Shown here: positions 1 through 64,000 of the stretch, piece by piece | How the letters are laid out: every line of letters starts with the position of its first letter | Position numbering within the stretch: position 1 is the first letter of the stretch | IMG/VR virus record: IMGVR_UViG_3300048442_000810 | DNA: 64,000 bases | Origin: an uncultured virus (IMG/VR IMGVR_UViG_3300048442_000810) | Taxonomy: Duplodnaviria > Heunggongvirae > Uroviricota > Caudoviricetes | Reading direction: 5' to 3' (one strand) | Translations under genes and position numbers: made by a program | Notes under the pieces: model-generated | The model's database searches: none | Seen by the model: the letters and a program-made list of their open reading frames with translations, nothing else | Told to the model about the DNA's origin: nothing

Positions 1-471
1 AAAACTCAGGGCGATAAAAACCGCTATCAAAGTATTGTTAAGGCTATAAGTGATTATTATAAGAAAGCAGGAATTGATGAGGTATGGTTAATTTTATTTT
101 TGTATATTATATTCCTAGTATTAATAGCTTATACAAATAACTTATTAAAATAATTTATGATTAAAAAAGAATGGATATTTATGCAAAAAAAATATAGACA
201 ATACAGGAGTAACCAAGGAAGGAGCCCGAAAAATATGGAGGCAAACTACAAAAGTTGTTTTTGGTCAATTGTATTTTTATTAATGGTTTTAATAATCGTA
301 TTAATAACGAATTATTTAACTAAATAAAATATGAAAACAAGGCTTACAACAAATAAAAAAAGAGATTCCTACAGGTTAGATGTTATAGAAAATGGGGAGT
401 TATACCAATATTACTTTACCGAATTTAAGAAAGCAATAGACTTTCAGAACAAAAAATTGAAACATAAATAA

Positions 472-936
472 ATGGGTCAACCTTATATAATTGTAGTAGA
501 GAATACTACCAATAACCATATAGAAGATATAAAGCTATTCGATACTTTTAAAAACAATGGATTGCCTAATTACGGTTTGCCTCCCGGTGTTACTGTTACT
601 ATGGGAGTTCAAGGAGTTACCTACGGACAATTGCTATTTCAGAGTATGTCTATGCCCTTCCTTACTTCTTTGACTTATTTGAAAGCAGATTCTACTGAGC
701 AGGTAAATCAAACATTTAGTATTAAAGCTAAAGACACCAATGGAAATATGCAGAATATACCTTGTACTTCTGTTGTTAGTCCTTATCAACCTCAAGGAAA
801 TGTATTACAGGCTAGTTGTGAATATATAATTGATGGAAATACTGTTTTCATAATTAATAATTTATTGCCAAAAAGCAAGTTCAAAATTTATATTTATCCA
901 TCCAAAATAGCCAACATTTCTAACTCTTTTTTCTAA
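472..936 (+). CDS. Short paralog of the putative jelly-roll capsid protein (minor/second capsid protein candidate)
   Basis: Aligns by eye with 59778..60527: QPYII, GVTY..L.QS...PF...LTYL, D.NGN, PYQ.Q, DG.T, K.Y..PS; beta-strand rich; lacks the acidic N-terminal leader. Confidence 0.6.
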   Translation: MGQPYIIVVENTTNNHIEDIKLFDTFKNNGLPNYGLPPGVTVTMGVQGVTYGQLLFQSMSMPFLTSLTYLKADSTEQVNQTFSIKAKDTNGNMQNIPCTSVVSPYQPQGNVLQASCEYIIDGNTVFIINNLLPKSKFKIYIYPSKIANISNSFF

Positions 937-1072
937 ATTATTTTTCGGATTTTGGTCAGTTTTTTATCTATTTGATGTAACTATATAAAATATTTAAAAA
1001 TTTACCCCAATTTTCTTTGGTTTGTTGAAATTAAATGTGTATGGATATAGTGCTATACACATATTATTTCTA

Positions 1073-1080
1073 TAATTTTG
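1073..1080 (+). promoter_or_regulatory. Bacteroidota-type -7 promoter box (TAATTTTG)
   Basis: Matches TAnnTTTG in an AT-rich gap 40 nt upstream of the ORF at 1121. Confidence 0.4.
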
Positions 1081-1120
1081 TTTATTGTTATATTTTTTAA
1101 AATAAATATTAAGAGTAAAT

Positions 1121-1258
1121 ATGTTAAATTTTAAACATCCAAATGATACTAAAGCATTCCTAATAGGTATATGTGCTTCTATTACAGGAGTTATCCTGTG
1201 GGATATATATAAGTATAATAAGAAGTTATTTGAATTTGAAGAAAATAATAATAAGTAA
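1121..1258 (+). CDS. 45-aa membrane protein (not in ORF track)
   Basis: Manual translation MLNFKHPNDTKAFLIGICASITGVILWDIYKYNKK...; one hydrophobic helix. Confidence 0.6.
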   Translation: MLNFKHPNDTKAFLIGICASITGVILWDIYKYNKKLFEFEENNNK

Positions 1259-1322
1259 TGATAGGGGTGGTTGCCGTGGTTGACTTACCATTCCTTGATT
1301 TACTTAATAAAAAAAATAAATA

Positions 1323-1529
1323 ATGGTTACAGAAAAAGAAGTAGGAAAGATTATGTCTAAATGGGGCTATGTCGGAGTAGGCTTAGGTTTACTAGGTACA
1401 TACTATTATCTAGGTCTAGTTAAGAAGAGTAACTATAAAAAACTATTTGTTGGTTCTTTATTTACCCTTGGCGGACTCGCTATAGGTGCTTATGTAGGAG
1501 CAAAAGAAGTTGACAAATTAAAAAAATAA
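1323..1529 (+). CDS. Small two-helix membrane protein
   Basis: Two Gly-rich hydrophobic segments. Confidence 0.7.
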   Translation: MVTEKEVGKIMSKWGYVGVGLGLLGTYYYLGLVKKSNYKKLFVGSLFTLGGLAIGAYVGAKEVDKLKK

Positions 1530-1533
1530 AATT

Positions 1534-2103
1534 ATGAAAGGAATTGAACAAATGTCAAGAGGTGAAAGAAGAAAATTCTTAAAAGAACAAAGAGGTAATA
1601 TAGTTGATAGAAGAGATAATATAGAATTCCGAAGAGAAGAGATGCAGAGGATTCGTAATCAGAGAATAGCATTAAGAAGTAAACATTTATTAGAATGTGC
1701 TAAAGAATTCGGAGTTGATAGAGATACCGTAGATGCTTTGATGACTAGAGATGGAAAAACTAGACAAAATTTCTTCGGTATTTTACCTGCTGCACCCTAT
1801 GGTTGTAGGACTCAAGAATGTCAAGAGCAAAATACTGCAAGAAGAAGAAGTATGATAGATTTTCAAAATAGCGAATTAGGAAAGAAATTGGAATGTTTAG
1901 AAAAATGTGCTGAAAGTAAAATGTTTGCAAGAGAGGATTCAGTAGGATTGGGTTCAACAAAAATGATTGAAGAGATTAATTATAGATATAATTCTAAATG
2001 TGGTTCTTTGAAAAAAGCTAATAAATCAGAAGCTGAAAATAAAAACAAAAATCTTTATTTGATATTAGGTGCTATAGTTGTTTTATTAATACTAAAAAAA
2101 TAA
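1534..2103 (+). CDS. Tail-anchored membrane protein, Arg-rich N-terminus
   Basis: C-terminal LYLILGAIVVLLILKK; internal QNFFG motif; several Cys. Confidence 0.7.
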   Translation: MKGIEQMSRGERRKFLKEQRGNIVDRRDNIEFRREEMQRIRNQRIALRSKHLLECAKEFGVDRDTVDALMTRDGKTRQNFFGILPAAPYGCRTQECQEQNTARRRSMIDFQNSELGKKLECLEKCAESKMFAREDSVGLGSTKMIEEINYRYNSKCGSLKKANKSEAENKNKNLYLILGAIVVLLILKK

Positions 2104-2107
2104 AATT

Positions 2108-2302
2108 ATGAGCAAAGAGCATTTTGAAAAACAAGAAGAGATAATATCTAATAAGTATATGAGTGCTAATGGAGAGGGTACAATCAATGTAAGTAAATCT
2201 ATTGATAAATATCTGCCTTCATCAAAAAAGATATACGGAGGAATAGCAATAGTTGTAGGGATAGTAATAGTGCTATCTATATATAATAAAAATAAAAAAT
2301 AG
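2108..2302 (+). CDS. Tail-anchored protein sharing the capsid-candidate leader
   Basis: EEIISNKYMSANG vs EENISNEFMSANG in 59778..60527; C-terminal TM. Confidence 0.7.
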   Translation: MSKEHFEKQEEIISNKYMSANGEGTINVSKSIDKYLPSSKKIYGGIAIVVGIVIVLSIYNKNKK

Positions 2303-2307
2303 AAATT

Positions 2308-2730
2308 ATGAATGAAAAAATATTAGTATTTATAGGAGGGTTTATTTTCGCAGTTGTTACTGCAAGTAAGGCTTATGCTCCTAACAGAGATGAGAAATTA
2401 GGCAGTACACCTCCTCCACCTCCACCTCCTCCAACATCGAACTCAACAGTTTTCGGAGATTTAAATGACCCGGAATTTAAAGATTTACTTGATAATTTAG
2501 CTTCAGTTTGTCCTGAAGGTATGGAGAGAAAGCCTGTTTTCCGTACAAGGTACGGTATGAAACCACCTGAAGAAAAATTAGAGAGAGATAGAATAGCTTT
2601 TGAGGAAGCAAAGAGAAATGCTCCTTGTATATCAAGTAAAGAGGCTGCTGAAATAAGAATAAAAAGGGAAAATGCCCCTATTCCACCAAGTGCACGACCA
2701 AGAGGTACAATGTTAGGATTTACAGGATAA
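2308..2730 (+). CDS. N-anchored protein with poly-Pro linker
   Basis: N-terminal hydrophobic helix, P8 run, ends MLGFTG. Confidence 0.7.
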   Translation: MNEKILVFIGGFIFAVVTASKAYAPNRDEKLGSTPPPPPPPPTSNSTVFGDLNDPEFKDLLDNLASVCPEGMERKPVFRTRYGMKPPEEKLERDRIAFEEAKRNAPCISSKEAAEIRIKRENAPIPPSARPRGTMLGFTG

Positions 2731-2734
2731 TATT

Positions 2735-3013
2735 ATGGCATATACTATAACTGCTTATACTAAAAGACAGGCTACCAAGTATGGGGTTAAAGTAAAACCC
2801 TCTAAAGTAAAGGGTAAGAAGATAGATGTATTTAAGGGAGATAAAAAGGTAGCAAGTGTTGGAGCATTAGGATATAATGATTACCCAACATATATAAAGA
2901 AGAAAGGAAAAAAGTATGCTGATGAAAGAAGAAGGCTTTATAAGAAAAGGCATACCAAAGACAGAACAAAAAGAGGTACACCGGGATGGTATGCTGATAA
3001 ATTATTATGGTAA
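2735..3013 (+). CDS. Small basic protein, probable nucleic-acid binding (resembles DUF5754-like viral proteins)
   Basis: Very Lys/Arg rich; G..GY.DY...RR..Y..RH...GW....LW pattern; family assignment from memory. Confidence 0.55.
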   Translation: MAYTITAYTKRQATKYGVKVKPSKVKGKKIDVFKGDKKVASVGALGYNDYPTYIKKKGKKYADERRRLYKKRHTKDRTKRGTPGWYADKLLW

Positions 3014-3144
3014 AAAATAAAATATTATGAAAATAAATAAACCTTTAATATTTATAATAGGCTTTGTAGTTGCTATTAAACTTATGAGTAAGAAAATACA
3101 AGCAAGAGAAAATAGTGAGGAAATAGATATGATAATTGACTAAT

Positions 3145-3339
3145 ATGAAAGGAGCCGTTTTAGTTTTATTTGGGGTAGGATTAACTTACTACTTGTTAAA
3201 AGAAAAAATTTGGGAAGGACCAAAAGGAAAAACTATCAAGTGTAATTCCTGCTCTTGGTCTTGGAATGAAAAAGATGGTGGAGATGATATGTATGTTTGT
3301 CATAAATGTGGAAATGATAATTCCGATATGTATAATTAA
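3145..3339 (+). CDS. Membrane-anchored zinc-ribbon protein
   Basis: N-terminal TM, CNSC...CHKC; ATG at 3145 preferred over TTG at 3136. Confidence 0.65.
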   Translation: MKGAVLVLFGVGLTYYLLKEKIWEGPKGKTIKCNSCSWSWNEKDGGDDMYVCHKCGNDNSDMYN

Positions 3340-3347
3340 GATAAATA

Positions 3348-3590
3348 ATGGAAAACATAATTTTTGTAGATAGATTCGATGATAGCAGTTATACTCTATC
3401 AAAAAAAACAAAAGATGAATATGCTAAAGACATAGCAGTAGTTCATAACTATCACAGAGATAACCCATCTATATCAATTACAGGAAATCACACTTTGTTA
3501 GATATAAAAAAAATTATTTATACAATAGAAGAGCAACAAAAAGACATTAATATGTTTGGTAAAATGCTTATTGAACTTAGTGCAGAGTAA
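3348..3590 (+). CDS. Hypothetical protein
   Basis: ORF in the dense + strand gene run. Confidence 0.6.
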   Translation: MENIIFVDRFDDSSYTLSKKTKDEYAKDIAVVHNYHRDNPSISITGNHTLLDIKKIIYTIEEQQKDINMFGKMLIELSAE

Positions 3591-3597
3591 ATTTATT

Positions 3598-4017
3598 ATG
3601 AGAGAATATATAAAAAATATAAGTAATGTATTGAATTTTTATGATTTTCAGCCATTATTGTTTTTTTGGATATTATCTGATTTATTTAACAACCAAGTAT
3701 TATGGACTGATTATCAATATTGGTCAAATTTAGGACAACCTAATACTTATTGGTTATATCTGTGTTATTTCATAACATCTCTATCTATAATAGCTTTTTT
3801 GAATAATCTGAAGGTTCTTATTAGATGTGTTTCTGTTTATTTATTACTGTATTTATTCTCTACAGTAAGATACTTATTAAGTATATATACAGAAAATGAA
3901 GGTTTTGTTATAGAGGATTTTAAATCTTTATTTATAACCTCTTGGTATTTTACTATGTGGGTATGGATATTGATTAAATTAAAAAAAGAGAAGTTATATA
4001 AAACAATAACTAAGTAA
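3598..4017 (+). CDS. Multi-pass membrane protein
   Basis: 3-4 hydrophobic helices; ATG at 3598; directly upstream of the lysozyme. Confidence 0.6.
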   Translation: MREYIKNISNVLNFYDFQPLLFFWILSDLFNNQVLWTDYQYWSNLGQPNTYWLYLCYFITSLSIIAFLNNLKVLIRCVSVYLLLYLFSTVRYLLSIYTENEGFVIEDFKSLFITSWYFTMWVWILIKLKKEKLYKTITK

Positions 4018-4635
4018 ATGGCTGATTTTAATAAAGCACATAAATATATAATTAAAGAAGAAGGAGGCTATCAGGATATGCCTAATGATACGGGCAATTA
4101 TACTGATGGTGTTTTAATTGGTACTAACTATGGTATTAGTGCTGATACTCTTAAATCTTTTTTAGGAAGAACCCCTACTAAAGATGAAATGGAAAATCTT
4201 TCATTTGATGATGCGGTTATTATTTATATACAAAATTATTGGGGAAAGATATTAGGAGATAGAATTAAAAATCAAAGTGTTGCTCTACTTATATATGATG
4301 GTTCAGTAAATCAAGGTAGAGGTGCGATGAGAAGTGTTGTTGGAAATGCTATGAGAAATTTAAATGCTAATATATCTGATGGTGATGTTTTTTCAGAAGC
4401 AGGAATTAAAAAACTCAACTCATTAAACCAACAGAAACTATTTGAAGAAATATACAATGGTAGAAAGAAAAGATATGAAAAAGGTCAAGTTGCATTCAGA
4501 GCCGGTCATTTAAAACGACTAAGTGGAATTACATATAATGGTAATTCAAAACTTCCAACTTGGGCTATCATTTCAATTTCACTTGGAGTGGTTAGTTTAT
4601 TAACTCTTTCAGCCTATAGAATTTATAAGAAATAA
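4018..4635 (+). CDS. Glycoside hydrolase family 108 lysozyme with C-terminal membrane anchor
   Basis: EEGGY..PND.G...T.YGIS catalytic region, Y...YW, D..VN.G; C-terminal TM followed by YKK. Confidence 0.85.
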   Translation: MADFNKAHKYIIKEEGGYQDMPNDTGNYTDGVLIGTNYGISADTLKSFLGRTPTKDEMENLSFDDAVIIYIQNYWGKILGDRIKNQSVALLIYDGSVNQGRGAMRSVVGNAMRNLNANISDGDVFSEAGIKKLNSLNQQKLFEEIYNGRKKRYEKGQVAFRAGHLKRLSGITYNGNSKLPTWAIISISLGVVSLLTLSAYRIYKK

Positions 4636-4637
4636 AA

Positions 4638-4937
4638 ATGAACGATAATTTAACAACAATAATAATTTCTTTGATTACAGTTCTATTTGGAGGTGGTGCT
4701 TGGAAGTTTTACGAGTTTATAATAAATAAAAAGTCAGATGATAAAAAAAATGAATTATCAGAAAAGACTATGTATAGAGATGATTTAAAAAGCAGAGTTC
4801 GTAAACTAGAAGATGATAAAGAAGAGTGTATGAAATCACTCTTGGAAATAAGTAGCAAACTATCAGCACTAGAAACTAAAGTATTGTATTTAGAGAAAGA
4901 GAATAGCGAATTAAAAATAAGATTACAAAATAAATAA
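4638..4937 (+). CDS. TM plus coiled-coil protein (holin-like)
   Basis: N-terminal IIISLITVLFGGGAW helix, long heptad region, next to the lysozyme. Confidence 0.5.
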   Translation: MNDNLTTIIISLITVLFGGGAWKFYEFIINKKSDDKKNELSEKTMYRDDLKSRVRKLEDDKEECMKSLLEISSKLSALETKVLYLEKENSELKIRLQNK

Positions 4938-4941
4938 ACAA

Positions 4942-5439
4942 ATGATAACAACACAAAATACAACAAAACTACTTTCAGTATTAGCATTATTTGCCGGGGC
5001 ACATATATTATTTAAAGAAATACAAAAAAAGAGTAATAACCCTAAAAATATAAGAGCCGTTATTCAAAATTGGATTAATACGGTATGCAGACACAATCCT
5101 CAAGAAATTGTTTCTTTATATGCTCCTGAAGGAGTTTTATTAGGTACAGTTGCTAAAAGTATGAAGGTTGGAAGAAAGCAGATATTAGGTTATTTTGAAA
5201 TGTTCGTTGGTAAAGAGCCGTGTGGTTATATAACTGAAATTAATGTTCAAAATTTTGGTTCTGATTATGCCGTAGCAGATGGCACTTATACTTTTGAATT
5301 AACAAATGAAGAAGGAAGTAGAGATATAGTTCCTGCAAGATTTACTTTTGTATTAAGAAGAGTAGTCGGAGGTCCTAATACTCCTAATAGAGGAGGATGG
5401 GTTATAGCATCTCATCATTCATCAGCACAACCGGAGTGA
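4942..5439 (+). CDS. COG4875/NTF2-fold iota-carbonic-anhydrase-like protein with N-terminal anchor
   Basis: LY...L..T, YF..F....P.G.I, G.YTF, ARFTFV and terminal W.I..HHSS.QPE signature. Confidence 0.75.
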   Translation: MITTQNTTKLLSVLALFAGAHILFKEIQKKSNNPKNIRAVIQNWINTVCRHNPQEIVSLYAPEGVLLGTVAKSMKVGRKQILGYFEMFVGKEPCGYITEINVQNFGSDYAVADGTYTFELTNEEGSRDIVPARFTFVLRRVVGGPNTPNRGGWVIASHHSSAQPE

Positions 5440-5479
5440 TATAAATAAATATTAAGATAATAATTTTTAGAGATAATAG

Positions 5480-5487
5480 TATCTTTG
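5480..5487 (+). promoter_or_regulatory. Bacteroidota-type -7 promoter box (TATCTTTG)
   Basis: TAnnTTTG 65 nt upstream of the collagen gene. Confidence 0.55.
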
Positions 5488-5552
5488 AGGATTGTTTTAA
5501 AATAAAATTTAATTGTTGCCACCTCAATGATTATAACAAAATAAAAAATTAA

Positions 5553-8500
5553 ATGGGTAATTTAAATGGTGGTCTAGGAGTTAGAGGAGCCGGTACAGGA
5601 GGAGGCGGTGGCGGAGGTGCACAAGGTGCACAAGGTACGCAAGGTCCTTCAGGTGGTGTTCAAGGTGCAACAGGGGCTCAAGGGACAACAGGGGCAGGTA
5701 CGCAAGGAACAACAGGTATTCAAGGTCCTCAAGGTCCTCAAGGCTCCAATGGTGCTCAAGGAACAACAGGAAGTCAAGGAACTACAGGAAGTCAGGGTAC
5801 TAATGGTACTCAAGGTAGAACAGGTGCTCAAGGCACGACAGGAAGTCAAGGTAGAACAGGAACTACAGGAAGTCAAGGTGCAGTTGGAACTCAAGGCTCT
5901 ACCGGAAATCAAGGAACTACCGGTGCACAAGGGATTAAAGGAAATCAAGGAACTACCGGTGCAACCGGCTCACAAGGAGCAACAGGAACAACAGGGGCTC
6001 AGGGTATTCAAGGAATTCAAGGTAGAATAGGAACTACAGGGGCTCAAGGTACACAAGGTACAAATGGTACTTCAGGGGCTCAAGGGTCAGCAGGAACTCA
6101 AGGAACATCAGGTTCAACAGGTACTCAAGGAACTACCGGGGCTCAAGGTACAAATGGTACAACCGGTTCTCAAGGTGCTACAGGAACACAAGGTAGAGCA
6201 GGAAGCACAGGTACACAAGGAACTCAAGGAGCACAAGGTACAAATGGTACTATAGGGTCACAAGGTGCTACAGGAAGTCAAGGAATAAAAGGAGATAGAG
6301 GTAGTCAAGGTACTGCCGGAAGTACAGGAACTCAAGGTGCTACAGGTAGCCAAGGTGCTACAGGAACTCAAGGAACAAATGGAACTCAAGGAACTACAGG
6401 TGCTCAAGGAACAAAAGGAGATACAGGTAGTCAAGGTACTACGGGTACACAGGGAACAACAGGAACAACCGGTGCTCAGGGTACTCAAGGAATTCAAGGT
6501 AGACAAGGAAACGGAGGTACACAAGGAACAACAGGTTCACAAGGTGCACAAGGAATTCAAGGTAGAGGAGGTCCACAAGGTGCTACAGGAACTCAAGGAA
6601 CAAATGGTACACAAGGAACAAATGGTACTCAAGGAACTACAGGAGCACAAGGTATTAAAGGTGATACCGGAAGTCAGGGTGCTACAGGTACTCAAGGAAC
6701 ATCAGGAAGTCAAGGTTCTACAGGTAGTCAAGGTGCTACGGGAGCAACAGGAATTCAAGGAACTAACGGGGCTCAAGGGGCACAAGGTAGAGCAGGAACT
6801 ACAGGTAGCCAAGGTGCTACAGGTACTCAAGGAACTACCGGGGCTCAAGGAATAAAAGGTGATACAGGGGCTCAAGGGGCACAAGGAACATCAGGTACTC
6901 AAGGTGCCACAGGTGCTCAAGGTATAAAAGGAGATACAGGTTCACAAGGTGCCACAGGAACTCAGGGTAGTAGAGGTGCACAAGGAACAACAGGTGCACA
7001 AGGTACCACAGGAACACAAGGAACAACAGGAACTCAAGGTGCCACAGGAACTCAAGGTACAACAGGGGCTCAAGGAACTACAGGGGCTCAAGGTAGAGAT
7101 GGAACTAATGGTACTCAGGGTGCAACAGGAACACAAGGGGCTCAAGGAAGAATAGGAAGTCAAGGTGCAACAGGTTCACAGGGTACACAAGGTATAAAAG
7201 GAGATACAGGTTCACAAGGTGCAACCGGTTCACAGGGTGCTCAAGGAATTATAGGAAATCAAGGAATTACCGGAGGAACGGGAAGTCAAGGAACATCAGG
7301 TACTCAAGGTGCAACGGGAAGTCAAGGTGCTCAAGGTATAAAAGGAAATCAAGGACTTACCGGTGGAACAGGTAGTCAAGGAACTACGGGTGCTCAAGGT
7401 GCTCAAGGAAGAACAGGAACAGGTGGTACACAAGGAACTACAGGTTCTCAAGGTTCACAAGGAATTCAAGGTAGAGGAGGTCCACAAGGTGCGACAGGAA
7501 CTCAGGGAACTAATGGTACACAAGGAACAACAGGAACTCAAGGAACTAATGGAACTCAAGGTTCTACGGGTAGCCAAGGGTCAGCAGGTTCTCAAGGAAC
7601 AACAGGAACTCAAGGTGCAACAGGAAGTCAAGGTACTCAAGGAATTCAAGGAAGAGGTGGTTCTCAAGGTGCTACCGGAACGCAGGGTGCTACAGGTAGT
7701 CAAGGTGCCACAGGAACACAAGGTGCTACAGGAAATCAAGGAACTACAGGTACTCAAGGTGCTAGAGGAAGTCAGGGAACAACAGGAACTCAAGGAACAA
7801 CAGGAACTCAAGGTGCTACCGGTTCTCAAGGTGCAACAGGTTCACAGGGTGCAACAGGTTCACAGGGTGCAACAGGTGCACAAGGAACTAATGGAACACA
7901 AGGAACAACAGGAACTCAAGGTGCTAGAGGAACTCAAGGTACAACCGGTAGTCAAGGAACGACAGGTTCTCAAGGTGCTACAGGTTCACAAGGAAGAACA
8001 GGTTCACAAGGTGCTACAGGAAGTCAAGGTGCTACAGGAAGTCAAGGTGCTCAAGGAACAAAAGGTGATACGGGTGCACAGGGAACTCAAGGAATTAAAG
8101 GAACTCAAGGAACGACAGGTTCTCAAGGAACGACAGGTAGCCAAGGTACTCAAGGTCTACAAGGTAGAGCAGGAAATAATGGTGCTCAAGGTGCTACAGG
8201 TAGCCAAGGAACAACAGGAAGCCAAGGAACTACAGGAAGCCAAGGAACTACAGGAAGCCAAGGAACCAAAGGTGCACAAGGTGCTACAGGTTCGCAAGGT
8301 GCGACAGGAACTCAAGGAACTACAGGTTCTCAAGGTGCAACGGGAAGTCAAGGTACTACAGGTGCTCAAGGTATAAAAGGAGATACAGGTAGTCAAGGAA
8401 CAACAGGAACTCAGGGTGCGACAGGAACACAAGGCAGAACAGGTTCTCAAGGTGCGACAGGAACACAAGGTGCTACAGGTTCTCAAGGAACAACAGGAAC

Positions 8501-11500
8501 AACCGGTGCTCAGGGTACACAAGGTATTCAAGGTAGAATAGGAACTACAGGTTCTCAAGGAGCAACGGGAAGTCAAGGTACTCAAGGAATTCAAGGTAGA
8601 GGAGGTCCACAAGGTGCTACAGGTACACAAGGAACTACAGGTTCGCAAGGTACTACCGGAGCAACAGGAAGTCAAGGAGCCCAAGGAACAAAAGGAACGC
8701 AAGGTGCCACAGGTTCTCAAGGAATAAAAGGTGATACAGGAAGCCAAGGTACTCAAGGGCTTCAAGGTAGAGCAGGAAATACAGGTTCTCAGGGTGCAAC
8801 AGGTTCTCAGGGAACAACAGGAACTCAAGGTGCTACCGGAAGTCAAGGTGCTACCGGAAGTCAAGGAACTACGGGAACACAAGGAACTACGGGAACTCAA
8901 GGAGCAACAGGAACACAAGGTGCCACAGGTAGCCAAGGTAGAACAGGTGCTCAAGGAACTACGGGAACACAAGGAACAACAGGAACTCAAGGTGCCACCG
9001 GAACTCAGGGAACAACAGGAACTCAAGGTGCCACAGGTAGCCAAGGTGCTACAGGTGCTCAAGGGCAAAAAGGTGCACAAGGTGCTACAGGTTCGCAAGG
9101 AACTACAGGAACTCAAGGTGCAACAGGTAGTCAAGGTATAAAGGGTGCTCAAGGTGCCACAGGTGCTACCGGAAGTCAAGGAACTACGGGAACTCAAGGT
9201 GCTACCGGAAGTCAAGGAACTACGGGAACTCAAGGAGCAACAGGTTCTCAAGGTACTACAGGTAGCCAAGGTAGAACAGGTGCTCAAGGAACAACAGGAA
9301 CTCAAGGAACTACCGGAACACAGGGTATAAAAGGTGACACAGGTTCACAAGGTACGCAAGGATTACAAGGAAGAGCAGGAAATACAGGTTCGCAAGGTGC
9401 CACAGGAACACAAGGAACTACCGGAACTCAAGGAGCAACGGGTGCTCAAGGAACTACGGGTGCTCAGGGTTTAAAAGGTAATCAAGGTACTACAGGAGCA
9501 ACCGGTTCGCAAGGTGCTACAGGTGCTCAAGGAAGAACAGGTACAGGTGGTACACAAGGAACAACAGGTTCTCAGGGTGCAACAGGAAGCCAAGGTATAA
9601 AAGGTGCACAAGGAACAACCGGAACTCAAGGAACTACAGGTAGTCAAGGAACTCAAGGTATTCAAGGTATAAAAGGTAATATTGGTGGAACAGGTTCTCA
9701 AGGTGCTACAGGTGCTCAAGGTACTACAGGTTCACAAGGTACTAGAGGAACACAAGGAACAACCGGAACTCAAGGAACAACAGGAGCAACAGGAAGTCAA
9801 GGGGCACAAGGAACTAAAGGAACTCAAGGTGCTACCGGTTCTCAAGGAACAAAAGGCGATACAGGTTCTCAGGGAACTCAAGGGCTTCAAGGTAGAGCAG
9901 GAAATACAGGTTCAACAGGTTCACAGGGAGCCACAGGTTCACAGGGAACAACAGGTAGTCAAGGTACCACAGGTTCACAAGGGGCTACAGGTGCTCAAGG
10001 GCAAAGAGGTGTAACAGGTTTAACAGGTAGCCAAGGTGCTACGGGTGCTCAGGGTACAACAGGTAGCCAAGGTACGACAGGTTCGCAAGGAACAAAAGGC
10101 GATACAGGTAATACAGGGTCGCAAGGTGCTACAGGTGCTCAAGGAAGAACAGGTACAGGTGGTACACAAGGAACAACAGGTTCTCAGGGTGCAACAGGAA
10201 GTCAAGGTATAAAAGGTGCACAAGGAACAACCGGAACTACAGGTTCAACAGGTTCACAAGGTGCTACAGGTTCGCAAGGAACAAAAGGTGCTCAAGGTAC
10301 GACAGGAACTACAGGCTCTACAGGTTCTCAAGGTGCAACGGGTGCTCAAGGACAGAGAGGTGTAACAGGATTAACAGGTAGCCAAGGTGCCACAGGTAGC
10401 CAAGGTGCCACAGGTGCTCAGGGTACAACCGGAACTACAGGTTCAACAGGAAGCCAAGGAGCAACAGGTGCACAAGGACAAAGAGGTGTAACAGGTTTAA
10501 CGGGTAGCCAAGGTGCCACAGGTTCTCAGGGAACAACCGGAACTACAGGGGCAACAGGTAGTCAAGGGGCTACAGGTGCTCAAGGAAGAACAGGAACAAC
10601 CGGTTCAACAGGTAGCCAAGGTGCAACAGGTTCTCAAGGTACGACAGGAACTACAGGTTCAACAGGTTCGCAAGGGACAACAGGTGCAACAGGTAGCCAA
10701 GGTGCTACGGGTGCTCAAGGGCAAAGAGGTACTACCGGTTTAACAGGTTCTCAAGGAGCAACAGGTTCACAAGGAAGAACAGGAACTACAGGTTCAACAG
10801 GTTCGCAAGGAACTCAGGGACTTCAAGGATTAAAAGGTACGACAGGTAATACAGGTTCGCAAGGTGCTACGGGTGCACAAGGACAGAGAGGTGTAACAGG
10901 ATTAACAGGTTCGCAAGGTGCCACAGGTGCTCAGGGTACGACAGGTACAACCGGTAATACAGGTAGCCAAGGAGCAACAGGTTCTCAAGGAAGAACAGGA
11001 ACAACAGGTAATACAGGTAGTCAAGGTACGACAGGTGCAACAGGTAGCCAAGGAGCAACAGGTGCTCAAGGACAGAGAGGTACTACCGGTTTAACAGGGT
11101 CGCAAGGTGCTACAGGTTCGCAAGGAAGAACAGGAACTACAGGTTCTACAGGAAGCCAAGGAGCAACAGGTGCAACGGGTTCAACAGGTTCGCAAGGTAC
11201 TCAAGGATTAAAAGGAACTACAGGTTCCACAGGTTCTCAGGGTGCTACAGGAACAACAGGTTCAACAGGAAGCCAAGGTGCTACAGGTGCACAAGGAAGA
11301 ACAGGAACAACCGGTTCAACAGGTTCGCAGGGTACTCAAGGATTAAAAGGAAATACAGGAAATACAGGTAGCCAAGGTACAACCGGTGCTACGGGTGGAA
11401 CAGGTTCTCAAGGTGCTACAGGTGCACAAGGACAAAGAGGTACTACCGGTTTAACAGGTTCTCAAGGTACAACAGGTGCTACAGGTGGAACAGGTTCGAC

Positions 11501-12638
11501 AGGTAGCCAAGGTACTACGGGAGCCACAGGTGCACAAGGAAGAACAGGAACAACCGGTTCAACCGGTTCAACAGGTTCGCAGGGTACTCAAGGACTAAAA
11601 GGAAATACAGGAAATACAGGTAGCCAAGGTACAACCGGTGCTACGGGTGGAACAGGTTCTACAGGTTCGCAAGGTGCGACAGGTGCTCAGGGACAAAGAG
11701 GTACTACCGGTTTAACAGGGTCGCAAGGAGCAACAGGGTCGCAAGGAAGAACAGGAACAACCGGTTCAACAGGTAGCCAAGGAGCAACAGGTGCTACGGG
11801 TGGAACAGGTGGAACAGGTTCGCAAGGTACTCAAGGATTAAAAGGTAATACGGGTAATACAGGTTCAACAGGTTCTCAAGGAGCAACAGGTGCTACGGGT
11901 GGAACAGGTGGAACAGGTTCTCAAGGTGCAACAGGTTCGCAAGGAAGAACAGGAACAACCGGTTCAACAGGTTCGCAAGGAACTACAGGTGCTACGGGTG
12001 GAACAGGTGGAACAGGTTCTCAAGGTGCTACAGGTGCACAAGGACAAAGAGGTGTAACAGGATTAACAGGTTCGCAAGGAACTACAGGTACAACGGGGTC
12101 TACAGGTTCAACAGGAAGCCAAGGTACTACGGGTGCTACGGGTGGAACCGGTTCGCAAGGTGCACAAGGTAGGACAGGAACTACAGGTTCAACAGGAAGC
12201 CAAGGTGCTCAAGGATTAAAAGGTAATACGGGTGGAACAGGTTCTCAAGGAACTACAGGTGCAACGGGGTCTACAGGTTCAACAGGTTCTCAAGGAACTC
12301 AGGGACTTCAAGGAAGAACAGGTACAACCGGTAATACAGGTAGCCAAGGTGCAACAGGTTCTCAAGGTAGGACAGGTACGACAGGTACTCAGGGTAGGAC
12401 AGGTTCAACAGGTTCAACGGGTTCTCAAGGTTCTACAGGAACAACCGGAACACAAGGTTCTACAGGAGCAACAGGAGGTTCGCCTGTTTTTAGTAGTGCT
12501 AGTTCTACCTCACTCCAAAGAAATGGATTTAATACAAGTACACCTTCTGCTACAGGTCTTGCTCCGGCAGGTTGGATAATAGTTACTGCTAGTAATGGTA
12601 CAAGTTATTACTTACCTGCTTGGATATATGATAAATAA
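5553..12638 (+). CDS. Giant collagen-like fibre protein (2361 aa)
   Basis: About 2280 residues of Gly-X-Y ([12 protein letters not shown]); 52-aa C-terminal domain ending [20 protein letters not shown]. Confidence 0.92.
5617..12479 (+). repeat. Degenerate 9-bp-period coding repeat (Gly-X-Y triplets)
   Basis: GGN-NCN-CAA / GGN-NCN-ACA periodicity throughout; boundaries approximate. Confidence 0.9.
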
Positions 12639-12643
12639 AGATT

Positions 12644-13396
12644 ATGAATAATAAGAAACTAAATATAGCTTTAACAGTAGTTAGTGTGCTTTTCATAGGG
12701 GTTAGTGGAACCTTATTAATCAAATACATCAGAAATAGAAGAAAAAATAATTTTAAAGATGTAAATGGTAAAACTACTAAAGATAACTTTTGGCAAAAAT
12801 TGCTTTATGGTGTAATATCTGTAGAATATGGTTTTAATACTCCTTGCGATAATATTTGGAGTAAAGGGTGCAGAGGTAAAAGATATACTGATGTATTACA
12901 TTTAGATAGTGGTACAATAGGTATAGCCCATTTTGCAGCAGGTGGTTTAGGTAAAGTATATAAAAATATGGACACCGAAAAATATTTTGGTCGTTCAGAA
13001 AAAGATATGGTTAACAACTATGCTGATAGAAAAAGTGGTGCTTCTGATAATCAATGGTGGATTGATGGATTTAGAAAATGGGTTAATGACCGCAGAAACG
13101 ATAAGGTACAAGATAAAATTTTCAGAGAAGCAAGACAGAAATCTATAAATTATGCTAAAGAAGAAGGCGGTTGGAATACTGATAGAGAATTTGCTATAGC
13201 AGCAGGAATAGGAAACTCTTATGGTGATTCAGGATTTAGAAAATATGCTAGACAATACAATTGGGATGCAGACAAACTGCTAGAAGCATATAAGTATAAA
13301 TTTGGTCAAAATGAATTTAGTAATCATAAAAACAAAAGAGTCATCCAAATAAATAAATGGTTTCCTAAATCTAAAGAAAGAAAAATAAATCTATAA
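12644..13396 (+). CDS. Membrane-anchored lysozyme-like peptidoglycan hydrolase (putative)
   Basis: N-terminal TM plus basic patch; SVE...D.G.IGIAHF..G pattern resembles lysozyme-fold catalytic regions. Confidence 0.5.
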   Translation: MNNKKLNIALTVVSVLFIGVSGTLLIKYIRNRRKNNFKDVNGKTTKDNFWQKLLYGVISVEYGFNTPCDNIWSKGCRGKRYTDVLHLDSGTIGIAHFAAGGLGKVYKNMDTEKYFGRSEKDMVNNYADRKSGASDNQWWIDGFRKWVNDRRNDKVQDKIFREARQKSINYAKEEGGWNTDREFAIAAGIGNSYGDSGFRKYARQYNWDADKLLEAYKYKFGQNEFSNHKNKRVIQINKWFPKSKERKINL

Positions 13397-15691
13397 TTAC
13401 TTCTTATCCGACCCAAACATTGCCTTATCTAATTGTTCTTGTGTAATTGTAGCTACTACTTTCATAGAATTTTCATTTAGCATATAACTAGATGCCTTTT
13501 TAGTATCTTCAGAAGTATCTAGCATTTTTTCCATAATTTTAGGATTTATATACTTCGGATGAACATACCAATCTTCATAACAAGCAGTATCATTTGGTGC
13601 TATATTTCTTACAACTAATTCATATCCTTTAGAATTAAGGAATAATCTTGATAACTCTCTGTATTTACTTTTTGGGTCTGCATAATGGTCGTGCTCATAT
13701 GTAATTACTTTAAAATCACACTTATCAAAAGGTATAGAAGTTAAAATATCAAAAGTTACAGAAGCAGGGTCACAATCTATTTGTAAATAATCAATTACAC
13801 CGATTAGGTTGGAATAATCATATTTTCTTGCATCACAAAGTTCAACTTTATTTTTCCTCTCTTCTCTAAATTTATTTACAAAAACTTCATCTATATCTAT
13901 TGATACTCCTGTCCAACCTAATTCTTCTAATAAAGCAGTATTATTTCCGTAGAATGGGTCAGCAGAGCCTATTTCAAGATATTCTCCATTAGTCTTTCCA
14001 TCCAACATTGATAATACAAACATATCCTGATAACATTGAGAATAATTTTTATCTATTTTTTTATAATTTTTGAATTTATATCTTAAACTATCTGCCATAG
14101 ATTTATCATAAGGGAGGCACGGATGACTTACTTCCCCTAAATCTGTAATATTTTTTAATATTAAATCCTTATAGAATTGTGTTAAAGGATAGTCTGATGA
14201 ATAGAGTTTACTAAACTTTTTTCTAGCATCATTTCCTTGTCCTAAATTCCAATCACATATAGCATCTTGAAACTCTAATTCATAAAAATGATGATATAAA
14301 AGAGCATTACTTATTGGTTCGCTATTATTTTTAAATTCAAGACCCAACCTAGCAAAGGTTTGAGATTGAGAAAAATTATTTCTATGTTCAAAATACTGTG
14401 AAACAAATAGATATGCTTCCGGTCTTGTTGGTTTATATCTAATAGCATTATGCCACAATTCTATTTCTGTATCATCTCTCCTACCCAATAGACTAATACA
14501 TTTAGCTACAAATAATAATGATTCATAAACTAAATTTTCAGGTGTTTCTTCTATTTCAGCAGTTCTCAAAAAGAAAGATAAAGCTGATGAATATTGACCA
14601 CTTGTAAAATAATACAACCCTAATTCGTAATTTGTATTATATATATTTGGAGAATTAATAAAACTATTAATTAATCCGTTTGTACCTTCTACATCTATTT
14701 TTTTAAGTTTTGTATTCGGCTTCCTTAATCCTACCATTTCCTCAAACATATCACAAGGAAGTTTTAATAAGAATGCGGTTGTATCTTGATAGCCAAATGG
14801 TAAATAAAAGTTATCTCCTTCTAAATGCAAACCACAGGTAAACTCTATCTGAGCATCCATAAATTTAAATTCTTCTGAATGATGTACTATTTTCCAATCT
14901 TTATCCCAAACAATAAACCTATGATAGTATTCACAATCTTTATTATTCTGCTCGTTAAACCATAAATCAACTTCGTGAGTAACACATACCCAATAGTCTT
15001 TATATTTTATTACTTGTGAACCTCCTCTTAAATCTCTTGGAAACTCAACATCTTGCTCAATCGTTTTTATTGTTTTAGATTTTGTTTTGGTATTATTTAC
15101 CTTGACAATTTCTGTAGGAGATGTCCATTTAACATAGTGATTTGGCATATCTAAAATTGGCATCCAATTCTTTTCACAGTATGTTTCCCTTGGTGCTTCT
15201 ATTCTATTTCTTGAAATCTCTTTATTGTTTTTTACTTCTGAGATTTCCATTCTTCCCTGCCCGTTTGTAGTGGTATCTCTTCTAACTCCTGTTAGCAAAA
15301 CTTTTCCTCCCCAATTTACTAATCTAGCATCTTCTAATCCTACAAAATCCCAAAGTGGCTTTACATCTAATTTGGAAGTATCTACTAGATTATGTTTTTT
15401 TAACTCTAAAGTTTTAGGGTCTAACTCACATAAAAAATTTCTAGTAGTAAGTGTTATATCATCTTCAGGATTTAAATATACTAATGGTCCGTAAGGACTT
15501 TGATGTTTTTGTTTGAATTCTGAGTGGTATAAAGAATAACCTACCCACCTCATCACAACATATATTTTGTTTTTGATTTTAAGAATTGAAGGGTTCATCA
15601 ATCCTAATCCTTCAGTTTTTTCAGTTGGTATAATTAATGGAGTAACGGAACCTCCTTTTTGAAGGGCTAATTTGCAAATATTTTTATTCAT
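13397..15691 (-). CDS. Multidomain glycan-modifying protein: beta-propeller glycosidase/phosphorylase-like + TPR + FkbM-like methyltransferase
   Basis: MNPSI, GLEDARL, EKNWMP, RGGSQ, IEF..G propeller motifs; RPEAY TPR-like region; SQ..QD, YLEIG, LQIDCD methyltransferase motifs. Confidence 0.75.
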   Translation of the reverse strand: MNKNICKLALQKGGSVTPLIIPTEKTEGLGLMNPSILKIKNKIYVVMRWVGYSLYHSEFKQKHQSPYGPLVYLNPEDDITLTTRNFLCELDPKTLELKKHNLVDTSKLDVKPLWDFVGLEDARLVNWGGKVLLTGVRRDTTTNGQGRMEISEVKNNKEISRNRIEAPRETYCEKNWMPILDMPNHYVKWTSPTEIVKVNNTKTKSKTIKTIEQDVEFPRDLRGGSQVIKYKDYWVCVTHEVDLWFNEQNNKDCEYYHRFIVWDKDWKIVHHSEEFKFMDAQIEFTCGLHLEGDNFYLPFGYQDTTAFLLKLPCDMFEEMVGLRKPNTKLKKIDVEGTNGLINSFINSPNIYNTNYELGLYYFTSGQYSSALSFFLRTAEIEETPENLVYESLLFVAKCISLLGRRDDTEIELWHNAIRYKPTRPEAYLFVSQYFEHRNNFSQSQTFARLGLEFKNNSEPISNALLYHHFYELEFQDAICDWNLGQGNDARKKFSKLYSSDYPLTQFYKDLILKNITDLGEVSHPCLPYDKSMADSLRYKFKNYKKIDKNYSQCYQDMFVLSMLDGKTNGEYLEIGSADPFYGNNTALLEELGWTGVSIDIDEVFVNKFREERKNKVELCDARKYDYSNLIGVIDYLQIDCDPASVTFDILTSIPFDKCDFKVITYEHDHYADPKSKYRELSRLFLNSKGYELVVRNIAPNDTACYEDWYVHPKYINPKIMEKMLDTSEDTKKASSYMLNENSMKVVATITQEQLDKAMFGSDKK

Positions 15692-15730
15692 CGGGTGTGT
15701 TTTGAGTTAATATTATTAATAACAAAAATA

Positions 15731-15934
15731 TCAATTATAAACAAATAATAAGCTAATAATCAATATATTTAGTTTTTCTATAGCTAAAATATGATAGTAT
15801 GCAGCCTCTAATCTGATAGAAAAATCTGCATATTTATAATTATTTTTCTTTCCTAAATCATTAGCTAACTTTATTACTTTAGATTTTATTCTTTTATCTA
15901 AAGATGATTTTAGTATTGCTGACTCTTTAGTCAT
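15731..15934 (-). CDS. Hypothetical protein
   Basis: Short ORF; ATG at 15934 overlaps the upstream stop. Confidence 0.5.
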   Translation of the reverse strand: MTKESAILKSSLDKRIKSKVIKLANDLGKKNNYKYADFSIRLEAAYYHILAIEKLNILIISLLFVYN

Positions 15935-16640
15935 TGACCTCTCTATTACCATTATAAAAATTATACAATGTCAATAAAGCTAAAGCCGTATGATGTACCT
16001 GTAATAGTAAAAGTTGTTGAGGGGATAATTCTTTTGGATTATCGAATCCTGTAAAAACACCATTTGAATCTTGGTCTGATTCTAGTTTCATTATCCATTT
16101 TTCTTTAATAGCAAAAGAATCTATTTTTGATAAAAAATATAATGCTTCTGTAGATACATCTGTACTATCAGGAATTCTTATGTATAAATTTTGTAAAGAC
16201 CAAATCATAAAGTCTTTATAAGTTCTTATTAGGTGATTATCCTTAACAATTGTAAATAATGCCCAAATTAAATGAGTTAATTCATATCCCTCATTTATTT
16301 GTTGCTCTATTGTTAGGGATTTGCTAGATGAAATAATTTTATTGTAGTAAGTTATTTGTTTAATATAATCTTCTAAATCAATATTTTTTTTCAATAAAAC
16401 ATCTGCTACATATTTTCTTCCGGATAATCTTTCTACATCTTTAATTGGATAAGACACCAACATTGCATCTCTTAAATCATCTACATTTTCTGTGGGAAGC
16501 CCTAAATTAATTTTGTAATTATCTTGAACCATAAGAATTAATCCTCTTGCTCCTGCATCATCGTGAGTAGTCTTTTGAGAGGTATCAATTTCTTGACTTA
16601 CATATCTCTTTAAAAAGTTTAAGGATTTGTCATAATTCAT
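15927..16640 (-). CDS. Hypothetical alpha-helical protein (possible alpha/alpha-toroid fold)
   Basis: YELTH, Q..NG.F and HHT motifs. Confidence 0.55.
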   Translation of the reverse strand: MNYDKSLNFLKRYVSQEIDTSQKTTHDDAGARGLILMVQDNYKINLGLPTENVDDLRDAMLVSYPIKDVERLSGRKYVADVLLKKNIDLEDYIKQITYYNKIISSSKSLTIEQQINEGYELTHLIWALFTIVKDNHLIRTYKDFMIWSLQNLYIRIPDSTDVSTEALYFLSKIDSFAIKEKWIMKLESDQDSNGVFTGFDNPKELSPQQLLLLQVHHTALALLTLYNFYNGNREVND

Positions 16641-16688
16641 AGTAACAAAGATAGAAAACTCATTATAATAAATTTGTTTTATTCTTAA

Positions 16689-16913
16689 TTATTTATTATA
16701 TGCTGCATACCATTCATCAAAGTTCATTGGTCTGTCCATAAGTTCGTGCCTAACATCTCTACAATAGTCACTATATTCAGTAGCAACAGTTTTTAATTCC
16801 TCGTATCTTATTGATTTCAAATGTTCTAGGTACTTTAAGTCCTGTCTGAGTTTTTTTATTTCACTATCTTTTGTTTTTAGCAACATATTTTTAATGTCCT
16901 CTTTTTTTTCCAT
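16689..16913 (-). CDS. Hypothetical protein
   Basis: Shares NFDEW with the adjacent ORF. Confidence 0.6.
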   Translation of the reverse strand: MEKKEDIKNMLLKTKDSEIKKLRQDLKYLEHLKSIRYEELKTVATEYSDYCRDVRHELMDRPMNFDEWYAAYNK

Positions 16914-16918
16914 TTTTT

Positions 16919-17128
16919 TTATATATTAAATCGTGAAACATACCTGTCAAACCATTCATCAAAATTTAATTTATTGTCCTTATCTAATCTATTATTTGTA
17001 CGGTATCTATAATAATCTATTGATGTATTTTTAATAAGAGTATAACCTATGACTTGAAATTTATCTTTAAACTCTTCAAAAAAAATATTTGCCTCTTCTA
17101 AACTTTGTGAAGATTTATTTTTTTCCAT
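16919..17128 (-). CDS. Hypothetical protein
   Basis: Shares NFDEW with the adjacent ORF. Confidence 0.6.
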   Translation of the reverse strand: MEKNKSSQSLEEANIFFEEFKDKFQVIGYTLIKNTSIDYYRYRTNNRLDKDNKLNFDEWFDRYVSRFNI

Positions 17129-18158
17129 TTTTCTTTAATTTTTCAATAGACTTCATATTATCTACTATTTTCTTCATCTGCTTATCAGTATATTTTTTAG
17201 TAGTTTTTGTTTCTTTTATTTCTGCCAAATGAATATTAGCTGATTTAACTTTAGGGTCTAATCCCGGAAGTATAGGCTCAAACTCTACTTTTATTTGTTT
17301 TAAGTCATCCATTGTTTCTTCAAATCCCGGAATATCCCCTTCCCAATCAGTATGCTCTGCCTGTTCTTCAATAGTGGCTCCTTCATCTTCTTTCATAGCT
17401 TTTTCAAAAAGACTTGCAGTAGTTTTAGGTTTTGTTTCTATAACTATAGGCTGATTATTATCATCTAACCTCATAGCCCCTCCTCCTTCTACTACATTAT
17501 CATAAGCTATAACTTTAGCCATATTTAAGTTCTTAGGTAGTAGTTTGCATAATTGTTTAAAGCAGGTTTTCTTTAGCATCCAATTCTCAGGGTCTTTGGG
17601 TGAAAACCATATAGAACCATTACCTGCCTTTGAAAGTGCTTGTATGGCTCTTAAATCATCCATATTCATAACTTTAAAGATAGGCTCTTGGTTGGAAAAT
17701 CTTACTACACAATATACTGCGATTAATGCCCCTCTCTTTACTGAAGTAGGTTTATGAGATAAAGTAGGAGTTAATCCTAGTTCATATTCAAACTCATCGT
17801 TCTCATAAACACATTCACTTGTTATATTTTGAACATTAGGATTTCGATATAATAATTTACTTAATCCTTGATAACCTATTTGAAATTGACATTCATTTCC
17901 ATAAGGTATTAACCAACATTCTCCCATTTGAGCAGTTGGAGATAATCCAAATTCCGCACAAGTTAAAATTGAAGAAAATACAGATGCCGGATTTTTAGTA
18001 AATACTTGAAGTAATCTTGAATTTCTTTTTATTTGATTAACCGCCATATGCATAAACTGCTGAGGGTTAATTTCTTGTTCTTCTAAAAGGTCCTTTATAG
18101 TTTGTAGATAATACTTACTAAGTTGACTTTCAAATTTTAATGCTATTTCTTTTGACAT
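17115..18158 (-). CDS. recT: RecT family single-strand annealing protein
   Basis: S....I...A..GL.P....G.C.LIPY....QFQIGYQGL, VYENDEF, M.KKT...L.K.LP. Confidence 0.9.
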   Translation of the reverse strand: MSKEIALKFESQLSKYYLQTIKDLLEEQEINPQQFMHMAVNQIKRNSRLLQVFTKNPASVFSSILTCAEFGLSPTAQMGECWLIPYGNECQFQIGYQGLSKLLYRNPNVQNITSECVYENDEFEYELGLTPTLSHKPTSVKRGALIAVYCVVRFSNQEPIFKVMNMDDLRAIQALSKAGNGSIWFSPKDPENWMLKKTCFKQLCKLLPKNLNMAKVIAYDNVVEGGGAMRLDDNNQPIVIETKPKTTASLFEKAMKEDEGATIEEQAEHTDWEGDIPGFEETMDDLKQIKVEFEPILPGLDPKVKSANIHLAEIKETKTTKKYTDKQMKKIVDNMKSIEKLKKNGKK

Positions 18159-18177
18159 AGTGTGTGTGTGTTTTTAA

Positions 18178-18288
18178 AATAGATGATACGGTAAAGTTCC
18201 TGCTCGGCAACGGTCAAGTATGCTCCACAGGTTCAACGGACTTTTTTGATGGAGGACTGCTCGTAACTTACCCCTGCACTCATCTATT
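18178..18288 (-). ncRNA. Candidate structured RNA / leader upstream of recT
   Basis: GC-richer island closed by a perfect 9-bp stem AATAGATGA/TCATCTATT, with nested GGTAAAGTT/AACTTACC and CTCCA/TGGAG. Confidence 0.45.
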
Positions 18289-18291
18289 ATA

Positions 18292-18726
18292 TTATTTATT
18301 TAACTCTTTATATCTTGCTATTTTTTGGTTCATTGTTTTACATCCTTTATACTCATCCCCGTAAGAACCCATAGTATATATTTTGCAAAACTCTTTAACC
18401 TTAATATCTGTCCATAAATATTCTTGAATATCTTCAGACTCTCCATTCCATTCAAACTCTAATTCTGATTTGCTAGTATCTTCATCAGCAATCATAAATA
18501 TTGGTGTTTTTTCTCCCATATAGCTTCCAACTACATTATGTTGAAAAAATTCTACCGCCTCTTCTTCAGTCATTTTATCTCTTTCCATAAGTATTTGTAT
18601 GCATTTTTTACTGCTATAAATAGCTTTGACTGTATTACATTGTGATATTCCGACTATAGCTTCATTAAAACCATCTGCCAATAAGCATTGATTAAAATCT
18701 AACAACATTTCTAGTTCTTTATTCAT
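18292..18726 (-). CDS. Conserved-looking phage hypothetical protein
   Basis: ADGF.EAI.G...Y...KCI..LM....M..EEA.EFF..N..G.Y.G..TP motif typical of phage hypotheticals. Confidence 0.7.
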   Translation of the reverse strand: MNKELEMLLDFNQCLLADGFNEAIVGISQCNTVKAIYSSKKCIQILMERDKMTEEEAVEFFQHNVVGSYMGEKTPIFMIADEDTSKSELEFEWNGESEDIQEYLWTDIKVKEFCKIYTMGSYGDEYKGCKTMNQKIARYKELNK

Positions 18727-18976
18727 AATAAAAGTTATTTAATAATATTTCTTTTGCTTCATCAATGTTTTGCCTATCGTAATCGTGAAACGAATTAATA
18801 ATATGCATATCCGATAAACCAATAGCCTTTAATATTTTAATCGTTTGCCTTATTCCAAATATTTCGCTGCATTGCACTATTTGAATTGGATTTTTTTTCC
18901 AATAGCTAAATTCATTTTTAGCAATGGTTATATTTCCATTAATGTAGGTTTCTATAATTTCCGCTAGTCTATTCAT
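18719..18976 (-). CDS. Hypothetical protein
   Basis: ORF in coupled gene run. Confidence 0.6.
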   Translation of the reverse strand: MNRLAEIIETYINGNITIAKNEFSYWKKNPIQIVQCSEIFGIRQTIKILKAIGLSDMHIINSFHDYDRQNIDEAKEILLNNFYYE

Positions 18977-18998
18977 AATATTCTGTTTTTAATTTTGG

Positions 18999-19211
18999 CT
19001 ATTCTTTCAAATTTCTACGATTAATAAACCACTCCAACTTTTTAGTGAAATATTTTATTTGTTCTATATCAAGACTATTAACTGCCATAGACAATTGTTC
19101 CTGATAATATTCTATTTTGGGAGTATATCCGTTAGGATAACGGACTTCGTTTATACTTCCTTTTCTAATTCGGTCAAGTTCTACTTGATGTCGATGGTGT
19201 GGATTACTCAT
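18999..19211 (-). CDS. Hypothetical protein
   Basis: ORF in coupled gene run. Confidence 0.6.
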   Translation of the reverse strand: MSNPHHRHQVELDRIRKGSINEVRYPNGYTPKIEYYQEQLSMAVNSLDIEQIKYFTKKLEWFINRRNLKE

Positions 19212-19230
19212 ATCTATTTGTTTTTTTGAG

Positions 19231-19314
19231 TAATTAAGGAAGTTGTGTTCCGCAGTACCACCCTCAGCCTGAGTGGGTCTTTTGCTGACTGACTATTTAC
19301 AACCTCCCTAATTA
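19231..19314 (-). ncRNA. Candidate structured intergenic element
   Basis: 16-bp outer stem that is fully paired with two G-U pairs only on the - strand; inner CTCA-GGC-TGAG hairpin. Confidence 0.45.
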
Positions 19315-19530
19315 AATTAATTATATACTTTTTCGACTTCTACTCTAACTCTTTTTGTTACTTTATCAATAGTATGGACACATATTAATCCGGTTGTCAA
19401 TTCTATTCTTTCAATTTCTTTTATTCTTCCTCCAAGTAATAAATACTTAATTTTTTTTAATAAATTTTTCATAATTTCTATTTTAATGTTTTAAACTATA
19501 ATTTGTCTTAACAATAATTCCTTCTGAGAA

Positions 19531-19827
19531 TTAATGTCTGTTTGGATAACCTAAATCGTTTCTCCATTTGTCTTGAAGTTTACCCTGTCTTTTAAGATAC
19601 TTTACTCCTCTAAATTGAGGTTCTTCTTCTTGCAGTTTTGCTCTTGCTCTTTTTATACTTGGAGCAGATGTTAATTGCTTAGTTGCGTACAATCTTAAAA
19701 AATCTTTATTTTCATATCCAAGTTGTTGAATTTCCTTGGACCAAATGTTAGCAGATAATCTTTCATCATCATCCTTTAAGGAGGGATGTTTATTTAGCCA
19801 ATACTTTACTTTATCTTTAGTTTTCAT
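19531..19827 (-). CDS. Phage hypothetical protein
   Basis: P.LKDDD..L...W, SI.RARAKLQE..P..RG motif; TATATTTG box at 19852-19859 upstream. Confidence 0.7.
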   Translation of the reverse strand: MKTKDKVKYWLNKHPSLKDDDERLSANIWSKEIQQLGYENKDFLRLYATKQLTSAPSIKRARAKLQEEEPQFRGVKYLKRQGKLQDKWRNDLGYPNRH

Positions 19828-19921
19828 TACTATTTGATTTTGATTTCATTACAAATATATAAAAAAAAACATAAAAACAATATATCTTTAAAGATAATTT
19901 GATAATTATTTTAAAAAATAT

Positions 19922-20296
19922 TTATTTAACCTGATAATCGCCCATAAAAAAGGCACCATCTTTATCTAATTTTTGCTCTCTAATATGGAAATAAGCTAAA
20001 TCTACAGACTTAATATATTTCATATTTCGGTTAAAATCGGTCATTTGATGTGCCAAAACACCATTCTCCCATTTTTTGTGACAGGAAACACAATGATATT
20101 GTATGTTATTAGGGTCGGTAATTAGGTGCCTTGACCTAGAACGAGGAATAAGATGTGAATGAGTTAATTGCCTATAGGTTCCGCATCCTGTGCAGCGATG
20201 AGGTCTTTCTTCTGATATTCTTTGATATACTTCCTTTAACTCTGTGTCTATTAAAGATTGTTTATCGCTTTTGTATGAAAGGTGTGTTTTTTTCAA
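19922..20296 (-). CDS. HNH/NinG-like endonuclease
   Basis: CTGCG...HSHLIPRS...NN....CVSCH. Confidence 0.75.
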   Translation of the reverse strand: MKKTHLSYKSDKQSLIDTELKEVYQRISEERPHRCTGCGTYRQLTHSHLIPRSRSRHLITDPNNIQYHCVSCHKKWENGVLAHQMTDFNRNMKYIKSVDLAYFHIREQKLDKDGAFFMGDYQVK

Positions 20297-20298
20297 AT

Positions 20299-20637
20299 CT
20301 AATCTAATATATCTCTCATTGCATCAAATAACATTTCTACTGATTTTTTAGAATCTTTTTCATTTGAAACATCTTCAAGTTTTTTGGCAAACTTTCTAAG
20401 TTTGAATGGAAAGGTTATCTTTTTCCATAGGTTTTTAAAAAACTGCTTTATATTATAGTATAATTTCATAATGTGTAAAGGGAATGTAAATAATAAGCAA
20501 ACTATCCATAAAGAAATTTCAATAATAATTGGCTCGTGAAATGGGAAATCATCCTGTATTTTTTTTCTATACTCTTCTTGAACCTTAAAGTATTCTACTA
20601 TACCAACCAATATGTATATTATAACAAATATTCCCAT
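20299..20637 (-). CDS. Membrane protein
   Basis: Two hydrophobic segments; TATCTTTG box at 20654-20661. Confidence 0.6.
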   Translation of the reverse strand: MGIFVIIYILVGIVEYFKVQEEYRKKIQDDFPFHEPIIIEISLWIVCLLFTFPLHIMKLYYNIKQFFKNLWKKITFPFKLRKFAKKLEDVSNEKDSKKSVEMLFDAMRDILD

Positions 20638-20671
20638 CTGATTTATTTATTCTCAAAGATAATTAATTATA

Positions 20672-21214
20672 CTACATACTATCCACAACTAAGGTTATAT
20701 TATCAAGTTCATTTATAAAAGTGTTTACATTGATGTACTTCTTATAATAATCCTTATGCTTAAATACTTCAATAATTAAAGTTAAGTTATCTTTTACCTC
20801 AGAAAGGTCATTAAACTCTATCTTTCTACCAATTAATTTTTTAATAGATTTTAAAGAGTAATTATTTAATATATGAGAATAAGAATTATGGTTTATATCA
20901 GTATTAAAAACTACATTATTAACGAAATGCATATGCTCCCCATTAGTGCTTGATAATTTAAAATCTGAGTTCAACTTAAAAGGAGGCTCTTTTTCTCTTA
21001 TGCTATTGACCTCAACACCGGTCATTTCGCATACAAAGGGAATGTTTTCAGGTATTTTCCTGCCTTTCCTGTCTACATCTCTAATTAATGCTTTTTGATG
21101 CCTTAAAACAGATATATACCTTTTTTGTAATATTGGGTCTAATATATTTGACTCTATAAAGTCTATAACGACATTTAGTTCTTGTATTTTCTTATCAAGT
21201 TTGTTTGGTTTCAT
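20672..21214 (-). CDS. Hypothetical protein
   Basis: 180-aa ORF. Confidence 0.6.
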   Translation of the reverse strand: MKPNKLDKKIQELNVVIDFIESNILDPILQKRYISVLRHQKALIRDVDRKGRKIPENIPFVCEMTGVEVNSIREKEPPFKLNSDFKLSSTNGEHMHFVNNVVFNTDINHNSYSHILNNYSLKSIKKLIGRKIEFNDLSEVKDNLTLIIEVFKHKDYYKKYINVNTFINELDNITLVVDSM

Positions 21215-21229
21215 TTATTAGTGTGTGTA

Positions 21230-22060
21230 TTAATCTCCTATATTTTTAGTTATATGCTTGATTGTTGTACTAAACCAAACTTCACTTACTTCAGGAACCT
21301 TTACTTTTTCTTTACAATTTTCATTCAAAAAACATTTTGCACATCTTGAAATATTAGGGATTGCTTTAAAACCTGTTTTAAAATTGTGCATTAGGAAATT
21401 TAGACCTACTCTTATATCATTTGCGTGTTCTTCATATAACTCTTCTTCTATGTGAACTTTAATAATTTTGAAATCGTGCTGATTCGTAGTAGAGAAAACC
21501 CAAAAATAAAAGTCTAAATCTTCTCCGTGCAACTCTTTATATAGCCATTTATAGTGTAATGCCTGAATCAATAAGGTTAATTTTGGTCTAAATTCACCTG
21601 CAAGGTGCTCTGTATTCCACCCAAAATCATTCCATTTGTCATCAAATAATGCCGTAGTTTTTAGGTCAATGATTGATTTTTTGCCATTCACTTTAGCAAT
21701 AATATCAGCAGTTCCTGTTATGTTTCCCCAATTCATACTTACTCCTGACTGAATATCAGTTACATTATAATGCTTTATAGCCTCTTTATAATTTTCAACT
21801 TGATTTAGCATTCTTTCATATGCTACAGATAGTTTTCCGCTTTTTAAAACTTTTGGCTCAGGTACTTCAGGATGGTATGCCGGTAATGCTCCCGTACATT
21901 TATATTCAAACCAATTACCTAATGCTTGAGCATCAGTTGTGAATCCTTTTGCCCCTTTGATATATAGGGCTTCAACTTTTAAACCACATTCTTTTTTTTC
22001 AGCATATTTAGTTAGTGCTTTTAAAAGAGATTGAGATATAGATAAATTATCAACTTTCAT
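21230..22060 (-). CDS. PD-(D/E)XK exonuclease (RecE/RecB-like partner of RecT)
   Basis: GTADII...IIDLKTT, Q...Y, C-terminal CAKC....C. Confidence 0.8.
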   Translation of the reverse strand: MKVDNLSISQSLLKALTKYAEKKECGLKVEALYIKGAKGFTTDAQALGNWFEYKCTGALPAYHPEVPEPKVLKSGKLSVAYERMLNQVENYKEAIKHYNVTDIQSGVSMNWGNITGTADIIAKVNGKKSIIDLKTTALFDDKWNDFGWNTEHLAGEFRPKLTLLIQALHYKWLYKELHGEDLDFYFWVFSTTNQHDFKIIKVHIEEELYEEHANDIRVGLNFLMHNFKTGFKAIPNISRCAKCFLNENCKEKVKVPEVSEVWFSTTIKHITKNIGD

Positions 22061-23184
22061 TATTTTTTATTTTCTTTTGGTATAAATAATATATCCCATA
22101 TTTTTTCTCCTAAATCAGCATTACATTCTGATATTAAGTTTTTATAAGTATATCCTAATTCTAATAACTTTTTGAATTTTGTTTCTATTTGTTCATCTGT
22201 AATAATAGAACCATAATCATAATCTCCCATACATTCTAAAACAATTACAGGTTTGAACTTTTGAATTATTTTTAGCCCTCCCCTAATAACATTTTCTTCA
22301 TATCCTTCTACATCTATTTTAAGATAATCTAGGCTATCTAATTTTAATGAATCAAGAGTAATTACATCTACTTCTAAATCTAACTCTAGGTCATTTTTGT
22401 TTTTCCAAGTCTTTTTTATAGCACCTCCTTGTAATATGGTTGCTCCACAATTACCATCAGCAATAAAATCTATTTTAATCTTTCCTTTTTTTTCGCCTAT
22501 TCCTTTTTTAAATGTCTTTACATTTTTACAATTATTTAAATCTAAATTTTTGTTTAATAAATCATAAGATTGTTTTAATGGCTCAAAAGAATATACTTCT
22601 TTAGATAACTTGCTTAATATAACAGTTAGTGTACCAATGTGTGCCCCAACTTCTACTACTGTAGAATTTGAATCTAAATATTTATATGCTAAATCGTGAT
22701 GATGCTCTTCCCATCTATAACCTCTTCTGATACAATCGGATATAATACATTTTTGATAAAGTTGAAATTTAGCGGTTTGCTCTTTATAGTAATTTGGTAA
22801 TTCTCGTATGGTGTTATCTAATCTAAAAGTAGCTATTTCAGGATGTAATAAGTCGAACAATTCTTCATACCAACCATTATCTCCTTCTTTAACTTTAAAT
22901 ATATCTTCATCTTCTGCCATATCTCCACTTTCGACTATTTCACAATTATTTTTTGTATAGTCATCTACATAGCCTTGCACAATATCAGCATCAATTTCCC
23001 ACATATCATCATCGTAATCGTGACAAACATCTCCATCTTCATCGAGGTATGTTTCAACAGGAGATACATTTGCATATTCTCTTAAAACTCCTTTGTCCAT
23101 ATAACTATAGTTTATACCATAGTAATTATTGTCTTTATCCTTGTAATAACAAATTTCTCCTGTATCAAATAGATGTACTAACAT
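22060..23184 (-). CDS. FkbM-family methyltransferase with acidic N-terminal extension
   Basis: VEVGAHIG, SFEP, LKIDVEGYE..V..G. Confidence 0.85.
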   Translation of the reverse strand: MLVHLFDTGEICYYKDKDNNYYGINYSYMDKGVLREYANVSPVETYLDEDGDVCHDYDDDMWEIDADIVQGYVDDYTKNNCEIVESGDMAEDEDIFKVKEGDNGWYEELFDLLHPEIATFRLDNTIRELPNYYKEQTAKFQLYQKCIISDCIRRGYRWEEHHHDLAYKYLDSNSTVVEVGAHIGTLTVILSKLSKEVYSFEPLKQSYDLLNKNLDLNNCKNVKTFKKGIGEKKGKIKIDFIADGNCGATILQGGAIKKTWKNKNDLELDLEVDVITLDSLKLDSLDYLKIDVEGYEENVIRGGLKIIQKFKPVIVLECMGDYDYGSIITDEQIETKFKKLLELGYTYKNLISECNADLGEKIWDILFIPKENKK

Positions 23185-23408
23185 AATTCTTTTCGTTTTT
23201 CTAGTAATTGTAATTCTAATTGAGTTGACCCTACTAAATCATCAGTAGCATTCAAATACAATTTGATATAATTTTTTGCAGAATTTAAATGTTTATCATT
23301 CTTACAACTTTCAATTACTTTTTCCGCTTTATTCTTTGCTTTAATAATATCCTCTATAGTGTCTATAGAAAGATATATGAGATTTTGATTTTTGTCTTTC
23401 CCTATCAT
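23178..23408 (-). CDS. Hypothetical protein
   Basis: ORF in coupled gene run. Confidence 0.6.
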   Translation of the reverse strand: MIGKDKNQNLIYLSIDTIEDIIKAKNKAEKVIESCKNDKHLNSAKNYIKLYLNATDDLVGSTQLELQLLEKRKELC

Positions 23409-23617
23409 TACTTTTTGATTTTTGATAATTTTTCTATAAGATTTAAGATTTCTTCTTTATGCTTATAGTCTGTGTTTTTTAATTTATCTGAAATATATAC
23501 AAGGTCTGTAGTTTTATCTTTTTCAATACCCATTTCTAATGCAAGAGTTGATAATCTCTTATATTTCTCAAGAATATTCCTTGTTTCAGGATTCATTAAG
23601 TCTGCTAATGTTGACAT
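23408..23617 (-). CDS. Hypothetical protein
   Basis: ORF in coupled gene run. Confidence 0.6.
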   Translation of the reverse strand: MSTLADLMNPETRNILEKYKRLSTLALEMGIEKDKTTDLVYISDKLKNTDYKHKEEILNLIEKLSKIKK

Positions 23618-23636
23618 TTTAATTTTAGTTTAATTA

Positions 23637-24059
23637 TTAAATAACAAATTTATCTGTAAGTATCACTTTCCTGCCTCTATCTTTAGTTCTTACACCTCTA
23701 AAGGGCATTTTCATTAATTCCTTTACATCTAAGATTTTTTTTAACGCAGTTAATAGTGGTAATGAACAAAAAACTATATCAACTTTCTTTTCATTATAAA
23801 GTAACTCCCACATATTAATTCTTGACATAAGTGCTTTTGATAACATAAAATCCATTTCAACTCCTGAAATATCCCTTATGTCTTTAACTACTTTTTCTCT
23901 AAACTGTACTTTAAAAAGACTTGACTCTCTAATATCACATTTCATTAGTTTACTTCCATCATCAAATGTGAATATATGTGGACTACTAAAATTTGCTACT
24001 TTGGTTCCGTTTTTAAGAGTGATTATAGAATCCTCTAAATCTTGCATACTTCTTCTCAT
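23637..24059 (-). CDS. Hypothetical protein
   Basis: NFSSPH.F.F.DG motif. Confidence 0.65.
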   Translation of the reverse strand: MRRSMQDLEDSIITLKNGTKVANFSSPHIFTFDDGSKLMKCDIRESSLFKVQFREKVVKDIRDISGVEMDFMLSKALMSRINMWELLYNEKKVDIVFCSLPLLTALKKILDVKELMKMPFRGVRTKDRGRKVILTDKFVI

Positions 24060-24067
24060 ACATCAAT

Positions 24068-24676
24068 TTAGAAAGGTAGTTTATCATCTTCTTCGTATGA
24101 AGTCATTTCATCTGTGAAATCTTCATCTTGAATATCTAAATCCATTAAGGCATTTGCTTGTTCTTCAACTAAAGAATTTGCTTGTTCTTCAACTATCAAT
24201 TCAGGAGAAGGCTTTTTTTGTTTCCAAAAATCCTCATCTCTTGTAAACCAAGATTTTAAAGTAAGTATAGAAACCTCTTTTATTAATACCGGAGTATTAT
24301 TTCCTCCTTCAGAATCATCTAATTTTGTATTAACTTGTACTCCTGCTTTCGGCATCCAAGCATACATATTGTTTTCTTTATCTTCTATTTGTATAGCTTT
24401 TTCACTTATTTTACTTACAAATACATTTTTGTTTTCATTGTAAGATTTATCCTCAAAAACACATTCTTGATTAAGAGATAAATGTAATACCTCGCATCGT
24501 GTATGAATTTTTTTATCTTGTTGAGTTTCTTTTCTTAAATGAATTATTTGTTTTTCTGAAAGTGTTCCTCTTTCTTTATATTGGTTTGATAATGACTTTA
24601 AAAAAGGATTTTCTTTGTCATAATTTTCTAAGAAGTTTTTTTCTTCATCATTTAATAGTGGTGTGTGATTGTCCAT
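24068..24676 (-). CDS. Hypothetical protein with SSB-like acidic tail
   Basis: FL.SL..Q....G.LS.KQ domain; C-terminus EEDDKLPF resembles SSB tails. Confidence 0.6.
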   Translation of the reverse strand: MDNHTPLLNDEEKNFLENYDKENPFLKSLSNQYKERGTLSEKQIIHLRKETQQDKKIHTRCEVLHLSLNQECVFEDKSYNENKNVFVSKISEKAIQIEDKENNMYAWMPKAGVQVNTKLDDSEGGNNTPVLIKEVSILTLKSWFTRDEDFWKQKKPSPELIVEEQANSLVEEQANALMDLDIQDEDFTDEMTSYEEDDKLPF

Positions 24677-24694
24677 TTTATTTATTTTATTTAT

Positions 24695-25150
24695 TTAAAA
24701 GCTAATTGTTATTTCTTTCGTTTCCCAATCTATTTCTATTCTTGTTAAAATTAAATGAGGAGCAGAATCTGATTCGTTTGGTGTGTAGTCTGTTCTTACA
24801 ATCCACTTTCTTTCATCCAAACTGAGTTTTTTTCTTTCTGTATTTTCTTGAACAGATAACGGGTAGTTAATAAAGTCATCGACCTCTAATTTGTAACTTC
24901 TCTCTCCTTCATTATAATTATCTCCCGGAAGTTCTTCTATATAATTGTAATCATATTCTAGTGCAATCTTTTCGATGATTGGAAAAATATCTGTGATACC
25001 TTGACCTTCTCTTTGATAAATTTCTGCACTCCAAGAAACTAAAATATCAATATCATTATGATAATCGTGATGTTTGTCAATCATCTTAGTGAATCCATAA
25101 AAGTCAATATCTTGATAATCTTTTAGTTTTGTTCTAAATTTAAATTCCAT
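24695..25150 (-). CDS. Hypothetical acidic protein
   Basis: 151-aa ORF. Confidence 0.6.
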   Translation of the reverse strand: MEFKFRTKLKDYQDIDFYGFTKMIDKHHDYHNDIDILVSWSAEIYQREGQGITDIFPIIEKIALEYDYNYIEELPGDNYNEGERSYKLEVDDFINYPLSVQENTERKKLSLDERKWIVRTDYTPNESDSAPHLILTRIEIDWETKEITISF

Positions 25151-25154
25151 AGTA

Positions 25155-25451
25155 TTAAGATTTTAATTCGTTATTTTCTTTTTCTTCAAGACAGTTTAAG
25201 TATGCATCATAACTAAATTCTTCATTTAGCATTTTGGTTGGAAGATAACCAAGTTGAAAAAGGTTATTGCCTAATAACTGCATATCTTCAGCATTTGAAA
25301 CTTCTCTTTTTTCTACCGGCATATCCATAAGATACTTTTGTGCATAGTATAAGGCTTGACCTATAATATACTTTCCTCGCATATTGTGAAATAATTCTAA
25401 TGCTATTTCTTTTTCTGAGTTCTCTACTTTTTTGCTTTGCTTAGTTGCCAT
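25155..25451 (-). CDS. Hypothetical protein
   Basis: 98-aa ORF. Confidence 0.6.
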   Translation of the reverse strand: MATKQSKKVENSEKEIALELFHNMRGKYIIGQALYYAQKYLMDMPVEKREVSNAEDMQLLGNNLFQLGYLPTKMLNEEFSYDAYLNCLEEKENNELKS

Positions 25452-25474
25452 AATTATTTTTTTAAATTTTTATT

Positions 25475-25762
25475 TTAGATAAATAGGAAAAAAGGGTCAT
25501 TTTCCTTTGTGCTAATTAAATCTTTAACAATAGATATTTTGAATTTCCAATCTTGATATAACTTCATATCAGCAGGTTCTTGTTGCTCTAACTCTTTATG
25601 AAATTCAATAAGTTCTTCTGATGAATAATTTTTAAGATGATTAAGTTCATAGTATTCTAACTCAGAAACTTTTTTATCATCTATAAAGTATTCCCATCCT
25701 GACTGTTTATTCTTTTCGCTGCTGCTAAAAAGAAGTTTAATAACTTTTTTCTTGTTTCCCAT
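25475..25762 (-). CDS. Hypothetical protein
   Basis: First ORF of the early-like - strand block. Confidence 0.6.
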   Translation of the reverse strand: MGNKKKVIKLLFSSSEKNKQSGWEYFIDDKKVSELEYYELNHLKNYSSEELIEFHKELEQQEPADMKLYQDWKFKISIVKDLISTKENDPFFLFI

Positions 25763-25959
25763 TTTGTGTAATTTATTAATTAACTATTTGTGACTTGATT
25801 TCGATGTAAAGATAATTAAATTTTATAATCCACAAAAAAAAATAGACATAAATTACATATTTTTATATGCAACATCAGTATTATCAGGGTATGAGAGCCT
25901 GAAATTTGTTTTTAAAAATAATTATAAAATGGCGAAAATCTTAAAAATAATTGAAATAA

Positions 25960-27321
25960 TTACTCTTTTTCGATTGGGAAATCGTGCTTTTTGAATAATT
26001 TTCTTGCACCTTGCTCGGTATCAAGTTGATGCTGAACAAACTCCGGTGATGGTATAAATAGGTTTGTTCTTTGGAATGTACTTCCTACCATATCGAACTG
26101 AGGCATTTCCTCTACCTTTTCTTTTGAGAAGCAATCATAATTAATCATCATTTGCTTGATGTATATTAACTTTGATTTAATTTGGTCTTGCCATTTAGGA
26201 TTTTTTCCTGCATTTGAAGTAGATACCGCAGATACAGAATTTCCTGATTGATTAGAAAACTCTGATTTTGATGGTTTACCATCTTTTATCCATCTTAATT
26301 TTTCACTTAAATGCTTACTTCTTTTCATTAAGAAATCACAACCATACTTATCATATCCTTTTTCTAAACTATCTACGAAATCAGGAGTTATATAATCCTT
26401 GTTTAGTTTTGGTTGTTTTACTTTGGCAATCAAAGGAGTTGCTATATCTATATATACATAGTCTAGTATTAACCTTACCGTTGTTAAAGGAAGTAAATTA
26501 TATTTTATTTTCGTAAAACCATCGAGTATGTACCCTTTTCCTTTTGGTGTAATAATGTAATTTTGAGATTGATATGGGTCAATAGTCGGTGTAAGTACCT
26601 TTTGATATACTTTACCTGTAGCTAATGTTCTATCAAATAAAAACGGCTCTAATATTTGTTCTTGATTTTCAGAAAATATTTGAAAATTCTTTATGTCGTA
26701 TGTCCTCTGAATTGTACTATACAAAAAGTCGTTGTAAGGGAAATTAGAAGTAGATATTACAGAAATATTGGGATTTGAAGGCAAAGTAGGTGCTGCGGCT
26801 GATGCTGAAGGATATACTTGTATTGGTAGCCAAATTGCTCCTCCGGTTTGACCATTTAATAATATAGATTCTACCCCATAATTATACTGAGCAGTTGTAG
26901 CAATATTTTGTGCAGCTATATATGCAGGGTCTACAATAACTCTAATTACAAAACTTGTGGATTCAAGACCATAAGGTCCATCTACTGTCCATTGTCCTAT
27001 TACGGCAAATGGGTTAGCTGCATCATTTAAATATGTAACTAATTCAGCAGTAGATATATTTGATAATTTTGGGTCGGCAAGAGAACCAACTATAAATGTA
27101 CTACCATCTGCTCTAAAAATTCTTATTGACACAGAACCATTAGAGGCTACAAGTTTAGGATTCCACCAATCACCAAGAGTATATATAGGTGACCAATTAG
27201 ATTCAAAGTTCCAAACAGTTTCCGTGCTTGTATTGGGTGCACCTAAAGCTGAAGTTTCAAAAACTGAAAATTCTTGAACTTCTGTAGAATTATTTCTAAA
27301 ACTAAATACCGATGCATCCAT
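25960..27321 (-). CDS. Large paralog of the capsid candidate with an inserted domain (turret/penton candidate)
   Basis: Y.DFL, Q.LE, QK.LTPTIDPYQ.Q, DGFT shared with 59778..60527; about 150-aa insertion after the first strands; C-terminal extension containing FSNQSG. Confidence 0.6.
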   Translation of the reverse strand: MDASVFSFRNNSTEVQEFSVFETSALGAPNTSTETVWNFESNWSPIYTLGDWWNPKLVASNGSVSIRIFRADGSTFIVGSLADPKLSNISTAELVTYLNDAANPFAVIGQWTVDGPYGLESTSFVIRVIVDPAYIAAQNIATTAQYNYGVESILLNGQTGGAIWLPIQVYPSASAAAPTLPSNPNISVISTSNFPYNDFLYSTIQRTYDIKNFQIFSENQEQILEPFLFDRTLATGKVYQKVLTPTIDPYQSQNYIITPKGKGYILDGFTKIKYNLLPLTTVRLILDYVYIDIATPLIAKVKQPKLNKDYITPDFVDSLEKGYDKYGCDFLMKRSKHLSEKLRWIKDGKPSKSEFSNQSGNSVSAVSTSNAGKNPKWQDQIKSKLIYIKQMMINYDCFSKEKVEEMPQFDMVGSTFQRTNLFIPSPEFVQHQLDTEQGARKLFKKHDFPIEKE

Positions 27322-27998
27322 TATTTGCTATTTTTTAATATTGTGAACCAATCTTGGGTATTATCATTTAAATATCCATTATTGTCTATACTTACAATTC
27401 GTTTTGTAACTCCATTACTGACATTACCTCCTATTACCTCTATATTTTTTCTTTTTCTATTAACATCTACAACTATATCACAATGTGATTTATAACTACT
27501 TTTTGTATCATAGTTTACACCCGTTTGTCTAGGATAACATATCAAATCTCCTTTTTCAGGTTTAACTTCGTGTACCTTATATCCTTTAAAGTCCGAATTA
27601 TTGTTTTGTTTTCTATTCTGAATAAAAGGTCTTATATAATTAGTATGTGCCGATGAATAAGGGAATTCGTTTCCTGCCCCACTCTTTTTCATTATGAATG
27701 AAATAAAAGCAGATGACCAAGGAGTTTTTCTATCACAACCATCATAATTTTTACCTGTTCCTTTTTTCCAATACTCTCCTACTCTATCTTTATATATAGG
27801 AGTACATTCAAACTCTCCTGATTCTTCTAATTTTCCTCCTACTATTACAGGGCTGCCCCATAGTTTCCACTCTTTATTAGCATTTGAAATAATAGCAGAT
27901 TTGAATCCACTTAAAAGATACTTTTTAAACAAAATATATAGACCTGCCGATACGACAAGACCTATTCCAACCCCTATTGCTACCTGCCCCTTTTTCAC
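27321..27998 (-). CDS. DUF2272/CHAP-like peptidoglycan amidase with N-terminal anchor
   Basis: PWSSAFIS..M..SG, P..GDLIC, SHCDIVV, IGGN. Confidence 0.75.
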   Translation of the reverse strand: MKKGQVAIGVGIGLVVSAGLYILFKKYLLSGFKSAIISNANKEWKLWGSPVIVGGKLEESGEFECTPIYKDRVGEYWKKGTGKNYDGCDRKTPWSSAFISFIMKKSGAGNEFPYSSAHTNYIRPFIQNRKQNNNSDFKGYKVHEVKPEKGDLICYPRQTGVNYDTKSSYKSHCDIVVDVNRKRKNIEVIGGNVSNGVTKRIVSIDNNGYLNDNTQDWFTILKNSK

Positions 27999-28396
27999 TT
28001 TTTAAATTTAGTATAGGCATAATATCCAATAGCAAAAAATGCAGCCCAATAATACCATTTAATAGCCTTATTTTGCATAACTCCATCATCAGCCCTCTCT
28101 TCTACATTTCCATTAAGAACTCCTCCTAAAGACTCTCCTGCCTTGTTGTATTCTAAATTTATAGTATTTGTGCCTGATGAAAAATCTTTAATAGATACAG
28201 TTTTGTTCTTATATCCAACATAAGAAATAGTAAGAAAGTCAGAAGGAAAGACATCAATGGTAAATAAACCTTTTTTATTTCCGCTTGTCTTTTTTTTATT
28301 ATCAATAATATTGCCCTCTCCATCAGTTACATAAACCGTTGCTTGTGGTAATATTTCTTGAGTTTTACTATCTACTACTAATCCGTTTGCTAACAT
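27995..28396 (-). CDS. CarboxypepD_reg-like domain with C-terminal anchor
   Basis: G.VVD..T.E.LP.ATV...G.F.I.......L.ISYVGY....V, as at the N-terminus of Bacteroidota SusC-like receptors. Confidence 0.75.
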   Translation of the reverse strand: MLANGLVVDSKTQEILPQATVYVTDGEGNIIDNKKKTSGNKKGLFTIDVFPSDFLTISYVGYKNKTVSIKDFSSGTNTINLEYNKAGESLGGVLNGNVEERADDGVMQNKAIKWYYWAAFFAIGYYAYTKFKK

Positions 28397-28401
28397 TTTA
28401 T

Positions 28402-28533
28402 TTATTTTTCCTGTGTTTCATCTATCATTTTATTGGAAATTGTTCTATGAATTAGTAAAAACACTCCTAATAAGACAACTCCTATAATTATATCTCTTTC
28501 CGCTTTCTTTATTTCTTTTTTTATACTAGACAT
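28402..28533 (-). CDS. 43-aa membrane protein (not in ORF track)
   Basis: Manual translation with IIIGVVLLGVFLLI helix. Confidence 0.55.
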   Translation of the reverse strand: MSSIKKEIKKAERDIIIGVVLLGVFLLIHRTISNKMIDETQEK

Positions 28534-28534
28534 T

Positions 28535-28699
28535 TTATTTTTTTGTTTTTTTGTTTTTCTCTGTTTTTTGGGCTTCTGCTACTTTAGATTTTATTGCTCC
28601 CGATAATCCTGTGTTTCCTTGAAATCCTTGATTTCCTATATTGCCTGAATTACCTGACCTTAAACCTAATCCTTTATTTGCTTTACCCGATAATCCCAT
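28535..28699 (-). CDS. 54-aa mini-collagen-like basic protein (not in ORF track)
   Basis: MGLSGKANKGLGLRS-GNS-GNI-GNQ-GFQ-GNT-GLS-GAI-K...; TAATG coupling with the upstream gene. Confidence 0.6.
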   Translation of the reverse strand: MGLSGKANKGLGLRSGNSGNIGNQGFQGNTGLSGAIKSKVAEAQKTEKNKKTKK

Positions 28700-29619
28700 T
28701 ATTTTCTTCCTAAAAATATGCCAAGAAGAATACCTGCTAAACCTCCTATTAACATTGAATTATCACCTTTTTTAGTAGAACTTTTATCCATCTTCTCTGC
28801 ATATTTATTGTCTTTGTCTACTTTTGCTTGAGTTTTAGCTTTATTTTTTTCATAATCAGATAAATCTTCCCATTCTTTATCAGAATATCCCCAATATTTT
28901 TTGGTATCAGAAACACTTAATTGACCTTTTTTCTTAACTTCTCCACCTTTTGCATATTTATTATCTTTTCTTCTGTAAAAATAATCTTGTGTATCTTTTA
29001 TGCCATAAGTATCAACATTATCAAACACACCTTTCTTTTCAAGTCGTTTTTCTATCATACTTGCACCTCTAAAAGTGTCTGAACTACCAACTACCTCTCC
29101 ATCATAACCACTATCTTTGTGAACAATGTATCTTTTGACTTTACCACCTTTTGCAAATTCAGAAAGAGGTTTATCAGGAAACATACGAGTTAAATTTTTA
29201 AGATGAGCATAAAACTTTTTATCTCTTTCATCTTTTAACCCTGTTGAAAATTCTAATTCATCTGCTAATTGGCTTGGTGTAAAATTGTTTGCTATCGCAT
29301 AATCATACATTCCCTGATAACCCTCTAATTCCTTTTTTACACTACCACCTTTTGCAAATCTCCCCATTTTTAATTCTCTTCCTTCTTTATAGTTTTCACC
29401 ATCAAACCATTTAGATATTTTCTCAATACCTTTTTGTAGTTTTTCTTTTAAATCTTCTATACTATCAAAAGTGAATTTGTCTTGTGTGTAATCTTCGTAA
29501 TTTCCTGTTCTGTGATAAGGTGCTTCCATATTTACATTACCGGTAAGAACTATAGTATGCTTACCATCAATACCTCTGCTATTATCAGGATTATAGTAAA
29601 ATACTTCTTGAAAACTCAT
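28699..29619 (-). CDS. KGG-linker polyprotein, C-terminal part with membrane anchor
   Basis: Three [FY]AKGG linkers; ends MLIGGLAGILLGIFLGRK; overlaps 29591..31174 out of frame. Confidence 0.75.
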   Translation of the reverse strand: MSFQEVFYYNPDNSRGIDGKHTIVLTGNVNMEAPYHRTGNYEDYTQDKFTFDSIEDLKEKLQKGIEKISKWFDGENYKEGRELKMGRFAKGGSVKKELEGYQGMYDYAIANNFTPSQLADELEFSTGLKDERDKKFYAHLKNLTRMFPDKPLSEFAKGGKVKRYIVHKDSGYDGEVVGSSDTFRGASMIEKRLEKKGVFDNVDTYGIKDTQDYFYRRKDNKYAKGGEVKKKGQLSVSDTKKYWGYSDKEWEDLSDYEKNKAKTQAKVDKDNKYAEKMDKSSTKKGDNSMLIGGLAGILLGIFLGRK

Positions 29620-31174
29620 CTAAATCTTCTGCCTCATCCATATATCCTGCATCCTGTAAAGAAGAGTAATCAACATTTTCAATACCTCCTAATTCTTTTA
29701 CTATGTCAGGATATTCTTCTTCAAATCTTTCTTTACCATATTCATAATTTAGATTTTCTACTCTTTCTAATTCAGCATCTAAAGTATTTGTAGGCAATGA
29801 TTTTCCTGAGCCTGTTAGATAGTTTCCGTATGTGAAAAAACGGTATTCATAGCCTCCATCAGTAAAAGGTATAAAGCCATCTCGACTCTTATATTCTACC
29901 TCTTCTCCTTTTATTTCTTGACCTTCATATTCTTGATTAGCATCTTCTAAAACATCTTCTAACTCATCTTTTAATACCTCAACTATTTTTTCTCTACTTA
30001 TAGTTTCTCCACCCTCGGCAAACCCTTGAGGGAATTTAGAACTATATATTTCATCGTTATATCGAGATGCATTATCAACTACTCTTACCCAAGTATTAGA
30101 ATCTTCTATTTCTCTTGCTTTTGATATTGCTCTTTTTTTATTTGGTGCCTCATCATCTAAATACACTACATCGTAGTTTTCATCAAAATCATAATCATCT
30201 TCGTTGTTGTAAACTCTAATAATATATTCTTTGTTTTCATCTAAATCTCCACCTTTTTCAAAACTTCTAATCACGAAAATATCTCCATCATTAGACTTGT
30301 ATTTCATTTTAGGAAAATACTTTTGTTTAGCTTCTTCAAAATTATCTCTATTCTGTCTTTCTGAATCAACAAAAATCACTTTATAATTATCTCCTGCTAA
30401 TACTTTTATTTCTTCTACATCATAATCATAATCTCCTCCGGACTGCCAATCATCTCCGAACTTTTGCTTTGCTAAATCAATTAAACCGTTTTCACTAACA
30501 AAATCATCTGTTGATGTGTAATTTCCACTTAAATCCTTTCCTAAACTGCCACCTTTTGCATATTTAGATAAATCGTATTCTTTTACTGTTCCTCCCTTTT
30601 TATAGTTTTGAAAATAATGTCCATCATATTCGTTATAATTGTTTATTGATAAATCTCTTCCCAAAGCCTCATAGTCAAAATAATATTCAGGATTTGAAAC
30701 ACCTTCAATACCTCCTACATTATCAACATAATTTTCTCCTAATTCGTAATCCCCATCATATTGTCCTATATATCTATCATCTACAAATTCCTCTAAATTA
30801 TCAGGGCTAAAATCATTTGCTATGGATTGTAATACTTCAGCAGGAATTCCTTTTTCTTCTGATATTTTATGAGTATCAATAATAATATCATAATCTGCCT
30901 CTCCCATATACTCACTATATAGGCTGCTATCAAAATTTTCGTAGTCGTGAATTGAGTGCTCAGTTTCTTCTCCGTTATGATACTTCTTGCTATATTCTTT
31001 CATAAGAGAAGCAATTTTATCGCTAACTTCTTCTCCACTATCATAATCAGTTAAATCAACCCACTCACCAACTAACCTACCTTCATTATAAGATTTTAAG
31101 TCTGCAACATAAATTTTTGGAGTATCATCTTTAAATTCTCCTCCTTTATTATATTTATATTTTTTCATTTCCAT
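29591..31174 (-). CDS. ardA: KGG-linker polyprotein, N-terminal part containing an ArdA anti-restriction domain
   Basis: IYVADL..YNEG.LVGEW...IHDYE...YFDYEALGRDL (ArdA signatures), flanked by YNKGG and YKKGG; three further linkers. Confidence 0.8.
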   Translation of the reverse strand: MEMKKYKYNKGGEFKDDTPKIYVADLKSYNEGRLVGEWVDLTDYDSGEEVSDKIASLMKEYSKKYHNGEETEHSIHDYENFDSSLYSEYMGEADYDIIIDTHKISEEKGIPAEVLQSIANDFSPDNLEEFVDDRYIGQYDGDYELGENYVDNVGGIEGVSNPEYYFDYEALGRDLSINNYNEYDGHYFQNYKKGGTVKEYDLSKYAKGGSLGKDLSGNYTSTDDFVSENGLIDLAKQKFGDDWQSGGDYDYDVEEIKVLAGDNYKVIFVDSERQNRDNFEEAKQKYFPKMKYKSNDGDIFVIRSFEKGGDLDENKEYIIRVYNNEDDYDFDENYDVVYLDDEAPNKKRAISKAREIEDSNTWVRVVDNASRYNDEIYSSKFPQGFAEGGETISREKIVEVLKDELEDVLEDANQEYEGQEIKGEEVEYKSRDGFIPFTDGGYEYRFFTYGNYLTGSGKSLPTNTLDAELERVENLNYEYGKERFEEEYPDIVKELGGIENVDYSSLQDAGYMDEAEDLDEFSRSILL

Positions 31175-31178
31175 ATTT

Positions 31179-31856
31179 TTATTTTATCAATAGTGCAGGT
31201 ATAAGAATTCCTGTCCCTACACCTAGACCATACCAAAATCCTTTTTTATCATAGAATCTAGTATCATTTCTGATAACTATATTTTTCAAACTACTAACAT
31301 TTACATAAGGATTTTCGTTTTTCACCAAGACTGAAGGTGTGGGAGCCTTGAAAAAACCGTTACTTTTCATTCCCAAAGTAATAGTTTGCCGATTATACAA
31401 AGATAAAGAATCTATCCACATACCCTTTGTATTTATAGTTGAATATATAGAGTACCATTCATCTTCCACACCGAACTTAGTAGGAAGTTTTAAAAAAGGT
31501 AATCCTGTAGCATCAAATGTAACTCTTTCAATAGTGTCTATAATGGGGACATATATACTATCTATCTTTGTAATAGTTCTAACTGTTACTTGAGATTTGA
31601 CCTTTTTTAAATCCTCTATAACAAGCAAATTTAGAGCAATGGCATCCTTTTGTGAAAGGATTACCTGCTCTTGTTCTGCTATTTTTTCTCCGTTTTCATT
31701 TAATTTCTCAACAAAAACTTGTTCTCCATCTTTAAATTTAATGACCTGACTTTTATAATCTCTTAATCTTTCATTAGCACTAAAAAGTTGCCAAATAAGA
31801 ATAAATAGAATTATAATACATATAGTTAGTGCATTATTTTTAAGTTTAGAAAACAT
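31179..31856 (-). CDS. Membrane protein with coiled coil (spanin-like, tentative)
   Basis: N-terminal TM, coiled coil, KIDSI..P..DT repeats, C-terminal Gly-rich hydrophobic end; next to the holin-like gene. Confidence 0.45.
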   Translation of the reverse strand: MFSKLKNNALTICIIILFILIWQLFSANERLRDYKSQVIKFKDGEQVFVEKLNENGEKIAEQEQVILSQKDAIALNLLVIEDLKKVKSQVTVRTITKIDSIYVPIIDTIERVTFDATGLPFLKLPTKFGVEDEWYSIYSTINTKGMWIDSLSLYNRQTITLGMKSNGFFKAPTPSVLVKNENPYVNVSSLKNIVIRNDTRFYDKKGFWYGLGVGTGILIPALLIK

Positions 31857-31864
31857 AATCCATT

Positions 31865-32059
31865 TTATTTCTTGTTTCCTATATTTGACAAGTGTTCTCC
31901 GGCATTACCTACTGCATAAATACCAAATATCCACATTACAAACTCAGACCAATTAGCAAAGTCTGCCTGTCCAATAAACAAGAAAACTGTTGCACATATA
32001 AACAATAAAATCGCAAAAAACATTTTACGACCACCTAAAAAACTAAATACTTTTTCCAT
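31865..32059 (-). CDS. Holin-like two-TM protein
   Basis: GRK then two hydrophobic helices, Y..GN. Confidence 0.55.
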   Translation of the reverse strand: MEKVFSFLGGRKMFFAILLFICATVFLFIGQADFANWSEFVMWIFGIYAVGNAGEHLSNIGNKK

Positions 32060-32071
32060 TTTTTCTTTTTT

Positions 32072-32737
32072 TTAATTCATAATTCTAACATCATATATAT
32101 TCTGATTGGCGGCTATTATTCTTCTATTAACCTCATCCCAATTTATAATTTTAAATATATTTTTGATGTATTTCGTTCTGTCTGCATCGTATTTCAAATA
32201 ATATGCGTGTTCCCACACATCTACTCCTAATAAAGGATATGATTGATACTCAGGCATATATGGATTGTCTTGATAAGGGGTAGCTAGTATATTTGTACTG
32301 CCATCTCTATTCATTACCCACCATACCCATCCTGAGCCGAATCTTTTCTGCGATGCTTCAATAATAAATTCTTTAAATTGTCCGTAAGTACCAAAGTCTT
32401 GAATAATTTTAGCCAATGAAACACCGTGTGGTGGATTTGACTTTTTTGATGGATTAGGTTTAAGCATTTTCCAAAACATAGAATGATTTACATACCCTCC
32501 TCCATTATCTCTAATTTCAATTGGGTATCTATCTATGTTCTGCATTACTCTAATAACCGGGTCAGTAATATCATATTTGTCTACTGCTGCGTTAAACTTT
32601 TTTAAATACCCTAAATAATGTTTATTGTAGTGTATTTGCATAGTTTCCTCATCAATATATGGCTCTAAACCGTTATATTTATAAGGAAGCCTTACAGGAG
32701 AAAAATGTATTAAATCATAGTCATCATATTTATTCAT
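32072..32737 (-). CDS. sod: Fe/Mn superoxide dismutase
   Basis: LPY.Y..LEPYI..ETM..H..KH, NH..FW, FGSGW.W, DVWEHAYY. Confidence 0.95.
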   Translation of the reverse strand: MNKYDDYDLIHFSPVRLPYKYNGLEPYIDEETMQIHYNKHYLGYLKKFNAAVDKYDITDPVIRVMQNIDRYPIEIRDNGGGYVNHSMFWKMLKPNPSKKSNPPHGVSLAKIIQDFGTYGQFKEFIIEASQKRFGSGWVWWVMNRDGSTNILATPYQDNPYMPEYQSYPLLGVDVWEHAYYLKYDADRTKYIKNIFKIINWDEVNRRIIAANQNIYDVRIMN

Positions 32738-33166
32738 TTTCAAACTTTTTATTGCGTGTTAAGTTGCGTGTGGTAACATACGAACCTCTGAACAAAGCAA
32801 AAGAACCAATTACACACACGACTAACAAAGCACTTAGAACAACTTTATTATTCACTTATTACTTACACTTATAGATTAAGTAACCTAACATTCCAATGAT
32901 AATTACATTGTGAACATTGTTACCACCTAAAAAATCTGCACTTTTAATATCAAACATTTTTTTTAAATTTTTGGGTTAATACTCGTTTTATTTACTCTCC
33001 TGCAAGTTATATTTTTTAATGAGATTTTTAGCGATAGTTTGTAACTTCTTTTTATCGGCTCTTGCAGGTGGGAGATTGTCGTTAGTAATATTAAGTTTAG
33101 ACTCTTGCATACTTGCAATTGTATATTTTAAATTCTTAACGATTTCTCTTGCCCTATTTACACTCA

Positions 33167-33658
33167 CTACTTCTTCAATAATAAATAGGCACCTACACCT
33201 ATTGCTATATATAAAATTAAATCATTATTATCTTTTTTACCTTCAACCGGCTCCGGATTTACTACAACTACAGGAGTAGGTGTTACAGGAACTTCTGTAA
33301 TAGGCTCAGTAACTACATTTTCTACAACGGCAGGACTGTATGGTAAAATAGGGTCAGTTAAAATAGGGTCAATAACAAAAGGTTCATCTTCTTTGGTTAC
33401 TACCACAGGTGGACCTTTTACAATTGGTGTATTGCAAGGGTCTTTATCTAATGTCCATCCTTGAGGGCAAACTGTTCCGGGGAACATATTAGAAACCCCA
33501 TATCCTTTATCACACTTATTACATATTACAGTCTGAGTAACAGGGTCTACAGGTCTAGTTGGTACACTTGGCACCGAAACAGGTGGTCGATTAGTTGGTA
33601 ATACAACCCTACTTCGACCTTGAGTAGCTGCTGCTTCAAACCATAATTCATTTGACAT
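33167..33658 (-). CDS. Tail-anchored Pro/Val-rich protein
   Basis: MSNELWF leader, small 4-Cys domain, C-terminal TM then KK. Confidence 0.7.
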   Translation of the reverse strand: MSNELWFEAAATQGRSRVVLPTNRPPVSVPSVPTRPVDPVTQTVICNKCDKGYGVSNMFPGTVCPQGWTLDKDPCNTPIVKGPPVVVTKEDEPFVIDPILTDPILPYSPAVVENVVTEPITEVPVTPTPVVVVNPEPVEGKKDNNDLILYIAIGVGAYLLLKK

Positions 33659-33851
33659 ATCTTTTTATTTTTTATTATTTAATCTAATCCTACTAATTCA
33701 TCAATAGTTTTGCCATCGAAATATTTATCTTTTAAGAAATTATCATAAAAACCAACCAAGGCTACAATAGCTAATAAGTTAAAAGCTACTTGATATTCAA
33801 AAGGGGCTAAACCACCTTTTTTTAATTTATTGTATGACCTTTTATTCATTT

Positions 33852-34067
33852 TTAATCTTCATTTATATTCCAATCTTGCTGAGGCTTTACGGCAATTATT
33901 TTAGGTGAATTTTCTTCTTTTAATTCTTTTTTTACTAATTTTATTCTTAAAACATCTAAATATGTTTTTACAATATAAGAAACTCCTATAGCAATTGCAA
34001 TAGAACCTCCTACTGTTAGTATTTTTTGAAGATGACCTTCTTCTAAATAATCTTCCCACTTAGCCAT
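33852..34067 (-). CDS. Small membrane protein
   Basis: One TM helix. Confidence 0.6.
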   Translation of the reverse strand: MAKWEDYLEEGHLQKILTVGGSIAIAIGVSYIVKTYLDVLRIKLVKKELKEENSPKIIAVKPQQDWNINED

Positions 34068-34188
34068 TTACAATGTGTTTTTAGTTATTGTAATATTTTT
34101 TGCTATATATTCTTGGTAAATCATATAAGCACCGTACCCTGCAAGGGCATATTTTATTATTGAAAACATAGTATATTATTTTTATTTG

Positions 34189-34641
34189 TTATGCTCCACA
34201 AGAACCACAAGCATTACTCATATTTGAAGTTTGCCAATCAGTACCTTGTAGGTTTCCTGATGCATTACTCATATTAGTAGTTTGCCAATTTGTTCCTTGT
34301 AAATTTCCATTTGCACCATAGAATCCGGTTCTTCTTCTTCCCGGAATAGCTGCTAACCAATTGTTATCTGCACTAGGCAATGCTTTTCTATCTCTTGGTG
34401 GACCGTAAGGAATCATATATCCTCTTCTTGCTCCTGAAGCATTCTGAAACACACCACCTTCTTGCCACATAGTTTCTCTGTTTCTACCTGACTGTTGCCA
34501 ATTTGTTCCTGTAAAACTTGAAGTTGGTTCAGCACCTTCAATTGGTGGAACTGTACTTGTTTTTGGTTTAGAGAAATGCTCGTAAGCTGCATATGCTCCA
34601 AATCCTGCTAGTCCGTAAAGACCAATTTTCATTAAATCCAT
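34189..34641 (-). CDS. N-anchored protein with repeated NASG-type motifs
   Basis: FTGTNWQQSGRNRETMWQEGGVFQNASG shared with 56764..57153; GNLQGT.WQT.NMSNA.G twice. Confidence 0.7.
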   Translation of the reverse strand: MDLMKIGLYGLAGFGAYAAYEHFSKPKTSTVPPIEGAEPTSSFTGTNWQQSGRNRETMWQEGGVFQNASGARRGYMIPYGPPRDRKALPSADNNWLAAIPGRRRTGFYGANGNLQGTNWQTTNMSNASGNLQGTDWQTSNMSNACGSCGA

Positions 34642-34660
34642 TTTTTCTTTTTTTTATTGA

Positions 34661-35074
34661 TTAATAATTATTTAATTTTTGTTTGATAGGTATTTCTAAA
34701 ACTTCGTTACCTTTAAATGTATATTCATTTTCAGGGTACATCATTTGCGAGTTACCTAAGTTGTCTATTCCCCAAACAGGAAAATCCACATCTTTCATTG
34801 TGATTCTTCCATTTGGAATGAGATTATAAGGTCTGTTTAAATCCTTACTATCTCTTTTATAACCTGTAACAGAATATATGTCACCATTAAATCCTAATGA
34901 TGCGGCTCCTCCAATTGGTAAGCCTCCTATTACTCCACTACTAGGTACAGTCACAACATATGGTTGTGATTGTCTATTAGAATCAAAAAAGTCATCACCT
35001 TCGTTAAACCACGAGTTATTCGTGTCTAACAAATTAGATACATCAGCATAGCCATCTTTAATAATACTATCCAT
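34661..35074 (-). CDS. Hypothetical protein with leader motifs and a conserved-looking C-terminal module
   Basis: SWFNEG and GFNG motifs; IP...ITMK.V.FPV.GIDNLGN.QMMYP..EY.F.G module. Confidence 0.65.
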   Translation of the reverse strand: MDSIIKDGYADVSNLLDTNNSWFNEGDDFFDSNRQSQPYVVTVPSSGVIGGLPIGGAASLGFNGDIYSVTGYKRDSKDLNRPYNLIPNGRITMKDVDFPVWGIDNLGNSQMMYPENEYTFKGNEVLEIPIKQKLNNY

Positions 35075-35240
35075 TTAATCCTTTTTTGTCTAATTCTTCT
35101 TTTACTATTTTCTTTACTCCCGGTCTAAAAACATATATTTCTGCCCACATTTCAAGAGCAACAAAGGCAGCTACTGCTACTGTAACCGTACCCCAATTTA
35201 TTTTATCACCGAATAACTTCATATTACCTTTTATATATTA

Positions 35241-35609
35241 TTAAAACAAAAATCTTGAGCCTGTAGGAATATCATATACAAAATCTTCACCTTCACAATA
35301 AAATGCTCCTTTTTTGCCATTTTTATCTAGCCAAAATTTTGATACAGTACAAGGTGTTTTACCATTAATAAGTCCTTTTGTTCCAATATGTAATCTTTCA
35401 GTTGCTTCATATTTATCATCACGAATTAAATCAATTGCATTATTATTTTTTGCATCACTAATGTTGATTGAATTATTAAATGTTGAAGCTAAATTATCCT
35501 GCCCTAAAGTTGTTTCAGTTAATTCATTTTTATCTTTTTTAATAAATAAAAAGTAAGCTGCTACTGCCGCTACTGATACACCTATAATAATTTTTGTTTT
35601 CTTATCCAT
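35241..35609 (-). CDS. N-anchored membrane protein
   Basis: N-terminal TM. Confidence 0.65.
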   Translation of the reverse strand: MDKKTKIIIGVSVAAVAAYFLFIKKDKNELTETTLGQDNLASTFNNSINISDAKNNNAIDLIRDDKYEATERLHIGTKGLINGKTPCTVSKFWLDKNGKKGAFYCEGEDFVYDIPTGSRFLF

Positions 35610-35622
35610 TTTATTATTTTAA

Positions 35623-35766
35623 TTACTTCTTTTTATATATCATCATACCTGTCTTTGTTTTTGATGCCACATAGGTACTTCCGTTATAACTAAATGATTT
35701 TTTTCCGGCTTTTCTTGCCTTTTCTTTTGCTTTCATATAAGCATTCATTGCTCTTTTCTTTGCCAT
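35623..35766 (-). CDS. 47-aa basic protein, probable DNA-condensing (not in ORF track)
   Basis: MAKKRAMNAYMKAKEKARKAGKKSFSYNGSTYVASKTKTGMMIYKKK. Confidence 0.65.
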   Translation of the reverse strand: MAKKRAMNAYMKAKEKARKAGKKSFSYNGSTYVASKTKTGMMIYKKK

Positions 35767-35768
35767 AA

Positions 35769-35933
35769 TTATTTATTTTTAAATTTATTTTTATATATGT
35801 AAAATGCTAAACCTGCCACAAGAATTGCACCTCCTATATACATTAGATTCTTATTTCTTTTTTCCGTTTTTACTTCTTGAGTACGAGCATCAATAACTGC
35901 CTGTTCTTCAATAGTATGTTGTTTAGCCGCCAT
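35769..35933 (-). CDS. 54-aa tail-anchored protein (not in ORF track)
   Basis: ...NLMYIGGAILVAGLAFYIYKNKFKNK. Confidence 0.6.
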   Translation of the reverse strand: MAAKQHTIEEQAVIDARTQEVKTEKRNKNLMYIGGAILVAGLAFYIYKNKFKNK

Positions 35934-35936
35934 AAT

Positions 35937-36203
35937 TTATTTTTTAAAAATTCCCTTACTGTAGGCATAATATACACCTACTCCAATAATTGCTATCCAA
36001 GCTAAGTTTGGTAAGCCCATAAAACCTGCTTTTTTTGGCTTTACCTCTGCCGGTTTAGTTCCCACATTATCTCCGGGTCCTATTACTTCTGCTTCAGCTA
36101 ATAATTCTTCTTTTACTTCGGCATCATCTTTTCCTGCTCCGTATAAAGCATCATTTACCTTTTTTATATATTCCGGGTCTGTTCCTTCTGCGAATCTTGA
36201 CAT
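35937..36203 (-). CDS. Tail-anchored protein, paralog of 36324..36587
   Basis: Shared KKAGFMGLP.LAW.AIIG.GVYYAY.KG.FKK. Confidence 0.7.
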   Translation of the reverse strand: MSRFAEGTDPEYIKKVNDALYGAGKDDAEVKEELLAEAEVIGPGDNVGTKPAEVKPKKAGFMGLPNLAWIAIIGVGVYYAYSKGIFKK

Positions 36204-36209
36204 AATTTT

Positions 36210-36317
36210 TTATTTTTTTCGGGTATGACTTTTTACTGTCTTACCTTTTCGTTTATAACTCTTGATTATTGTGCAAGATTTACTTCCACTTTTTTTTACT
36301 GCTTTTTTCTTTGCCAT
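36210..36317 (-). CDS. 35-aa very basic protein (not in ORF track)
   Basis: MAKKKAVKKSGSKSCTIIKSYKRKGKTVKSHTRKK. Confidence 0.6.
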   Translation of the reverse strand: MAKKKAVKKSGSKSCTIIKSYKRKGKTVKSHTRKK

Positions 36318-36323
36318 AATTTA

Positions 36324-36587
36324 TTATTTTTTAAACACTCCTTTTGTGTAAGCATAATATACACCTGCACCAATAATTGCAACCCAAGCTAAAGTTGGCA
36401 ATCCCATAAATCCTGCTTTTTTTGTTTTACCATCTAAAACTTCTGTGGTAGTAGATTCTGCTGCTACTTCAGTTGTAGGTTCAGGTGTTGCAATTTTAAC
36501 ATTATCACTAGGTGCTTCTTTAAATTGTTCTGCCAATATTTCTTTTCTTTCTGCTACGAATTTTGGGTCTATTTTTTTTGATGCCAT
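36324..36587 (-). CDS. Tail-anchored protein, paralog of 35937..36203
   Basis: Shared C-terminal 32 aa. Confidence 0.7.
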   Translation of the reverse strand: MASKKIDPKFVAERKEILAEQFKEAPSDNVKIATPEPTTEVAAESTTTEVLDGKTKKAGFMGLPTLAWVAIIGAGVYYAYTKGVFKK

Positions 36588-36605
36588 TTTTTATTAATTA
36601 ATTAT

Positions 36606-37169
36606 TTATTTATTTCTGTTTCTTAACATATATGCTATAGCTAGTGCTCCTGCTACTGCTACTCCAAAAATTAGGAGGTTATTAGTTGTTTTAGCTTTTT
36701 CTTCCGCCATATCTCTTGACAGTATCATATCGGTTTGTGCTTTACCTAATTCTATAGCAATTTGTTTTCTTGCGTTTAACTCTGCTAGTTCTCTATAGAA
36801 TCTTTTATCTTCCTTGTCATACTGCTCTTGCCTTCTTGCCATATCACGACCAAAAGCTGCGTTTTTAGCACCTATAAATATACCTGCTACTGATTGTGCA
36901 ACTGCTGAAACTGCCGTTGCAATACCTACTAAAAGTGTAGCTGCTATATTAGAGAATCTTCCCTCCTCTACCTTGCTTTGAAAAATTATTATTCTAGCAA
37001 TAAAATCTTCATCTAGCATATGATATGCTACTGCTTTATTTACTTCATCTACAGGAGTATTAACAGGCAACTCAGCATAACCATTCTCATTAAGCCATTG
37101 AATTACCAAAACTTTATGGTCAAGAATGAATCCGGCTAAACCCTTAAATGCTAAATTATTTGTTTTCAT
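36606..37169 (-). CDS. Prodomain + hydrophobic peptide + coiled coil + TM protein
   Basis: FSN then IAATLLVGIATAVSAVA, charged helix, C-terminal TM; paralog of 37169..37726. Confidence 0.7.
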   Translation of the reverse strand: MKTNNLAFKGLAGFILDHKVLVIQWLNENGYAELPVNTPVDEVNKAVAYHMLDEDFIARIIIFQSKVEEGRFSNIAATLLVGIATAVSAVAQSVAGIFIGAKNAAFGRDMARRQEQYDKEDKRFYRELAELNARKQIAIELGKAQTDMILSRDMAEEKAKTTNNLLIFGVAVAGALAIAYMLRNRNK

Positions 37170-37726
37170 TATTTCATTATTTTTATCGCTATATATACAA
37201 CTACTCCACCTGCTAATGCTATATATAATGAATTCATTCTCGTATTTTCTCTATTTTTTTGTATCAAATTTTCTTCTTGTTGTAGATAATCTGATTGTGC
37301 TAAAAGAAATTGTTTTTGCATTTCTTTTCTTTGTAAAAATGCTATTTCATCTCTTGTTTCTTTATTTAAATACCTAGACCTAAAACCTTCTCTAAATATT
37401 TCTTCACGCATTTTTTTGTTTCTGCGTATATCTTGTTGTACCGCAATTCCTGCCGTTACAACTAATAAACTTCCTATTATCCAAGCAGCCGTTGCAGTTA
37501 GAGTAAAAATTGCATTTTTATATTCATTTTCTTCAGTAGCTATTTCCATCAATCCGTTTTGTAACTCTTTATTGGTTGAGTTATCAATAACTACTTCATT
37601 TACACTTGCAATAGGTGCATTTAAAGGCAGCGATGCTATCCTTAACCTATTGATTAGGGATATTACATCATTTTTATTTTGCAGTAAAAAAACTGCTAAA
37701 TTAGATATTGCCTTTTCTTTGTTCAT
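37169..37726 (-). CDS. Prodomain + hydrophobic peptide + coiled coil + TM protein
   Basis: YKN then AIFTLTATAAWIIGSLLVV, charged helix, C-terminal TM. Confidence 0.7.
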   Translation of the reverse strand: MNKEKAISNLAVFLLQNKNDVISLINRLRIASLPLNAPIASVNEVVIDNSTNKELQNGLMEIATEENEYKNAIFTLTATAAWIIGSLLVVTAGIAVQQDIRRNKKMREEIFREGFRSRYLNKETRDEIAFLQRKEMQKQFLLAQSDYLQQEENLIQKNRENTRMNSLYIALAGGVVVYIAIKIMK

Positions 37727-37727
37727 T

Positions 37728-38225
37728 TTATACTGTTGCAGGTTTCTTTTTTAATGCTACATATGCTACCACTCCTATAACTAATGCCCCAACTCCTAAA
37801 GCAACATAGGTTAATGTTTTATCTTCTGTTTTTCTTGCAGCACTTTTCAAATTTGCTTCTTGAAACATTTTTTCAATATTAGCATCAAATTCTGCTGCTT
37901 GTTCATCTAATTTTTTCTGAGAACAGTCTAGTTCATCCCATTTATTTTTAAAGTCTAATCTTCTATTTTCTAAGGCTCTTGAATTTCTTGTGATTACTCT
38001 GTCTTTAGCACCACTATTAGCATTTTTAGTCAAATCCTTATCAATAACACCAATAGTATCATCAATGGTATCACAATCCATCTCATCTTCTAACTTGTAC
38101 TTATCGTTATATCTGTCTACTGCCTTGTTATATCTTTCTTTTTCTGCTTTTTTAGGTGCAAAAAAATCCTTGAACCAAGTTCCTCCTATAAATCCGGGGT
38201 GATTAAACCATAATTCTTCTTGCAT
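37728..38225 (-). CDS. Tail-anchored helical protein, NHPGF family
   Basis: LWFNHPGFIGGTWFKD; paralog of 53866..54459 and 55912..56601. Confidence 0.7.
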   Translation of the reverse strand: MQEELWFNHPGFIGGTWFKDFFAPKKAEKERYNKAVDRYNDKYKLEDEMDCDTIDDTIGVIDKDLTKNANSGAKDRVITRNSRALENRRLDFKNKWDELDCSQKKLDEQAAEFDANIEKMFQEANLKSAARKTEDKTLTYVALGVGALVIGVVAYVALKKKPATV

Positions 38226-38229
38226 AATT

Positions 38230-38451
38230 TTATTTTTTTAATTTACTATATATTATTATTGCTACTATCGCAAGAGATATTCCTCCTACTAATTTTAAAA
38301 CTGCACTTCCAATACTATTATCTTCTTCTTTAAATTCATCTATGCTTCCAACTGCATTAGAGTAATTTTCTTGTTTACATTTACCTCCGCACTTACATTC
38401 ACCTCCATTTTGGCAAGGGTGATACTCTTTATTTTTGCATCCACAACTCAT
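38230..38451 (-). CDS. Tail-anchored protein with Cys-rich (metallothionein-like) N-terminus
   Basis: 6 Cys in 25 aa, YSNAVG, C-terminal TM. Confidence 0.65.
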   Translation of the reverse strand: MSCGCKNKEYHPCQNGGECKCGGKCKQENYSNAVGSIDEFKEEDNSIGSAVLKLVGGISLAIVAIIIYSKLKK

Positions 38452-40718
38452 TACTTTCTTCCTAAAAATATACCAAGAAGAATACCTGCAATTCCTCCTA
38501 TCAGCATTGTGTTATGCTCTTCATTTCCTTTTTTCTTTACCTCTCCACCTTTTGCATAACCTCTTTCAGCTTTTATTTCTTCAATAGCATCTTGATATGT
38601 TTCATCCGTAGGAGTTCCATCTTCATTATATCCATCAAGTTCAGGATGTTTTTCAAGCCATTCTATTATTTCTTGATGTGATATTTCTCCACCTTTTGCA
38701 AAATCTTCTTTATCAAGTTCTAATGCCTCTAATAATTCTTCTTTAGTGTTTATGGGTGTCGGTGTATTCATAGAATTTCCTAACCATATTTCATAAAGTT
38801 CTTCTCTTGATGGGTTGTTTTCAAGAACTTCCTCTATGTGCGAAACATCAATACCATCATTATTCATATCATCTATATACATACGAACTATCTCCTCACT
38901 ATTTACATTATCCCAATCTCCCTCGCCCTTATCTTGTAAATAATCATAAAATTCTCCAAAAGACATATCCTTAATAGAGCCACCTTTAGCAAAGTCCAAT
39001 TTAGGTGTCCACTCTACTACTTTATATTGAATAGAACTACTCATTCTTTGCAGTTTATTTTTTTCGTCTTGAGCATCTTTGTATGATAGATATTTTTTGC
39101 CACCCGTTAAAAACTTCTCATCTTTCCATTTTGGAACTCCTAAATCATATTTACTTTTTTCTTGAATTTTGTAAATCTTTCCTTGTGTTTTACCACCTTT
39201 AGCAAATCTGTTTTTTTCTTCTACATATTTTAAACCTTGATTAGATAGTTTATATTCTCCTTTATTTATTAATCTTGCCCAATTTTCAGCTTCTTTTTTT
39301 GTTTTATAAGAAGGGTTTGAGTATGTACTTCCATATTTTTTTAAGTAGTATTTTCCGTTAGTTCCATAAACAGATACTTCCCCACCTTTTGCAAAAGTTT
39401 CTAAATTTTTAACCATTGCTTCAACTCTTCTTCCATTTGTTGCTTCAACTATTGCCACACCCCCATCATCTCCATCTGCTCTTAATTTTATTATTTCTTC
39501 TACTTTACCACTTTGTCCTTTTCCCATACCACTTATTGAATGTGGGAAATTGTCTTTTGTTGCTCTAACCACATCTCCTACTTCAATTTTACCACCTTTA
39601 GCATAAGATTGAACACCATCTTCATCTACTTCCCAAAGATAACCTTGTTGACTCATAATTTGAGATTTATATGCACCATCTTCAATACTTGAAAGTGCAA
39701 TTTCTAATGCCTCACTATATGTTTTTACTTCTTTATCTAAACTTGGCTTATTGCTATTGTATCTTGCTTTACTTTTCCAAACCTCAACTGAAAAAGGACT
39801 ATCTTTTTTAGGCTCTACTTCGCCACCTTTTGCGAACTCTAATTTCTCTTTTTTATAGACTTCATATGGAAATAAAAATTGAGCAGAATACAACTTCATT
39901 TCACCTTTTTTCCAAAGTTCTATTTCTTTTTCAGTAGGTGCAGAAAACTCATCCCAATCACTACCTTTTTCGTGCTTTACAAGAGCACTTGTTTGAATAG
40001 TATCTTCATCAACATAAAAATCCTCTTCTTTCATATCTGCGTATGAAACAAAATCATTTAAAGTTTCAAATAAATCTTTTTTATTAGTAAACTTAGTTTT
40101 ATATGGAAAATCATTTTCACCTAAGTAATATGAATGAAATTGGTCTTGCTCTCCCTCTTCATAAGAATCTTCGTAAAAAGTAACATCAGCACCCTTTATT
40201 TGGTATGTTTTTCCAACTTCCCCACCTTTTGCATAATCTTCGTGTTCTATTCCAAAATTATCATAATCCTCAATATCGTTTTTACTATCTATTAAGCCCT
40301 CTGATTCTTCGCTAATGTTTATTCCATAAATCTCTATTTTATCCCAATTTTTCTCTGCAAACGACTTGCTTACTTCTTGAAATTTATATCCATCAGAGAA
40401 TGTTATAAAACCGCCTTTAGCAAATTTTGCTTTTTGTTTCTTAGCATCTTGAACGGTTTTGTATATGCCTCCTAAATCTTTCTTGATGTCTTTAATTTTG
40501 TTCTCTCTGTCCTTAATAGATTTCTTTTCTCTATCAATGCCACTTTCTAAATTATTAATTTGATTTTCGGAACTTGTAATATCTTTACGAATGCTTTTTA
40601 TCTCATCTCTACCTTCATTGATTTCTTTATCGCCTTTTTTAGCAACATTACCCATAGCTTTAGCAAGTTCAATTTGACCTCCTCTTTCGTAACTATTATT
40701 TCTATTTCCTCTTTTCAT
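38451..40718 (-). CDS. KGG-linker polyprotein (755 aa) with membrane anchor
   Basis: Nine [FY]AKGG plus one YERGG separating unrelated modules of about 45-130 aa; ends MLIGGIAGILLGIFLGRK. Confidence 0.8.
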   Translation of the reverse strand: MKRGNRNNSYERGGQIELAKAMGNVAKKGDKEINEGRDEIKSIRKDITSSENQINNLESGIDREKKSIKDRENKIKDIKKDLGGIYKTVQDAKKQKAKFAKGGFITFSDGYKFQEVSKSFAEKNWDKIEIYGINISEESEGLIDSKNDIEDYDNFGIEHEDYAKGGEVGKTYQIKGADVTFYEDSYEEGEQDQFHSYYLGENDFPYKTKFTNKKDLFETLNDFVSYADMKEEDFYVDEDTIQTSALVKHEKGSDWDEFSAPTEKEIELWKKGEMKLYSAQFLFPYEVYKKEKLEFAKGGEVEPKKDSPFSVEVWKSKARYNSNKPSLDKEVKTYSEALEIALSSIEDGAYKSQIMSQQGYLWEVDEDGVQSYAKGGKIEVGDVVRATKDNFPHSISGMGKGQSGKVEEIIKLRADGDDGGVAIVEATNGRRVEAMVKNLETFAKGGEVSVYGTNGKYYLKKYGSTYSNPSYKTKKEAENWARLINKGEYKLSNQGLKYVEEKNRFAKGGKTQGKIYKIQEKSKYDLGVPKWKDEKFLTGGKKYLSYKDAQDEKNKLQRMSSSIQYKVVEWTPKLDFAKGGSIKDMSFGEFYDYLQDKGEGDWDNVNSEEIVRMYIDDMNNDGIDVSHIEEVLENNPSREELYEIWLGNSMNTPTPINTKEELLEALELDKEDFAKGGEISHQEIIEWLEKHPELDGYNEDGTPTDETYQDAIEEIKAERGYAKGGEVKKKGNEEHNTMLIGGIAGILLGIFLGRK

Positions 40719-40720
40719 AA

Positions 40721-41758
40721 TTATCTTCCTATAAAAAATGCACCAAGTAAAATACCTGCTATCCCTCCTACAAGTAAAGTTTGATTATTATTATCTTCAG
40801 TATTATCAACTTTTTTTGCTTCTACTTTTTCAATTTTATCATCACATTTATCTTTAGTGATAGTTGCTTTTCTTAAAGCACCTTTTTCCTTCTTTAGTTT
40901 AGCAATTTCTTTGTCTTTTTCTCTTCTTAGCTTAACATATCTATCTCTGTCAATTTTACCTTCAACAGAGCCTCCACGAGCCATTTTTATTTTCTCTATG
41001 CTTCTAACTCCATTTGCAAGTTGCTCTCCTTTGTTAAAATCTTCAATAGATTTATAATTAGTTTCAAAACCTTCATTATGCTCATTAATAAATTCCATAG
41101 CTTCTGATTTTGTTAGATATTCAGTAGCATCTTCATCATCAGATTCACGATATACATATCCACCTTTAGCCATTTTTCTTTTGCCTTTATCCATTGTAGA
41201 TACATCAGCATACTTTCTTCTACCCATAGATTTTTCCATTCCTGCACTTTCTCTCATTCTACTGTCTAAAGATTGAGATTTTTTTCCTCTGTTTCTTTCT
41301 CCTATGCTTTCTCTATCTCTGTCATCATAACCCTGAGTTTTTCCACCTTCCATAAACATTCTATCGCCTTTGTCCATAGTGTCTACACTTGAATATGCTC
41401 TACGACCTAGATTTTTATTAGCTGCTTTGCTTTCATCTCTTCGGTCTTTTAATGTTTGTGTATAATTGCTTTCTCTTCCAAGTCTAGTTCCTAAATCTTC
41501 ATTTAACTTGTCGTTATACCCTTGTGGTTTATCGGTTTCTCCTCCTTTAGCCATCTTTTTCTTATTTGCTATTTGTTGCATATTTAAAGCAAATTGTGCT
41601 CTTTCACGAGTTCTTTCTGAAAAGTCAGTTGGATTATCTTTTACTTTTTTAGCAAAATCTTGAACGGACATACCTGCATCAGTAGCTTGTTTAGTAAACG
41701 CACCAACAGTTCCTTTTTTTTCCATTTCTTTATCTACATTTTGAATCCAATCTGCCAT
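40721..41758 (-). CDS. KGG-linker polyprotein (345 aa) with membrane anchor
   Basis: MAKGG x2, FMEGG, MARGG; two paralogous QGY.D...TMDKG modules; ends LLVGGIAGILLGAFFIGR. Confidence 0.8.
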   Translation of the reverse strand: MADWIQNVDKEMEKKGTVGAFTKQATDAGMSVQDFAKKVKDNPTDFSERTRERAQFALNMQQIANKKKMAKGGETDKPQGYNDKLNEDLGTRLGRESNYTQTLKDRRDESKAANKNLGRRAYSSVDTMDKGDRMFMEGGKTQGYDDRDRESIGERNRGKKSQSLDSRMRESAGMEKSMGRRKYADVSTMDKGKRKMAKGGYVYRESDDEDATEYLTKSEAMEFINEHNEGFETNYKSIEDFNKGEQLANGVRSIEKIKMARGGSVEGKIDRDRYVKLRREKDKEIAKLKKEKGALRKATITKDKCDDKIEKVEAKKVDNTEDNNNQTLLVGGIAGILLGAFFIGR

Positions 41759-41762
41759 ATTA

Positions 41763-42266
41763 TTAATTTTTTTTCATTATTAAATAACCTAAAACTAAAA
41801 CAACTGCTCCAATACCTAAATACATTGCCATATTGCTATCATCATCTGAGCCTGATGTAACACCTGCTGCTACACTATCATCGTTTACATCATAAGAGGT
41901 CAAGTCATCTGAATCAACTCCTAAATCTTCATCTATAACTTCATCAATCTCTTCTTGATTACTTGGTTGTTCCGAAATAGTCATTTCTGATAATTCATCA
42001 TTAAAATCACTAAGATTCATAGATGTACCACCTTTTACTGTAACTTCTTTTCCGGGGTATCGTGAGTCTGATGGTCCGTGTTCTCTTAATGTTGCACTAT
42101 ATCCATCTCTTACTGAAATATGTGATGCATCATCATTTGGAAAATCAGTATCTCCTAAAAAAGTACCTTCTCCAAAATTTTCTTGCCATCCCGGAAATCT
42201 ACTATCACCATCTCCGTGTTGAGATAATGTTACTGCTCCTGTTTGTCCAAACCAAATATCACTCAT
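41763..42266 (-). CDS. Beta/gamma-crystallin-like domain with C-terminal anchor
   Basis: Duplicated L..HG..DSR.PG unit, FPNDDAS.I.V..G...TL.EH and FNDELS Greek-key-like motifs; acidic linker; TM. Confidence 0.6.
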   Translation of the reverse strand: MSDIWFGQTGAVTLSQHGDGDSRFPGWQENFGEGTFLGDTDFPNDDASHISVRDGYSATLREHGPSDSRYPGKEVTVKGGTSMNLSDFNDELSEMTISEQPSNQEEIDEVIDEDLGVDSDDLTSYDVNDDSVAAGVTSGSDDDSNMAMYLGIGAVVLVLGYLIMKKN

Positions 42267-42367
42267 ATCTATTTATTTATTAAAAACATTTTTGTTCATA
42301 TACCATAATCCTACGGCTATAATTGACCAAAATACTATTCTAGGTTTTCTTTTCTTTTCTTTTGCCA

Positions 42368-42848
42368 TTATCCTTCAGGGTTAAATGTTGCTTCCGGCAA
42401 CTCCGGTCTTGGAGGTGCAGGAGCCATTGGAGCCTCTGCTACAGGTGAAGGCACAGTGTGGGGTAGGAGTATAGTCTACTTCTCCACCGTGGTCAAACTC
42501 TGCTCCATCTTCTTTCTCAAAGAATAATTTATATCCTACATAAACAATTCCTAAAAGCACCAATGCATCAAAAATCTCTCTCTTGTTTCTTTGAAAGAAA
42601 TTTCTTTTCCTAGACAATTCTTTTTTCTTGTATTGTTTTATGCTACTTTTTTGCATATCCTCAACCCAATCTGAATTTCCATCATCGCTGACTTCCATTT
42701 TTCCATCAACGACATAAGTTTCTTCAGAATTTTTTTGAGTGTCAGAGCCTTTAGGTTCAGATAGTTTCTTGTCTATAAGACCCCATCTTTCCTGTTCTTC
42801 TCTGTCATCTACAAAGCCATTACTTTTAAAACCTGCATCTATACTCAT
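42368..42848 (-). CDS. Membrane protein with probable frameshift near 42458
   Basis: Track ORF stops at 42381, but the +1 frame gives Pro-rich TVPSPVAEAPMAPAPPRPELPEATFNPEG ending in TAATG coupling; contains FDHGG. Confidence 0.6.
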
Positions 42849-43012
42849 AACTTAATTATTTTTGTTCTCTTGCTACATTTCTACCTTTTTGCCACCCATA
42901 TCCAAGTGCAAAAAACATTGCTCCTGTTAACACAAGAGAAACTGCGAAAGTGCCAATATTCATTTTTTGTTTTGCCATTTTATTATTATTTAATTGTTAC
43001 AATTATTTATTA

Positions 43013-43399
43013 TTAAAGCATTGCATTATTATAATACTCTTCACTTGCCTGACCATATACTGCATTAGGGTACATTGATTTAAATGCTTCAAATGGTGAT
43101 TGTTCTGATTTTAATGCTGCTTCGGTGTTTGAACCAAATTTTCCATCAACTTTTAAACCATAACTTCCTGCATCATTTAAAAATCTTTGTAAATTTTCTA
43201 CTTTTACTCCTCCGCTACCTTTTTTTAATGGAAAGCCTCTTCCTGAAAATTTATCTACTGTTTTAATATTAGGGCTATTATTTGTTCCATTATTACTTGG
43301 GGTAATTCTAACTCTACTAGGTCTTAATAGATAATATAGACCTACTCCTGTTCCGAGTACACCTACAACTATTAATGTTATTTTTAAGTTTTTATTCAT
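43013..43399 (-). CDS. N-anchored peptidoglycan-binding (PG_binding_1) protein
   Basis: LKKGS.G..V..LQ..LN......VDG.FG..TE.AL. Confidence 0.8.
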   Translation of the reverse strand: MNKNLKITLIVVGVLGTGVGLYYLLRPSRVRITPSNNGTNNSPNIKTVDKFSGRGFPLKKGSGGVKVENLQRFLNDAGSYGLKVDGKFGSNTEAALKSEQSPFEAFKSMYPNAVYGQASEEYYNNAML

Positions 43400-43404
43400 A
43401 ATTA

Positions 43405-43854
43405 TTAATCATTAAACCACATTTGGTCATTATATCCTCCAAAACCTTGTTGATTAAAATTAGAGTATGATTCTCCATCAAATCCTATACTATTTCTTCC
43501 TCTAACGGAGCCACAACTTGCAGGGCTATTACTATAATTACCCAAAGAACCACAGTTACCTTGAGATGTTAGTGTTGTAAAGTTTGAACCCGGCATTGGC
43601 ATTCCCACACCTTGACATCCTTGTGGATAGCAAAATCCTGTGTAGGTACAACTTCCATCATCTGTATTTGCTCCCGGACTATAATTGTTTGCACTAGAAT
43701 CAGTACAACCGCTAATAGTATATTCACACGGACAATCAACCGTTGGTGGTGGTGGTGGTGGTGGTACATTTATATTTGCTGCTGCATTAAAGAATTCATC
43801 TCTTGAAATGTAAGAGTTAAATCCATCTTGGTCGTTATTTAGTAAAAAAGCCAT
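43405..43854 (-). CDS. Cys-rich protein with GCTD repeat, no TM
   Basis: GCTD..A.NY.P.A..DDGSC; C-terminus YSNFNQ.GFGGYNDQMWFND shared with 50168..50626. Confidence 0.7.
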   Translation of the reverse strand: MAFLLNNDQDGFNSYISRDEFFNAAANINVPPPPPPPTVDCPCEYTISGCTDSSANNYSPGANTDDGSCTYTGFCYPQGCQGVGMPMPGSNFTTLTSQGNCGSLGNYSNSPASCGSVRGRNSIGFDGESYSNFNQQGFGGYNDQMWFND

Positions 43855-43872
43855 TTTTTTTTATTTTTTATA

Positions 43873-44538
43873 TTAATAATCCCCCATCATAAAGGTTCCA
43901 TCAAATCCTCTTGAATATGGTACACCTGTATTTACATTAGTTACTACATTTCCTGAATTAGGAGAAGTAGAACATCCGACTGTTGCATTAGGATTATAGT
44001 TATCTGCCAATGGGTCAGTACATCCTACTATTTGAACAGGAGGATATTGACAACTTCCATCATCTGCAACTGCTAAAGAATCATAGTTTAATGCTGAAGG
44101 GTCCATACATCCTGCTATTGGCATTGGTGGTGGATTTAATTGACAAGTTCCATCATCACTATTTGCATTAGGATTGAAATTAACTGCCTGTGGGTTGGTA
44201 CACCCAAATACTGTGTAAGTACAACTTCCATCATCTGTATTTGCTCCCGGTGCAAAATTATTTGCATTAGAATCAGTACAACCTAAAATTTTTTGTGGAG
44301 GTGGCGGTAAAATAGTTATTGGGTCATCCGTATCTAGTGGAGGAAAGGTTGGTTGTGGTGTTACAATTAATGGCTCCTCTACATATATTGGCATTGAAGG
44401 CGGAACAACAATTGGCTCTGTTGGTGGCAATGTTGGTTCGGTATTGCTTACTATAGCAACCGTTTCATCCTTTTTCTTGTTAAGAAGTAAGTAGGCAGCC
44501 ACACCGATGCCTAATAATCCCAATAATTTGTTGTCCAT
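43873..44538 (-). CDS. N-anchored protein with four GC[TM][DN]..A.N[YF]...A..DDG.C repeats
   Basis: Repeats visible (the fourth is partial); ends RGFDGTFMMGDY. Confidence 0.75.
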   Translation of the reverse strand: MDNKLLGLLGIGVAAYLLLNKKKDETVAIVSNTEPTLPPTEPIVVPPSMPIYVEEPLIVTPQPTFPPLDTDDPITILPPPPQKILGCTDSNANNFAPGANTDDGSCTYTVFGCTNPQAVNFNPNANSDDGTCQLNPPPMPIAGCMDPSALNYDSLAVADDGSCQYPPVQIVGCTDPLADNYNPNATVGCSTSPNSGNVVTNVNTGVPYSRGFDGTFMMGDY

Positions 44539-44544
44539 TTTTCT

Positions 44545-44784
44545 CTATTTTGTTAGTTCTTTCTTTAGTTTTTCAGCATCATTTTCATTAAAACCATCAA
44601 GAATTGTTTGCGATGTTCCGGAAACAGGTGTGGTAGGATTTGTCACATTTGCTACACTACCGTTTGAAATGGCAGTATTTTTAGTAGCAGTTGTGCTTTC
44701 TCCTTGTTTACGAGAAAATATCCTGTGAAGGATAAATGTTGCAGCAATGGCTCCGATGATATATGTTAATGGTACTTTTTTCAT
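44545..44784 (-). CDS. Small N-anchored protein
   Basis: N-terminal TM. Confidence 0.6.
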   Translation of the reverse strand: MKKVPLTYIIGAIAATFILHRIFSRKQGESTTATKNTAISNGSVANVTNPTTPVSGTSQTILDGFNENDAEKLKKELTK

Positions 44785-44985
44785 TACTATTTTTTCTTTC
44801 TAGCTTTTTTTTCTTTAACTACAGGCTCTTCTACAACAGGTGGTGGTGGAGGAGGTGCCGGTAATTCTCCTGTTAAATCTACAGTTCCATAGGTATTAAT
44901 TTCTTTTACTCCCCATCCTAATGCTTTATAATGCTTAAACATTATGCTTTTTTGTCTTGCGTTCATAGTTTTTAATTTTTTTTAA

Positions 44986-45240
44986 TTATTTCCAAAATTT
45001 AACTACTGCGGTAATTATAATACCCCATATTGTAGTTACGGCAGTTACTCCTCCCATAATTTTGTTTTTAAATGTTTTATCTTCGGCTATGTACTCAGAG
45101 TGCTCATTTACTTGTTCAATCAAGCCTTTTTGACCAAACTCTGCATCACCACATACCGCATTAGCTAATCTCTCAATAAGAACACTTTGTTTAGTTAGTT
45201 CTTGCTTTATGTATGTTATATTCTCTTTTTGCGTTGCCAT
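44986..45240 (-). CDS. Coiled-coil plus C-terminal TM protein
   Basis: ATG at 45240 (MATQKE); hydrophobic C-terminus. Confidence 0.6.
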   Translation of the reverse strand: MATQKENITYIKQELTKQSVLIERLANAVCGDAEFGQKGLIEQVNEHSEYIAEDKTFKNKIMGGVTAVTTIWGIIITAVVKFWK

Positions 45241-45242
45241 AA

Positions 45243-45521
45243 TTACATTGCTACTACTATACCTGTGCTTCCTGCTCCACAAGTAATATCCAATACACCT
45301 AAATTTCTATTATCAGGGTTTTGGATTGTTATACTTTCATTTGCTTTTAAAACAATATTATTTGAATCATCCCCTCCTATACTTCCTGTGCCTAGAATAG
45401 TAATTCCATTGGCTCCCGTATTATCTGTTTTACATAAGACAGAAATATATGTTATTCCCATACTTAATGTTGTAGATACCGTGTCAGTTGCGGTTAGGGT
45501 TCTTGTAAATATTGCACTCAT
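45243..45521 (-). CDS. Small beta-rich protein (structural candidate)
   Basis: Thr/Gly/Ile-rich alternating pattern. Confidence 0.55.
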   Translation of the reverse strand: MSAIFTRTLTATDTVSTTLSMGITYISVLCKTDNTGANGITILGTGSIGGDDSNNIVLKANESITIQNPDNRNLGVLDITCGAGSTGIVVAM

Positions 45522-45522
45522 A

Positions 45523-45963
45523 TTATCCTATATTTCCTAATATCTCTTCAGGCTTATCGAATAGCCAATTGAAAGATATTTGTTTAAAAAATTCGTTGTT
45601 GTGATAGGCTAACATATATACTTTATTAGCATCGCTATCTTTTGTTACTATTACAGATGACATTTCGTTTACATCTGTGTTTTTTTCTTCTGCTAATCTT
45701 ATAATAGATTGTTGTAAAAAAGGTGCGGTTAAAAACTCTCTTTGTTTAAAGTCAAACTTTACATCTAAAATTTCGTTGAAAGTTAAGTCACTTATTTTTT
45801 CATAATCTTTCATATAAGAATATAAAACACTTTTCCCGTTAAACTTAATAACGAGTTGAATGTTTTTTGCATCACAATTGTTTTTATCAGACAACCTTTT
45901 TAGAGCATTGCTCATTATGTCAATCGCTGAATTTACTATTTGTGCTTTTAGTGCCGTGTTCAT
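45523..45963 (-). CDS. Hypothetical protein
   Basis: 146-aa ORF; TATTTTTG box at 45981-45988. Confidence 0.65.
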   Translation of the reverse strand: MNTALKAQIVNSAIDIMSNALKRLSDKNNCDAKNIQLVIKFNGKSVLYSYMKDYEKISDLTFNEILDVKFDFKQREFLTAPFLQQSIIRLAEEKNTDVNEMSSVIVTKDSDANKVYMLAYHNNEFFKQISFNWLFDKPEEILGNIG

Positions 45964-46015
45964 CTTCTAGTTTTTATTTTCAAAAATAATAAAATTATTC
46001 AATTTATCCATTTTT

Positions 46016-46501
46016 TTATCCTATAAAATCACTTGTAGATGCCGTAACATCAATAGGTAAATTATTTATAGTTACTATTCCTGCTCTTACATCTAAGCTA
46101 CCTCTAAGGGTTGCCACTCCCGGTGTCTTATCTACTAATTGATTTATTATTGTTGCAATACCTAATGATAATGACAAATTAGTGTCTGCATTCGCTACTA
46201 CAGGAATTATTACTGAACCTTTTGCAGGAATATTATATTCTTTATCATCAGATGATTTTGCAACTATCTTATTATCAATAATTAAATCAAATTGATACCT
46301 TTTTACTTTTATATTAAAATCCGCAGTATTTGTGAATTTCATTTGAACTTCTATTTTAGTATTGTTATTAGATGTGCCTAAATATGTTACATTTTTTATC
46401 TTATATCCAAATGCTGATAGCAAATTTCTTTGTCTATTTATATAAGTTGCAAATGCAATACCGGCAGCCCCTAAAAGTGTAATAAACCAATACTTTTTCA
46501 T
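46016..46501 (-). CDS. LEA_2/WHy-like domain with N-terminal anchor
   Basis: TM, then F.N...F.I.V......L......VA and IPA.G...I.V pattern. Confidence 0.6.
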   Translation of the reverse strand: MKKYWFITLLGAAGIAFATYINRQRNLLSAFGYKIKNVTYLGTSNNNTKIEVQMKFTNTADFNIKVKRYQFDLIIDNKIVAKSSDDKEYNIPAKGSVIIPVVANADTNLSLSLGIATIINQLVDKTPGVATLRGSLDVRAGIVTINNLPIDVTASTSDFIG

Positions 46502-46507
46502 AGTTAT

Positions 46508-47266
46508 TTAGTCGTTATAAAATTCCGGTTTTGGTCCTGATGCTTTAATTGCCATATATCCTAATGTTGCAACAACTCCTGCCACTAAGACCCATCCAAT
46601 AATTTTAGTTGTGCCATCTCCACCTAATGATGCTTGAGTAGTTGTAGTGGTTGTTCCTGCATTTACATTTGCATTAGGGTCAAATTGTGGAGCCGGTACC
46701 CCCGGTTTTGTCATATTTACTCCTGTTGAAAAGCCTTTATTGATACTATCAAATATATTACCTATTTTACTCCAAGTATTTTGTTTTCTCGCATCAATTT
46801 CTGTTTGAGATAAACAAGTATTTCTTGAACTTGATGTCCATCCTGCCGGTTGTTGATTTTTAGGAAATTGTTGACTGATTGGCATACCGTTTTGGCAAGT
46901 ATGATAAGTTCTCATACCATCTCCACCAAAAATTCCTGATATAAATCCACCTCCACTAGAACTCTCTTCTGTAGCAGGAACTGTTCCTAAATCTACAGGA
47001 GGTAATTCACCTCCATCAACAGTATCGTTATCTCCTCCTCCAAATATTCCGCCTAAAAATCCCGGATGATTACTCCAAGCATCATCTTGTACCTCTCCTG
47101 TAAAACTATTGTATTCAGCAGTACCATTTAATCCATCTCCTTGGTCAACAGAATTCGCTTGAGTATCAGGATTACCTCTCAATCCAAACGGATTTGGTAA
47201 AGGATTATGAAATGTATAATCTTGGGAATCTCCAAAGAAGTTTAAATATTTATCTTCACTTTTCAT
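46508..47266 (-). CDS. Tail-anchored protein with several leader motifs
   Basis: YLNFFG, YNSFTG, WSNHPGFLGG; C-terminal TM; ends PEFYND. Confidence 0.7.
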   Translation of the reverse strand: MKSEDKYLNFFGDSQDYTFHNPLPNPFGLRGNPDTQANSVDQGDGLNGTAEYNSFTGEVQDDAWSNHPGFLGGIFGGGDNDTVDGGELPPVDLGTVPATEESSSGGGFISGIFGGDGMRTYHTCQNGMPISQQFPKNQQPAGWTSSSRNTCLSQTEIDARKQNTWSKIGNIFDSINKGFSTGVNMTKPGVPAPQFDPNANVNAGTTTTTTQASLGGDGTTKIIGWVLVAGVVATLGYMAIKASGPKPEFYND

Positions 47267-47274
47267 ATCTTTTT

Positions 47275-47934
47275 TTATTTTTTCATTATAAGATAGATAG
47301 CAACTGCACCTAATACTAATGCTATCGTTTTATCTATACACTTTTCTTCTCCTTGTACTTTAAATGGAATAGTATATTGGTCATCTCCACATCCACTTGA
47401 CACTACCACAGGTGCCGGTTCAGGCACTACTACTACAGGCACAGGTTCCGGTTCAACCGTAGAAGTTGGTATTTGAGTCACGGTTAGAACAGTAAGTTCT
47501 GAAGATGCAAAGAAACCTGTTGTTCCATTATCCCAAAGTATTTCATATTTTTCAGGATATGTTTTTTGAATATTTCCTGTTACTGTTCCTTCAATCATAT
47601 TAGCACTCATAGGACAAGGTGGCACCAAACAAGCCATATGGCTAACCATACCTACTCTTTGACCTGCTAACAATCTAATTGGCTTAATTCCTCCTGTATT
47701 GGGTGGTGTTGGTGTTGGCACGGGTGGTAAAACATAACCTACATCATTTGCTATTTCTTGTTGTGTTGCTCCCGGAGCAGGTAATCCTGATGCTACAGGT
47801 GTACCCATTGGTATTACTCCTCTATCTACAATGAAATTTCCTGCATTATCTTGAGGACATCCTCCATATATATTATCACAACTAATTCCGTTGTAAGTTT
47901 CTCCTGATTGATTGAACCATAATTTATTATCCAT
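47275..47934 (-). CDS. Tail-anchored Cys/Pro-rich protein
   Basis: Start at 47934 (MDNKLWFNQSG); C-terminal TM then KK. Confidence 0.7.
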   Translation of the reverse strand: MDNKLWFNQSGETYNGISCDNIYGGCPQDNAGNFIVDRGVIPMGTPVASGLPAPGATQQEIANDVGYVLPPVPTPTPPNTGGIKPIRLLAGQRVGMVSHMACLVPPCPMSANMIEGTVTGNIQKTYPEKYEILWDNGTTGFFASSELTVLTVTQIPTSTVEPEPVPVVVVPEPAPVVVSSGCGDDQYTIPFKVQGEEKCIDKTIALVLGAVAIYLIMKK

Positions 47935-47944
47935 AATTTTTTTT

Positions 47945-49375
47945 TTAGTAATCTCCGAACATAAATTCTCCATCAAAACCTCTTGTTGAGGAAGATATGT
48001 TTGTATTGTTTTTAATTTGTGTTTGTATTGGTTTAGTCGGTAACGGTGGCAATGTTGGACTCGTAGGTCTTGTCGGTCTTGTTGAACCTTGTTCGCAACA
48101 TCTTTTTAATATATCGTATGCCTGATTATATGATAGTGTAAATCCAATACCTGCTGCATAAGTAGTAAATGTGCTTACTACATTTGGTATAGCAGTTTGT
48201 GGCTGACCGAATGCACTAGCATTTCTGAATTGTATGCAAAATTCTTCAGGTACATTTTCACAAGAATAATCGCCTGATTGGTTAGATGGTTCACAACAAG
48301 AACAATAATCTGTTCCATTTGCTTGGTCATAGTACCAATTTCCTGTATTTGGATTCCAACTTACAGGGAAACTTCCATTTCCTGCTCTACATCTATCACA
48401 GTAATTGTTTTTACCATAGTTATAATTTGGCTGACCAATTGTTCCTCCCATTGCAAGATTTACCCAATTTGGGTCATTACAAGGGTTATCACCTGTGTTA
48501 CCATCACGACAACATTTTTGTAATAAACCATATGCTTGGTCATAAGTAAGAGTAACTCCATAACCACTTGCGTAAGTAATAAATGGTATTACAGTTCCTT
48601 GCATATTAGGTGAATCTTTTCCAAATGCAAATGCTTGATTAAACTTAATGCACCATTCTTGTGTTACAAATGAGCAATCAAAAGAAATCGGGTCATCTGT
48701 AGGCTCATCTATTGGTAATTCATAACCTTTACATAAGCATCTTTCAGCTAATAAAGCCTTTGCTTGTGCGTTGTCAATATTATACATTGATGCTACTGTA
48801 GCAGCTATTGTATTCATAGCACCGCCATTTCCTGAAATATAGGCTTGATAATATTTATCACAATATGCATCAACATTTGAATAATCATTTACAGGAGGTA
48901 CTGAAATAGAAGGTCTTACAGGTCTTACAGGTTGAGCCGTTTGACCCAATGGTATTTCACGATTATATACTTGAGGTACTGATGGCTCTATACCACCTGT
49001 ACTTAAAAGCATATCTATGTAAGAAATTTTGTTTACTAGAAGTTGTTGCCATTTAGGGTATGTTCCTGCTGATGCTAATCCATTAAGTGTATTAACATTT
49101 ACATTTCTTCTGTTTTGTAAAAATGAAACCCCAAACTTTTTAAATCCATCAATCATATTATTTTGGAATATAACGGATGGTTGAATATCTTCTTTATCTT
49201 GATTTAGTGTGCCTATATTTTGACTTCCTGTACCTGCTTGTGCATAAGGGCTTTGAGATGGACAAGGTGTATTTCTTAATATTACCGTACCATCTGAATA
49301 AACACATTTAAATGTATATACATTATCATCTGAGCCTACAAATTGTCCTTGTCCTTGTCCTGTTAATTCTGCCAT
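47945..49375 (-). CDS. Cys-rich repeat protein
   Basis: Start at 49375; duplicated C..F..A.AFG...F.TYA.G.G.TL.Y.QAY..L..CC unit; ends RGFDGEFMFGDY. Confidence 0.7.
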   Translation of the reverse strand: MAELTGQGQGQFVGSDDNVYTFKCVYSDGTVILRNTPCPSQSPYAQAGTGSQNIGTLNQDKEDIQPSVIFQNNMIDGFKKFGVSFLQNRRNVNVNTLNGLASAGTYPKWQQLLVNKISYIDMLLSTGGIEPSVPQVYNREIPLGQTAQPVRPVRPSISVPPVNDYSNVDAYCDKYYQAYISGNGGAMNTIAATVASMYNIDNAQAKALLAERCLCKGYELPIDEPTDDPISFDCSFVTQEWCIKFNQAFAFGKDSPNMQGTVIPFITYASGYGVTLTYDQAYGLLQKCCRDGNTGDNPCNDPNWVNLAMGGTIGQPNYNYGKNNYCDRCRAGNGSFPVSWNPNTGNWYYDQANGTDYCSCCEPSNQSGDYSCENVPEEFCIQFRNASAFGQPQTAIPNVVSTFTTYAAGIGFTLSYNQAYDILKRCCEQGSTRPTRPTSPTLPPLPTKPIQTQIKNNTNISSSTRGFDGEFMFGDY

Positions 49376-49376
49376 A

Positions 49377-49871
49377 TTATATATTATTTTTATTACCAAA
49401 AATTCCTTTAGTGTAAGCATAGTATATACCACCTGCTGCTAAAAGCAATACAATTATAAGTTTGGTGTTACTACTACCCATTCCTGCTTCTAATACATCT
49501 CCCTCAGCCCCTGTTGTTTCAACTGAACTTGTCACTTCTGTATCATCAGAACTAGATGCGGCACAATCCTTATAAAAATCAAGCCTATCTTGATTAGATG
49601 CAAATTTCATTGTCATAGCTGCATCTACACAACTTTGTGGAATTTTGGTTCTTGTCCCACCCTCTCTAAAACCTGCATTTGGGTTATTAGGATTACCACC
49701 TCTTCTATTAGGTGGATTTGTTCTTGCATTTATATAATCTTCAACCTCAGAGTTCATTTCTATTTCACCTGATGCTACTGCTTCTTGAACTACCCTTATT
49801 TGGGCTTCACGAACTGCCGGTGAGTCAAATCTGCTTCCACCTTGATTGCTTCTTCCTCTTATAAATGCCAT
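49377..49871 (-). CDS. Tail-anchored protein
   Basis: C-terminal GGIYYAYTKGIFG like the 35937/36324 pair. Confidence 0.7.
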   Translation of the reverse strand: MAFIRGRSNQGGSRFDSPAVREAQIRVVQEAVASGEIEMNSEVEDYINARTNPPNRRGGNPNNPNAGFREGGTRTKIPQSCVDAAMTMKFASNQDRLDFYKDCAASSSDDTEVTSSVETTGAEGDVLEAGMGSSNTKLIIVLLLAAGGIYYAYTKGIFGNKNNI

Positions 49872-49878
49872 ATTCTAT

Positions 49879-50142
49879 TTATTTTTTAAAATATTTTTGA
49901 TAAGCTAGTAAACCAATTACACCGGCAGCTACACCAATCCAATAATTTTTTTCACTAAAAATATTTGTGTATGAATCAGCATCTCCACTCATTCTTCTAT
50001 ATCCTCTTCTGCTTCCTCCTGCTGAAGAACCTGATTTACCTGTGCATTGATAACCACTACATCCTCCACATCCTTTTGGACATCCTACATTTGCATCACA
50101 GTAATAAGCACTACACGGTTTTTTACTTGCATTAATTGCCAT
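49879..50142 (-). CDS. Tail-anchored protein with 6-Cys mini-domain
   Basis: MAIN...C....C.....C...C..C....C; paralog of 56764..57153 N-terminus. Confidence 0.65.
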   Translation of the reverse strand: MAINASKKPCSAYYCDANVGCPKGCGGCSGYQCTGKSGSSAGGSRRGYRRMSGDADSYTNIFSEKNYWIGVAAGVIGLLAYQKYFKK

Positions 50143-50167
50143 ATCTTTTATTTTTATTTGTTAATTA

Positions 50168-50626
50168 TTAATCGTTAAACCACATTTGGTCGTTATATCC
50201 ACCAAATCCTTTTTGGTTGAAATTTGAGTATGAGCCACACCCACCTGCATTATAAAATGTTCCATCAAAACCTGAAGTTGGTCCTACACTTACAGGTCCT
50301 TGACTTGCACCACCTAATGCATTTCCGTTACAATCTACATTAGCACTAGGGTTGTAATTAAGTGCTGATGGGTCAGTACATCCTGAAACAGGGGCTATAC
50401 AAGAACCATCATCTTGATTTGCGTTAGGGTTATAGTTTAAGCTACCTGCGGTAGTACATCCTAAAATTGGTGCAGGTGCATATTGACAAGGGCAACTTGC
50501 AGTTGGATTACCACCACCTACTGATGAATTACCAAGCCCTGTTGATATACTTCCTGCTACTCCTCCGCCTATTGTTCCTACTTGATTAAGCCAAGCATAA
50601 TTTTCATTGTTTCTTAAAAAACTCAT
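50168..50626 (-). CDS. Cys-rich GCTD-repeat protein, paralog of 43405..43854
   Basis: WLNQVG, CPC, two GCT repeats, near-identical C-terminus. Confidence 0.7.
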   Translation of the reverse strand: MSFLRNNENYAWLNQVGTIGGGVAGSISTGLGNSSVGGGNPTASCPCQYAPAPILGCTTAGSLNYNPNANQDDGSCIAPVSGCTDPSALNYNPSANVDCNGNALGGASQGPVSVGPTSGFDGTFYNAGGCGSYSNFNQKGFGGYNDQMWFND

Positions 50627-50654
50627 ATTTCTTTTTTTTATAATTATTTAATTA

Positions 50655-50710
50655 AAGGAAAGAGAAAGGGGACACACCCTCCCCTTGACTAAAAAGTCAA
50701 TCTCAATCCC
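50655..50710 (-). terminator. Multi-hairpin element / possible terminator
   Basis: AAGGGGA/TCCCCTT and TTGACT/AGTCAA stems within a GAGA/TCTC outer stem; pyrimidine tail on -. Confidence 0.45.
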
Positions 50711-50721
50711 GATTTATTTAT

Positions 50722-51564
50722 TTAAGGTACATCATCAAAAAATTGTTGTACCGATTGCACTTCGCTTTCTGTTCCTGTTTGTCCATCAAATGATAAAGCA
50801 TCAGGACCTGAAAAACCAAATCCTTTACCCATTCCATAACTATGAGTCATAGAACTTTGCTTTGGGTAGTCATCTACAAAAGCATATTTACTTTTATAAA
50901 ACTTACCTAATGGACTATCATACTTTTCTCCGAATCCGGGAACATTAAAATTGCTATATCCTGAAAATCCACTAAAACCTGCACTTTTAAGTGCTTCATC
51001 ACTAACATCTGCACCGTTTATAATGCTATTAAATAGTCCTTCAGTAATTTTCATATCTTCGCAATTACATACTTCCCAAAGAAAACCTGAACTTTTACAT
51101 AATCCGTACCATCTTCCTAATTGTTTTGCAGTTGAAGGACCTAAATCACCATCAACAGTAAGGTTGGAATGTTGATAGGGTGTACTTGGTAAACAAGCCC
51201 AATTGTATTCACTTCCCTGTCCTAATGAACTTCCGGGATTATGTTTTTCGTTTATTGCTAATTGTAGTTGAGCAACTTGTTTACAAGAATCTCCAACTCT
51301 TAAAGGAAAAGAACAACTTCCTAATACGGTAGTTTCTCCTTCATTAGGTTTATACTTAGGGTCTAGGTCATTTATTCTGTTTTTCTCTTCATCAGTCAGA
51401 TTATTTTCATCTTTATTTCGTAATATATCTAACTCTCTTCTTTCTGAAGATGATAATTTATTTGTTTTAGTTTTTTTAAACAAAGCCCTAACTCCAAAAA
51501 ATAATCCGGTAGCTAATGCTAATCCTCCTAAACTATATAATGCTATTTTTGTTGTTTTTTCCAT
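50722..51564 (-). CDS. N-anchored peptidoglycan-binding-like protein
   Basis: LRVGD....V.QLQ..IN ... VDG.LGP.T; C-terminal GFSG, YSNFN and SFDG motifs. Confidence 0.65.
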   Translation of the reverse strand: MEKTTKIALYSLGGLALATGLFFGVRALFKKTKTNKLSSSERRELDILRNKDENNLTDEEKNRINDLDPKYKPNEGETTVLGSCSFPLRVGDSCKQVAQLQLAINEKHNPGSSLGQGSEYNWACLPSTPYQHSNLTVDGDLGPSTAKQLGRWYGLCKSSGFLWEVCNCEDMKITEGLFNSIINGADVSDEALKSAGFSGFSGYSNFNVPGFGEKYDSPLGKFYKSKYAFVDDYPKQSSMTHSYGMGKGFGFSGPDALSFDGQTGTESEVQSVQQFFDDVP

Positions 51565-51565
51565 A

Positions 51566-52021
51566 TTATGCGTTTCTAAATGGTGGTTTTTGAGATAGTA
51601 TTTGTCCTATTTGACTAACTGTACCTTTATTTAAATCACCTATTTTTGTTCTTAAATCTCCATATCCTTTTTCTTCAAACTTCTGTGCAACCTGACTTAA
51701 TGCTACACCATCAGGAAGTGACCTCATAACTCCAATAATTTCATTTTTATCATCGCTAAAAATACCAAATGCATCACCTAGCTTTCTTGCTTTTTGTAAA
51801 GCTAGACCGGGTGTAAGCAAAATATGTCCTCCATTGCTATAAGATGTATAATAAGTTGGACTAAACCATTCATTATAATTACTAATATTGGCTCCTTCTC
51901 CCCCAATAGCAGAATATATTTCAGTAAATAATTTTTTTCTTCTAATTGAAGTGACAACTAAATACACAATACCTAATCCGGCAACTGATGCTCCTAATGT
52001 TATTTTTTGCTTTCTAGTCAT
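51566..52021 (-). CDS. N-anchored protein with annexin-repeat-like domain
   Basis: A.KL.DA.G...DD...I..V......V...F....G.DL pattern. Confidence 0.45.
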   Translation of the reverse strand: MTRKQKITLGASVAGLGIVYLVVTSIRRKKLFTEIYSAIGGEGANISNYNEWFSPTYYTSYSNGGHILLTPGLALQKARKLGDAFGIFSDDKNEIIGVMRSLPDGVALSQVAQKFEEKGYGDLRTKIGDLNKGTVSQIGQILSQKPPFRNA

Positions 52022-52464
52022 TATTGTCCTATTGCTTTTTGACCTCCGCCTATTTGTCCTGCTTCTGACATTCCTCTTGTTCCTATTGCTGCACCAAGTC
52101 TTTTTGCTCCTTCAGGAGTTTTAACAATATTATAAATCATTAAACCTGCTCCTCCCACAATAATTAATACAATTATCTTAGAGATAGTAGAACCAAAATT
52201 TATAGAGTTTCCAATAAAATCAAATACTCCTTTTCCTGTATCGGTCAATCTGTCTAAAACATCTCTATCTAATTGAACACCTTGTTCTTCCATATACTCT
52301 CGTAATTCAACGGAATCCCCCGGCATTTCTTTATCAAAATTCATCATCCAAAGTTGATTGGCTTGTGATTTTCCAACACAACTTTTTAATGACTTATGCC
52401 ATTCTATCCAAGTAGAGAAACTACTTTGATTAGTAGGTATTATTAAACAGGCATCTTTGCTCAT
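52021..52464 (-). CDS. Membrane protein
   Basis: W..WH..L...G...AN..W domain plus TM. Confidence 0.65.
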   Translation of the reverse strand: MSKDACLIIPTNQSSFSTWIEWHKSLKSCVGKSQANQLWMMNFDKEMPGDSVELREYMEEQGVQLDRDVLDRLTDTGKGVFDFIGNSINFGSTISKIIVLIIVGGAGLMIYNIVKTPEGAKRLGAAIGTRGMSEAGQIGGGQKAIGQ

Positions 52465-52470
52465 ATTTAT

Positions 52471-52992
52471 TTAATCAATTATTTTGACAACAACAACAAC
52501 TATTAAAGCTGCTAATAAAAAAGTGTTAGTGTCTATACCTGCTGCTATATTATTATCTTCTATAGGTTCTTCAGCATCACAAAGAGAATTTGCTATTTCT
52601 AATTCTAAAAAATTATTATCTTTAGATACTGTTGGTTTTTCACTTTTGACTGCAATCTTTTTTATTACATCTTCTTTTACTACTTTTTCTTTTGGCTCAA
52701 ATGCATCATCTCTTTCAATACGAGTAACATTTTCTAACTTATCTCTTTTTTCTTTTTCTAAAGACAAAGAATTTAATTTAGATTTAAGTATCATTTCATC
52801 TTCTTCACAATTAGGCTCAATAGATGAAACTTCATTAATCATATCTGTTAAGTCATCATACTCCATATGGTTAGCCATTCGTGATGAATTGGACTTATTA
52901 CGATTAGGAATATTATATACTGTTACATTATCATCTCCCCAAGCTGAATTGCTTTTTCTAAATGCATCTTTATGATTATTAAGAAATGCCAT
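52471..52992 (-). CDS. Tail-anchored protein
   Basis: Start at 52992 (MAFLNNH); C-terminal hydrophobic run. Confidence 0.65.
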   Translation of the reverse strand: MAFLNNHKDAFRKSNSAWGDDNVTVYNIPNRNKSNSSRMANHMEYDDLTDMINEVSSIEPNCEEDEMILKSKLNSLSLEKEKRDKLENVTRIERDDAFEPKEKVVKEDVIKKIAVKSEKPTVSKDNNFLELEIANSLCDAEEPIEDNNIAAGIDTNTFLLAALIVVVVVKIID

Positions 52993-52993
52993 A

Positions 52994-53464
52994 TTATGTA
53001 ATATTTTGTATTGATGAAATTTTACAAGATTTTCTAGCCATATTATATGCCGTTTTAAATCCGGGACCAATATAACCATCTACTCCACCTGAAGAATCAA
53101 TTATAACCTTGATGTCAGGACTTAAATCAGACAGATTCATTTGCATTTTTTCGATTTCGGAAGATGAATAATCATCTGCCTTAATACCATCCGCAGTATA
53201 TGGGTCTGCCGGTGCTTCACAAGTTGGTGCCGTTGTAGGATTATTTTCTTTTTCTTTTTTTGCAAAAAGTTCAGAAAACAAATTTCCAATTGTTGTGCCC
53301 AAACTATCTACGGTGCTAGTTGATGGGTCATTTTGAATTGAACCGCCCCCTCCTGTAGTAGTAATAGTTGTTGTAGTTCCGGGTTTTCTAGTAAGCAAAT
53401 AAACCCCAACACCTAATGCTCCAACTACACCAACACCAATAAGAATCTTATTAGTATCTGTCAT
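52994..53464 (-). CDS. N-anchored protein with PG-binding-like C-terminus
   Basis: I.KMQ..L ... VDG.IGP. Confidence 0.55.
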   Translation of the reverse strand: MTDTNKILIGVGVVGALGVGVYLLTRKPGTTTTITTTGGGGSIQNDPSTSTVDSLGTTIGNLFSELFAKKEKENNPTTAPTCEAPADPYTADGIKADDYSSSEIEKMQMNLSDLSPDIKVIIDSSGGVDGYIGPGFKTAYNMARKSCKISSIQNIT

Positions 53465-53468
53465 AATT

Positions 53469-53825
53469 TTACTTTTTTAAATATTTGTTATAAGCCCAAA
53501 ATCCTACTAAAAGTGCTCCTGCAATAAATACTACTTTCTTAGTTGGAAAGTTAGATACACTTGCACCTGCCGTTACTTCTGAACTTCCTAAACTTACTGA
53601 ACCGCTAACGGCTGCTCCTCTTGGAAACTCTATATTTTCATCAGCATTATCTAATACCACTTGCTCTTTAGTTCTTGGTGCATCAGGAATAAATCCTTCG
53701 CCATTCATATTAATGAATTCTTCATTTTCAATGAATTTTGCTCCATACTTGTTTTTTTGCTCTCCTACCCACTCGCTGAATGGAGTATCTGAACCTGATA
53801 ATTTGTAAACTTGATTTGCAGTCAT
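53469..53825 (-). CDS. Tail-anchored protein
   Basis: TANQ.Y..SG...PF..W domain, FINMNG, C-terminal TM then KK. Confidence 0.7.
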   Translation of the reverse strand: MTANQVYKLSGSDTPFSEWVGEQKNKYGAKFIENEEFINMNGEGFIPDAPRTKEQVVLDNADENIEFPRGAAVSGSVSLGSSEVTAGASVSNFPTKKVVFIAGALLVGFWAYNKYLKK

Positions 53826-53865
53826 TTTTTTTTGATTTTAATTGTTAATTGTTAATTGTTATTAT

Positions 53866-54459
53866 TTATTTTTTTAAGACAAGAACTAAAAGCATAATTC
53901 CTACTAATGCTCCTGCACCTATCATTAAATTCTTTTTTTCTTTATCGGCTTTTGCAGTTTCACGATTTATTAAAGCCTGTGCTTCATTAAATGTTCTTTC
54001 AGTTGCTGCTGCCGAGTCCTTGCCCAATTGTGTTAATTGCTCTCTTATAGCATCTAGTTCTTTGTTTTTTTCTGCTACATCTGCAATACCTGCATCAATA
54101 GAAGATTCTACTGTAGTATTTACCTGACAATCTCTAGCATCCATAAAACTAACTACTTTACCTTTGTGGAATGTAGCTGCCTTTCTTTTTCTCTTAGGAA
54201 CTCTACTATTACCTGTATTAGAGTTATAGATGTTTTGAAAGAAATCTTTACACTCTTGTAAGTCTACACAACTATCTCCTGCTGCGTAATCACAATCAGC
54301 TTTTTGACTTGCCAATTCGGCATTATATCTGTCACTTTCGGCTCCTTTAGGGTTAGTTATATCTTTAAACCAAGACCCTCCAATAAAGCCGGGATGATTT
54401 AAGAATTCACCATCTGTAAGAGATGATACATTTTGATTTGAATCACTATCTAAAAACAT
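53866..54459 (-). CDS. Tail-anchored helical protein, NHPGF family
   Basis: FLNHPGFIGGSWFKD, FMDARDC, TM then KK. Confidence 0.7.
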   Translation of the reverse strand: MFLDSDSNQNVSSLTDGEFLNHPGFIGGSWFKDITNPKGAESDRYNAELASQKADCDYAAGDSCVDLQECKDFFQNIYNSNTGNSRVPKRKRKAATFHKGKVVSFMDARDCQVNTTVESSIDAGIADVAEKNKELDAIREQLTQLGKDSAAATERTFNEAQALINRETAKADKEKKNLMIGAGALVGIMLLVLVLKK

Positions 54460-54462
54460 AAT

Positions 54463-55293
54463 TTATTTCTTTTTTAATATTAATACTGCAATGACTATAG
54501 CTGCTCCAATCATAATCATTTTATTTCTTTTTGCTAACTCAGCATTATCTTCTGCTGCTATTGCTGCTGCTGCATCTGACTCTTCTTTTATTAGTTCTAT
54601 TTCTTGATTATATGCTGCATCTGATGTTTCTTTTTCTATTTGTGCTAATTCTGCTGCTGCTGCTGCATCTTCTGCTGCTGCTTCTGCTGCATTTTGTGCA
54701 ATTTGAGCAGTATCAATAGCTGAGGTTGTGCCATTACAATCTCTTGCATCCATAAATCCTGAAACCTTACTTAAAGCATCAGAAATTTCACTTAAATATT
54801 TTGCTCTATAATCTCTATCAAATTCGTGTACTACCGAAGCATTACTCCAATCATTCATTAAAGAATTTAAACTTTCAGTAACACTAACATACTCTGCACA
54901 AGTCATATCTGAAGTAAATGGAACTAAGTTTTTTACTCTTGATTTAACTGAAGCAAGACTACTACTCATAGTAGCTAAATTAAGTCCGTGTGAGTTTAAA
55001 CTTCTAGCTTTTGTATCATATGCTTCTTTGATTGCTTGATTTGAAGAGTAATCTCCAATTTTAAAGCCGGGTGTTTGGCACAGAATACCCATAAAACCTC
55101 TACAAGGAGTATATCCTGCATTTTGGAAACCTGCCTTACCGGGGAAAATATTATATTTTATAACAAATTCTCTGTAATTTACACTTGCAGCAGCATTATA
55201 ATATTCTCCACTTGCATAAAGTGAGTTGTCCTGCATTGCATCTGTGTCAAAATTTCCAAAACTATTTGCGTTAAAGTCGCTATCTATAAACAT
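54463..55293 (-). CDS. Tail-anchored helical protein
   Basis: MF.DSD start and FMDARDC shared with 53866; LYASG, YYNAAA; Ala-rich coiled coil. Confidence 0.7.
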   Translation of the reverse strand: MFIDSDFNANSFGNFDTDAMQDNSLYASGEYYNAAASVNYREFVIKYNIFPGKAGFQNAGYTPCRGFMGILCQTPGFKIGDYSSNQAIKEAYDTKARSLNSHGLNLATMSSSLASVKSRVKNLVPFTSDMTCAEYVSVTESLNSLMNDWSNASVVHEFDRDYRAKYLSEISDALSKVSGFMDARDCNGTTSAIDTAQIAQNAAEAAAEDAAAAAELAQIEKETSDAAYNQEIELIKEESDAAAAIAAEDNAELAKRNKMIMIGAAIVIAVLILKKK

Positions 55294-55303
55294 ATTTCTT
55301 TTT

Positions 55304-55573
55304 TTAATTATCCATTACACCGTTTTTGAAACGGTATGCCCCAAGTTTTAATCCTTCTACTCCTCCAAACTTAGATTTTGTTTTACAATCTTTATTTGTG
55401 AAAATTCCATCTCCACTATCATCCATACTGTCACAACCTCTGTCCCAAGTTAGTACAGGCTCATATGAATACTTATCTCCTCCTACAGTAATAACTGCAT
55501 CTCCGGATTGATTAAACCAAAGTTCTGTACTATTTTGTGCTCCTGATTGATTAAACCATAAATTGTTTTCCAT
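55304..55573 (-). CDS. Small protein with tandem LWFNQSG motifs
   Basis: Start at 55573: MENNLWFNQSGAQNSTELWFNQSG. Confidence 0.65.
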   Translation of the reverse strand: MENNLWFNQSGAQNSTELWFNQSGDAVITVGGDKYSYEPVLTWDRGCDSMDDSGDGIFTNKDCKTKSKFGGVEGLKLGAYRFKNGVMDN

Positions 55574-55583
55574 TTTCTTTTTT

Positions 55584-55907
55584 TTAATAATCTCCAAACA
55601 TAAAATCACTACTACCACCAAATCCAAACCACACATCTGAATTGGCTTTTGTTCCTCCACTTGCATTTAGCATAGATGGAGTAATATTTTGATAAGGGTC
55701 AATCACACTTGTATTAACTCTTGTAGATGTATTACCTGCAACTGCATTTCCTGTTGTAACACTATATTGTTCAGTTGGACCACCAATACCATCTCCACCA
55801 AAAATTGATGAATAATCGCATCCGCTTCCATCAGGTAAACTACATAAAGGATAGCAAGGGTCATTTGTAACATATTGTCCGTTACATAACATTGTTTTGT
55901 TGCTCAT
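55584..55907 (-). CDS. Small Cys-containing protein
   Basis: MLNASG; ends VWFGFGGSSDFMFGDY. Confidence 0.65.
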   Translation of the reverse strand: MSNKTMLCNGQYVTNDPCYPLCSLPDGSGCDYSSIFGGDGIGGPTEQYSVTTGNAVAGNTSTRVNTSVIDPYQNITPSMLNASGGTKANSDVWFGFGGSSDFMFGDY

Positions 55908-55911
55908 AATT

Positions 55912-56601
55912 TTATCTTTTCATTACTTTATAAATACCATATCCAACTGCTCCAAGAACTAAAAATCCAAGCATTAAGTTTGTAGGACTATTTAGACCTC
56001 CTGTTGCTGCTGCGGATTGTGTAAATAATTGTTGTTGATTAGCCAAATTGACTTGTTGTGCTTGTTGTTCTGCAATACAAGCTGATTCCATAGCATCTTT
56101 TATACTTGGTCTACGAATACCTCTTGTTTTTCTTGCTCTTGCATTAACTCTTCTAGAACCTCTACTTCCTCCATCTTTATTGGCTTCTAATCTATCTACA
56201 TCTCCATCTAATCTTTCTAAACTTGATGTAAGAACCGCACAGTTTCCTGTATTAGGATATTCTGCATTTACTTTAGCTTGTTCTTTAGCTTCTCGTTCTC
56301 TTTCAGCTTTCTTTTTACTCCAAGTTATGCCTAAAAATCCGGGATGGTTACTCCATACATCACTATCAGGCATTGAATTATTATCATCATCAGTTAAGAC
56401 CATATTTGGTCTATTTCCAATATGATGGTCTAATGTGATTGATTCTTCTCCTGATGCATTAAAAGCAGTACCAACTATCTGAGATACTCTTACTGCTTCT
56501 TCTTTTGTTACATTTCCTGCTTGATTTGACCAAACTGTGTTGCCCCAAGGCATATCATTTGGTACATCTGAAGCATCCATATTTAAAAAGTTATTGTCCA
56601 T
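55912..56601 (-). CDS. Tail-anchored protein, NHPGF family, multiple leader motifs
   Basis: FLNMDA, WSNQAG, AFNASG, WSNHPGFLG; C-terminal TM. Confidence 0.7.
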   Translation of the reverse strand: MDNNFLNMDASDVPNDMPWGNTVWSNQAGNVTKEEAVRVSQIVGTAFNASGEESITLDHHIGNRPNMVLTDDDNNSMPDSDVWSNHPGFLGITWSKKKAEREREAKEQAKVNAEYPNTGNCAVLTSSLERLDGDVDRLEANKDGGSRGSRRVNARARKTRGIRRPSIKDAMESACIAEQQAQQVNLANQQQLFTQSAAATGGLNSPTNLMLGFLVLGAVGYGIYKVMKR

Positions 56602-56763
56602 TTTTTATATTTTTTTATTAAGCTGATTCTTGTCCTTTATAATATCCATAGCCAATTACATAAAATAATAATCCTACTGATACCATTGATAAAACAAAAT
56701 TACCTACACTCATTTTCGATACATTTTCTTCTTCTGTTCTTGCCATTTTTTTAATTTTTTTTA

Positions 56764-57153
56764 TTACTTAGCAGCCGTACCGCCTTTTCTAATTGCATAC
56801 CCAATTACAAATGCAGTTAAACCAATTCCTAAATATCCCATAACTAATTTGCCTACAGTCATTTTCATAACTCCTTTATTTTGTGACTCACCTGAAGCAT
56901 TTTGGAATACTCCACCATCTTGCCACATAGTTTCACGATTTCTTCCTGATTGTTGCCAATTAGTACCCGTAAAACTTCTAAAGTTTTGTCTTTGCCCTCT
57001 TGGACCATATCTTAATGAGCCTTGTGAAGGAACTCCTCTTGTTTTTGAAACATTAGTTCTAGGTACTTCAACACAAATGCCATTTTGACATTCATAATTA
57101 CAATTTGGACCACAAGTGGGGCACGAATAGGTACTACTACAATTAATTGCCAT
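56764..57153 (-). CDS. Tail-anchored protein with 6-Cys mini-domain
   Basis: Cys cluster, FTGTNWQQSGRNRETMWQDGGVFQNASG, TM. Confidence 0.7.
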   Translation of the reverse strand: MAINCSSTYSCPTCGPNCNYECQNGICVEVPRTNVSKTRGVPSQGSLRYGPRGQRQNFRSFTGTNWQQSGRNRETMWQDGGVFQNASGESQNKGVMKMTVGKLVMGYLGIGLTAFVIGYAIRKGGTAAK

Positions 57154-57164
57154 ATCTTTTTTTT

Positions 57165-57995
57165 TTATTTACTTGCTCTCAAATTAGGTGTACTATTCTG
57201 AGTGCAAAATTTATTTCTTTCAAAATTTGTTATAAACTGATTTAAAATGTCAAATCTTTCTTTATTTTGAGGTGTTGGAGTGTCCTTAAATGTTGTAAGG
57301 AAACTTTGATAAGCCTCTATTCTTGGATAACCAAGAGCCAAATAAATTAATAATCCATTCAAATCTGCTTCTGTTTCATCTTCCATATTCTCATTCAAAT
57401 AAAAATGAGAAAACTCGTGTAATAGAATTGCCATTCTCATTGGAACAGTAAACTTTTTATAGTGTGCTTTGCTTACTTGTATAATTCCTTTTGACTGACT
57501 AATTCTTGCAGGGGTTTGTATTACCAAACCTCTTTTTGTTCTAATATCATCAAAGTAATCTATTCTAAAATTACCCTCATCTGAGATATATGTGCTTCCG
57601 TTTGGAAACTTTCCTGCACTTAATATTCCTGCGTTGTCTGAAAATTGTTGAGCAAAATTTGCAAAATCTCTTATTTTTGGATTACTCCAATCAACACAAT
57701 CCATTTTTCTTTCTAATGGTCTAGCATCTATTTTTACAACTTTAAATGATGCATCTTGACCCTTTTTCAAATTACCGTTAGCTTTATTATATACACTTAT
57801 AAGTGCTTCATAAGGAGATAAAGGCATTCTAACGAAGAATCTTTGCTTACCATCAATAGTTGCATATCTATTAGTATAATCAGTATTAGGCTTATTAATA
57901 TCCTTAACTACTATCTGAATTTTTTGAGGACTATTTGTTACGACCTCTATCATAATAGTTAACGATTTTTGCTTTGTTTTAAATAAAATATTCAT
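57165..57995 (-). CDS. HEXXH zinc metalloprotease (maturation protease candidate)
   Basis: ILLHEFSH followed by ETEAD third-ligand motif. Confidence 0.7.
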   Translation of the reverse strand: MNILFKTKQKSLTIMIEVVTNSPQKIQIVVKDINKPNTDYTNRYATIDGKQRFFVRMPLSPYEALISVYNKANGNLKKGQDASFKVVKIDARPLERKMDCVDWSNPKIRDFANFAQQFSDNAGILSAGKFPNGSTYISDEGNFRIDYFDDIRTKRGLVIQTPARISQSKGIIQVSKAHYKKFTVPMRMAILLHEFSHFYLNENMEDETEADLNGLLIYLALGYPRIEAYQSFLTTFKDTPTPQNKERFDILNQFITNFERNKFCTQNSTPNLRASK

Positions 57996-58123
57996 TTCTT
58001 AATTACCAAAATTATTAAACCTAATAATATGACTCCTCCTACTAACCTTAATCGAGTTACTGATATACCCTTTATTTGCATATCCATTTCTTCTCTTTCT
58101 AAAGGTTGTAGTGCCACTTATCA

Positions 58124-58432
58124 TTACTTTTTAAAATTTATAATACTCTCCTTTGCTATGTAACCTCCGGCTAATCCTCCGGCTAAAACTCCCATCCATA
58201 CACTTTTCTTTCTCCATAATGATAGAATAGCCCCTAATACACTTCCTAATACTGCTCCTTTCAACATCTCTTTAGTGCTATCTTTAACTAAAGCTGCCTT
58301 TCCATCATCTACAATCGTACTGATACTTTCTTGTGTTTCAGTTGGCATTGTCATTCTGTTTGTGACATTATTTTGTCCATCAAAAGAAATTTCCTGAGCC
58401 TCATCAAAAAGATTTACTTCGCTATCAAACAT
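58124..58432 (-). CDS. Glycine-zipper membrane protein
   Basis: GAVLGSVLG and GVLAGGLAGG; SFDG motif. Confidence 0.65.
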   Translation of the reverse strand: MFDSEVNLFDEAQEISFDGQNNVTNRMTMPTETQESISTIVDDGKAALVKDSTKEMLKGAVLGSVLGAILSLWRKKSVWMGVLAGGLAGGYIAKESIINFKK

Positions 58433-58443
58433 ATTTCAAAGAA

Positions 58444-59142
58444 CTAATTTTGTACTGCCGGTGATGAACTTCCTTTTCTGCTATTATATAAAGCAAAACC
58501 TATAACTGCTAAAACCCCAACACCTAATAAAATAAATACAACTTTGCTAGAGCCTCCTAAACCTGCTTGAGTTGGCGGTAATACAGTTTGATTTGCACCT
58601 AATTCCATTTGCTGCAACATCAAATCTCTATTCATTCCTGCAAGTTCCAATTCGTGAGCCCTTTGCTTTCCTGCTTCTTTATAACTTTTATTTCCTTGCC
58701 AAATACCTGCAACTGTAGATAAGACTTGAATTCCTCCGTTTAACCATTGTCCGCCTGTTACTCCTGCACCTGTACTTGCTGATGGAGCAGGAACTCCTCC
58801 TACTTGATTCATAAATCCATCTCTACTAGCATCCGTGTCCATTGGACTAATTTCTTCTGCACCTTCAATAAATGGCAATTGATTAGCTAAAACTAATTTC
58901 ATAATTCCAATCCTTACACATTCACTTGTTAAATTGTATGCTACTGCCGTAACTAATTCAACTTTTCCTGCTCGTGAAGAAACTTTCACACCACAGTTAA
59001 TAAGTGTTTTTCGTACTAAAGCCGGTCTACCCTCTATCACTTTAGCAACTTCGGATAACATTAACTCTCTCGTTATAGCCATATCTTTTGTTTTATTTAT
59101 TGCTTTAAAATTTTCTTTAAAATTATGATGCTCATATCTCAT
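58444..59142 (-). CDS. Prodomain + Gly-rich/amphipathic peptide + coiled coil + TM protein
   Basis: FMNQVG, then WLNGGIQVLSTVAGIW, C-terminal TM. Confidence 0.65.
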   Translation of the reverse strand: MRYEHHNFKENFKAINKTKDMAITRELMLSEVAKVIEGRPALVRKTLINCGVKVSSRAGKVELVTAVAYNLTSECVRIGIMKLVLANQLPFIEGAEEISPMDTDASRDGFMNQVGGVPAPSASTGAGVTGGQWLNGGIQVLSTVAGIWQGNKSYKEAGKQRAHELELAGMNRDLMLQQMELGANQTVLPPTQAGLGGSSKVVFILLGVGVLAVIGFALYNSRKGSSSPAVQN

Positions 59143-59143
59143 A

Positions 59144-59653
59144 CTACTTTTTTGCTATTATATATCCTACCGCAAAACCAACTGCTAATAAAAGAATTGG
59201 AGATGTTTGCATTTCTTTCATTTTTCTATCTCTTGCTCTCCTATCTCTTTTTAGCTTTTCTCTAAGTATTTCTTTTTTTACTTCTTTTATTTCACTTACT
59301 ACCTCTTTTGCATCAAAATTAGAACTTGATGTATTAGGCTCAAATGAAGATGGAGCCTCCGGTTTAAATGGGGTTGGCTCTACAACTTCAGGTTCAGCAA
59401 ATCCCGGTGTTCTACCTGTTGCATAAGCGAAATCTTTATCTGAACCAAATGATTTAGTGAAAGACTCTAATAAAGACTTATCAGGATGAATTTCACTAAT
59501 ATCTTGTAAGGCAACTTTTTTGTATTTTCTTACAATTATTTTTAATCTGCTAATTAATTCACTTATACTGTTGGTAGCTTGAAAACCATAATTACTTAAA
59601 AGTTCATTAGCCCCTGAAGAATTATTATGTGCTATGTATGTGTATAAATTCAT
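59144..59653 (-). CDS. Tail-anchored protein downstream of the capsid candidate
   Basis: IHPDK motif, FAYATG, C-terminal TM then KK. Confidence 0.7.
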   Translation of the reverse strand: MNLYTYIAHNNSSGANELLSNYGFQATNSISELISRLKIIVRKYKKVALQDISEIHPDKSLLESFTKSFGSDKDFAYATGRTPGFAEPEVVEPTPFKPEAPSSFEPNTSSSNFDAKEVVSEIKEVKKEILREKLKRDRRARDRKMKEMQTSPILLLAVGFAVGYIIAKK

Positions 59654-59691
59654 TTTTATCTTTTTTGTATATTTTTAATTTATCTTTTAGT

Positions 59692-59744
59692 AAAAAAAAA
59701 TGGGGCTCGAAGAAAATGCCTTTGCATCTACCTCTGCCCCATTT
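59692..59744 (-). terminator. Intrinsic terminator after the capsid candidate
   Basis: AAATGGGGC/GCCCCATTT stem with inner GATGC/GCATT, running into T9 on -. Confidence 0.7.
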
Positions 59745-59777
59745 AATATCTAATCTCTAAGAATTAATAACTTAATA

Positions 59778-60527
59778 TTAACCCTGTAATGCACGAGCAA
59801 CTCCTTGACCAAGAACAATCTTGTCTTGTCTTACAACATTTGGATTACCATAACCACGAGCAATTGAATTGCCTGTTAGAGCACGACCTTGAGAAACAGT
59901 TTCAGATGGGAACAAGTAGACTTTTAAAGTCGCTTTTGCTGCAATACTGTTAACTGTTAATGTAGTAAAGCCATCCCACTTATAGGTATGCTTTAATACA
60001 GTAATGTCTGTTTGGTTTTGGTAAGGGTCAATTGTAGGAACAAGAGTTTTTTGTTGTTGATTACCATTAGAGTCAACTACTTTTACTACGATAGTTTCTA
60101 GGACCTGTGTTGAGCCTCCATCACTTTGTAGGTAAGTTAATCCAACCACGAATGGTTTAGATGAACTTTGCCATAAAAATTCAAGATAAGTTACACCTGA
60201 AATAGCCATATTATATAGGATATTTGCCGTGTTACCTGCTTCACCTGCCGGAATACCTCCACCTGCTGCGATTGCGGTTACCTTAGTTATCGTGTTATAT
60301 GCTCCACCAATTTCAACAGATGCTACATCTGCTGCCGTAGAGTTATATAATGAGATAATGTAAGGTTGTGATGAACTAGCATCAGCCGAACCCATTGCGT
60401 TTAAGTATTCTTCTTCAGAACCACCAAAGTCAAAAGCATCATCCCAATCATTTACACCATTAGCTGACATAAATTCGTTTGAAATGTTTTCTTCTGCATC
60501 AGAGAAATAACGGTTTAAATTTTCCAT
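59778..60527 (-). CDS. Putative major capsid protein (single jelly-roll-like) with acidic leader
   Basis: Beta-rich core of about 165 aa with two paralogs in the window; long leader and own terminator suggest high expression; 2.3 kb from the packaging ATPase. Confidence 0.6.
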   Translation of the reverse strand: MENLNRYFSDAEENISNEFMSANGVNDWDDAFDFGGSEEEYLNAMGSADASSSQPYIISLYNSTAADVASVEIGGAYNTITKVTAIAAGGGIPAGEAGNTANILYNMAISGVTYLEFLWQSSSKPFVVGLTYLQSDGGSTQVLETIVVKVVDSNGNQQQKTLVPTIDPYQNQTDITVLKHTYKWDGFTTLTVNSIAAKATLKVYLFPSETVSQGRALTGNSIARGYGNPNVVRQDKIVLGQGVARALQG

Positions 60528-60730
60528 TTTTTCTTTAATTTTATTTGGTTAAACAATTATAATTCATAAACTTTTTATGAACTAAACAACATAAACTCCC
60601 CTTAACGGGTCACTCTTTTTACAAAACTTAATAATTATCTTGTTATCAATTATCAACCTTTAGGAGCCGTGGGCTCAACTAAAAGGACCATATCAAACTG
60701 ACTGCCCTTGGGACTTACCATCAATAATTA
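60528..60730 (-). promoter_or_regulatory. Structured 5' leader of the capsid candidate
   Basis: About 200-nt non-coding gap with GAGCC/GGCTC (extended by CCTTT/AAAGG) and TTCATAAA/TTTATGAA hairpins. Confidence 0.45.
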
Positions 60731-60859
60731 CTATGCTTCACCATCTTTGTCTAGGAAATTCTTTTCAACCACATTTGCTCCAATGATACCTATCATTACA
60801 CCAACTGCGACTCCAAGAATACCCATCAACATAGACTTTTTTCCTTTTCCTTCAATCAT
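60731..60859 (-). CDS. 42-aa membrane protein (not in ORF track)
   Basis: MIEGKGKKSMLMGILGVAVGVMIGIIGANVV...; TAAATTTG box at 60914-60921. Confidence 0.6.
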   Translation of the reverse strand: MIEGKGKKSMLMGILGVAVGVMIGIIGANVVEKNFLDKDGEA

Positions 60860-61045
60860 CTTACTAAAGATTTTAAATTAAACTTAGGCACAAGCCATTG
60901 TTAAATACAAAAACAAATTTATAAACATATATAGGTTTATTAGCTTGTTGTTATGTAAATAAGTGTAACCGGTTTGGTTGAAGTTATTTTAGAAAATACT
61001 ATTTAACCCTGAAAATTTGATAAAAAAGTTGAAATTAAGTTGAAA

Positions 61046-61282
61046 TTAAAATGATTTTTTAACTTCATTGACTATTACACCATTCATAATAGAAAATATT
61101 CCTACTATTAATGCTAACTTAACTAACTCTTTAGAATCCGGTAATTTGAAGTTATTTGGATTTGTCACTTCGCCTTCTAATTCTTTTGTATGATTTTTAC
61201 CCATATTAAAATGGATAATTGCTTCAGTCATAAATAGAACAAAAGTTGTGCCTCCAACAATAAGACCTAGATTCTTTTTCAT
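61046..61282 (-). CDS. Two-TM membrane protein
   Basis: F..EA.IH...G motif; TATCTTTG box at 61287-61294. Confidence 0.65.
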   Translation of the reverse strand: MKKNLGLIVGGTTFVLFMTEAIIHFNMGKNHTKELEGEVTNPNNFKLPDSKELVKLALIVGIFSIMNGVIVNEVKKSF

Positions 61283-61316
61283 TGGACAAAGATATATAAA
61301 AATATATTATAAAAAA

Positions 61317-62789
61317 TTAATTCAATATTTTTTCAATTTCCATTCCTGTTAAAACATACTTAATATCAGGATTTATAGCAATATGATATTCTTTATAAAG
61401 CCCCATAGCTATTGCCATAGAAACGGAAGGATTGCAATAAAACTTACTACATTTTTTTATCATCCAAGCCATATCATATAAGTCTTTGACTTTATCACCA
61501 TAAAAAATTAAATTATCTTTTACATCATATTCTTTTAAAAGGGCTTCATATTCATCTTTTAAACCAATAAAATAGTTTTTACCTTTTTGTTCTTTTATGC
61601 ATTTTTCCCAATTAAAATCTACACCATCTCTGTACCTCTGTGTTATATGGAAAACATTAAATTTTCCTTTTGGAATTTCTACATTATTATTTAATTCAGG
61701 AGTATTAAATTTAAAATCATCCTTTAATAATAAATAAGGAAATGGGGTGTCTTGAGGATTTTCTTTCCAAACTCTAAAATATGAAAACACTACTTGTTCT
61801 TCAAAAAGTTTTGGCGAAAGCCTAAAATAATCTAAATCATAATCTAACTCTACTGAATTATCATATTTTACTTTAACACCTGTGTCGATTTCAGATGTTG
61901 AACCTTTTTTGTATGTTTTTTCTCCAAAACCATCTTTATATAAATTTACATTATTTATATAAGGTTGACATTTAAGCAGCCTGTATAAAGATTGATATTG
62001 CTTATTGGTGGCAGAAAATTTATGTTTATTTTTTAAATAAATATCTCCTCCTCCTTTTTTAATAATTAATGGCAATGAAAATATTACATCTCCTAAACTT
62101 CCGCTATGTAAAAAACTTTGAACTCTTTTTTTAGAAAAATTTTCTACCCCTACTTCTTCTATAAATTCTTCTGTGCTCTTTATATTCATCCACTCTTCTC
62201 TGTTTTTTGAGAAATTATCCCAATCAAGAGTTATTTTACCTTTGATAGCCGGTTTTTTCTTTTGGGCAAATGTAATCATACCAACCCCTGTATCTGTATC
62301 AATTACTGACATTTCTACATCTGTTCTTTCATTTCTAACTCGAACAAATGCTTTCCAAACATCTCCATTCCAATAACTTGTTACTGCCGGTACTTTTTGA
62401 TGGTCCTCTTCTAAAGGCAAACAATCGTGCATTAAAATTGTACCCCCTTTATTTAAACAATCTATAGAATTATTTATATCTCTATATACTTGCTCATTTA
62501 GGTGTAATCCATCAATAAATATAATATCATATTTGTGATTGTGATTTTTAAAATATTCATCTGATGTCATTCTAAAATCTACATCTATTTCTGATGGTTT
62601 CCATTTTTTATCAGATGTACTTTTAGCAACAGAAAATTCCGCTAAAAATCCTTCATCTAAAGGGTCACATCCTTTTTTATCATCTATTATAATTTGATTG
62701 AAACATTCTTTATCCCTTACCCCTATTTCGAGATATGTTTTGTAATTGTTTTTTTTAATCAATGCGTTTATAATGTCAAATCTTTTCAT
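61317..62789 (-). CDS. Class I SAM methyltransferase fused to GT9-like glycosyltransferase domain
   Basis: YLEIGV, DIIFIDGLH, GG.I..HD, W.GDVW; then H.G.LGD.I.SLP. Confidence 0.75.
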   Translation of the reverse strand: MKRFDIINALIKKNNYKTYLEIGVRDKECFNQIIIDDKKGCDPLDEGFLAEFSVAKSTSDKKWKPSEIDVDFRMTSDEYFKNHNHKYDIIFIDGLHLNEQVYRDINNSIDCLNKGGTILMHDCLPLEEDHQKVPAVTSYWNGDVWKAFVRVRNERTDVEMSVIDTDTGVGMITFAQKKKPAIKGKITLDWDNFSKNREEWMNIKSTEEFIEEVGVENFSKKRVQSFLHSGSLGDVIFSLPLIIKKGGGDIYLKNKHKFSATNKQYQSLYRLLKCQPYINNVNLYKDGFGEKTYKKGSTSEIDTGVKVKYDNSVELDYDLDYFRLSPKLFEEQVVFSYFRVWKENPQDTPFPYLLLKDDFKFNTPELNNNVEIPKGKFNVFHITQRYRDGVDFNWEKCIKEQKGKNYFIGLKDEYEALLKEYDVKDNLIFYGDKVKDLYDMAWMIKKCSKFYCNPSVSMAIAMGLYKEYHIAINPDIKYVLTGMEIEKILN

Positions 62790-62809
62790 TTATTTATTTT
62801 TTAAAATAT

Positions 62810-63628
62810 TTATGTTAGGAAATATTGCTGCCTTATTCTAGCCCTTACTTGTCTAATAGCTTCATCTCTATCAATTTTAGAGCCATCACTTAAACTTTTT
62901 TTATTAATAGCAGGTTTTACTACGGAATTAAAATTTTTAGATAAGTATTCATCTATTCCATTATTTATAATTGCTTCAGACATTTTTCCTTTTAATTTTT
63001 CTTCATCTAAATCTACATACATAAAATATCTAGGATTATCATTAAAATACTGTGTGTTTACTATATTTTCAGCTATACTAAACATTTCGTATTTATCAGG
63101 AAATTTATTTCTATGTCTTTCAATACTATCTGAGTTTTTATGAAACCTCAACCAATTAGCATTTTGCCATACTTTAGTTGTTATTCTTCCAATACTCTGA
63201 AAATGCATAATAATATCTAAGTCTGTGTGTCTGTTGGAGCAAATAGCACCTACAATATCTGTTGGAAGATGGTCACCTACATACTTATTAATGTCCTCAA
63301 TCAATAACATACCCCCTCTAAAATAGTGTAGTATATCCCATAATTGATTTGCTATTTCTTTTAAAGTAAGTCTTATTCCTGTTTGCTCATTAAAAGGTCT
63401 TACCCTTCTTATTTCTGCGGTAGGCATAACAGAAAATCTTACTAAATCTTTCATAGATATAGCTTTATAATCTACAAACTCATCATTAACATCTAAAATT
63501 AATACTCTACGAGGAAGAACCCCTTTTGATGGATTTCCATAAACATAGGATTCAATAAGTATTTTAGTTTGATAAGTTTTACCAATCCCTTTTTTTCCTA
63601 CTGCCATTCCTAGCTTTGGTTCTCTCAT
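62810..63628 (-). CDS. A32/P9-like FtsK-HerA genome-packaging ATPase
   Basis: Walker A GKKGIGKT near the N-terminus, Walker B LLIED, then RH......HFQ (Arg finger plus Gln sensor); 272 aa with no nuclease domain. Confidence 0.8.
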   Translation of the reverse strand: MREPKLGMAVGKKGIGKTYQTKILIESYVYGNPSKGVLPRRVLILDVNDEFVDYKAISMKDLVRFSVMPTAEIRRVRPFNEQTGIRLTLKEIANQLWDILHYFRGGMLLIEDINKYVGDHLPTDIVGAICSNRHTDLDIIMHFQSIGRITTKVWQNANWLRFHKNSDSIERHRNKFPDKYEMFSIAENIVNTQYFNDNPRYFMYVDLDEEKLKGKMSEAIINNGIDEYLSKNFNSVVKPAINKKSLSDGSKIDRDEAIRQVRARIRQQYFLT

Positions 63629-63629
63629 T

Positions 63630-64000
63630 CTATAATTTTTTAAATGTAGCAGTTAATATATTTGGTGTGTAATTTTTATCAATTCTAACTTTATCTTCTA
63701 TGTTAGTATAATTAATAATTTCAAAACCCATTCTTTTCATAAATTTTTCTAATGATTTTTCATCAAAGTGATACAAATGTTCATCAGGCTTTCTATGTTT
63801 CCAATTATTAAACCATTCATCATCTGATGCCCCCCAACACCAAGGAAGAGATATAACTGCGTATTTACACTTTAAATCTTTTACAAACTCAATATCATTA
63901 AAATGCTCTAAACTGTCAAAAAATGTAATCACATCCACCTCAACAGAGGTTATATCTTTTACAAATTTTATATTATCTTTTAAAGGATATGCAGGTTCTA
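63630..64000 (-). CDS. SAM-dependent methyltransferase, partial at window edge
   Basis: DVITFFDSLEH ... W.H..P.EHL.HF....L motifs. Confidence 0.65.
   Translation of the reverse strand, partial: EPAYPLKDNIKFVKDITSVEVDVITFFDSLEHFNDIEFVKDLKCKYAVISLPWCWGASDDEWFNNWKHRKPDEHLYHFDEKSLEKFMKRMGFEIINYTNIEDKVRIDKNYTPNILTATFKKL

Follow-up and report, generated by a model that had tools for sequence, protein, structure and literature searches.

The penton and the major capsid protein of tailless double-stranded DNA (dsDNA) viruses usually share only their fold. The PRD1/PR772 vertex comprises the penton P31, the spike P5 and the receptor-binding protein P2. Another design is described for virophages, where the mavirus penton is a jelly roll into which a domain of 139 residues is inserted, the insertion lying between strands D and E in the mavirus and Sputnik pentons (PMC6048507). 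In the Helvetiavirae/Singelaviria, the accounts cited here describe two obligatory major capsid proteins (VP4 and VP7 in SH1, HCIV-1 and HHIV-2, with VP9 as the penton; VP16 and VP17 in P23-77), a turret of ~75 residues in the D-E loop, and a penton devoid of insertion but with separate spikes (PMC6441041, PMC6414509, PMC8812541, PMC12714852); the turret loop is specified for SH1 VP4 and P23-77 VP17 (PMC6441041). Portoglobovirus SPV1 is described as having one single-jelly-roll major capsid protein and separate vertex capsomers (PMC8812541).

The window considered here, 64,000 nucleotides of an uncultured virus (bases 1-64000 of a record of 71,399 bases rated 85% complete), encodes three related proteins of 154, 249 and 453 aa. 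The probability that the 453-aa protein is a vertex (penton-like) protein sitting at the five-fold corners of the shell is estimated at about 0.55. Paralogy of the three is established by sequence comparison, whereas the wider view, in which copies of a single predicted jelly roll serve different roles in the particle, is favoured to a similarly modest extent.

Like the virophage penton (PDB 6g41), the 453-aa protein is, by prediction, a single jelly roll with one large variable beta-rich insertion (139 residues versus ~145 here), and in both cases an FtsK/HerA-type ATPase and a protease, here a candidate, are encoded alongside; however, the insertion of the 453-aa protein lies apparently in the C-D loop and not in D-E (PMC6048507). 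The single eight-stranded jelly-roll base is predicted for residues 1..291 (Z 5.9-6.6), but the D-E insertion of the virophage/adenovirus-type penton is not found. The protein would work in the manner of a penton built from a jelly roll and an inserted domain, with another loop apparently in use. With the Helvetiavirae, the window virus has in common dsDNA, single-jelly-roll shell proteins (predicted here), many predicted membrane proteins, an insert-topped paralog, plus an ATPase of FtsK/HerA type, with a presumed packaging role here (PMC6441041, PMC6414509, PMC8812541, PMC12714852). It differs by having one universal putative major capsid protein, a second full-core paralog being present in 2/19 relatives, unless the two-gene counterpart of the 453-aa protein in relatives (pieces A and B, see below) is itself the second major protein. 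SPV1 resembles the particle proposed for the window virus in its coat and separate vertex capsomers but infects archaea and is described without a packaging ATPase (PMC8812541); it gives no sequence match, and neither the SPV1 VP4 chain nor those of VP16/VP17 and VP4/VP7 are among the best 50 fold matches listed (Z >= 4.5). Likeness to PRD1/PR772 is limited to a fold match of the 249-aa core (PR772 chain O, Z 5.8) and to linear genomes with inverted terminal repeats, assigned to 4/47 relatives, whereas PRD1 has a double jelly-roll coat and a penton and spike that are separate proteins and not one split barrel.

Genome setting and host

The three proteins are also found letter-identical on a 104,631-base contig, and related IMG/VR records reach 102 kb. 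Among 47 related records, 19 were read whole, picked mainly by length with the addition of two having the closest major protein; counts of relatives given below refer to these 19 unless otherwise stated. The host is presumably bacterial, since wall hydrolases, RecT and ArdA are recognized among the genes. The virus is likely tailless. No HK97-type capsid or portal family was found among 91 ORFs compared with PHROGs (in a record 85% complete), and the sole terminase-ATPase match in that scan is a weak one (E 2e-4) given by a 272-aa ATPase. The particle is probably membrane-containing; 28/120 ATG ORFs of the record end in a hydrophobic segment followed by a basic tail, which is suggestive of an internal membrane. 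A long series of small proteins with such C-terminal ends, many carrying an aromatic-x-N-x-x-G tag, occupies 33000..59700 (minus strand).

The 272-aa ATPase (62810..63628, minus strand) is of FtsK/HerA type, with Walker A GKKGIGKT, Walker B LLIED, and RH and HFQ motifs which we take to complete the FtsK/HerA-type signature; its DUF87 (HerA) match is under the cut-off (E 9e-4). It is single-copy in 19/19 relatives and its role is likely genome packaging. A protein with an HExxH motif (HEFSH; 57165..57995, minus strand), also single-copy in 19/19 relatives, is a candidate maturation protease. Neither the 249-aa protein nor the ATPase has a match among 50,697 annotated phage records, and no cultured phage with this protein family was found. 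A search of the accessible literature returned no publication describing these proteins, nor any jelly-roll penton in split or permuted form, though the supplements of large metagenomic surveys may list such genomes.

Three paralogous proteins

An earlier note, made from the sequence alone, had designated three dispersed ORFs as capsid-like paralogs, namely 472..936 (plus strand, 154 aa), 59778..60527 (minus strand, 249 aa) and 25960..27321 (minus strand, 453 aa). Their positions are correct and their kinship is confirmed by pairwise matches and profile-profile comparison. Alignment of the 154-aa with the 249-aa protein spans the entire core, with 49/156 identities (31%, E 3e-25). The 453-aa protein matches the 249-aa protein across its residues 189-275, corresponding to the second two-thirds of the core (28/88 identical, E 2e-8), and the motifs PTIDPYQ.Q and DGFT, which the earlier note placed in the later part of the core of the 453-aa protein, are found inside this alignment; its match to the 154-aa protein has an E-value of 4e-4. 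At the level of family profiles, the 453-aa and 249-aa sides are related with a probability of 98.4 over 112 columns. Compared with every ATG ORF in the record (71.4 kb), each of the three matches just the others at E < 0.001, and a fourth paralog, sought in this record, was not found.

Outside this set, Pfam and PHROGs give no family for any of the three proteins, the PDB gives no sequence match, BFVD gives no clear match (best E 2e-4, TM 0.22), and the 249-aa protein is without a named family in the ESM Atlas. The capsid-like character put forward in the earlier note thus stands by predicted fold and gene context, and does not stand as a sequence match to any known capsid. While the two components usually share only the fold in other tailless dsDNA viruses, here the putative penton and major capsid protein share sequence too, and because of this the step from coat to vertex protein would be traceable by alignment and tree.

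The 249-aa protein, a candidate major capsid protein

The 249-aa protein, composed of an acidic leader (residues 1-52), a jelly-roll core (54-210) and a tail, is likely the major capsid protein, because it is universal, single-copy, highly conserved and encoded beside the FtsK/HerA-type ATPase. Its homologue is single-copy in 19/19 relatives, where it belongs to the four genes present in all, and 870 relatives are retrieved at E 0.001 or better (90% clustering). In two records with inverted terminal repeats (G009 and G011), it is the most conserved of these four genes, the remaining three being those for the ATPase, for the HExxH protein and for an acidic protein of low complexity. Over 15 records, the median identity is 74% for the major protein versus 30% and 31% for pieces A and B. 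The leader contains the aromatic-x-N-x-x-G tag at residue 41, and the tag precedes the core in 81/121 family members; a cut near it would give a start roughly matching that of the 154-aa paralog.

The AlphaFold model of the 249-aa protein has a mean pLDDT of 71. All top Foldseek matches are jelly-roll or related beta-sandwich chains, and the VIA comparison gives a best Z of 6.5, with PR772 chain O (124 aa), which we take to be the PR772 penton, at Z 5.8 (rmsd 3.5, 98 aligned). Similar values are obtained for TNF, C1q, nucleoplasmin and carbohydrate-binding modules, and the fold scores of both models, middling throughout (all Z < 8), may reflect only a common sandwich. Upstream of the gene, ~500 bases (60528..61045, minus strand) are free of ORFs of at least 60 aa; a short ORF for a membrane peptide may lie there, together with a structured leader.

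The 154-aa core-only protein

The 154-aa protein is a core-only duplicate of the 249-aa protein, restricted to its lineage and under purifying selection. It is encoded in 12 metagenome loci with identities of 53-100%, and dN/dS is 0.04-0.09 in 6/6 pairs computed. In the tree, its branch is long and falls with the major proteins, inside the fork containing those of the window clade. Extra full-core copies are found in 2/19 relatives. The protein is likely a leaderless duplicate acting as a minor lineage-specific component of the shell or of its assembly, and is unlikely to be an obligatory second coat protein. One relative (G005) has three extra full-core genes in all and encodes a 397-aa ORF with two full jelly-roll cores in tandem (G005:C1:17225-18418, L073), reminiscent of a double jelly roll.

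Architecture of the 453-aa protein

The 453-aa protein, for which sequence, model and tree point to a jelly-roll paralog with an inserted domain and a likely vertex role, is read in five segments, all on the minus strand. Residues 1-22 (27256..27321) correspond to the two initial strands of the jelly roll, interpreted as B and C, and share homology with the beginning of the piece B gene in relatives; residues 34-177 (26791..27222) to an inserted beta-rich domain with two short helices; residues 182-291 (26449..26778) to the remaining part of the barrel, which includes PTIDPYQ.Q and DGFT and equals piece A of relatives; residues 308-400 (26122..26400) to a helical hairpin module with an FSNQSG tag at residue 355; and residues 401-453 (25963..26121) to a conserved C-terminal family segment of low model confidence. 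The hairpin module is common to another ORF of the window, 47945..49432 (match at 49001..49186, minus strand, E 4e-13), and was not found in the 19 relatives. The ATG of the 453-aa gene overlaps the stop of an upstream CHAP/DUF2272 wall-hydrolase-like gene.

The order of first strands, insertion and rest of core is not visible by BLAST and is backed by family conservation, by shared predicted strand and helix order and by fold matches. The 56 family members compared keep residues 1-25 and 183-297, whereas the block between them varies. The AlphaFold model (mean pLDDT 74) shows residues 1-22 and 186-291 as one jelly roll around a separate domain (34-177; pLDDT 83-95), indicating that the insertion is, by prediction, a folded domain. 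Structure prediction, which the earlier note had proposed as a check and which was run on the 249- and 453-aa proteins, gives one order in both models: two strands, gap, strand, helix, long strand, short helix, hairpin and remaining strands. The insertion starts after the second strand, at the site where the 249-aa protein exceeds the 154-aa protein by 10 residues and has its Gly/Ala loop, in agreement with the site anticipated from the sequence.

Fold comparison of model residues 1..291 retrieves jelly rolls, namely the grapevine fanleaf virus coat (Z 6.6, rmsd 3.7, 111 aligned; VIA) and the second barrel of PRD1 P3 (Z 5.9, rmsd 3.1, 101 aligned), while a wide VIA search with the whole model yields generic helical-hairpin chains. 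The top Foldseek match of the model is the mavirus penton (E 2e-5), but with TM 0.13-0.20 and rmsd 23 A, and this penton is absent after re-alignment from the best 50 matches listed; as far as the model can tell, the match is one of like architecture and not of superposition. For the inserted domain (34..177), the best fold match is the FliD cap domain (Z 5.9, rmsd 3.7, 105 aligned), a lead only, and no recognized binding module was found in the window's own domain. DUF5901, an ESM Atlas lead for residues 1-180 (12% of members), was rejected: no DUF5901 match exists in the genome and no publication was found.

Concerning the loop involved, the insertion appears from the models to sit in C-D and not in D-E, because only two strands precede it; the strand letters are a reading of strand order and are not derived from coordinates. 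Covariation pairs 146-190, 152-158, 130-177 and 133-201 fit the C-D site, with strands D=126-135, E=146-151, F=157-162, G=175-178, H=189-195 and I=200-210 and hence the insertion after C, although the signal is noisy and its effective depth of 73 too shallow to fix the topology. In a jelly roll, the C-D loop is at the same end as the termini, and in upright barrels that end faces the membrane. Consequently, either the barrel lies differently or the inserted domain is internal.

Split and apparently permuted forms in relatives

In most relatives the counterpart of the 453-aa protein appears to be encoded by two genes. Piece A is defined as a gene whose match to the iterated core profile starts only at about position 30 of 143, as it does in the 453-aa protein. 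It is present in 16/19 relatives, single-copy, and matches residues 182-292 of the 453-aa protein with a probability of 99.1. In a tree of 58 rows and 114 columns, whose bootstrap is not fully settled, the 453-aa family and piece A lie on one side of a 99/99 branch and the 154/249-aa pair on the other. On this alignment-based evidence, the 453-aa protein is placed in an old second lineage, and the three proteins are not read as versions of one role.

Piece B is a gene near A whose product opens with the two-strand motif L.V.NNT...V.ILG and continues into a small domain. It was identified in 15/16 piece-A records (10 as profile seeds and 5 found by the profile), the partner being unconfirmed in one. 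In 13 records B is separate, either directly after A (5 records), past one papain-like gene (7 records) or 4 kb further on (1 record); in two more, G026 and G044, A and B form a single fused protein of 290 aa in which B follows A. At further A loci, B starts 43-459 bases downstream in 20/20 cases, 6 of them from records already counted and some near-identical. A search of 1.84 billion representatives gives 406 B relatives, the best 150 of which comprise 46 with B alone, 101 with extra sequence and 3 A-then-B fusions; a B-then-core fusion is absent from these 150. In G002, a 179-aa gene upstream of A resembles B but not significantly (E 0.06 and 0.025). A frameshift artefact was considered for the A/B split and rejected: the A stop and B start overlap cleanly in 3/5 junctions examined, and a whole gene lies between in 7 records.

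Residues 1-180 of the 453-aa family are colinear with B (probability 82, E 1e-5, 102 columns, 0/40 shuffles as high). The inserted domain alone resembles B's domain weakly (probability 5, 1/40 shuffles as high, or 18/60 with a shallow alignment), and the match of the first two strands of the 249-aa family to B is not significant (5/40 shuffles). The window protein thus appears to be B-then-A in one chain, most sampled relatives having A and B apart and some joining them as A-then-B. A circular permutation would be expected to yield an A-then-B fusion, given that a jelly roll has its first strand next to its last. No locus for the 453-aa family was found in IMG/VR. Three of the 19 records lack A and B, one being 37% complete and two rated 100% complete; the latter end 14 and 24 kb past the major gene, while elsewhere A lies 10-38 kb past it, and early contig ends could explain the absence.

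The gene intervening between A and B in 7/19 records (e.g. L125:18677-19150 and L069:9705-10220) encodes a papain-like protein with an H...NCEH motif and a C-terminal membrane anchor; one member resembles the PPPDE peptidase PF05903 (E 9e-5, under the cut-off).

Piece B itself varies widely, from 113 to 731 aa among the 20 close A loci, where close relatives can differ (113 versus 608 aa), and its extensions reach about 1,200 residues. NHL/SBBP or DUF5122 propellers or DUF285 repeats are recognized in 8/25 long B proteins tested (3/5 from records and 5/20 from the library), and the other 17/25 match no Pfam family. In L091:13716-17441 and P0311-P0315, B is fused to 850-1,170 further residues that are candidate adhesin or fibre domains; the L091 ORF, P0311 and P0315 have no Pfam match. 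Piece B matches neither the flagellin IN motif nor any family in more than 2/92 members, and the FliD likeness accordingly stays a lead. A barrel that seems to occur whole, split and circularly permuted in natural genomes offers a ready test of strand complementation in jelly rolls.

Role of the 453-aa protein

The assignment of the 453-aa protein to the vertex relies on its single copy, its rapid divergence and the exchangeable extensions of its split forms. The earlier note had supposed that the loop carries a turret or spike domain, as in hetero-capsomers or pentons. Its penton side is retained, in that the protein behaves like a vertex or spike component (single copy, fast-evolving, with propellers on partner halves); its hetero-capsomer side is not supported, the insertion lying apparently in C-D and not D-E and a second full-core paralog existing in 2/19 relatives. 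In such an arrangement, the 453-aa protein, or A and B together, would be a turret-bearing second major capsid protein mixing with the 249-aa and perhaps the 154-aa protein across the faces, like VP17/VP16 of P23-77 or VP4/VP7 of SH1. Single jelly rolls combined with an FtsK/HerA-type ATPase are the Helvetiavirae recipe as outlined in PMC8812541, homology of the core with the major protein is clear, a property that any subunit of the same lattice would need, and two full cores are fused in tandem in G005. However, the genes are 33 and 59 kb apart in the window, A and B diverge far faster than the major protein, the known turret occupies another loop (PMC6441041), extensions of up to ~1,200 residues on B are hard to fit at hexon copy number, and the scarcity of a second full-core paralog also counts against it; this arrangement is considered unlikely.

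Slightly less probable still is a minor internal or single-vertex part, i.e. a jelly roll under the shell or at one packaging or entry vertex, with the inserted domain and hairpin facing the membrane. Such a location accords with the membrane-proximal C-D loop of upright barrels known in general, with a C-terminal hairpin that recurs in another protein of the window and contains the tag present in the major protein's leader as well, and with translational coupling to the upstream CHAP/DUF2272 wall-hydrolase-like gene, but propellers and DUF285 repeats attached at the cut point and exchanged between close relatives fit an exposed position better. The least probable reading, held to be improbable, removes the family from the shell altogether: the proteins would be oligomers resembling TNF/C1q or nucleoplasmin that make up knobs or fibres, with the actual capsid gene located in the missing part of the genome. 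TNF, C1q, tail-needle knobs and nucleoplasmin are indeed among the top fold matches and the record is rated 85% complete, with the same proteins on the 104.6-kb contig; against this, the 249-aa paralog is the most conserved universal gene in G009 and G011, which have inverted terminal repeats.

Under the preferred vertex assignment, the 249-aa protein would form the faces of a particle that has no tail, probably contains a membrane and is filled by the FtsK/HerA-type ATPase, and an ancient duplicate of it would have become the corner piece. The loop after the second strand of this piece would have taken up a domain of ~90-145 residues, creating a natural cutting point. The window clade would have kept one chain (first strands, domain and core), whereas in most sampled relatives two chains would share the barrel, B giving the first two strands and the domain and A the other strands, with B presumably binding A and completing its barrel by strand complementation; a few relatives would join the halves in reverse, as a circular permutation. 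Cutting at the loop would free the C-terminus of the domain, allowing propellers and repeat domains to be attached and exchanged as in a host-binding tip, and the inserted domain may project outward as a spike base with a possible part in host binding. An outward spike needs a barrel orientation other than upright, since the C-D loop would otherwise face the membrane.

More tentatively, and with less confidence than the vertex assignment itself, these data may delineate a widespread lineage of bacterial viruses with linear dsDNA genomes of 70-105 kb, in which a large shell is made from one single-jelly-roll protein, the vertex barrel is assembled from two polypeptides by strand complementation, and the C-D loop acts in evolution as a hinge, left intact, cut or circularly permuted, and also as a socket in which host-binding tips can be fitted and exchanged. 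If so, the barrel orientation would be unlike that of the upright barrels of PRD1- and SH1-like viruses. The variable tip on piece B is a candidate host-range determinant of the family.

Other features of the window

The ORF 32072..32743 (minus strand) contains a DVWEHAYY motif, which presumably reflects resemblance to Fe/Mn superoxide dismutase; its product is without a PHROGs match. At 5553..12638 (plus strand), a 2,361-aa collagen-like protein of Gly-X-Y repeats, mostly G-[AST]-Q and G-[AT]-T, is a candidate for a very long fibre. Two independent contigs have near-identical starts (L143:1-60 and L149:1-60), which precede the 154-aa gene by 930 and 1,120 bases, and a linear genome end is probable ~460 bases before window position 1.

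Follow-up and report, generated by a model that had tools for sequence, protein, structure and literature searches.

Hypervariable arrays of joint-bounded modules, one of them ArdA, in candidate polyvalent effector genes of an uncultured marine virus

In the 64-kb stretch of DNA analysed here (hereafter the window), a Gly-Gly joint is the edge of every recognisable domain in a set of polyprotein genes and the site at which whole modules are inserted, deleted or replaced in frame, also across three loci, on an almost invariant genomic backbone. Our reading, with a probability of roughly 0.5, is that an uncultured marine bacterial virus, tailless and membrane-containing in appearance, carries hypervariable cassette arrays of the "polyvalent effector" type. 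Each of three genes (one is broken in the window) would code for a string of small modules that are unrelated and fold independently, of which at least ArdA would serve counter-defence; one standard, disordered joint would link the modules, and each string would close with the same tail-anchor helix.

Polyprotein genes, joints and predicted structure

Our recount of [FYM]-x-[KRE]-G-G joints gave the same 22 sites as the original prediction, in number and position (10 in gene C, 5 and 3 in the two parts of gene AB, and 4 in gene D; Table 1). Beyond the polyprotein genes, a count over the six frames of the 64 kb gives only three such motifs (in a 15-codon frame, in 49377-49871 and in the ATPase ORF 62810-63628), and the chance level in 30 simple base shuffles of the window was 1.6 on average and 4 at most. 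The joint consensus spans seven residues (aromatic/Met, Ala, Lys/Arg/Glu, Gly, Gly, any residue, Val/Ile), and the segments between joints measure 31-183 aa in the window. An aromatic-x-x-GG sequence is not always a module boundary, since FLTGG at residues 536-540 of gene C lies inside one unit, both halves of which occur together in all seven carriers among the 55 proteins examined.

The four ORFs first described are in fact three polyprotein genes, each with an anchor, because two of them are the halves of one gene, AB. Compared with the related locus L003 (blastn and MAFFT), the window lacks 32 nt at about position 29602, inside a module, so that the reading frame shifts and the gene is split into two ORFs; the break may be either a true lesion or an assembly error. 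Gene AB is intact in L003, L005 and L007 (768-854 aa where complete), and its junction is unbroken in L008 (where the ORF ends at the locus end), in one L010 protein and in protein P0020. The anti-restriction content that had been proposed is present near the start of this gene as an ArdA module, which matches Pfam PF07275 (E 2.2e-23; 84 bits, cut-off 27; profile positions 1-153 of 155) and phrog_2059 (anti-restriction protein; 1e-25) and is flanked by the joints YNKGG (residues 8-12) and YKKGG (residues 191-195).

Table 1. Positions of the polyprotein genes, their parts and other genes of interest in the window
Feature	Position	Strand	Remarks
Capsid candidate paralogue	472-936	+	
RecT	17115-18158		
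PD-(D/E)XK nuclease	21230-22060		
Capsid candidate paralogue	in 25960-27321	-	
Gene AB, C-terminal part with tail anchor	28699-29619	-	306 aa as ORF
Tail anchor of gene AB	28702-28755	-	equivalent to gene C anchor
Joints, AB C-terminal part	28942-28956, 29143-29157, 29344-29358	-	
Overlap of the two AB frames	29591-29619	-	29 nt
Gene AB, N-terminal part	29591-31174	-	527 aa as ORF
Joints, AB N-terminal part	30008-30022, 30248-30262, 30548-30562, 30590-30604, 31139-31153	-	
ArdA anti-restriction module	30614-31114	-	gene AB residues 21-187; Pfam PF07275
Polyprotein gene C	38451-40718	-	755 aa
Tail anchor of gene C	38454-38507	-	MLIGGIAGILLGIFLGRK; helix in model
Gene C joints 1-5 (by coordinate)	38544-38558, 38688-38702, 38979-38993, 39192-39206, 39381-39395	-	5 codons each
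Gene C joints 6-10 (by coordinate)	39591-39605, 39822-39836, 40221-40235, 40410-40424, 40677-40691	-	5 codons each
Gene C module 1	39822-40220	-	residues 167-299; alpha/beta domain, AF2 model
Gene C conserved leader	40410-40676	-	residues 15-103; helical hairpin, AF2 model
Polyprotein gene D	40721-41758	-	345 aa; 5 segments and tail anchor
Tail anchor of gene D	40724-40777	-	equivalent to gene C anchor
Gene D joints	40970-40984, 41159-41173, 41342-41356, 41540-41554	-	
Zinc metallopeptidase candidate (M48-like zincin)	57165-57995	-	276 aa; motif and AF2 model
Capsid-protein candidate	59778-60527	-	249 aa; sequence comparison
Small P-loop ATPase, candidate genome-packaging ATPase	62810-63628	-	272 aa

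Gene C opens with a 14-residue peptide whose last residues are YERGG, followed by a leader, 9-10 modules and the tail anchor. The leader (module cluster 4, in 23 of the 55 proteins) is modelled as two helices, residues 11-56 and 61-100, with pLDDT 70-89 over residues 21-100 (10-residue block means); it shows many invariant columns in an alignment of 16 sequences and only weak, coiled-coil-type matches in NCBIfam and Pfam. Module 1, the most widespread module (cluster 1, 35 segments among the 55 proteins), is modelled with strands and helices between the joints at residues 162-166 and 295-299 (pLDDT 65-88 over residues 171-290, again as block means), and Foldseek found no match to it in the PDB at E<=0.001. 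In the gene C model pLDDT is <50 around every AKGG site, a helix or strand follows 2-8 residues past the GG, and the folded neighbours of a joint have differing folds. As pLDDT is <50 for 401 of the 755 residues, the structural evidence comes from the leader, module 1 and portions of four further modules.

The model, with AKGG in low-confidence coil, does not bear out an objection raised with the original prediction, that AKGG might lie inside one repeated folded domain. The motif spacing is roughly domain-sized, but the folded parts are unlike (helical hairpin, alpha/beta domain, ArdA), and the notion of an ordinary repeat protein is contradicted by the 546 segments of the 55 proteins, which form 197 module clusters, including 134 singletons; we consider it highly improbable.

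The near-identical anchor reported for three ORFs, which terminate in MLIGG[LI]AGILLGIFLGRK or LLVGGIAGILLGAFFIGR, was recovered as well. It is modelled as a helix in gene C (residues 735-752), and the cluster to which it is assigned (cluster 3) has 27 segments in the set of 55 proteins. The polyproteins of three more distant relatives (G001-G003) lack it, and it is thus not essential to the system.

Exchange of modules at the joints

Both the swaps and the Pfam domain edges agree with the joints, in line with the claim that the modules are mostly unrelated and joint-bounded. In the window and its relatives each of the 11 Pfam matches lies wholly between two neighbouring joints (ArdA and ART-PolyVal three times each; LPD11, DUF2958, DUF5661, DUF4240 and DUF5824 once each). 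The window shares 95-100% identity with L003, L004, L005 and L008 in the flanking genes, and its polyprotein genes differ from theirs by whole modules. Gene D and five orthologues are near-identical outside the swapped modules, which are inserted, lost or replaced precisely at x-A-[KR]-G-G (its N-terminal module matches phrog_20603, of unknown function, at 1e-05). The C-terminal part of gene AB, compared with L003, shows one additional, joint-bounded 67-aa module. A search with the gene C protein returned 52 proteins, including the window's own, with shuffled module content; P0002 is the gene C protein without one 70-aa module, excised precisely from joint to joint. Locus-AB modules stand behind a locus-C leader in P0020, P0035, P0036 and L015. 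Against the cassette reading, no free-standing single module was seen among the 8 proteins read of 23 shorter relatives, which are multi-module proteins or fragments.

The motif is also widespread, as had been supposed, here among related uncultured viruses. In 50 IMG/VR records carrying the zincin described below, 342 sites coding for [FY]A[KDNE]GG were counted against 9 control sites, nearly all of a record's sites on one strand; at least one site occurs in 40 of the 50 records and in all 12 of those at least 90% complete.

Precise insertion, deletion and swapping at joints would equally suit intact multi-domain, membrane-tethered proteins, uncut "beads on a string", in which the joint is a tolerated flexible hinge that also supplies microhomology for in-frame exchange, and the virus's own RecT and PD-(D/E)XK nuclease genes, both present in the window, would assist such exchange. 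Codon usage at the joints fits this account: the first Gly codon is GGT at 16 of the 22 joints, compared with 40% of Gly codons in sampled window genes (P = 0.002), and each related genome prefers one joint spelling (e.g., GCTAAAGGTGG in some, AAAGGCGG in others). A Gly-Gly protease was not found in the scanned ORFs of the window and of the relative G002, and, as far as the main text of Iyer et al. (PMC5512222) goes, cutting is not demonstrated for most polyvalent proteins. A hinge, however, has no need of a conserved aromatic residue, Ala or a beta-branched residue after the GG, and the motif is kept in viruses whose core proteins are just 37-54% identical. The DNA common to the joints amounts, after synonymous variation, to 8-11 nt per joint, a length on the short side for homologous exchange, and in genes AB and C and in several relatives a joint without a hinge role lies 8-14 residues from the start codon, a position not accounted for by a plain interdomain hinge. 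Uncut strings seem to us rather unlikely.

Because the codons for Ala and both Gly vary synonymously, with the spelling AAAGGAGG at 5 of the 22 sites, selection on the joint acts on the peptide and not on the DNA. This spelling can encode Lys-Gly-Gly, and the joints might accordingly be read as internal Shine-Dalgarno sequences (AAGGAGG) that restart or pause translation for each module, but its use at only five joints contradicts such a signal, the GGT codon at 16 joints disrupts the AGGAGG core, and a start codon at a fixed distance downstream was not found; we give a nucleotide signal next to no credence.

The near-absence of cysteine is a constraint common to the unrelated modules: the window polyproteins contain 1 Cys in 1933 residues, compared with 1.42% for the remaining ORFs of the window (P = 3e-11), and the 55 proteins contain 35 Cys in 40,408 residues. 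This near-lack would fit a common translocation route, and hence a docking motif, by which each joint binds a common partner (a capsid or membrane protein, a host chaperone or a translocon) that holds or passes all modules alike. A conserved seven-residue linear motif within disordered sequence, and a second recurrent linear motif in other proteins of the virus, would be in keeping with docking. On the other side, the analysis turned up no partner, ten copies per protein at variable spacing (31-133 aa) would be unusual, and the constant position at module edges is the expectation for a processing or exchange site, so that docking appears improbable.

Candidate protease, anchor and genomic setting

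Under the reading as effector cassette arrays, the joint would be a protease recognition site at which the string is cut into separate small proteins, and for this step the odds look about even. The scanned window ORFs (about 35 kb of the virus lies outside the window) yielded no cysteine protease of the adenain, Ulp1 or pS273R type, and neither did G002 (102 kb, CheckV 100% complete), in which 107 ORFs of 90 aa or more were scanned. The only conserved protease candidate found is an M48-like zincin, which may be considered the best candidate for the joint-processing enzyme; against this, M48 peptidases are not known for a Gly-Gly specificity. In the AF2 model (pLDDT 94.5) it has a beta-sandwich at the N-terminus and, after it, an M48-like catalytic domain; H193, E194, H197, E207 and D211 (HExxH...E) are invariant in 45 sequences. 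Residues 128-261 align with BepA (6sar_A; VIA-align Z 8.4, rmsd 3.5, 118 residues aligned), and VIA-align Z scores are 6.5 for 3c37_B, 6.5 for Ste24p (4il3_B) and 6.2 for ZMPSTE24 (6bh8_A). Sequence searches returned 591 cluster representatives at E<=0.001, a BFVD match to a "Peptidase M48" of a Sylvanvirus (E 2.1e-3) and no Pfam hit even at E<=10. The zincin gene is one of the three best-conserved genes common to the window and G001-G003 and adjoins the capsid-like and ATPase genes.

The polyprotein genes lie in a probable structural block, as had been stated, between capsid-like paralogues, near a packaging-type ATPase and amid about 25 small tail-anchored proteins (between 31 and 61 kb). 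Each of G001-G003 has one ORF with 37-38% identity to the capsid-protein candidate, and a core of about 150 aa is common to the three paralogues in the window; the candidate's FDFGG sequence is not conserved in G001-G003, so that the joint is not visibly common to a structural precursor. The P-loop ATPase (Walker A GKKGIGKT) is 47-54% identical to ORFs in the same three relatives and has weak Pfam matches (DUF87/HerA 9e-4, AAA_22 7.6e-3). No Pfam match to a terminase, portal or HK97 capsid was found in the 107 scanned ORFs of G002, and inverted terminal repeats are present in 5 of the 50 related records. In appearance the virus belongs to a large, undescribed, tailless and membrane-containing marine lineage with a bacterial host.

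The second recurrent linear motif, [FY]xN[AF]xG, is found in the capsid-like and membrane proteins of the virus; it occurs 13 times in the window (2.7 +/- 1.65 expected), none of them in the polyproteins.

More tentatively, the tail anchor might set the strings on a virus-specific membrane, the modules travelling in the particle and countering host defences early in infection. Against delivery, if the membrane were pinched off the cytoplasmic membrane in a PRD1-like manner, a tail-anchored protein would have its N-terminal part on the capsid side and not in the DNA-filled lumen.

Comparison with known systems

Polyubiquitin and ubiquitin-fusion precursors are cut after ...RGG. They resemble the present arrays in their head-to-tail units, each ending in basic-Gly-Gly within one translated chain (here the separation after GG is putative), and differ in that the units of the arrays are unrelated to one another and to ubiquitin; no enzyme resembling a deubiquitinase was found. 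Adenain cuts (M/L/I)-X-G-G|X, and pS273R cuts the ASFV polyproteins pp220 and pp62 at G-G|X. In these sites, too, a hydrophobic residue precedes Gly-Gly at the edges of virion-associated polypeptides, and the viruses concerned either have an internal membrane (ASFV) or belong to the jelly-roll/packaging-ATPase group. In contrast, the hydrophobic residue is at P5 here and at P4 in the adenain consensus, one position nearer to the GG, no clan CE cysteine protease was found in the scanned ORFs of the window and G002, and the modules, whose cutting is presumed, are swappable accessory proteins, whereas theirs are fixed core-shell components.

T4 IPI, IPII, IPIII and Alt and P1 DarA, DarB and DdrB are counter-defence proteins carried in the particle, some of them trimmed by a virion protease. 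Such cargo is the likeness that would hold if the present modules also travel in the particle. Those are single proteins of tailed phages with an N-terminal capsid-targeting peptide, whereas the arrays string several modules together, carry a membrane anchor at the C-terminus and show no prohead-protease-type site or enzyme. The processing of P1 DarA and DdrB and the anti-restriction role of T4 IPI are covered in PMC5512222.

The ArdA, ART-PolyVal and LPD11 domains place the present proteins among the polyvalent proteins described from phages and conjugative elements (Iyer, Burroughs, Anand, de Souza and Aravind 2017, J Bacteriol, PMC5512222). In both, as far as the main text of that study describes them, many unrelated conflict-related domains share one viral polypeptide, the architectures are mosaic and delivery with the invading DNA is proposed; of the signature domains, the window has ArdA, and relatives have ART-PolyVal (PF18760) and LPD11 (PF18824). 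Processing by a metallopeptidase has been proposed there for some members, and the window polyproteins, by comparison, lack an internal peptidase domain. The words "linker", "glycine" and "transmembrane" have 0 occurrences in the main text of PMC5512222. Set against polyvalent proteins as described in that text, the arrays stand apart by one standard seven-residue Gly-Gly joint that doubles as the exchange point, by a conserved leader at the start and a tail-anchor helix at the end, and by a host virus that is tailless and membrane-containing in appearance.

Joints, genes and module boundaries

A regular-expression count recovered the joints ([FYM]-x-[KRE]-G-G linkers between polyprotein modules) in the same four minus-strand ORFs, and in the same numbers, as the original prediction had given (table), but these ORFs make up three genes, AB, C and D. 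The two ORFs of gene AB share a 29-nt overlap, and one ORF of 768-854 aa spans both halves in the related metagenome loci L003 (DNA 99% identical), L005 and L007 (in L008 the matching ORF is truncated by the locus end). The junction is unbroken in five related loci and in P0020, a protein found by a search with gene C; in the window 32 nt are missing within a module, so that the frame is shifted. Since the halves form a single ORF in relatives, the window holds three polyprotein genes; the frameshift is either a real lesion or an assembly error. Each gene has 4-12 segments and a tail anchor (a C-terminal hydrophobic helix), and three ORFs end in a near-identical hydrophobic tail with a basic end.

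When all six frames of the 64-kb window were scanned, only three further copies of the motif appeared outside the polyprotein ORFs (one in a 15-codon frame, one in another ORF and one in the ATPase gene), and 30 simple base shuffles of the window averaged 1.6 copies, with 4 at most. The joint extends to seven positions, GG being followed mostly by E, K or S and then mostly by V, I or T. An internal Shine-Dalgarno sequence read as Lys-Gly-Gly was considered as an alternative and is ruled out by the codon spelling: the Ala codon is GCA in 9 and GCT in 7 joints, the second Gly codon is GGA in 10, GGT in 6, GGC in 4 and GGG in 2, and only 5 of the 22 joints are spelled AAAGGAGG. Such synonymous variation speaks for the peptide as the object of selection. 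A secondary, DNA-level bias is seen too: GGT encodes the first Gly of 16 of the 22 joints, versus 40% of Gly codons in sampled window genes (P = 0.002), and each related genome favours one joint spelling. Promoter and terminator counts in 27500-45000 were no higher than in shuffles.

Positions of the features discussed (window positions unless a related record is named)
Feature	Position	Strand	Remarks
Gene AB, ORF	29591-31174	-	5 joints
Gene AB, ORF	28699-29619	-	3 joints
Gene C	38451-40718	-	10 joints
Gene D	40721-41758	-	4 joints
ATPase gene	62810-63628	-	one further motif copy
ORF with a further motif copy	49377-49871
HExxH zincin, likely metallopeptidase	57165-57995	-	276 aa
Capsid candidate	59778-60527	-	249 aa; second motif
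Capsid-candidate paralogue	472-936	+
Capsid-candidate paralogue	25960-27321	-
Second-motif ORF	38230-38451
Second-motif ORF	34189-34641
Second-motif ORF	56764-57153
Second-motif ORF	46508-47266
Cys-rich tail-anchored ORF	47945-49420		19 Cys
Cys-rich tail-anchored ORF	43405-43854		8 Cys
Cys-rich tail-anchored ORF	43873-44538		8 Cys
Fe/Mn superoxide dismutase	32072-32743	-	Sod_Fe_C 1.2e-32, Sod_Fe_N 4.9e-21
Collagen-repeat ORF	5553-12638	+	2361 aa; Pfam Collagen, 990 bits
Methyltransferase-domain ORF	61317-62789	-	flanks ATPase
Methyltransferase-domain ORF	63630-63998	-	flanks ATPase
FkbM-type methyltransferase	22060-23184
Cas12f1-like/TnpB TNB domain ORF	G002 start (L097:106-405)		PF07282 6.2e-23
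Polyprotein headed by the glycine-rich domain	G001 19167-24923
Polyprotein headed by the glycine-rich domain	G002 23919-28964
Polyprotein headed by the glycine-rich domain	G003 68529-73046
Glycine-rich N-terminal domain	P0033 residues ~100-190

The protein search with gene C yielded 52 proteins including the window's own, from marine metagenomes with contigs of up to 99 kb, the longest measuring 99,403 bp. Together with the three other window ORFs these made 55 proteins; cutting them at the joints produced 546 segments, which fell into 197 sequence clusters (134 singletons). Anti-restriction content is present in gene AB, where Pfam placed ArdA (PF07275) at residues 21-187 with an E-value of 2.2e-23; the match is full-length (profile positions 1-153 of 155) and well above the gathering cut-off (84 against 27 bits), it is bracketed by joints at 8-12 and 191-195, and the anti-restriction family phrog_2059 of PHROGs concurs (1e-25). 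Among the relatives, ART-PolyVal (PF18760) was found in P0024 (1.8e-15) and in two ORFs of the distant IMG/VR relative G002 (the better one at 2.4e-48), which also carries LPD11 (PF18824, 3.6e-31). When every Pfam match in the window, in the relatives from the protein search and in G002 was compared with the joints, all 11 (ArdA and ART-PolyVal three times each; LPD11, DUF2958, DUF5661, DUF4240 and DUF5824 once each) fell between consecutive joints and none contained one, so the boundaries of modules and of homology agree.

An AlphaFold2 model of gene C, built from a 35-sequence alignment, reached a mean pLDDT of only 55.5 (401 of 755 residues below 50), and the structural evidence rests on a minority of modules. 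In its confident parts the folds differ: the leader (the conserved N-terminal module) is predicted as a helical hairpin (helices 11-56 and 61-100), an alpha/beta domain lies between the joints at 162-166 and 295-299, and smaller mixed units follow. Every AKGG, the core spelling of the joint, falls within a stretch of pLDDT below 50, with the next secondary-structure element 2-8 residues after GG. An ordinary repeat domain, with AKGG as part of its fold, was the alternative named in the original prediction; since AKGG is modelled in low-confidence stretches between different folds, and the modules cluster as described, we reject it. Foldseek gave no match of the gene C model to the PDB at E<=0.001. 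NCBIfam was run on the four polyprotein ORFs and also on the ATPase, the zincin and the capsid candidate; it returned nothing but coiled-coil noise on the leader.

The modules also share a composition. The four polyprotein ORFs contain 1 Cys in 1933 residues, versus 1.42% in other window ORFs (P = 3e-11), and the 55 proteins contain 35 in 40,408; the adjoining membrane proteins are rich in Cys, one ORF having as many as 19. Such a near-absence across unrelated modules suggests that all of them may share one route, e.g., they may be exposed outside the cell or cross a barrier unfolded. Three of the Cys-rich tail-anchored ORFs are listed in the table; the two with 8 Cys each have a recurring C-x-D-x-x-A-x-N-Y...D-D-G-S-C motif.

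Exchange of modules and spread of the joint

Synteny is conserved across 17 metagenome loci. Four of them (L003, L004, L005 and L008) share 95-100% identity with the window in the flanking genes, whereas their polyprotein genes differ from the window's by whole modules. P0002 equals gene C without exactly one 70-aa module. Gene D and five orthologues are near-identical apart from one inserted, one deleted and one replaced module, with x-A-[KR]-G-G marking the limits each time. Across the 55 proteins the leader occurs in 23, the tail-anchor cluster holds 27 segments, and the interior modules stand in many different orders. Modules also move between loci: P0020, P0035 and P0036 carry, after a locus-C leader, the two modules that straddle the break in the window's gene AB, and the best match of the locus-C gene of L015 is gene AB of the window. 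Free-standing single modules were not seen among the 8 read of 23 shorter relatives, save for the ArdA family itself; these 8 were multi-module proteins or fragments. The arrays represent an unusually clean case of in-frame cassette exchange in a virus, with an almost identical backbone and variation confined to three loci. That the proteins are modular, exchangeable and of a counter-defence type is in our view highly probable, and to this extent the overall reading of the original prediction is upheld, with three genes in place of four.

The earlier suspicion that the motif is widespread was confirmed in 50 IMG/VR records carrying the zincin, where the DNA pattern for [FY]-A-[KDNE]-G-G gave 342 matches versus 9 for a reversed control, almost all of them on a single strand per record. 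At least one match was present in 40 of the 50 records and at least three in 31; among the records at least 90% complete the figure was 12 of 12. In the distant relatives G001-G003 the joints are looser (F/Y/M, two variable residues, GG) and lie within giant proteins of 852-2575 aa, which carry ART-PolyVal, LPD11 and DUF2958 and have a conserved basic helical module at the C-terminus without a membrane anchor. A glycine-rich N-terminal domain with no Pfam match is conserved at the head of the 1505-1918-aa polyproteins of distant relatives (table); it contains ...GG-V-x-V-G-K-R...H-x-x-G-G-I-K...P-L-E-M-x-G-G-E-V-V-I-T..., and the extreme C-terminus of these polyproteins reads R-F-x-K-G-G-Y-V-R-[LI].

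The virus lineage and candidate processing enzymes

None of the tailed-phage hallmarks of Pfam and PHROGs was found among the window ORFs scanned, and in G002 the 107 scanned ORFs (90 aa or longer) gave no match to a terminase, portal or HK97 capsid family. About 25 minus-strand ORFs in 31000-61500 have a C-terminal hydrophobic helix (tail-anchor topology), and 5 of the 50 related records have inverted terminal repeats at their ends. Conservation with G001-G003 (three IMG/VR records of 100-102 kb, rated 100% complete by CheckV) is highest for the genes of the small P-loop ATPase (47-54% identity), the zincin (46-48%) and a 249-aa protein (37-38%). This gene set, together with the tail-anchored ORFs, the terminal repeats and the absence of tailed-phage hallmarks, fits a large, uncultured, tailless, membrane-containing lineage, as far as can be judged from sequence. 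The type for comparison is that of tailless viruses with an internal membrane (PRD1/PM2-like in a wide sense), which are characterised by a jelly-roll capsid protein, a packaging ATPase of the A32/FtsK-HerA type, numerous small membrane proteins and a lack of tail genes. The 249-aa protein is probably the capsid protein; it has two paralogues in the window, which may be vertex or spike proteins, and all three have in common a core of ~150 aa that includes a T-I-D-P-Y-Q-x-Q stretch. In the ESM Atlas its best score was 0.78, which gave no lead. The ATPase showed weak matches only (DUF87 at 9e-4), and PDB sequence searches with the ATPase, a 453-aa ORF, a 495-aa ORF and the zincin gave nothing useful. 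Neither the ATPase nor the zincin matched any of 50,697 GenBank phage records, gene C had no DNA or protein match in GenBank phages, and IMG/VR scans with gene C and the ATPase as single-protein queries found no relative. Together, zincin and ATPase mark out a large virus group: the zincin has 591 cluster representatives at E<=0.001 (1.84 billion proteins searched), and their contigs measure 40-102 kb, with a single one at 170 kb.

Markers of a bacterial host in the window include GH108, DUF2272/CHAP and peptidoglycan-binding domains, RecT and ArdA. The HExxH gene was found in nine MAG bins, of which four are Bacteroidota (Sediminibacterium, Lishizhenia, Bacteroidales and one labelled Bacteroidota only), one is Ignavibacteria and four are scattered; a Bacteroidota host is thus suggested on thin evidence. 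Several other genes are recorded here. The collagen-repeat ORF consists almost entirely of triple-helix repeats, with a GC content of ~50% versus ~30% elsewhere in the window, an AT skew of up to 0.44 and neither Cys nor His. The superoxide dismutase gene lies within the membrane-protein gene block and is 87-100% identical in related loci. The two ORFs flanking the ATPase have methyltransferase domains (Methyltransf_24 5.1e-09, Methyltransf_23 5.5e-08), and an FkbM-type gene lies elsewhere. Apart from the TNB-domain ORF at its start, G002 has several HNH/NUMOD4 homing-endonuclease-like ORFs and a sulfotransferase/APS-kinase cluster.

The zincin, capsid-like and ATPase genes share one block. 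The zincin matched no Pfam family, Peptidase_M48 included, even at E<=10, and no NCBIfam family. It has HExxH with a downstream Glu, as in M48 zinc ligands (H193/E194/H197/E207), and five residues (H193, E194, H197, E207, D211) do not vary across 45 sequences; with its zinc-binding motif so conserved, it is likely to be a metallopeptidase. In its model (pLDDT 94.5) a beta-sandwich at the N-terminus precedes a helical catalytic domain, whose best structural match is the M48 peptidase BepA (VIA-align, Z 8.4, rmsd 3.5, 118 aligned; a Z near 8 is in the common range and does not decide the fold by itself), with three further M48 chains at Z 6.2-6.5 and two viral 'Peptidase M48' models in BFVD (E 2e-3 and 7e-3). 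It may be an enzyme that would cut the joints, although nothing ties it to Gly-Gly; modelling it in complex with zinc and gene C residues 281-320 gave no answer for or against (score 0.00, mark 0.32).

Other candidates were considered. No adenain- or Ulp1-type cysteine protease (clan CE, Pfam) was found in the window ORFs of at least 120 aa scanned or the 107 G002 ORFs of at least 90 aa, a search that a divergent enzyme could escape and that leaves ~35 kb of the virus outside the window. No Pfam peptidase family was found in the four polyprotein ORFs or in the 30 relatives scanned. An LRAT/PPPDE-like protein of G002 (LRAT 3.6e-5, Peptidase_C97 5e-4) was rejected as a Gly-Gly peptidase, being present only in G002 and G003, with no homologue in G001 or the window; it has a C-terminal hydrophobic stretch and an NCEHF motif, typical of LRAT-type enzymes. 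The FDFGG of the capsid candidate was rejected as a shared cut site, as it is not conserved in G001-G003. A second motif, [FYW]-x-[NGS]-[AF]-x-G, occurs 13 times in non-overlapping window ORFs versus 2.7 +/- 1.65 in residue shuffles, in the N-terminal arm of the capsid candidate and in small membrane proteins (examples in the table), with none of the 13 in the polyproteins.

Proposed delivery system and comparison with known systems

In the proposed mechanism, any small protein flanked by a Gly-Gly joint could be recombined into a tail-anchored array. The virion membrane would take up this array, and a protease of the virus would cleave it at each joint; that protease is perhaps the M48-like zincin, with a specificity new for the M48 family. 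The freed modules would be dozens of small cysteine-free counter-defence proteins delivered with the DNA. Cutting at the joint stands at about even odds. For loading on the virion membrane and co-delivery, against which there is a topological objection, the balance tips slightly to the unfavourable side. The whole reading, a plug-and-play effector delivery system in a new large, tailless, membrane-containing lineage of bacterial viruses, has in our estimate roughly one chance in four.

If it is true, the several hundred module families would form a ready-indexed catalogue of anti-defence proteins, and the joint a simple sequence handle for extracting hundreds of small, largely uncharacterised viral proteins from metagenomes, pre-cut into functional units. 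ArdA is among the few recognisable modules, which makes the remaining ones good candidates for new inhibitors of bacterial defence. A large group of ~70-100-kb viruses without a cultured member would moreover gain a grammar of protease sites and, perhaps, an M48-like zincin of new specificity.

The analogy with adenoviruses and ASFV drawn in the original prediction holds as a likeness of mechanism only. The clan CE proteases (adenain, ASFV pS273R) cut at (M/L/I)-X-G-G|X, where P4 is hydrophobic, whereas in the joint [FYM]-A-[KRE]-G-G the hydrophobic residue is at P5, one position apart, and the defining protease was not found among the ORFs scanned. T4-type head cargo is processed by a prohead serine protease at L/I-x-E-type sites behind an N-terminal targeting peptide; the joint differs in being based on Gly-Gly, and no prohead protease, portal, terminase or HK97 capsid was matched among the scanned window ORFs or in G002.

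A full-text literature search gave no paper on a phage or on the AKGG joint among the matches listed, and the words 'linker', 'glycine' and 'transmembrane' are absent from the main text of Iyer et al. 2017 (PMC5512222). Within the reach of these searches, the standard joint, leader and tail anchor therefore seem not to have been described in print. Of the classes already described, the polyvalent proteins of that paper come closest; they combine 2-15 unrelated domains in one polypeptide of a phage or conjugative element, and the arrays combine unrelated modules in the same way. Polyvalent proteins are proposed to enter the recipient cell along with the DNA, as the arrays may do. A subset of polyvalent proteins has a built-in peptidase (e.g., MPTase) for self-processing, whereas the window polyproteins have none and the zincin is a separate gene. 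Both the mosaicism and the signature domains of the class (ArdA in the window, ART-PolyVal and LPD11 in relatives) are found in these arrays.

Follow-up and report, generated by a model that had tools for sequence, protein, structure and literature searches.

The ArdA-encoding gene

The window (the whole stretch of DNA analyzed here, 64,000 nucleotides from an uncultured virus, IMG/VR record IMGVR_UViG_3300048442_000810) contains a minus-strand ORF of 527 amino acids (29591-31174), in which an ArdA anti-restriction domain lies between two short peptides ending in Gly-Gly. The peptides listed in an earlier note on this DNA (IYVADLKSYNEGRLVGEW, IHDYE, YFDYEALGRDL, YNKGG, and YKKGG) are all found in this ORF. 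In close relatives, the full gene encodes 768-854 amino acids, of which this ORF represents the front half; their protein continues into what in the window is ORF 28699-29619 and ends in a hydrophobic tail. The gene is split in the window by a 32-nt deletion downstream of ArdA. The deleted nucleotides are present in all nine related loci that cover the site and in contigs of all three DNA runs; the split reflects either a rare variant or an error in assembly. Contigs of RNA library X15 also lie over the gene, although contigs cannot show transcription. The features of the locus and its surroundings are collected in Table 1.

Table 1. Coordinates of the features discussed in the text
Coordinates	Strand	Feature	Basis
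472-936	+	Paralogue of the probable capsid protein	
17115..18158	-	RecT recombinase	Pfam
21230-22060		PD-(D/E)XK nuclease	Pfam
25960-27321	-	Paralogue of the probable capsid protein	
28699..29142	-	Last two modules and C-terminal hydrophobic, membrane-anchor-like tail	
29143..29343	-	Optional 67-aa module, flanked by a 17-nt linker-encoding direct repeat	
29344..30007	-	Module 4, ~232 aa in relatives, acidic, frameshift-interrupted here	
29603..29609	.	Site of the 32-nt deletion, splits the gene into ORFs 29591-31174 and 28699-29619	Comparison with relatives
30008..30247	-	Module 3, 80 aa, acidic, ends FAEGG, no family	
30248..30547	-	Module 2, 100 aa, ends FEKGG, no family, missing from P0004	
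30548..30589	-	14-residue spacer ending YAKGG	
30590..30604	-	Downstream linker YKKGG, residues 191-195	
30605..31138	-	ArdA module, residues 13-190 (Pfam core 21-187)	Pfam, PHROG, PDB
31139..31153	-	Linker YNKGG upstream of ArdA (residues 8-12), preceded by a basic leader of 7 residues	
38451..40718	-	Second polyprotein with linkers (755 aa, 10 motifs), tail as in the ArdA polyprotein	
40721..41758	-	Third linker-punctuated protein, 345 aa, 4 motifs, hydrophobic tail	
57165..57995	-	HExxH...E zincin-like protein, candidate maturation protease	
59778..60527	-	Probable major capsid protein, acidic N-terminal arm	Predicted fold
62810..63628	-	P-loop ATPase, weak HerA-type match; putative genome-packaging ATPase	

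The Pfam ArdA model (PF07275) matches residues 21-187 of the ORF with 84 bits (cut-off 27; E 2.2e-23) and over profile positions 1-153 of 155, i.e., over all three ArdA domains. The match sits inside the two linkers, at distances of 9 (upstream) and 4 residues (downstream); random placement of an equally long stretch in the ORF produces a motif crossing 94% of the time. PHROG 2059 (anti-restriction protein) also matches the module (E 1e-25), as does the ArdA protein ORF18 of Tn916 (PDB 2w82; E 1.8e-8 with the single sequence and 4.7e-16 with a profile), which in the single-sequence search was the sole PDB sequence match at E<=1. The 178 residues of the module include 45 Asp/Glu versus 12 Lys/Arg, giving a pI of 4.05, whereas Asp and Glu make up 13% of the window proteome. 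Judged by its sequence, the domain is a genuine ArdA and a new member of a known family, and by itself it is ordinary.

In ORF18 ArdA, the essential residues include an anti-restriction motif (residues 126-140, with Y137 and I138) and a VF motif, and the protein forms a homodimer via domain 3 (L127, L134, and Y137), with a ribbon of acidic residues spanning the interface (McMahon 2009, PMC2731889). When the module is aligned to 2w82, Y137, D139, D146, and V130 are identical (Y165, D167, D174, and V159), whereas I138 is replaced by F166 and L127 by I156. The VF motif corresponds to YF at 187-188, as placed by comparison with the ends of stand-alone ArdA proteins. L134, in the dimer interface, is Pro162 here and Leu in 8 of 22 aligned relatives, and exact alignment was obtained for three of the seven interface acids. 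Since monomeric ArdA keeps its anti-restriction activity while losing anti-modification activity (Roberts 2013, PMC3906837), a Pro at this position need not abolish function. The N-terminal and C-terminal ArdA motifs are near invariant over 22 rows. The chain of stand-alone phage ArdA proteins stops 2-4 residues past the last-strand Phe, and YKKGG has its Tyr at that end position; thus, the linker starts where a natural ArdA protein stops.

All 42 homologues have either an xxxGG peptide within 22 residues upstream of ArdA or the N-terminus there, and a linker at the position of YKKGG was found by pattern in 41 of the 42. The 14-residue spacer moves with the ArdA cassette and forms the end of the protein in many relatives, in which ArdA may be first, middle, or last. 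A hydrophobic tail is present in 13 ArdA-bearing homologues and absent from 29, some of which are fragments. Linker-type ArdAs clustered in a tree of 41 rows, in which long branches meet, compatible with a single origin or several. An ArdA query against viral_contigs returned no match. In a separate set of proteins (P0045-P0052), one of them encoded on a 430-kb contig, an ArdA with a duplicated inner segment is C-terminal and the chain is punctuated by xES motifs, which presumably resemble T4 gp21 sites. These are perhaps a parallel capture of ArdA by large tailed phages.

The view in the earlier note that ArdA is normally a stand-alone gene of conjugative elements was overstated. An ArdA-like match occurs in 141 of 50,697 phage records, so such genes are not special to conjugative elements, and ArdA within multidomain polyvalent proteins has already been published (Iyer 2017, PMC5512222). 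The fusion of ArdA into a polyvalent protein therefore has precedent.

Linker peptides and module exchange

ORF 29591-31174 has 6 motif matches versus a mean of 0.29 in shuffled sequences, and 6 were reached in none of 10,000 shuffles. One match, FTDGG (residue 437), is probably internal to a module because that module moves whole in P0004. Of the strict motifs in the window, 21 of 22 fall within four polyprotein ORFs. Linker-punctuated polyproteins are spread across the virus group, G008 having only 2 strict motifs. Another minus-strand ORF (42381-42848) has one FDHGG motif, and its last 30 residues look out of frame.

From the window and related loci, 57 motif-rich proteins were reduced to 45 non-redundant ones containing 292 motifs, with the consensus [FYM]-A-K-G-G-[EK]-[VILT]. 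At least 284 of the 292 have a hydrophobic residue or Thr at the second position after Gly-Gly, though this position lies outside the search pattern. The 118 copies of [FY]AKGG are encoded by 43 different DNA words, with synonymous codons varying at every position; it is therefore the peptide that is conserved. The codon of the first Gly is biased to GGT (216 of 292 versus 932 of 2,153 elsewhere). Some motifs stand back to back, separated by 6-14 residues.

Of 35 Pfam domain matches, 2 cross a motif versus 24.3 expected; this set excludes six ArdA rows that are near-duplicates, two secondary families that overlap others, and one match below threshold. Twenty-one of these rows are mutually related ArdA domains with no crossings; the 14 non-ArdA rows account for both crossings (~7 expected), which are atypical matches inside DUF2958. 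A number of large domains have no motif nearby, so the motif does not mark all borders. Of 439 internal ends of BLAST alignments, 279 are at most 8 residues from a motif versus 78 expected, a count in which the pairs are non-independent and the conserved motif itself attracts ends. The window and locus L009 are 99.6-99.98% identical, yet they differ by two whole in-frame modules (201 and 210 nt), bounded by linker-encoding repeats of 17 and 8 nt, respectively: L009 lacks the 67-aa module (29143-29343) and a 70-aa module of the second polyprotein (39390-39599). Run X1 holds both forms of the 67-aa module, at a depth of 30.4 for the skipped and 7.45 for the retained form. In L008, module 4 resides in the other polyprotein.

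The Pfam crossings, alignment ends, and whole-module insertions and deletions bear out the earlier proposal that the linkers are module boundaries: the linker peptide marks module borders, and whole modules are gained and lost at linker-coding DNA. The RecT recombinase and the PD-(D/E)XK nuclease are a plausible engine of this shuffling. Because its modules are polymorphic within one sample, the array can be viewed as an arms-race locus trackable in metagenomes. The motif also provides an objective rule for splitting hundreds of uncharacterized viral proteins into single modules.

The 45 proteins yielded 267 modules of at least 40 amino acids, which form 145 families, 99 of them singletons; 56 modules are strongly acidic and 76 basic. 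Modules of relatives include ART-PolyVal, LPD11, RelA/SpoT, zeta-type kinase, N6-methyltransferase, and DUF2958 domains, and in the window's own ArdA protein ArdA is the sole named domain. The idea that the neighboring acidic modules are anti-defense proteins was not borne out, as they match no family; 15 module stretches of the window and the intact L009 homologue had no PHROG family below E 0.003. These modules are anti-defense candidates by association only, with indirect support from the named domains in modules of relatives, and ArdA would be a built-in positive control in an anti-defense screen.

The virus and its candidate proteases

The capsid candidate retrieves 62 viral loci, on contigs of up to 102 kb, and the main capsid paralogue has 870 homologues. 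The single-sequence model of this protein had a pLDDT of 34 and the alignment-based model a pLDDT of 70, the latter with one jelly-roll-like beta-sandwich at residues 52-210. VIA Z values of this model were 5.1-5.8 to capsid chains of PR772, FLiP, PBCV-1, faustovirus, and phiCjT23, and the best value, Z 6.5, was to a non-viral chain. Foldseek returned no match for the model at E<=0.001, the capsid profile had no meaningful match among PDB sequences and low scores only in the ESM Atlas, and a single-sequence query against viral_contigs gave no match. The P-loop ATPase is kept in 58 of the 62 loci; it matches Pfam DUF87 under the cut-off (E 9e-4) and, over the P-loop, a PHROG terminase weakly (E 2e-4). 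Pfam detected no portal, terminase, or HK97 families in 65 of the 79 listed ORFs of G005 and 59 of the 89 of G002, lists from which short or boundary-crossing ORFs are absent. A hydrophobic segment is present in 27 of 56 ORFs between 25.9 and 61 kb, where many proteins are short, and the window carries lysis, recombination, and fiber-like genes.

We consider with moderate confidence that this is a large, tailless, membrane-containing bacterial virus. As would be expected for a relative of tailless membrane-containing viruses (Varidnaviria; single-jelly-roll viruses), the group has a putative jelly-roll-like protein, an ATPase with a weak HerA-type match, many small membrane proteins, and, in G005, inverted terminal repeats. 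Unlike them, it has genomes of 84-102 kb, and no adenain-type protease was found among the ORFs compared with Pfam; the maturation proteases of such tailless viruses are specific for Gly-Gly. In L017 and L018, the distance between ArdA polyproteins and the capsid gene is at most 10 kb. ArdA is accessory, as it is found in none of five complete relatives. No cultured relatives were detected by capsid or ATPase among 50,697 phage records, and no placement of this virus was found in Yutin 2018 (PMC5894146). Capsid homologues also occur in six bacterial genome bins of mixed phyla (L095-L100), two of them Bacteroidota and one including a 102-kb virus-like contig; they are probably mis-binned viruses. 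Weak hints point to a Bacteroidota host.

Several other genes were observed. The plus strand encodes a 2,361-aa collagen-like protein with G-x-Q repeats, probably a long fiber (5553-12638), and a small basic protein (2735-3013) found in 36 of the 62 loci, whose G005 homologue weakly matches DUF5754. An Fe/Mn superoxide dismutase gene (32072-32743, minus strand) lies amid structural genes. Relatives have a MoxR-like AAA ATPase and a conserved neighbor gene inside their polyprotein cluster (L079:18097-19497 and L085:10733-12142); the ATPase is missing from the window.

Searches with Pfam for the Gly-Gly proteases adenain and Ulp1 found none in 30 ORFs of the window and 124 ORFs of two relatives. 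The zincin-like gene is present in 51 of the 62 capsid-gene loci, with HExxH intact in all 51. Pfam gave weak zincin hints only for this protein, its profile had no match in PDB, and the ESM Atlas placed it in unnamed clusters, mostly labeled Uroviricota, that lead to the DUF4344 metallopeptidase at 0.87. G002 and G003 encode an LRAT/PPPDE-like cysteine protein that was discounted as the Gly-Gly protease; it did not turn up in the window, G001, G004, or G005. Homologues of this protein (L088:17728-18204 and L091:9515-9970) have a membrane tail, and the gene adjoins a minor jelly-roll gene in some relatives.

A further candidate is a domain of ~70 residues with near-invariant G, H, GG, E, E, and N, followed by the linker motif, which we refer to as the His/Glu domain (e.g., L079:14430-14705 in G005; 1,817 representatives). 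Ten of the 11 related virus records checked contain it, the exception being a fragmentary bin, and it was not found in the 64-kb window. Searches of Pfam, PHROGs, and PDB gave no significant match, with one member matching Peptidase_S26 at E 0.01. The top 150 bearers of the domain have 581 linker motifs versus 44 in shuffled sequences. The domain also matches near the C-terminus of Bacteroidota phage tape-measure proteins (18 records, E 2e-4 to 7e-2), and its profile matches three such proteins at E 2e-7, 1e-5, and 0.012; [FY]AxGG brackets or follows the domain in two of the three inspected. Because its His and Glu residues are invariant, we hypothesize that this domain may be a peptidase.

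Function of the linker and of ArdA

We propose that the array is a recombination-shuffled cargo polyprotein which, when cut at the motif, would free ArdA to act against type I restriction, and we give this proposal about an even chance of being correct. Small independent modules would be strung on a polyvalent polyprotein via the consensus linker, and the repeated linker-coding DNA may provide micro-homology for RecT-type recombination. The polyprotein would be made late, held by its hydrophobic tail, and carried in the particle. A virus-encoded protease would cut it at the motif, the joint probably being the cutting signal, and the freed ArdA would mimic DNA and inhibit the next host's type I restriction enzyme ahead of viral gene expression. 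Provided that this cut does occur, a virion-borne ArdA would solve the problem of timing, as restriction would be blocked early enough. A late or virion context agrees with the many hydrophobic segments encoded between 25.9 and 61 kb and with the closeness of ArdA polyproteins to the capsid gene in L017 and L018. When PRD1 assembles, a tail-anchored protein has its cytoplasmic body left outside the virion membrane vesicle, away from the DNA, and this topology counts against the cut-cargo proposal. So do the lack of a known Gly-Gly protease among the ORFs compared with Pfam, the absence of the His/Glu domain from the window, the Pro at L134 and the partly aligned interface acids, the large domains distant from motifs and the scarcity of strict motifs in G008, the homologues without a tail, and the accessory nature of ArdA. 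The phage P1 proteins DdrB and DarA, which are cleaved and packaged, are a precedent for cut cargo, and some polyvalent proteins that are delivered uncut count against it (Iyer 2017, PMC5512222).

Alternatively, the motif may be left uncut and serve as a flexible joint and as a tag for packaging, sorting, or binding, with the polyprotein staying whole and ArdA active while fused. Monomeric ArdA is still anti-restrictive and homologues with long extensions may be active (Roberts 2013, PMC3906837), and N4 vRNAP, ArdC, and TraC1 are delivered unprocessed (PMC5512222). The Pfam searches of the 30 window and 124 relatives' ORFs found no protease of known specificity, and closely spaced motifs would fit a repeated binding tag. 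We nevertheless regard an uncut motif as rather unlikely, since an aromatic-x-x-Gly-Gly that is fixed and precedes a fixed hydrophobic residue looks like a protease site, the motif is placed at the natural C-terminal residue of ArdA, and there are two conserved candidate peptidases. Cutting at Gly-Gly is a property of adenovirus and ASFV proteases. That the motif is mainly a DNA-level recombination scar, with a functionless peptide and modules as tolerated passengers, would agree with module insertions and deletions finishing in linker-coding repeats and with the GGT bias. This explanation is largely weakened by the 43 DNA words for 118 identical peptides and by the presence of the same peptide behind the His/Glu domain in unrelated tailed phages, and we consider it improbable.

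The target of ArdA may also differ. An ArdA-fold DNA mimic could act on a different DNA-binding host enzyme or serve as an acidic counter-ion in the particle, and the Leu-to-Pro change at the interface, the partly aligned interface acids, and the similar acidity of neighboring modules are compatible with such a role. In Fletchervirus, the ArdA-like gp119 inhibits endonuclease V, but it spans only the C-terminal 100 residues of ArdA (PMC13091555). The full-length, three-domain Pfam match and the near-invariant terminal motifs of the module make a different target improbable.

Returning to the cut-cargo proposal, its parts can be compared with known systems. The module resembles ArdA proteins (PF07275; Tn916 ORF18; PDB 2w82, 7bto, and 7btr) in its three-domain match, strong acidity, and retention of most essential interface residues, and differs from stand-alone ArdAs of 160-190 aa in being an internal module of a viral polyprotein and in having Pro at L134. 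The polyprotein in turn resembles polyvalent proteins, which are multidomain conflict proteins with shuffled ArdA, ART-PolyVal, LPD11, and RelA/SpoT domains and for which processing by zincins has been proposed (Iyer 2017, PMC5512222). The ArdA described there occurs mainly in Firmicutes proteins beside ArdC-N, with the peptidase in the same chain (PMC5512222). Here, Pfam found no in-chain MPTase or ArdC-N beside ArdA in 60 proteins scanned, and the zincin is a separate gene. In addition, a fixed joint peptide and a membrane tail organize the array, whereas the words "linker" and "jelly" do not appear in the main text of that study (PMC5512222). P1 DarA and DdrB and T4 IPI are likewise anti-restriction proteins of the particle, with DarA and DdrB processed (PMC5512222); packaging is a prediction for the present virus, and the P1 and T4 systems belong to tailed phages, and their folds and signals are different.

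Tape-measure proteins of Bacteroidota siphophages share the His/Glu domain, with [FY]AxGG bracketing or following it. Phage lambda gpH contains FATGG and YATGG and has no match to the domain profile. In Cellulophaga phage phi17:2, the protein gp41, which is annotated as structural, shows related motifs and matches the domain by pattern but not by profile. A 137-aa protein of the window (34661-35074, minus strand) matches the N-terminal domain of this gp41 (E 1e-4). Tape measures of T5 and lambda are cleaved during assembly (PMC10038345), and we found no literature tying this cleavage to AxGG or to the His/Glu domain. If the domain is the cutting enzyme, it would also bear on tape-measure protein processing. 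An extended version of the idea, in which the domain is an unrecognized peptidase cutting at [FY]AxGG and tailless viruses reuse a tape-measure signal to deliver shuffled anti-defense cassettes including ArdA, seems unlikely to us.

The literature covered, mostly outside subscription journals, yielded no description of the linker or of this virus group. The combination apparent from the genomes, i.e., a fixed joint, a membrane tail, live module polymorphism, and a putative tailless-type virus as the carrier, likewise had no published description that we could find.

A second motif, [FYWM][SLFM]NxxG, was observed in the N-terminal arm of the capsid protein and in many small membrane proteins (25960-60527), with examples at 37728-38225, 55304-56601, and 59778-60527. 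It occurs 21 times versus 2.0 in shuffled sequences, for a pattern picked by eye after inspection. This motif is possibly a second cleavage or sorting signal, and it, rather than the linker, may be the site of the zincin.

Follow-up and report, generated by a model that had tools for sequence, protein, structure and literature searches.

The two tandem genes 36606 and 37169 of an uncultured virus encode proteins of one layout: a four-helix N-domain of about 68 aa, a [YF]-x-N motif, a hydrophobic segment of 27 residues, a helical stalk of about 65 aa and a transmembrane (TM) helix. Genes are named here by their first coordinate in the window, i.e. the whole 64-kb stretch of viral DNA that was analysed (Table 1). 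We tentatively propose that both proteins are precursors of cleavage-primed, membrane-anchored pilot or penetration proteins, which would act like the podophage protein gp14 and not like a haemagglutinin. That the N-domain, the cap in this model, becomes separated from the remainder of the protein is probable.

The virus itself appears to be tailless and to possess an internal membrane. In its window small membrane proteins form a long block on the minus strand, and there are also genes for a capsid candidate (59778), peptidoglycan enzymes, RecT and an ATPase (62810) with weak HerA/AAA matches (Pfam DUF87, E 9e-4; PHROG terminase, E 2e-4). A search with the HExxH gene led to relatives at 71 IMG/VR loci and on 12 contigs in bins of mixed phyla. 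Near-identical contigs reach about 92 kb, and about a quarter of the virus lies outside the window. When 129 ORFs of 110–1200 aa, 84 of 86 in one complete relative and 45 of 72 in another, were compared with Pfam, no portal or tail family was found, nor any Cys or Ser protease family; the only peptidases were the cell-wall types M15 and M23. Among cultured phages no relatives of the ATPase were detected, and a search of viral_contigs with the capsid protein or with alignment A1 likewise yielded none. A search of the open-access literature yielded no paper that deals with this virus group, with a capped pilot protein or with a link between cupins and ejection.

Several further genes of the window deserve mention in their own right. 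A protein of 2361 aa with Gly-x-Gln/Thr repeats (5553–12638; collagen-like) is a probable fibre, and an Fe/Mn superoxide dismutase (32072–32743; Pfam E 1e-32) lies within the virion gene block. Four TM-tailed multi-domain proteins (28699–29619, 29591–31174, 38451–40718 and 40721–41758), one of which carries an ArdA antirestriction domain (Pfam E 2e-23), have their domains spaced by [FY]-x-KGG repeats. These repeats occur nine times in the virion module at an expectation of 0.4, and distant loci are without such enrichment; they may be read as a second, lineage-specific processing or packaging code. The otherwise unrelated ORFs 43405, 50168, 43873, 47945 and 55584, several of which have no TM segment, share C-terminal aromatic/acidic tags of the WFND/FGDY type, which look like a packaging tag.

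Architecture of the two paralogs

Both genes are located on the minus strand and share one base in a stop/start overlap. Their products are paralogous, with an identity of 24% over 178 aa (E 4e-8). The AlphaFold2 model of 36606, computed from a 35-row alignment, shows four confident helices at residues 2–69 (pLDDT 78–96 over residues 11–70), a motif region at 71–80 with pLDDT below 50, a helix at 77–112 and another one at 120–185 which runs into the TM segment. FSN in 36606 and YKN in 37169 each stand directly before a run of 27 residues free of D, E, K and R. This direct succession, noted in a preliminary description of the window, holds for the two window proteins but not for the family as a whole, since polar inserts, the longest about 25 aa, occur at this place in several homologs. 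The C-terminal segment is TM-grade in all 27 homologs of the 36606 type and in all 21 of the 37169 type.

Pfam (at E 0.01), PHROGs and NCBIfam contained no significant match for 36606, 37169 or 58444, and a profile search of the PDB sequences gave no match at E 10. With the model of 36606 nothing usable was returned by Foldseek against the PDB (best E 1.1), by the BFVD search (best E 0.5) or by the wide search of VIA (best Z 5.1, rmsd 4.2, 92 aligned), and the ESM Atlas returned only unnamed clusters.

Table 1. Coordinates of the features discussed in the text (window positions, except for the last line)
Feature	Position	Strand	Remarks
Paralog A, 187 aa	36606..37169	-	N-domain, FSN, amphipathic-hydrophobic helix, helical stalk, C-terminal TM, basic tail
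Paralog A, four-helix N-domain, aa 2-69	36963..37166	-	putative removable prodomain; AF2, family HMM
Paralog A, FSN motif, aa 72-74	36948..36956	-	putative P3-P1 of cut site; low-confidence loop
Paralog A, uncharged Ala/Gly/Ser/Thr-rich amphipathic segment of 27 aa, aa 75-101	36867..36947	-	putative new N-terminus
Paralog A, charged helical stalk, aa 102-163	36681..36866	-	no clear heptad repeat
Paralog A, C-terminal transmembrane helix, aa 165-183	36621..36677	-	
Paralog B, 185 aa	37169..37726	-	N-domain, YKN, TM-grade segment, stalk, TM
Paralog B, N-domain	37529-37723	-	
Paralog B, YKN, aa 69-71	37514-37522	-	
Paralog B, TM-grade hydrophobic segment	37433-37513	-	
Paralog B, stalk	37232-37432	-	
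Paralog B, TM	37178-37231	-	
NHPG-family membrane protein	37728..38225	-	members also 46508, 53866, 55912; motif present, long hydrophobic peptide absent; regarded as a family of its own
Conserved HExxH protein, candidate maturation protease	57165..57995	-	N-terminal beta-sandwich and M48-like zinc-peptidase domain
Distant paralog adjoining capsid gene	58444..59142	-	N-domain 58879-59079, FMN 58807-58815, polar spacer, TM
Amphipathic helix of 58444	about 58690-58755	-	no peptide directly after motif
Capsid-protein candidate	59778..60527	-	same motif in N-terminal arm; alignment
Orthologs of 37169 with Cys pair, examples	L016:1855-2403, L009:9444-9992, L033:9433-9981		

The hydrophobic segments of the two families are of different character. 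That of the 37169 type is TM-grade in 21 out of 21 homologs, with an approximate dG of at most 1.5 and a low hydrophobic moment (median 0.10), dG being here our own Gaussian-weighted use of a biological hydrophobicity scale and valid only for comparing segments with each other. The segment of the 36606 type is mostly sub-TM (2 of 27 homologs TM-grade) and amphipathic, with a median moment of 0.32 and a periodicity of about 100 degrees. The preliminary description would have been refuted by an ordinary second TM segment in an uncleaved protein; this is unlikely for 36606 with its 2 of 27, but less so for 37169, whose segment is TM-grade in every homolog. One may ask if the proteins, at least 37169, are ordinary uncleaved two-TM membrane proteins. 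The lack of the motif Asn in 10 of the 21 homologs of 37169 also fits this explanation, but the segment of 36606 and the existence of cap-less homologs (see below) do not. In both window families the median net charge is -1/-2 before the segment and +2 after it. As TM orientation is governed by flanking charge through the positive-inside rule, a two-TM topology would require the export of a folded N-domain without a signal, and indeed no hydrophobic (signal) segment precedes residue 73 in 36606 or 37169. We consider such a topology quite unlikely. In many orthologs of 37169 a Cys pair (CxxxC or CxxxxC) opens the hydrophobic segment; the window copy is without it.

Class I fusogens include influenza HA2, HIV gp41 and Ebola GP2, and it was to this class that the window proteins had initially been likened, with a coiled coil between peptide and TM. 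The loose resemblance persists: the order of cap, motif, hydrophobic peptide, helix and TM was confirmed, and 36606 is predicted to be all-helical with a C-terminal TM, class I ectodomains being mainly alpha-helical and TM-anchored. The peptide would come to lie at the new N-terminus if the predicted cut occurs, which agrees with a brief definition of the class (PMC7830690). Fusion of the inner membrane with the host outer membrane has been suggested for PM2 (PMC6356626), and for the lambda spanin a resemblance to type I fusion proteins has been stated (PMC6381117). The coiled coil, however, was not confirmed. Residues 120–163 lack heptad periodicity, their peak lying near 84 degrees, and no periodicity of about 100–103 degrees, as expected for heptads, was found over residues 102–163; the best a/d hydrophobic fraction for 120–163, 0.54 versus 0.33, amounts to a weak bias. 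Furthermore, peptide and TM are only 63–75 aa apart, and the break predicted at 113–119 leaves about 11 helical residues after the peptide versus about 45 before the TM, so that folding back at this point would not bring the two together. The stalk is thus without heptads, and its small length and uneven helices do not suit a trimer of hairpins; class I membership is unsupported. A trimer prediction for residues 75–187 of 36606 (three copies, 35-row alignment) scored 0.00 and counts neither way. The missing heptads and the helix geometry, together with the missing signal segment and with pore-forming ejection proteins as the closest contextual analogs, make a true class I fusogen very unlikely.

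The motif, the distant paralogs and a candidate protease

Taken alone, the pattern [FWY]xN lacks specificity. It occurs 79 times versus 53 expected in 50 ORFs of the virion module, and since 24 non-virion ORFs are equally enriched (51 versus 33), we rejected its enrichment as evidence. It is the position that is conserved. Among 87 full-length family representatives (70% identity clusters, after exclusion of five truncated or TM-less rows and of all rows under 165 aa) 58 have the motif at most 30 aa beyond the end of the N-domain, compared to 11.7 in 1000 shuffles (maximum 23), with the consensus [YF]-[SAK]-N-[AFVI]-x-G. It is retained in 22 of 27 distinct homologs of 36606 and in 11 of 21 homologs of 37169.

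If this is a cut site, the residue at P1 would be Asn and that at P1' most often Ala (18 of 58) or Phe (10 of 58). This recalls the nodavirus gamma peptide, as flock house virus cleaves itself at Asn363-Ala364 and thereby frees an amphipathic lytic peptide (PMC8046363), and the same product might here arise through Asn-dependent self-cleavage during particle maturation instead of through a protease. We hold this to be highly improbable. Some homologs have Gln, Glu, Gly, Ser, His or yet other residues in place of the Asn, the occurrence of the motif in many unrelated folds suits an enzyme acting in trans, and a putative zincin is conserved in the block.

This putative zincin, 57165, was found to have 1661 homologs; in 58 rows H193, E194, H197, E207 and E209 are invariant. 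The Foldseek matches of its AF2 model (pLDDT 89.9) fell mainly on the beta-sandwich, and neither Pfam nor NCBIfam contained a match for it. Residues 124–260 align with the M48-family peptidase BepA (6sar) at the middling score of Z 8.1 (rmsd 4.7, 119 aligned) and with 3c37 at Z 6.3 (rmsd 4.1, 116 aligned). Located beside the capsid gene, 57165 is the best candidate for the cutting enzyme.

The capsid candidate 59778 has an arm of about 50 aa and a core of about 180 aa, a size nearer to a single than to a double jelly roll, and its arm bears [FY]xNA in 44 of 62 distant homologs. For its fold we obtained no PDB match, a probability of 0.1 with the PM2 P2 profile and Atlas values below 0.8. Two further capsid-like paralogs, at 472–936 (plus strand) and 25960–27321 (minus strand), share its PYQ motif, and the capsid may use several proteins of single-barrel size.

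A looser third member of the family had been proposed in 58444. Its N-domain is indeed homologous: the iterated profile, which collected 133 of 3048 distinct ORFs, 58444 among them, and no reversed decoy, recognizes it at E 5e-10 (no reversed decoys at E<0.01; BLAST E 0.88). No peptide, however, directly follows its motif: FMN at residue 110 is succeeded by about 20 polar residues, and the best segment has an approximate dG of 7.5, far from TM-grade. Proteins of this type have no TM-grade segment after the motif, only an amphipathic helix beyond a long polar linker. Similarly, NHPG is present in all four ORFs named for the NHPG family, but the uncharged run after its Asn has a median of 10 residues (range 5–14, 29 ORFs), and the downstream domain has 49 distant homologs, all of them without NHPG. 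These proteins were therefore rejected as fusion-peptide proteins. As 58444 and the NHPG proteins differ after the motif, the originally described architecture is limited to 36606 and 37169.

In most loci the paralog of the 58444 type is located two genes from the capsid gene. It is fused in seven loci, split into an N-domain ORF and a helix-stalk-TM ORF in 15, and elsewhere represented only by the helix-stalk-TM ORF. The C-parts of split and fused forms are homologous (HH 98%), and the split state requires at least three changes on a quick tree. Read-through of a stop codon was rejected as the basis of the splitting, the junctions occurring in all three relative frames with spacers of 2–15 nt and with 14 TAA and one TAG as stops. 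At the junction the motif is found in six of seven fused versus one of 14 split forms. After fission the N-domain persists as a stand-alone ORF of 69–75 aa (L038:8218–8436 and 14 similar loci), and it therefore likely still works in trans.

An alternative which has to be taken seriously, though we regard it as somewhat unlikely, is that 36606 and 37169 are structural membrane scaffolds like P3 and P6 of PM2. The amphipathic helix would then lie on the surface of the viral membrane and [YF]-x-N-x-x-G would be a docking or packaging tag by which membrane proteins are brought into register with the capsid; trimming would be possible, with no role in entry. P3 and P6 have been suggested to template the registration of capsomers (PMC6356626), and the layout of P3, with helix, linker, TM and basic tail, is comparable. 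The motif is found in the capsid arm and in many unrelated small membrane proteins, it is tandemly repeated within some linkers, and it survives in short leaders without N-domain (6 of 16, and 4 of 6 in another count). Its persistence without the N-domain and its tandem repeats agree with docking no less than with cutting. The capsid-adjacent 58444-type paralog with its mere amphipathic helix points in the same direction. However, P3 is not significantly similar: homology was rejected at E 8.6–17 with the C-terminal profiles of the 58444 type, and P3 gave no N-domain match. The scaffold explanation also leaves unexplained the loss of the motif from split junctions, the cap-less forms which start at the peptide, and a partner gene which precedes podophage ejection proteins.

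Cap-less relatives, a cupin-like gene and podophage ejection proteins

A tandem gene pair in complete freshwater records matches the 36606/37169 profile (E 2.5e-10 to 2e-4); the best full-length HMM matches, at E 2.5e-10 to 1.6e-9, come from three complete records. In 12 distinct sequences the first gene of this pair includes the N-domain; in 11 others it is cap-less, and its start Met stands at the hydrophobic peptide. When the mature parts without TM of the window proteins and of the cap-less forms were compared, HH probabilities were 8–72%, with 0.6–11% for reversed controls. As the mature parts reach only these values, orthology to the cap-less forms rests on the N-domain, the length, the spacing and the tandem arrangement.

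Cap and partner gene exclude each other. A gene of about 160 aa is located directly upstream in 11 out of 11 cap-less versus none of eight capped loci. Over whole records it occurs in 12 of 12 cap-less ones, in none of 12 capped ones (seven of them at least 90% complete) and in none of seven others; from the window it is absent. We call it cupin-like by its motif and by a weak match to 8awp (E 0.28). On the virus tree the states of cap and cupin-like gene change five times, at least four of these changes being forced by supported branches, compared to only one or two changes when the tree is built from the mature part. The anti-correlation may therefore reflect one or two inventions which were spread by exchange, and we read the two trees as suggesting a cassette that took the place of the capped form in several lineages and was not invented many times.

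A match to the mature part exists in eight of the 15 relatives that are at least 90% complete, with five having no match and two the N-domain only, in a search which is insensitive and, given the marine profile, missed a known member (G002). A presence in only eight of 15 is odd for an essential entry protein.

The cupin-like gene matches PHROG 12032/24280 (E to 4e-31; PHA00672-type) and has homologs in 62 phage records. In nine out of nine distinct phages inspected, the following gene codes for an N-terminal uncharged run of 18–29 aa that consists to 53–73% of A, G, S and T. Such a run is also present in 11 of 11 cap-less homologs, at a background of 25 in 3048 ORFs, and in the window proteins it becomes N-terminal only after the predicted cut. 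In RSB3 the cupin-like homolog is located between the tail genes and ORF40, a protein of the T7 gp14 family (PF24072, E 1e-24). The gene after it is annotated as "DNA ejection" in VvAW1, RSK1 and VPMS1, in H4/4 a short protein and then the head-tail adaptor follow, and in the remaining phages inspected the following gene is unnamed. The family PHROG 12032/24280 (L143:1010–1492 and the phage loci L166–L174) is labelled "short tail fiber", but it looks cupin-like and stands before proteins with a hydrophobic N-terminus, ejection proteins among them; the label is probably wrong.

The connection is one of design and gene context. No significant sequence match connects the cap-less forms with ejection proteins: in PHROG they reached E 0.007–0.07, their own HMM reached RSB3 ORF40 at E 0.08, and tblastn found no match. 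When mature and split forms were compared with PHROG, all matches had E>0.001. The window proteins gave no match to the PF24072 profile.

Proposed mode of entry and comparison with known systems

We propose that 36606 and 37169 are made as precursors with a four-helix cap, their C-terminal TM anchor most likely sitting in the virus's own membrane. During maturation the M48-like zincin would cut after [YF]-x-N, a code that recurs in the capsid arm and in other membrane proteins. The product would be a free Ala/Gly/Ser/Thr-rich N-terminus on a helical stalk of about 65 aa, the design of the podophage first ejection proteins as judged from sequence design and gene context, not from homology. Upon infection the peptide would insert into the host outer membrane, tether the viral membrane and start a pore or a lipid-protein conduit for the DNA. 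The cap would prevent early insertion of the peptide, a task that in the cap-less relatives may fall to the cupin-like protein. As these relatives start at the peptide and resemble podophage first-injection proteins, the window proteins are probably entry proteins and not true fusogens of the influenza or HIV type.

The removable cap gains support from the conserved position of the motif, the disordered loop, the cap-less and split homologs, the exclusion by the cupin-like gene and the conserved zincin. The initial suggestion of a cleavage-activated penetration or DNA-delivery protein is strengthened indirectly by the prodomain-less homologs, the cupin exclusion and the zincin, but it does not extend to 58444 and the NHPG proteins. 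Against the pilot model count the distant link to the cap-less forms, the TM anchor so unlike the internal gp14, the absence of Asn from 10 of 21 homologs of 37169, and the middling Z of the protease match. The widest scenario, in which a large family of tailless bacterial viruses enters by a zincin-primed, membrane-anchored protein whose podophage-type peptide draws the viral membrane to the host outer membrane and fuses the two, with a cap interchangeable with a cupin-like chaperone, is unlikely. If true, a bacterial virus would have arrived convergently at a class I-like fusogen, and ejection in tailed phages would be connected with entry in tailless ones.

For the breaching of the outer membrane by PM2-like tailless phages, fusion has been suggested in a review (PMC6356626); the protein for it is not known to have been identified. 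With 36606 and 37169 there are now concrete candidates, for which site and enzyme of a cut are predicted and naturally "pre-cut" versions exist. The alternation of cap and cupin-like gene further offers a role to the "short tail fiber" family of podophages, the shielding or modifying of a hydrophobic N-terminus, and points to an entry-peptide module common to phages with and without tails.

Among known systems, the first ejection proteins of podophages (the T7 gp14 family PF24072; RSB3 ORF40, VvAW1 gp03, RSK1 ORF14) share with our proteins the A/G/S/T-rich N-terminus followed by a basic/polar helix and, in the case of the cap-less homologs, the upstream partner gene. T7-type gp14 proteins are internal core proteins packed in the capsid, and gp14 goes to the outer membrane of the host, where it makes a pore (PMC8954989). 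The window proteins differ in their mature size of about 110 aa, in the C-terminal TM anchor and in having an N-terminal cap with motif in place of the partner gene. Furthermore, where T7-type phages have large ejection genes like those of gp15 and gp16, the downstream genes are here small membrane proteins, in an apparently tailless virus. P22 gp7 is likewise an ejection protein trimmed at its N-terminus by a protease, but this is the host enzyme OpdA, which removes 20 residues, and deletion leaves about 60% of the burst (PMC8402733), so that the trimming there is no activation switch.

In the flock house virus gamma peptide, too, cleavage after Asn, which is predicted here, frees an amphipathic helix needed for membrane penetration; unlike in our proteins, it is autocatalytic, and the peptide stems from the capsid protein of an animal RNA virus and is released instead of being TM-anchored (PMC8046363). 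The P3 and P6 proteins of PM2 (Corticoviridae) are likewise small virion membrane proteins with an amphipathic helix and a C-terminal TM with basic tail, but they are without the N-domain and significant similarity, and a role in assembly is ascribed to them. Fusogens described for prokaryotic systems include a protein of phi6, HRPV VP5, a monomer with a fold of its own, and the spanins (PMC6381117, PMC6356626, PMC7830690). With the class I fusogens, finally, 36606 and 37169 share a helical stalk and a C-terminal TM, and a predicted priming cut would in addition expose an N-terminal hydrophobic peptide; they differ from them in heptads, signal segment, spacing and helix balance, as described above, and in not being known envelope proteins.
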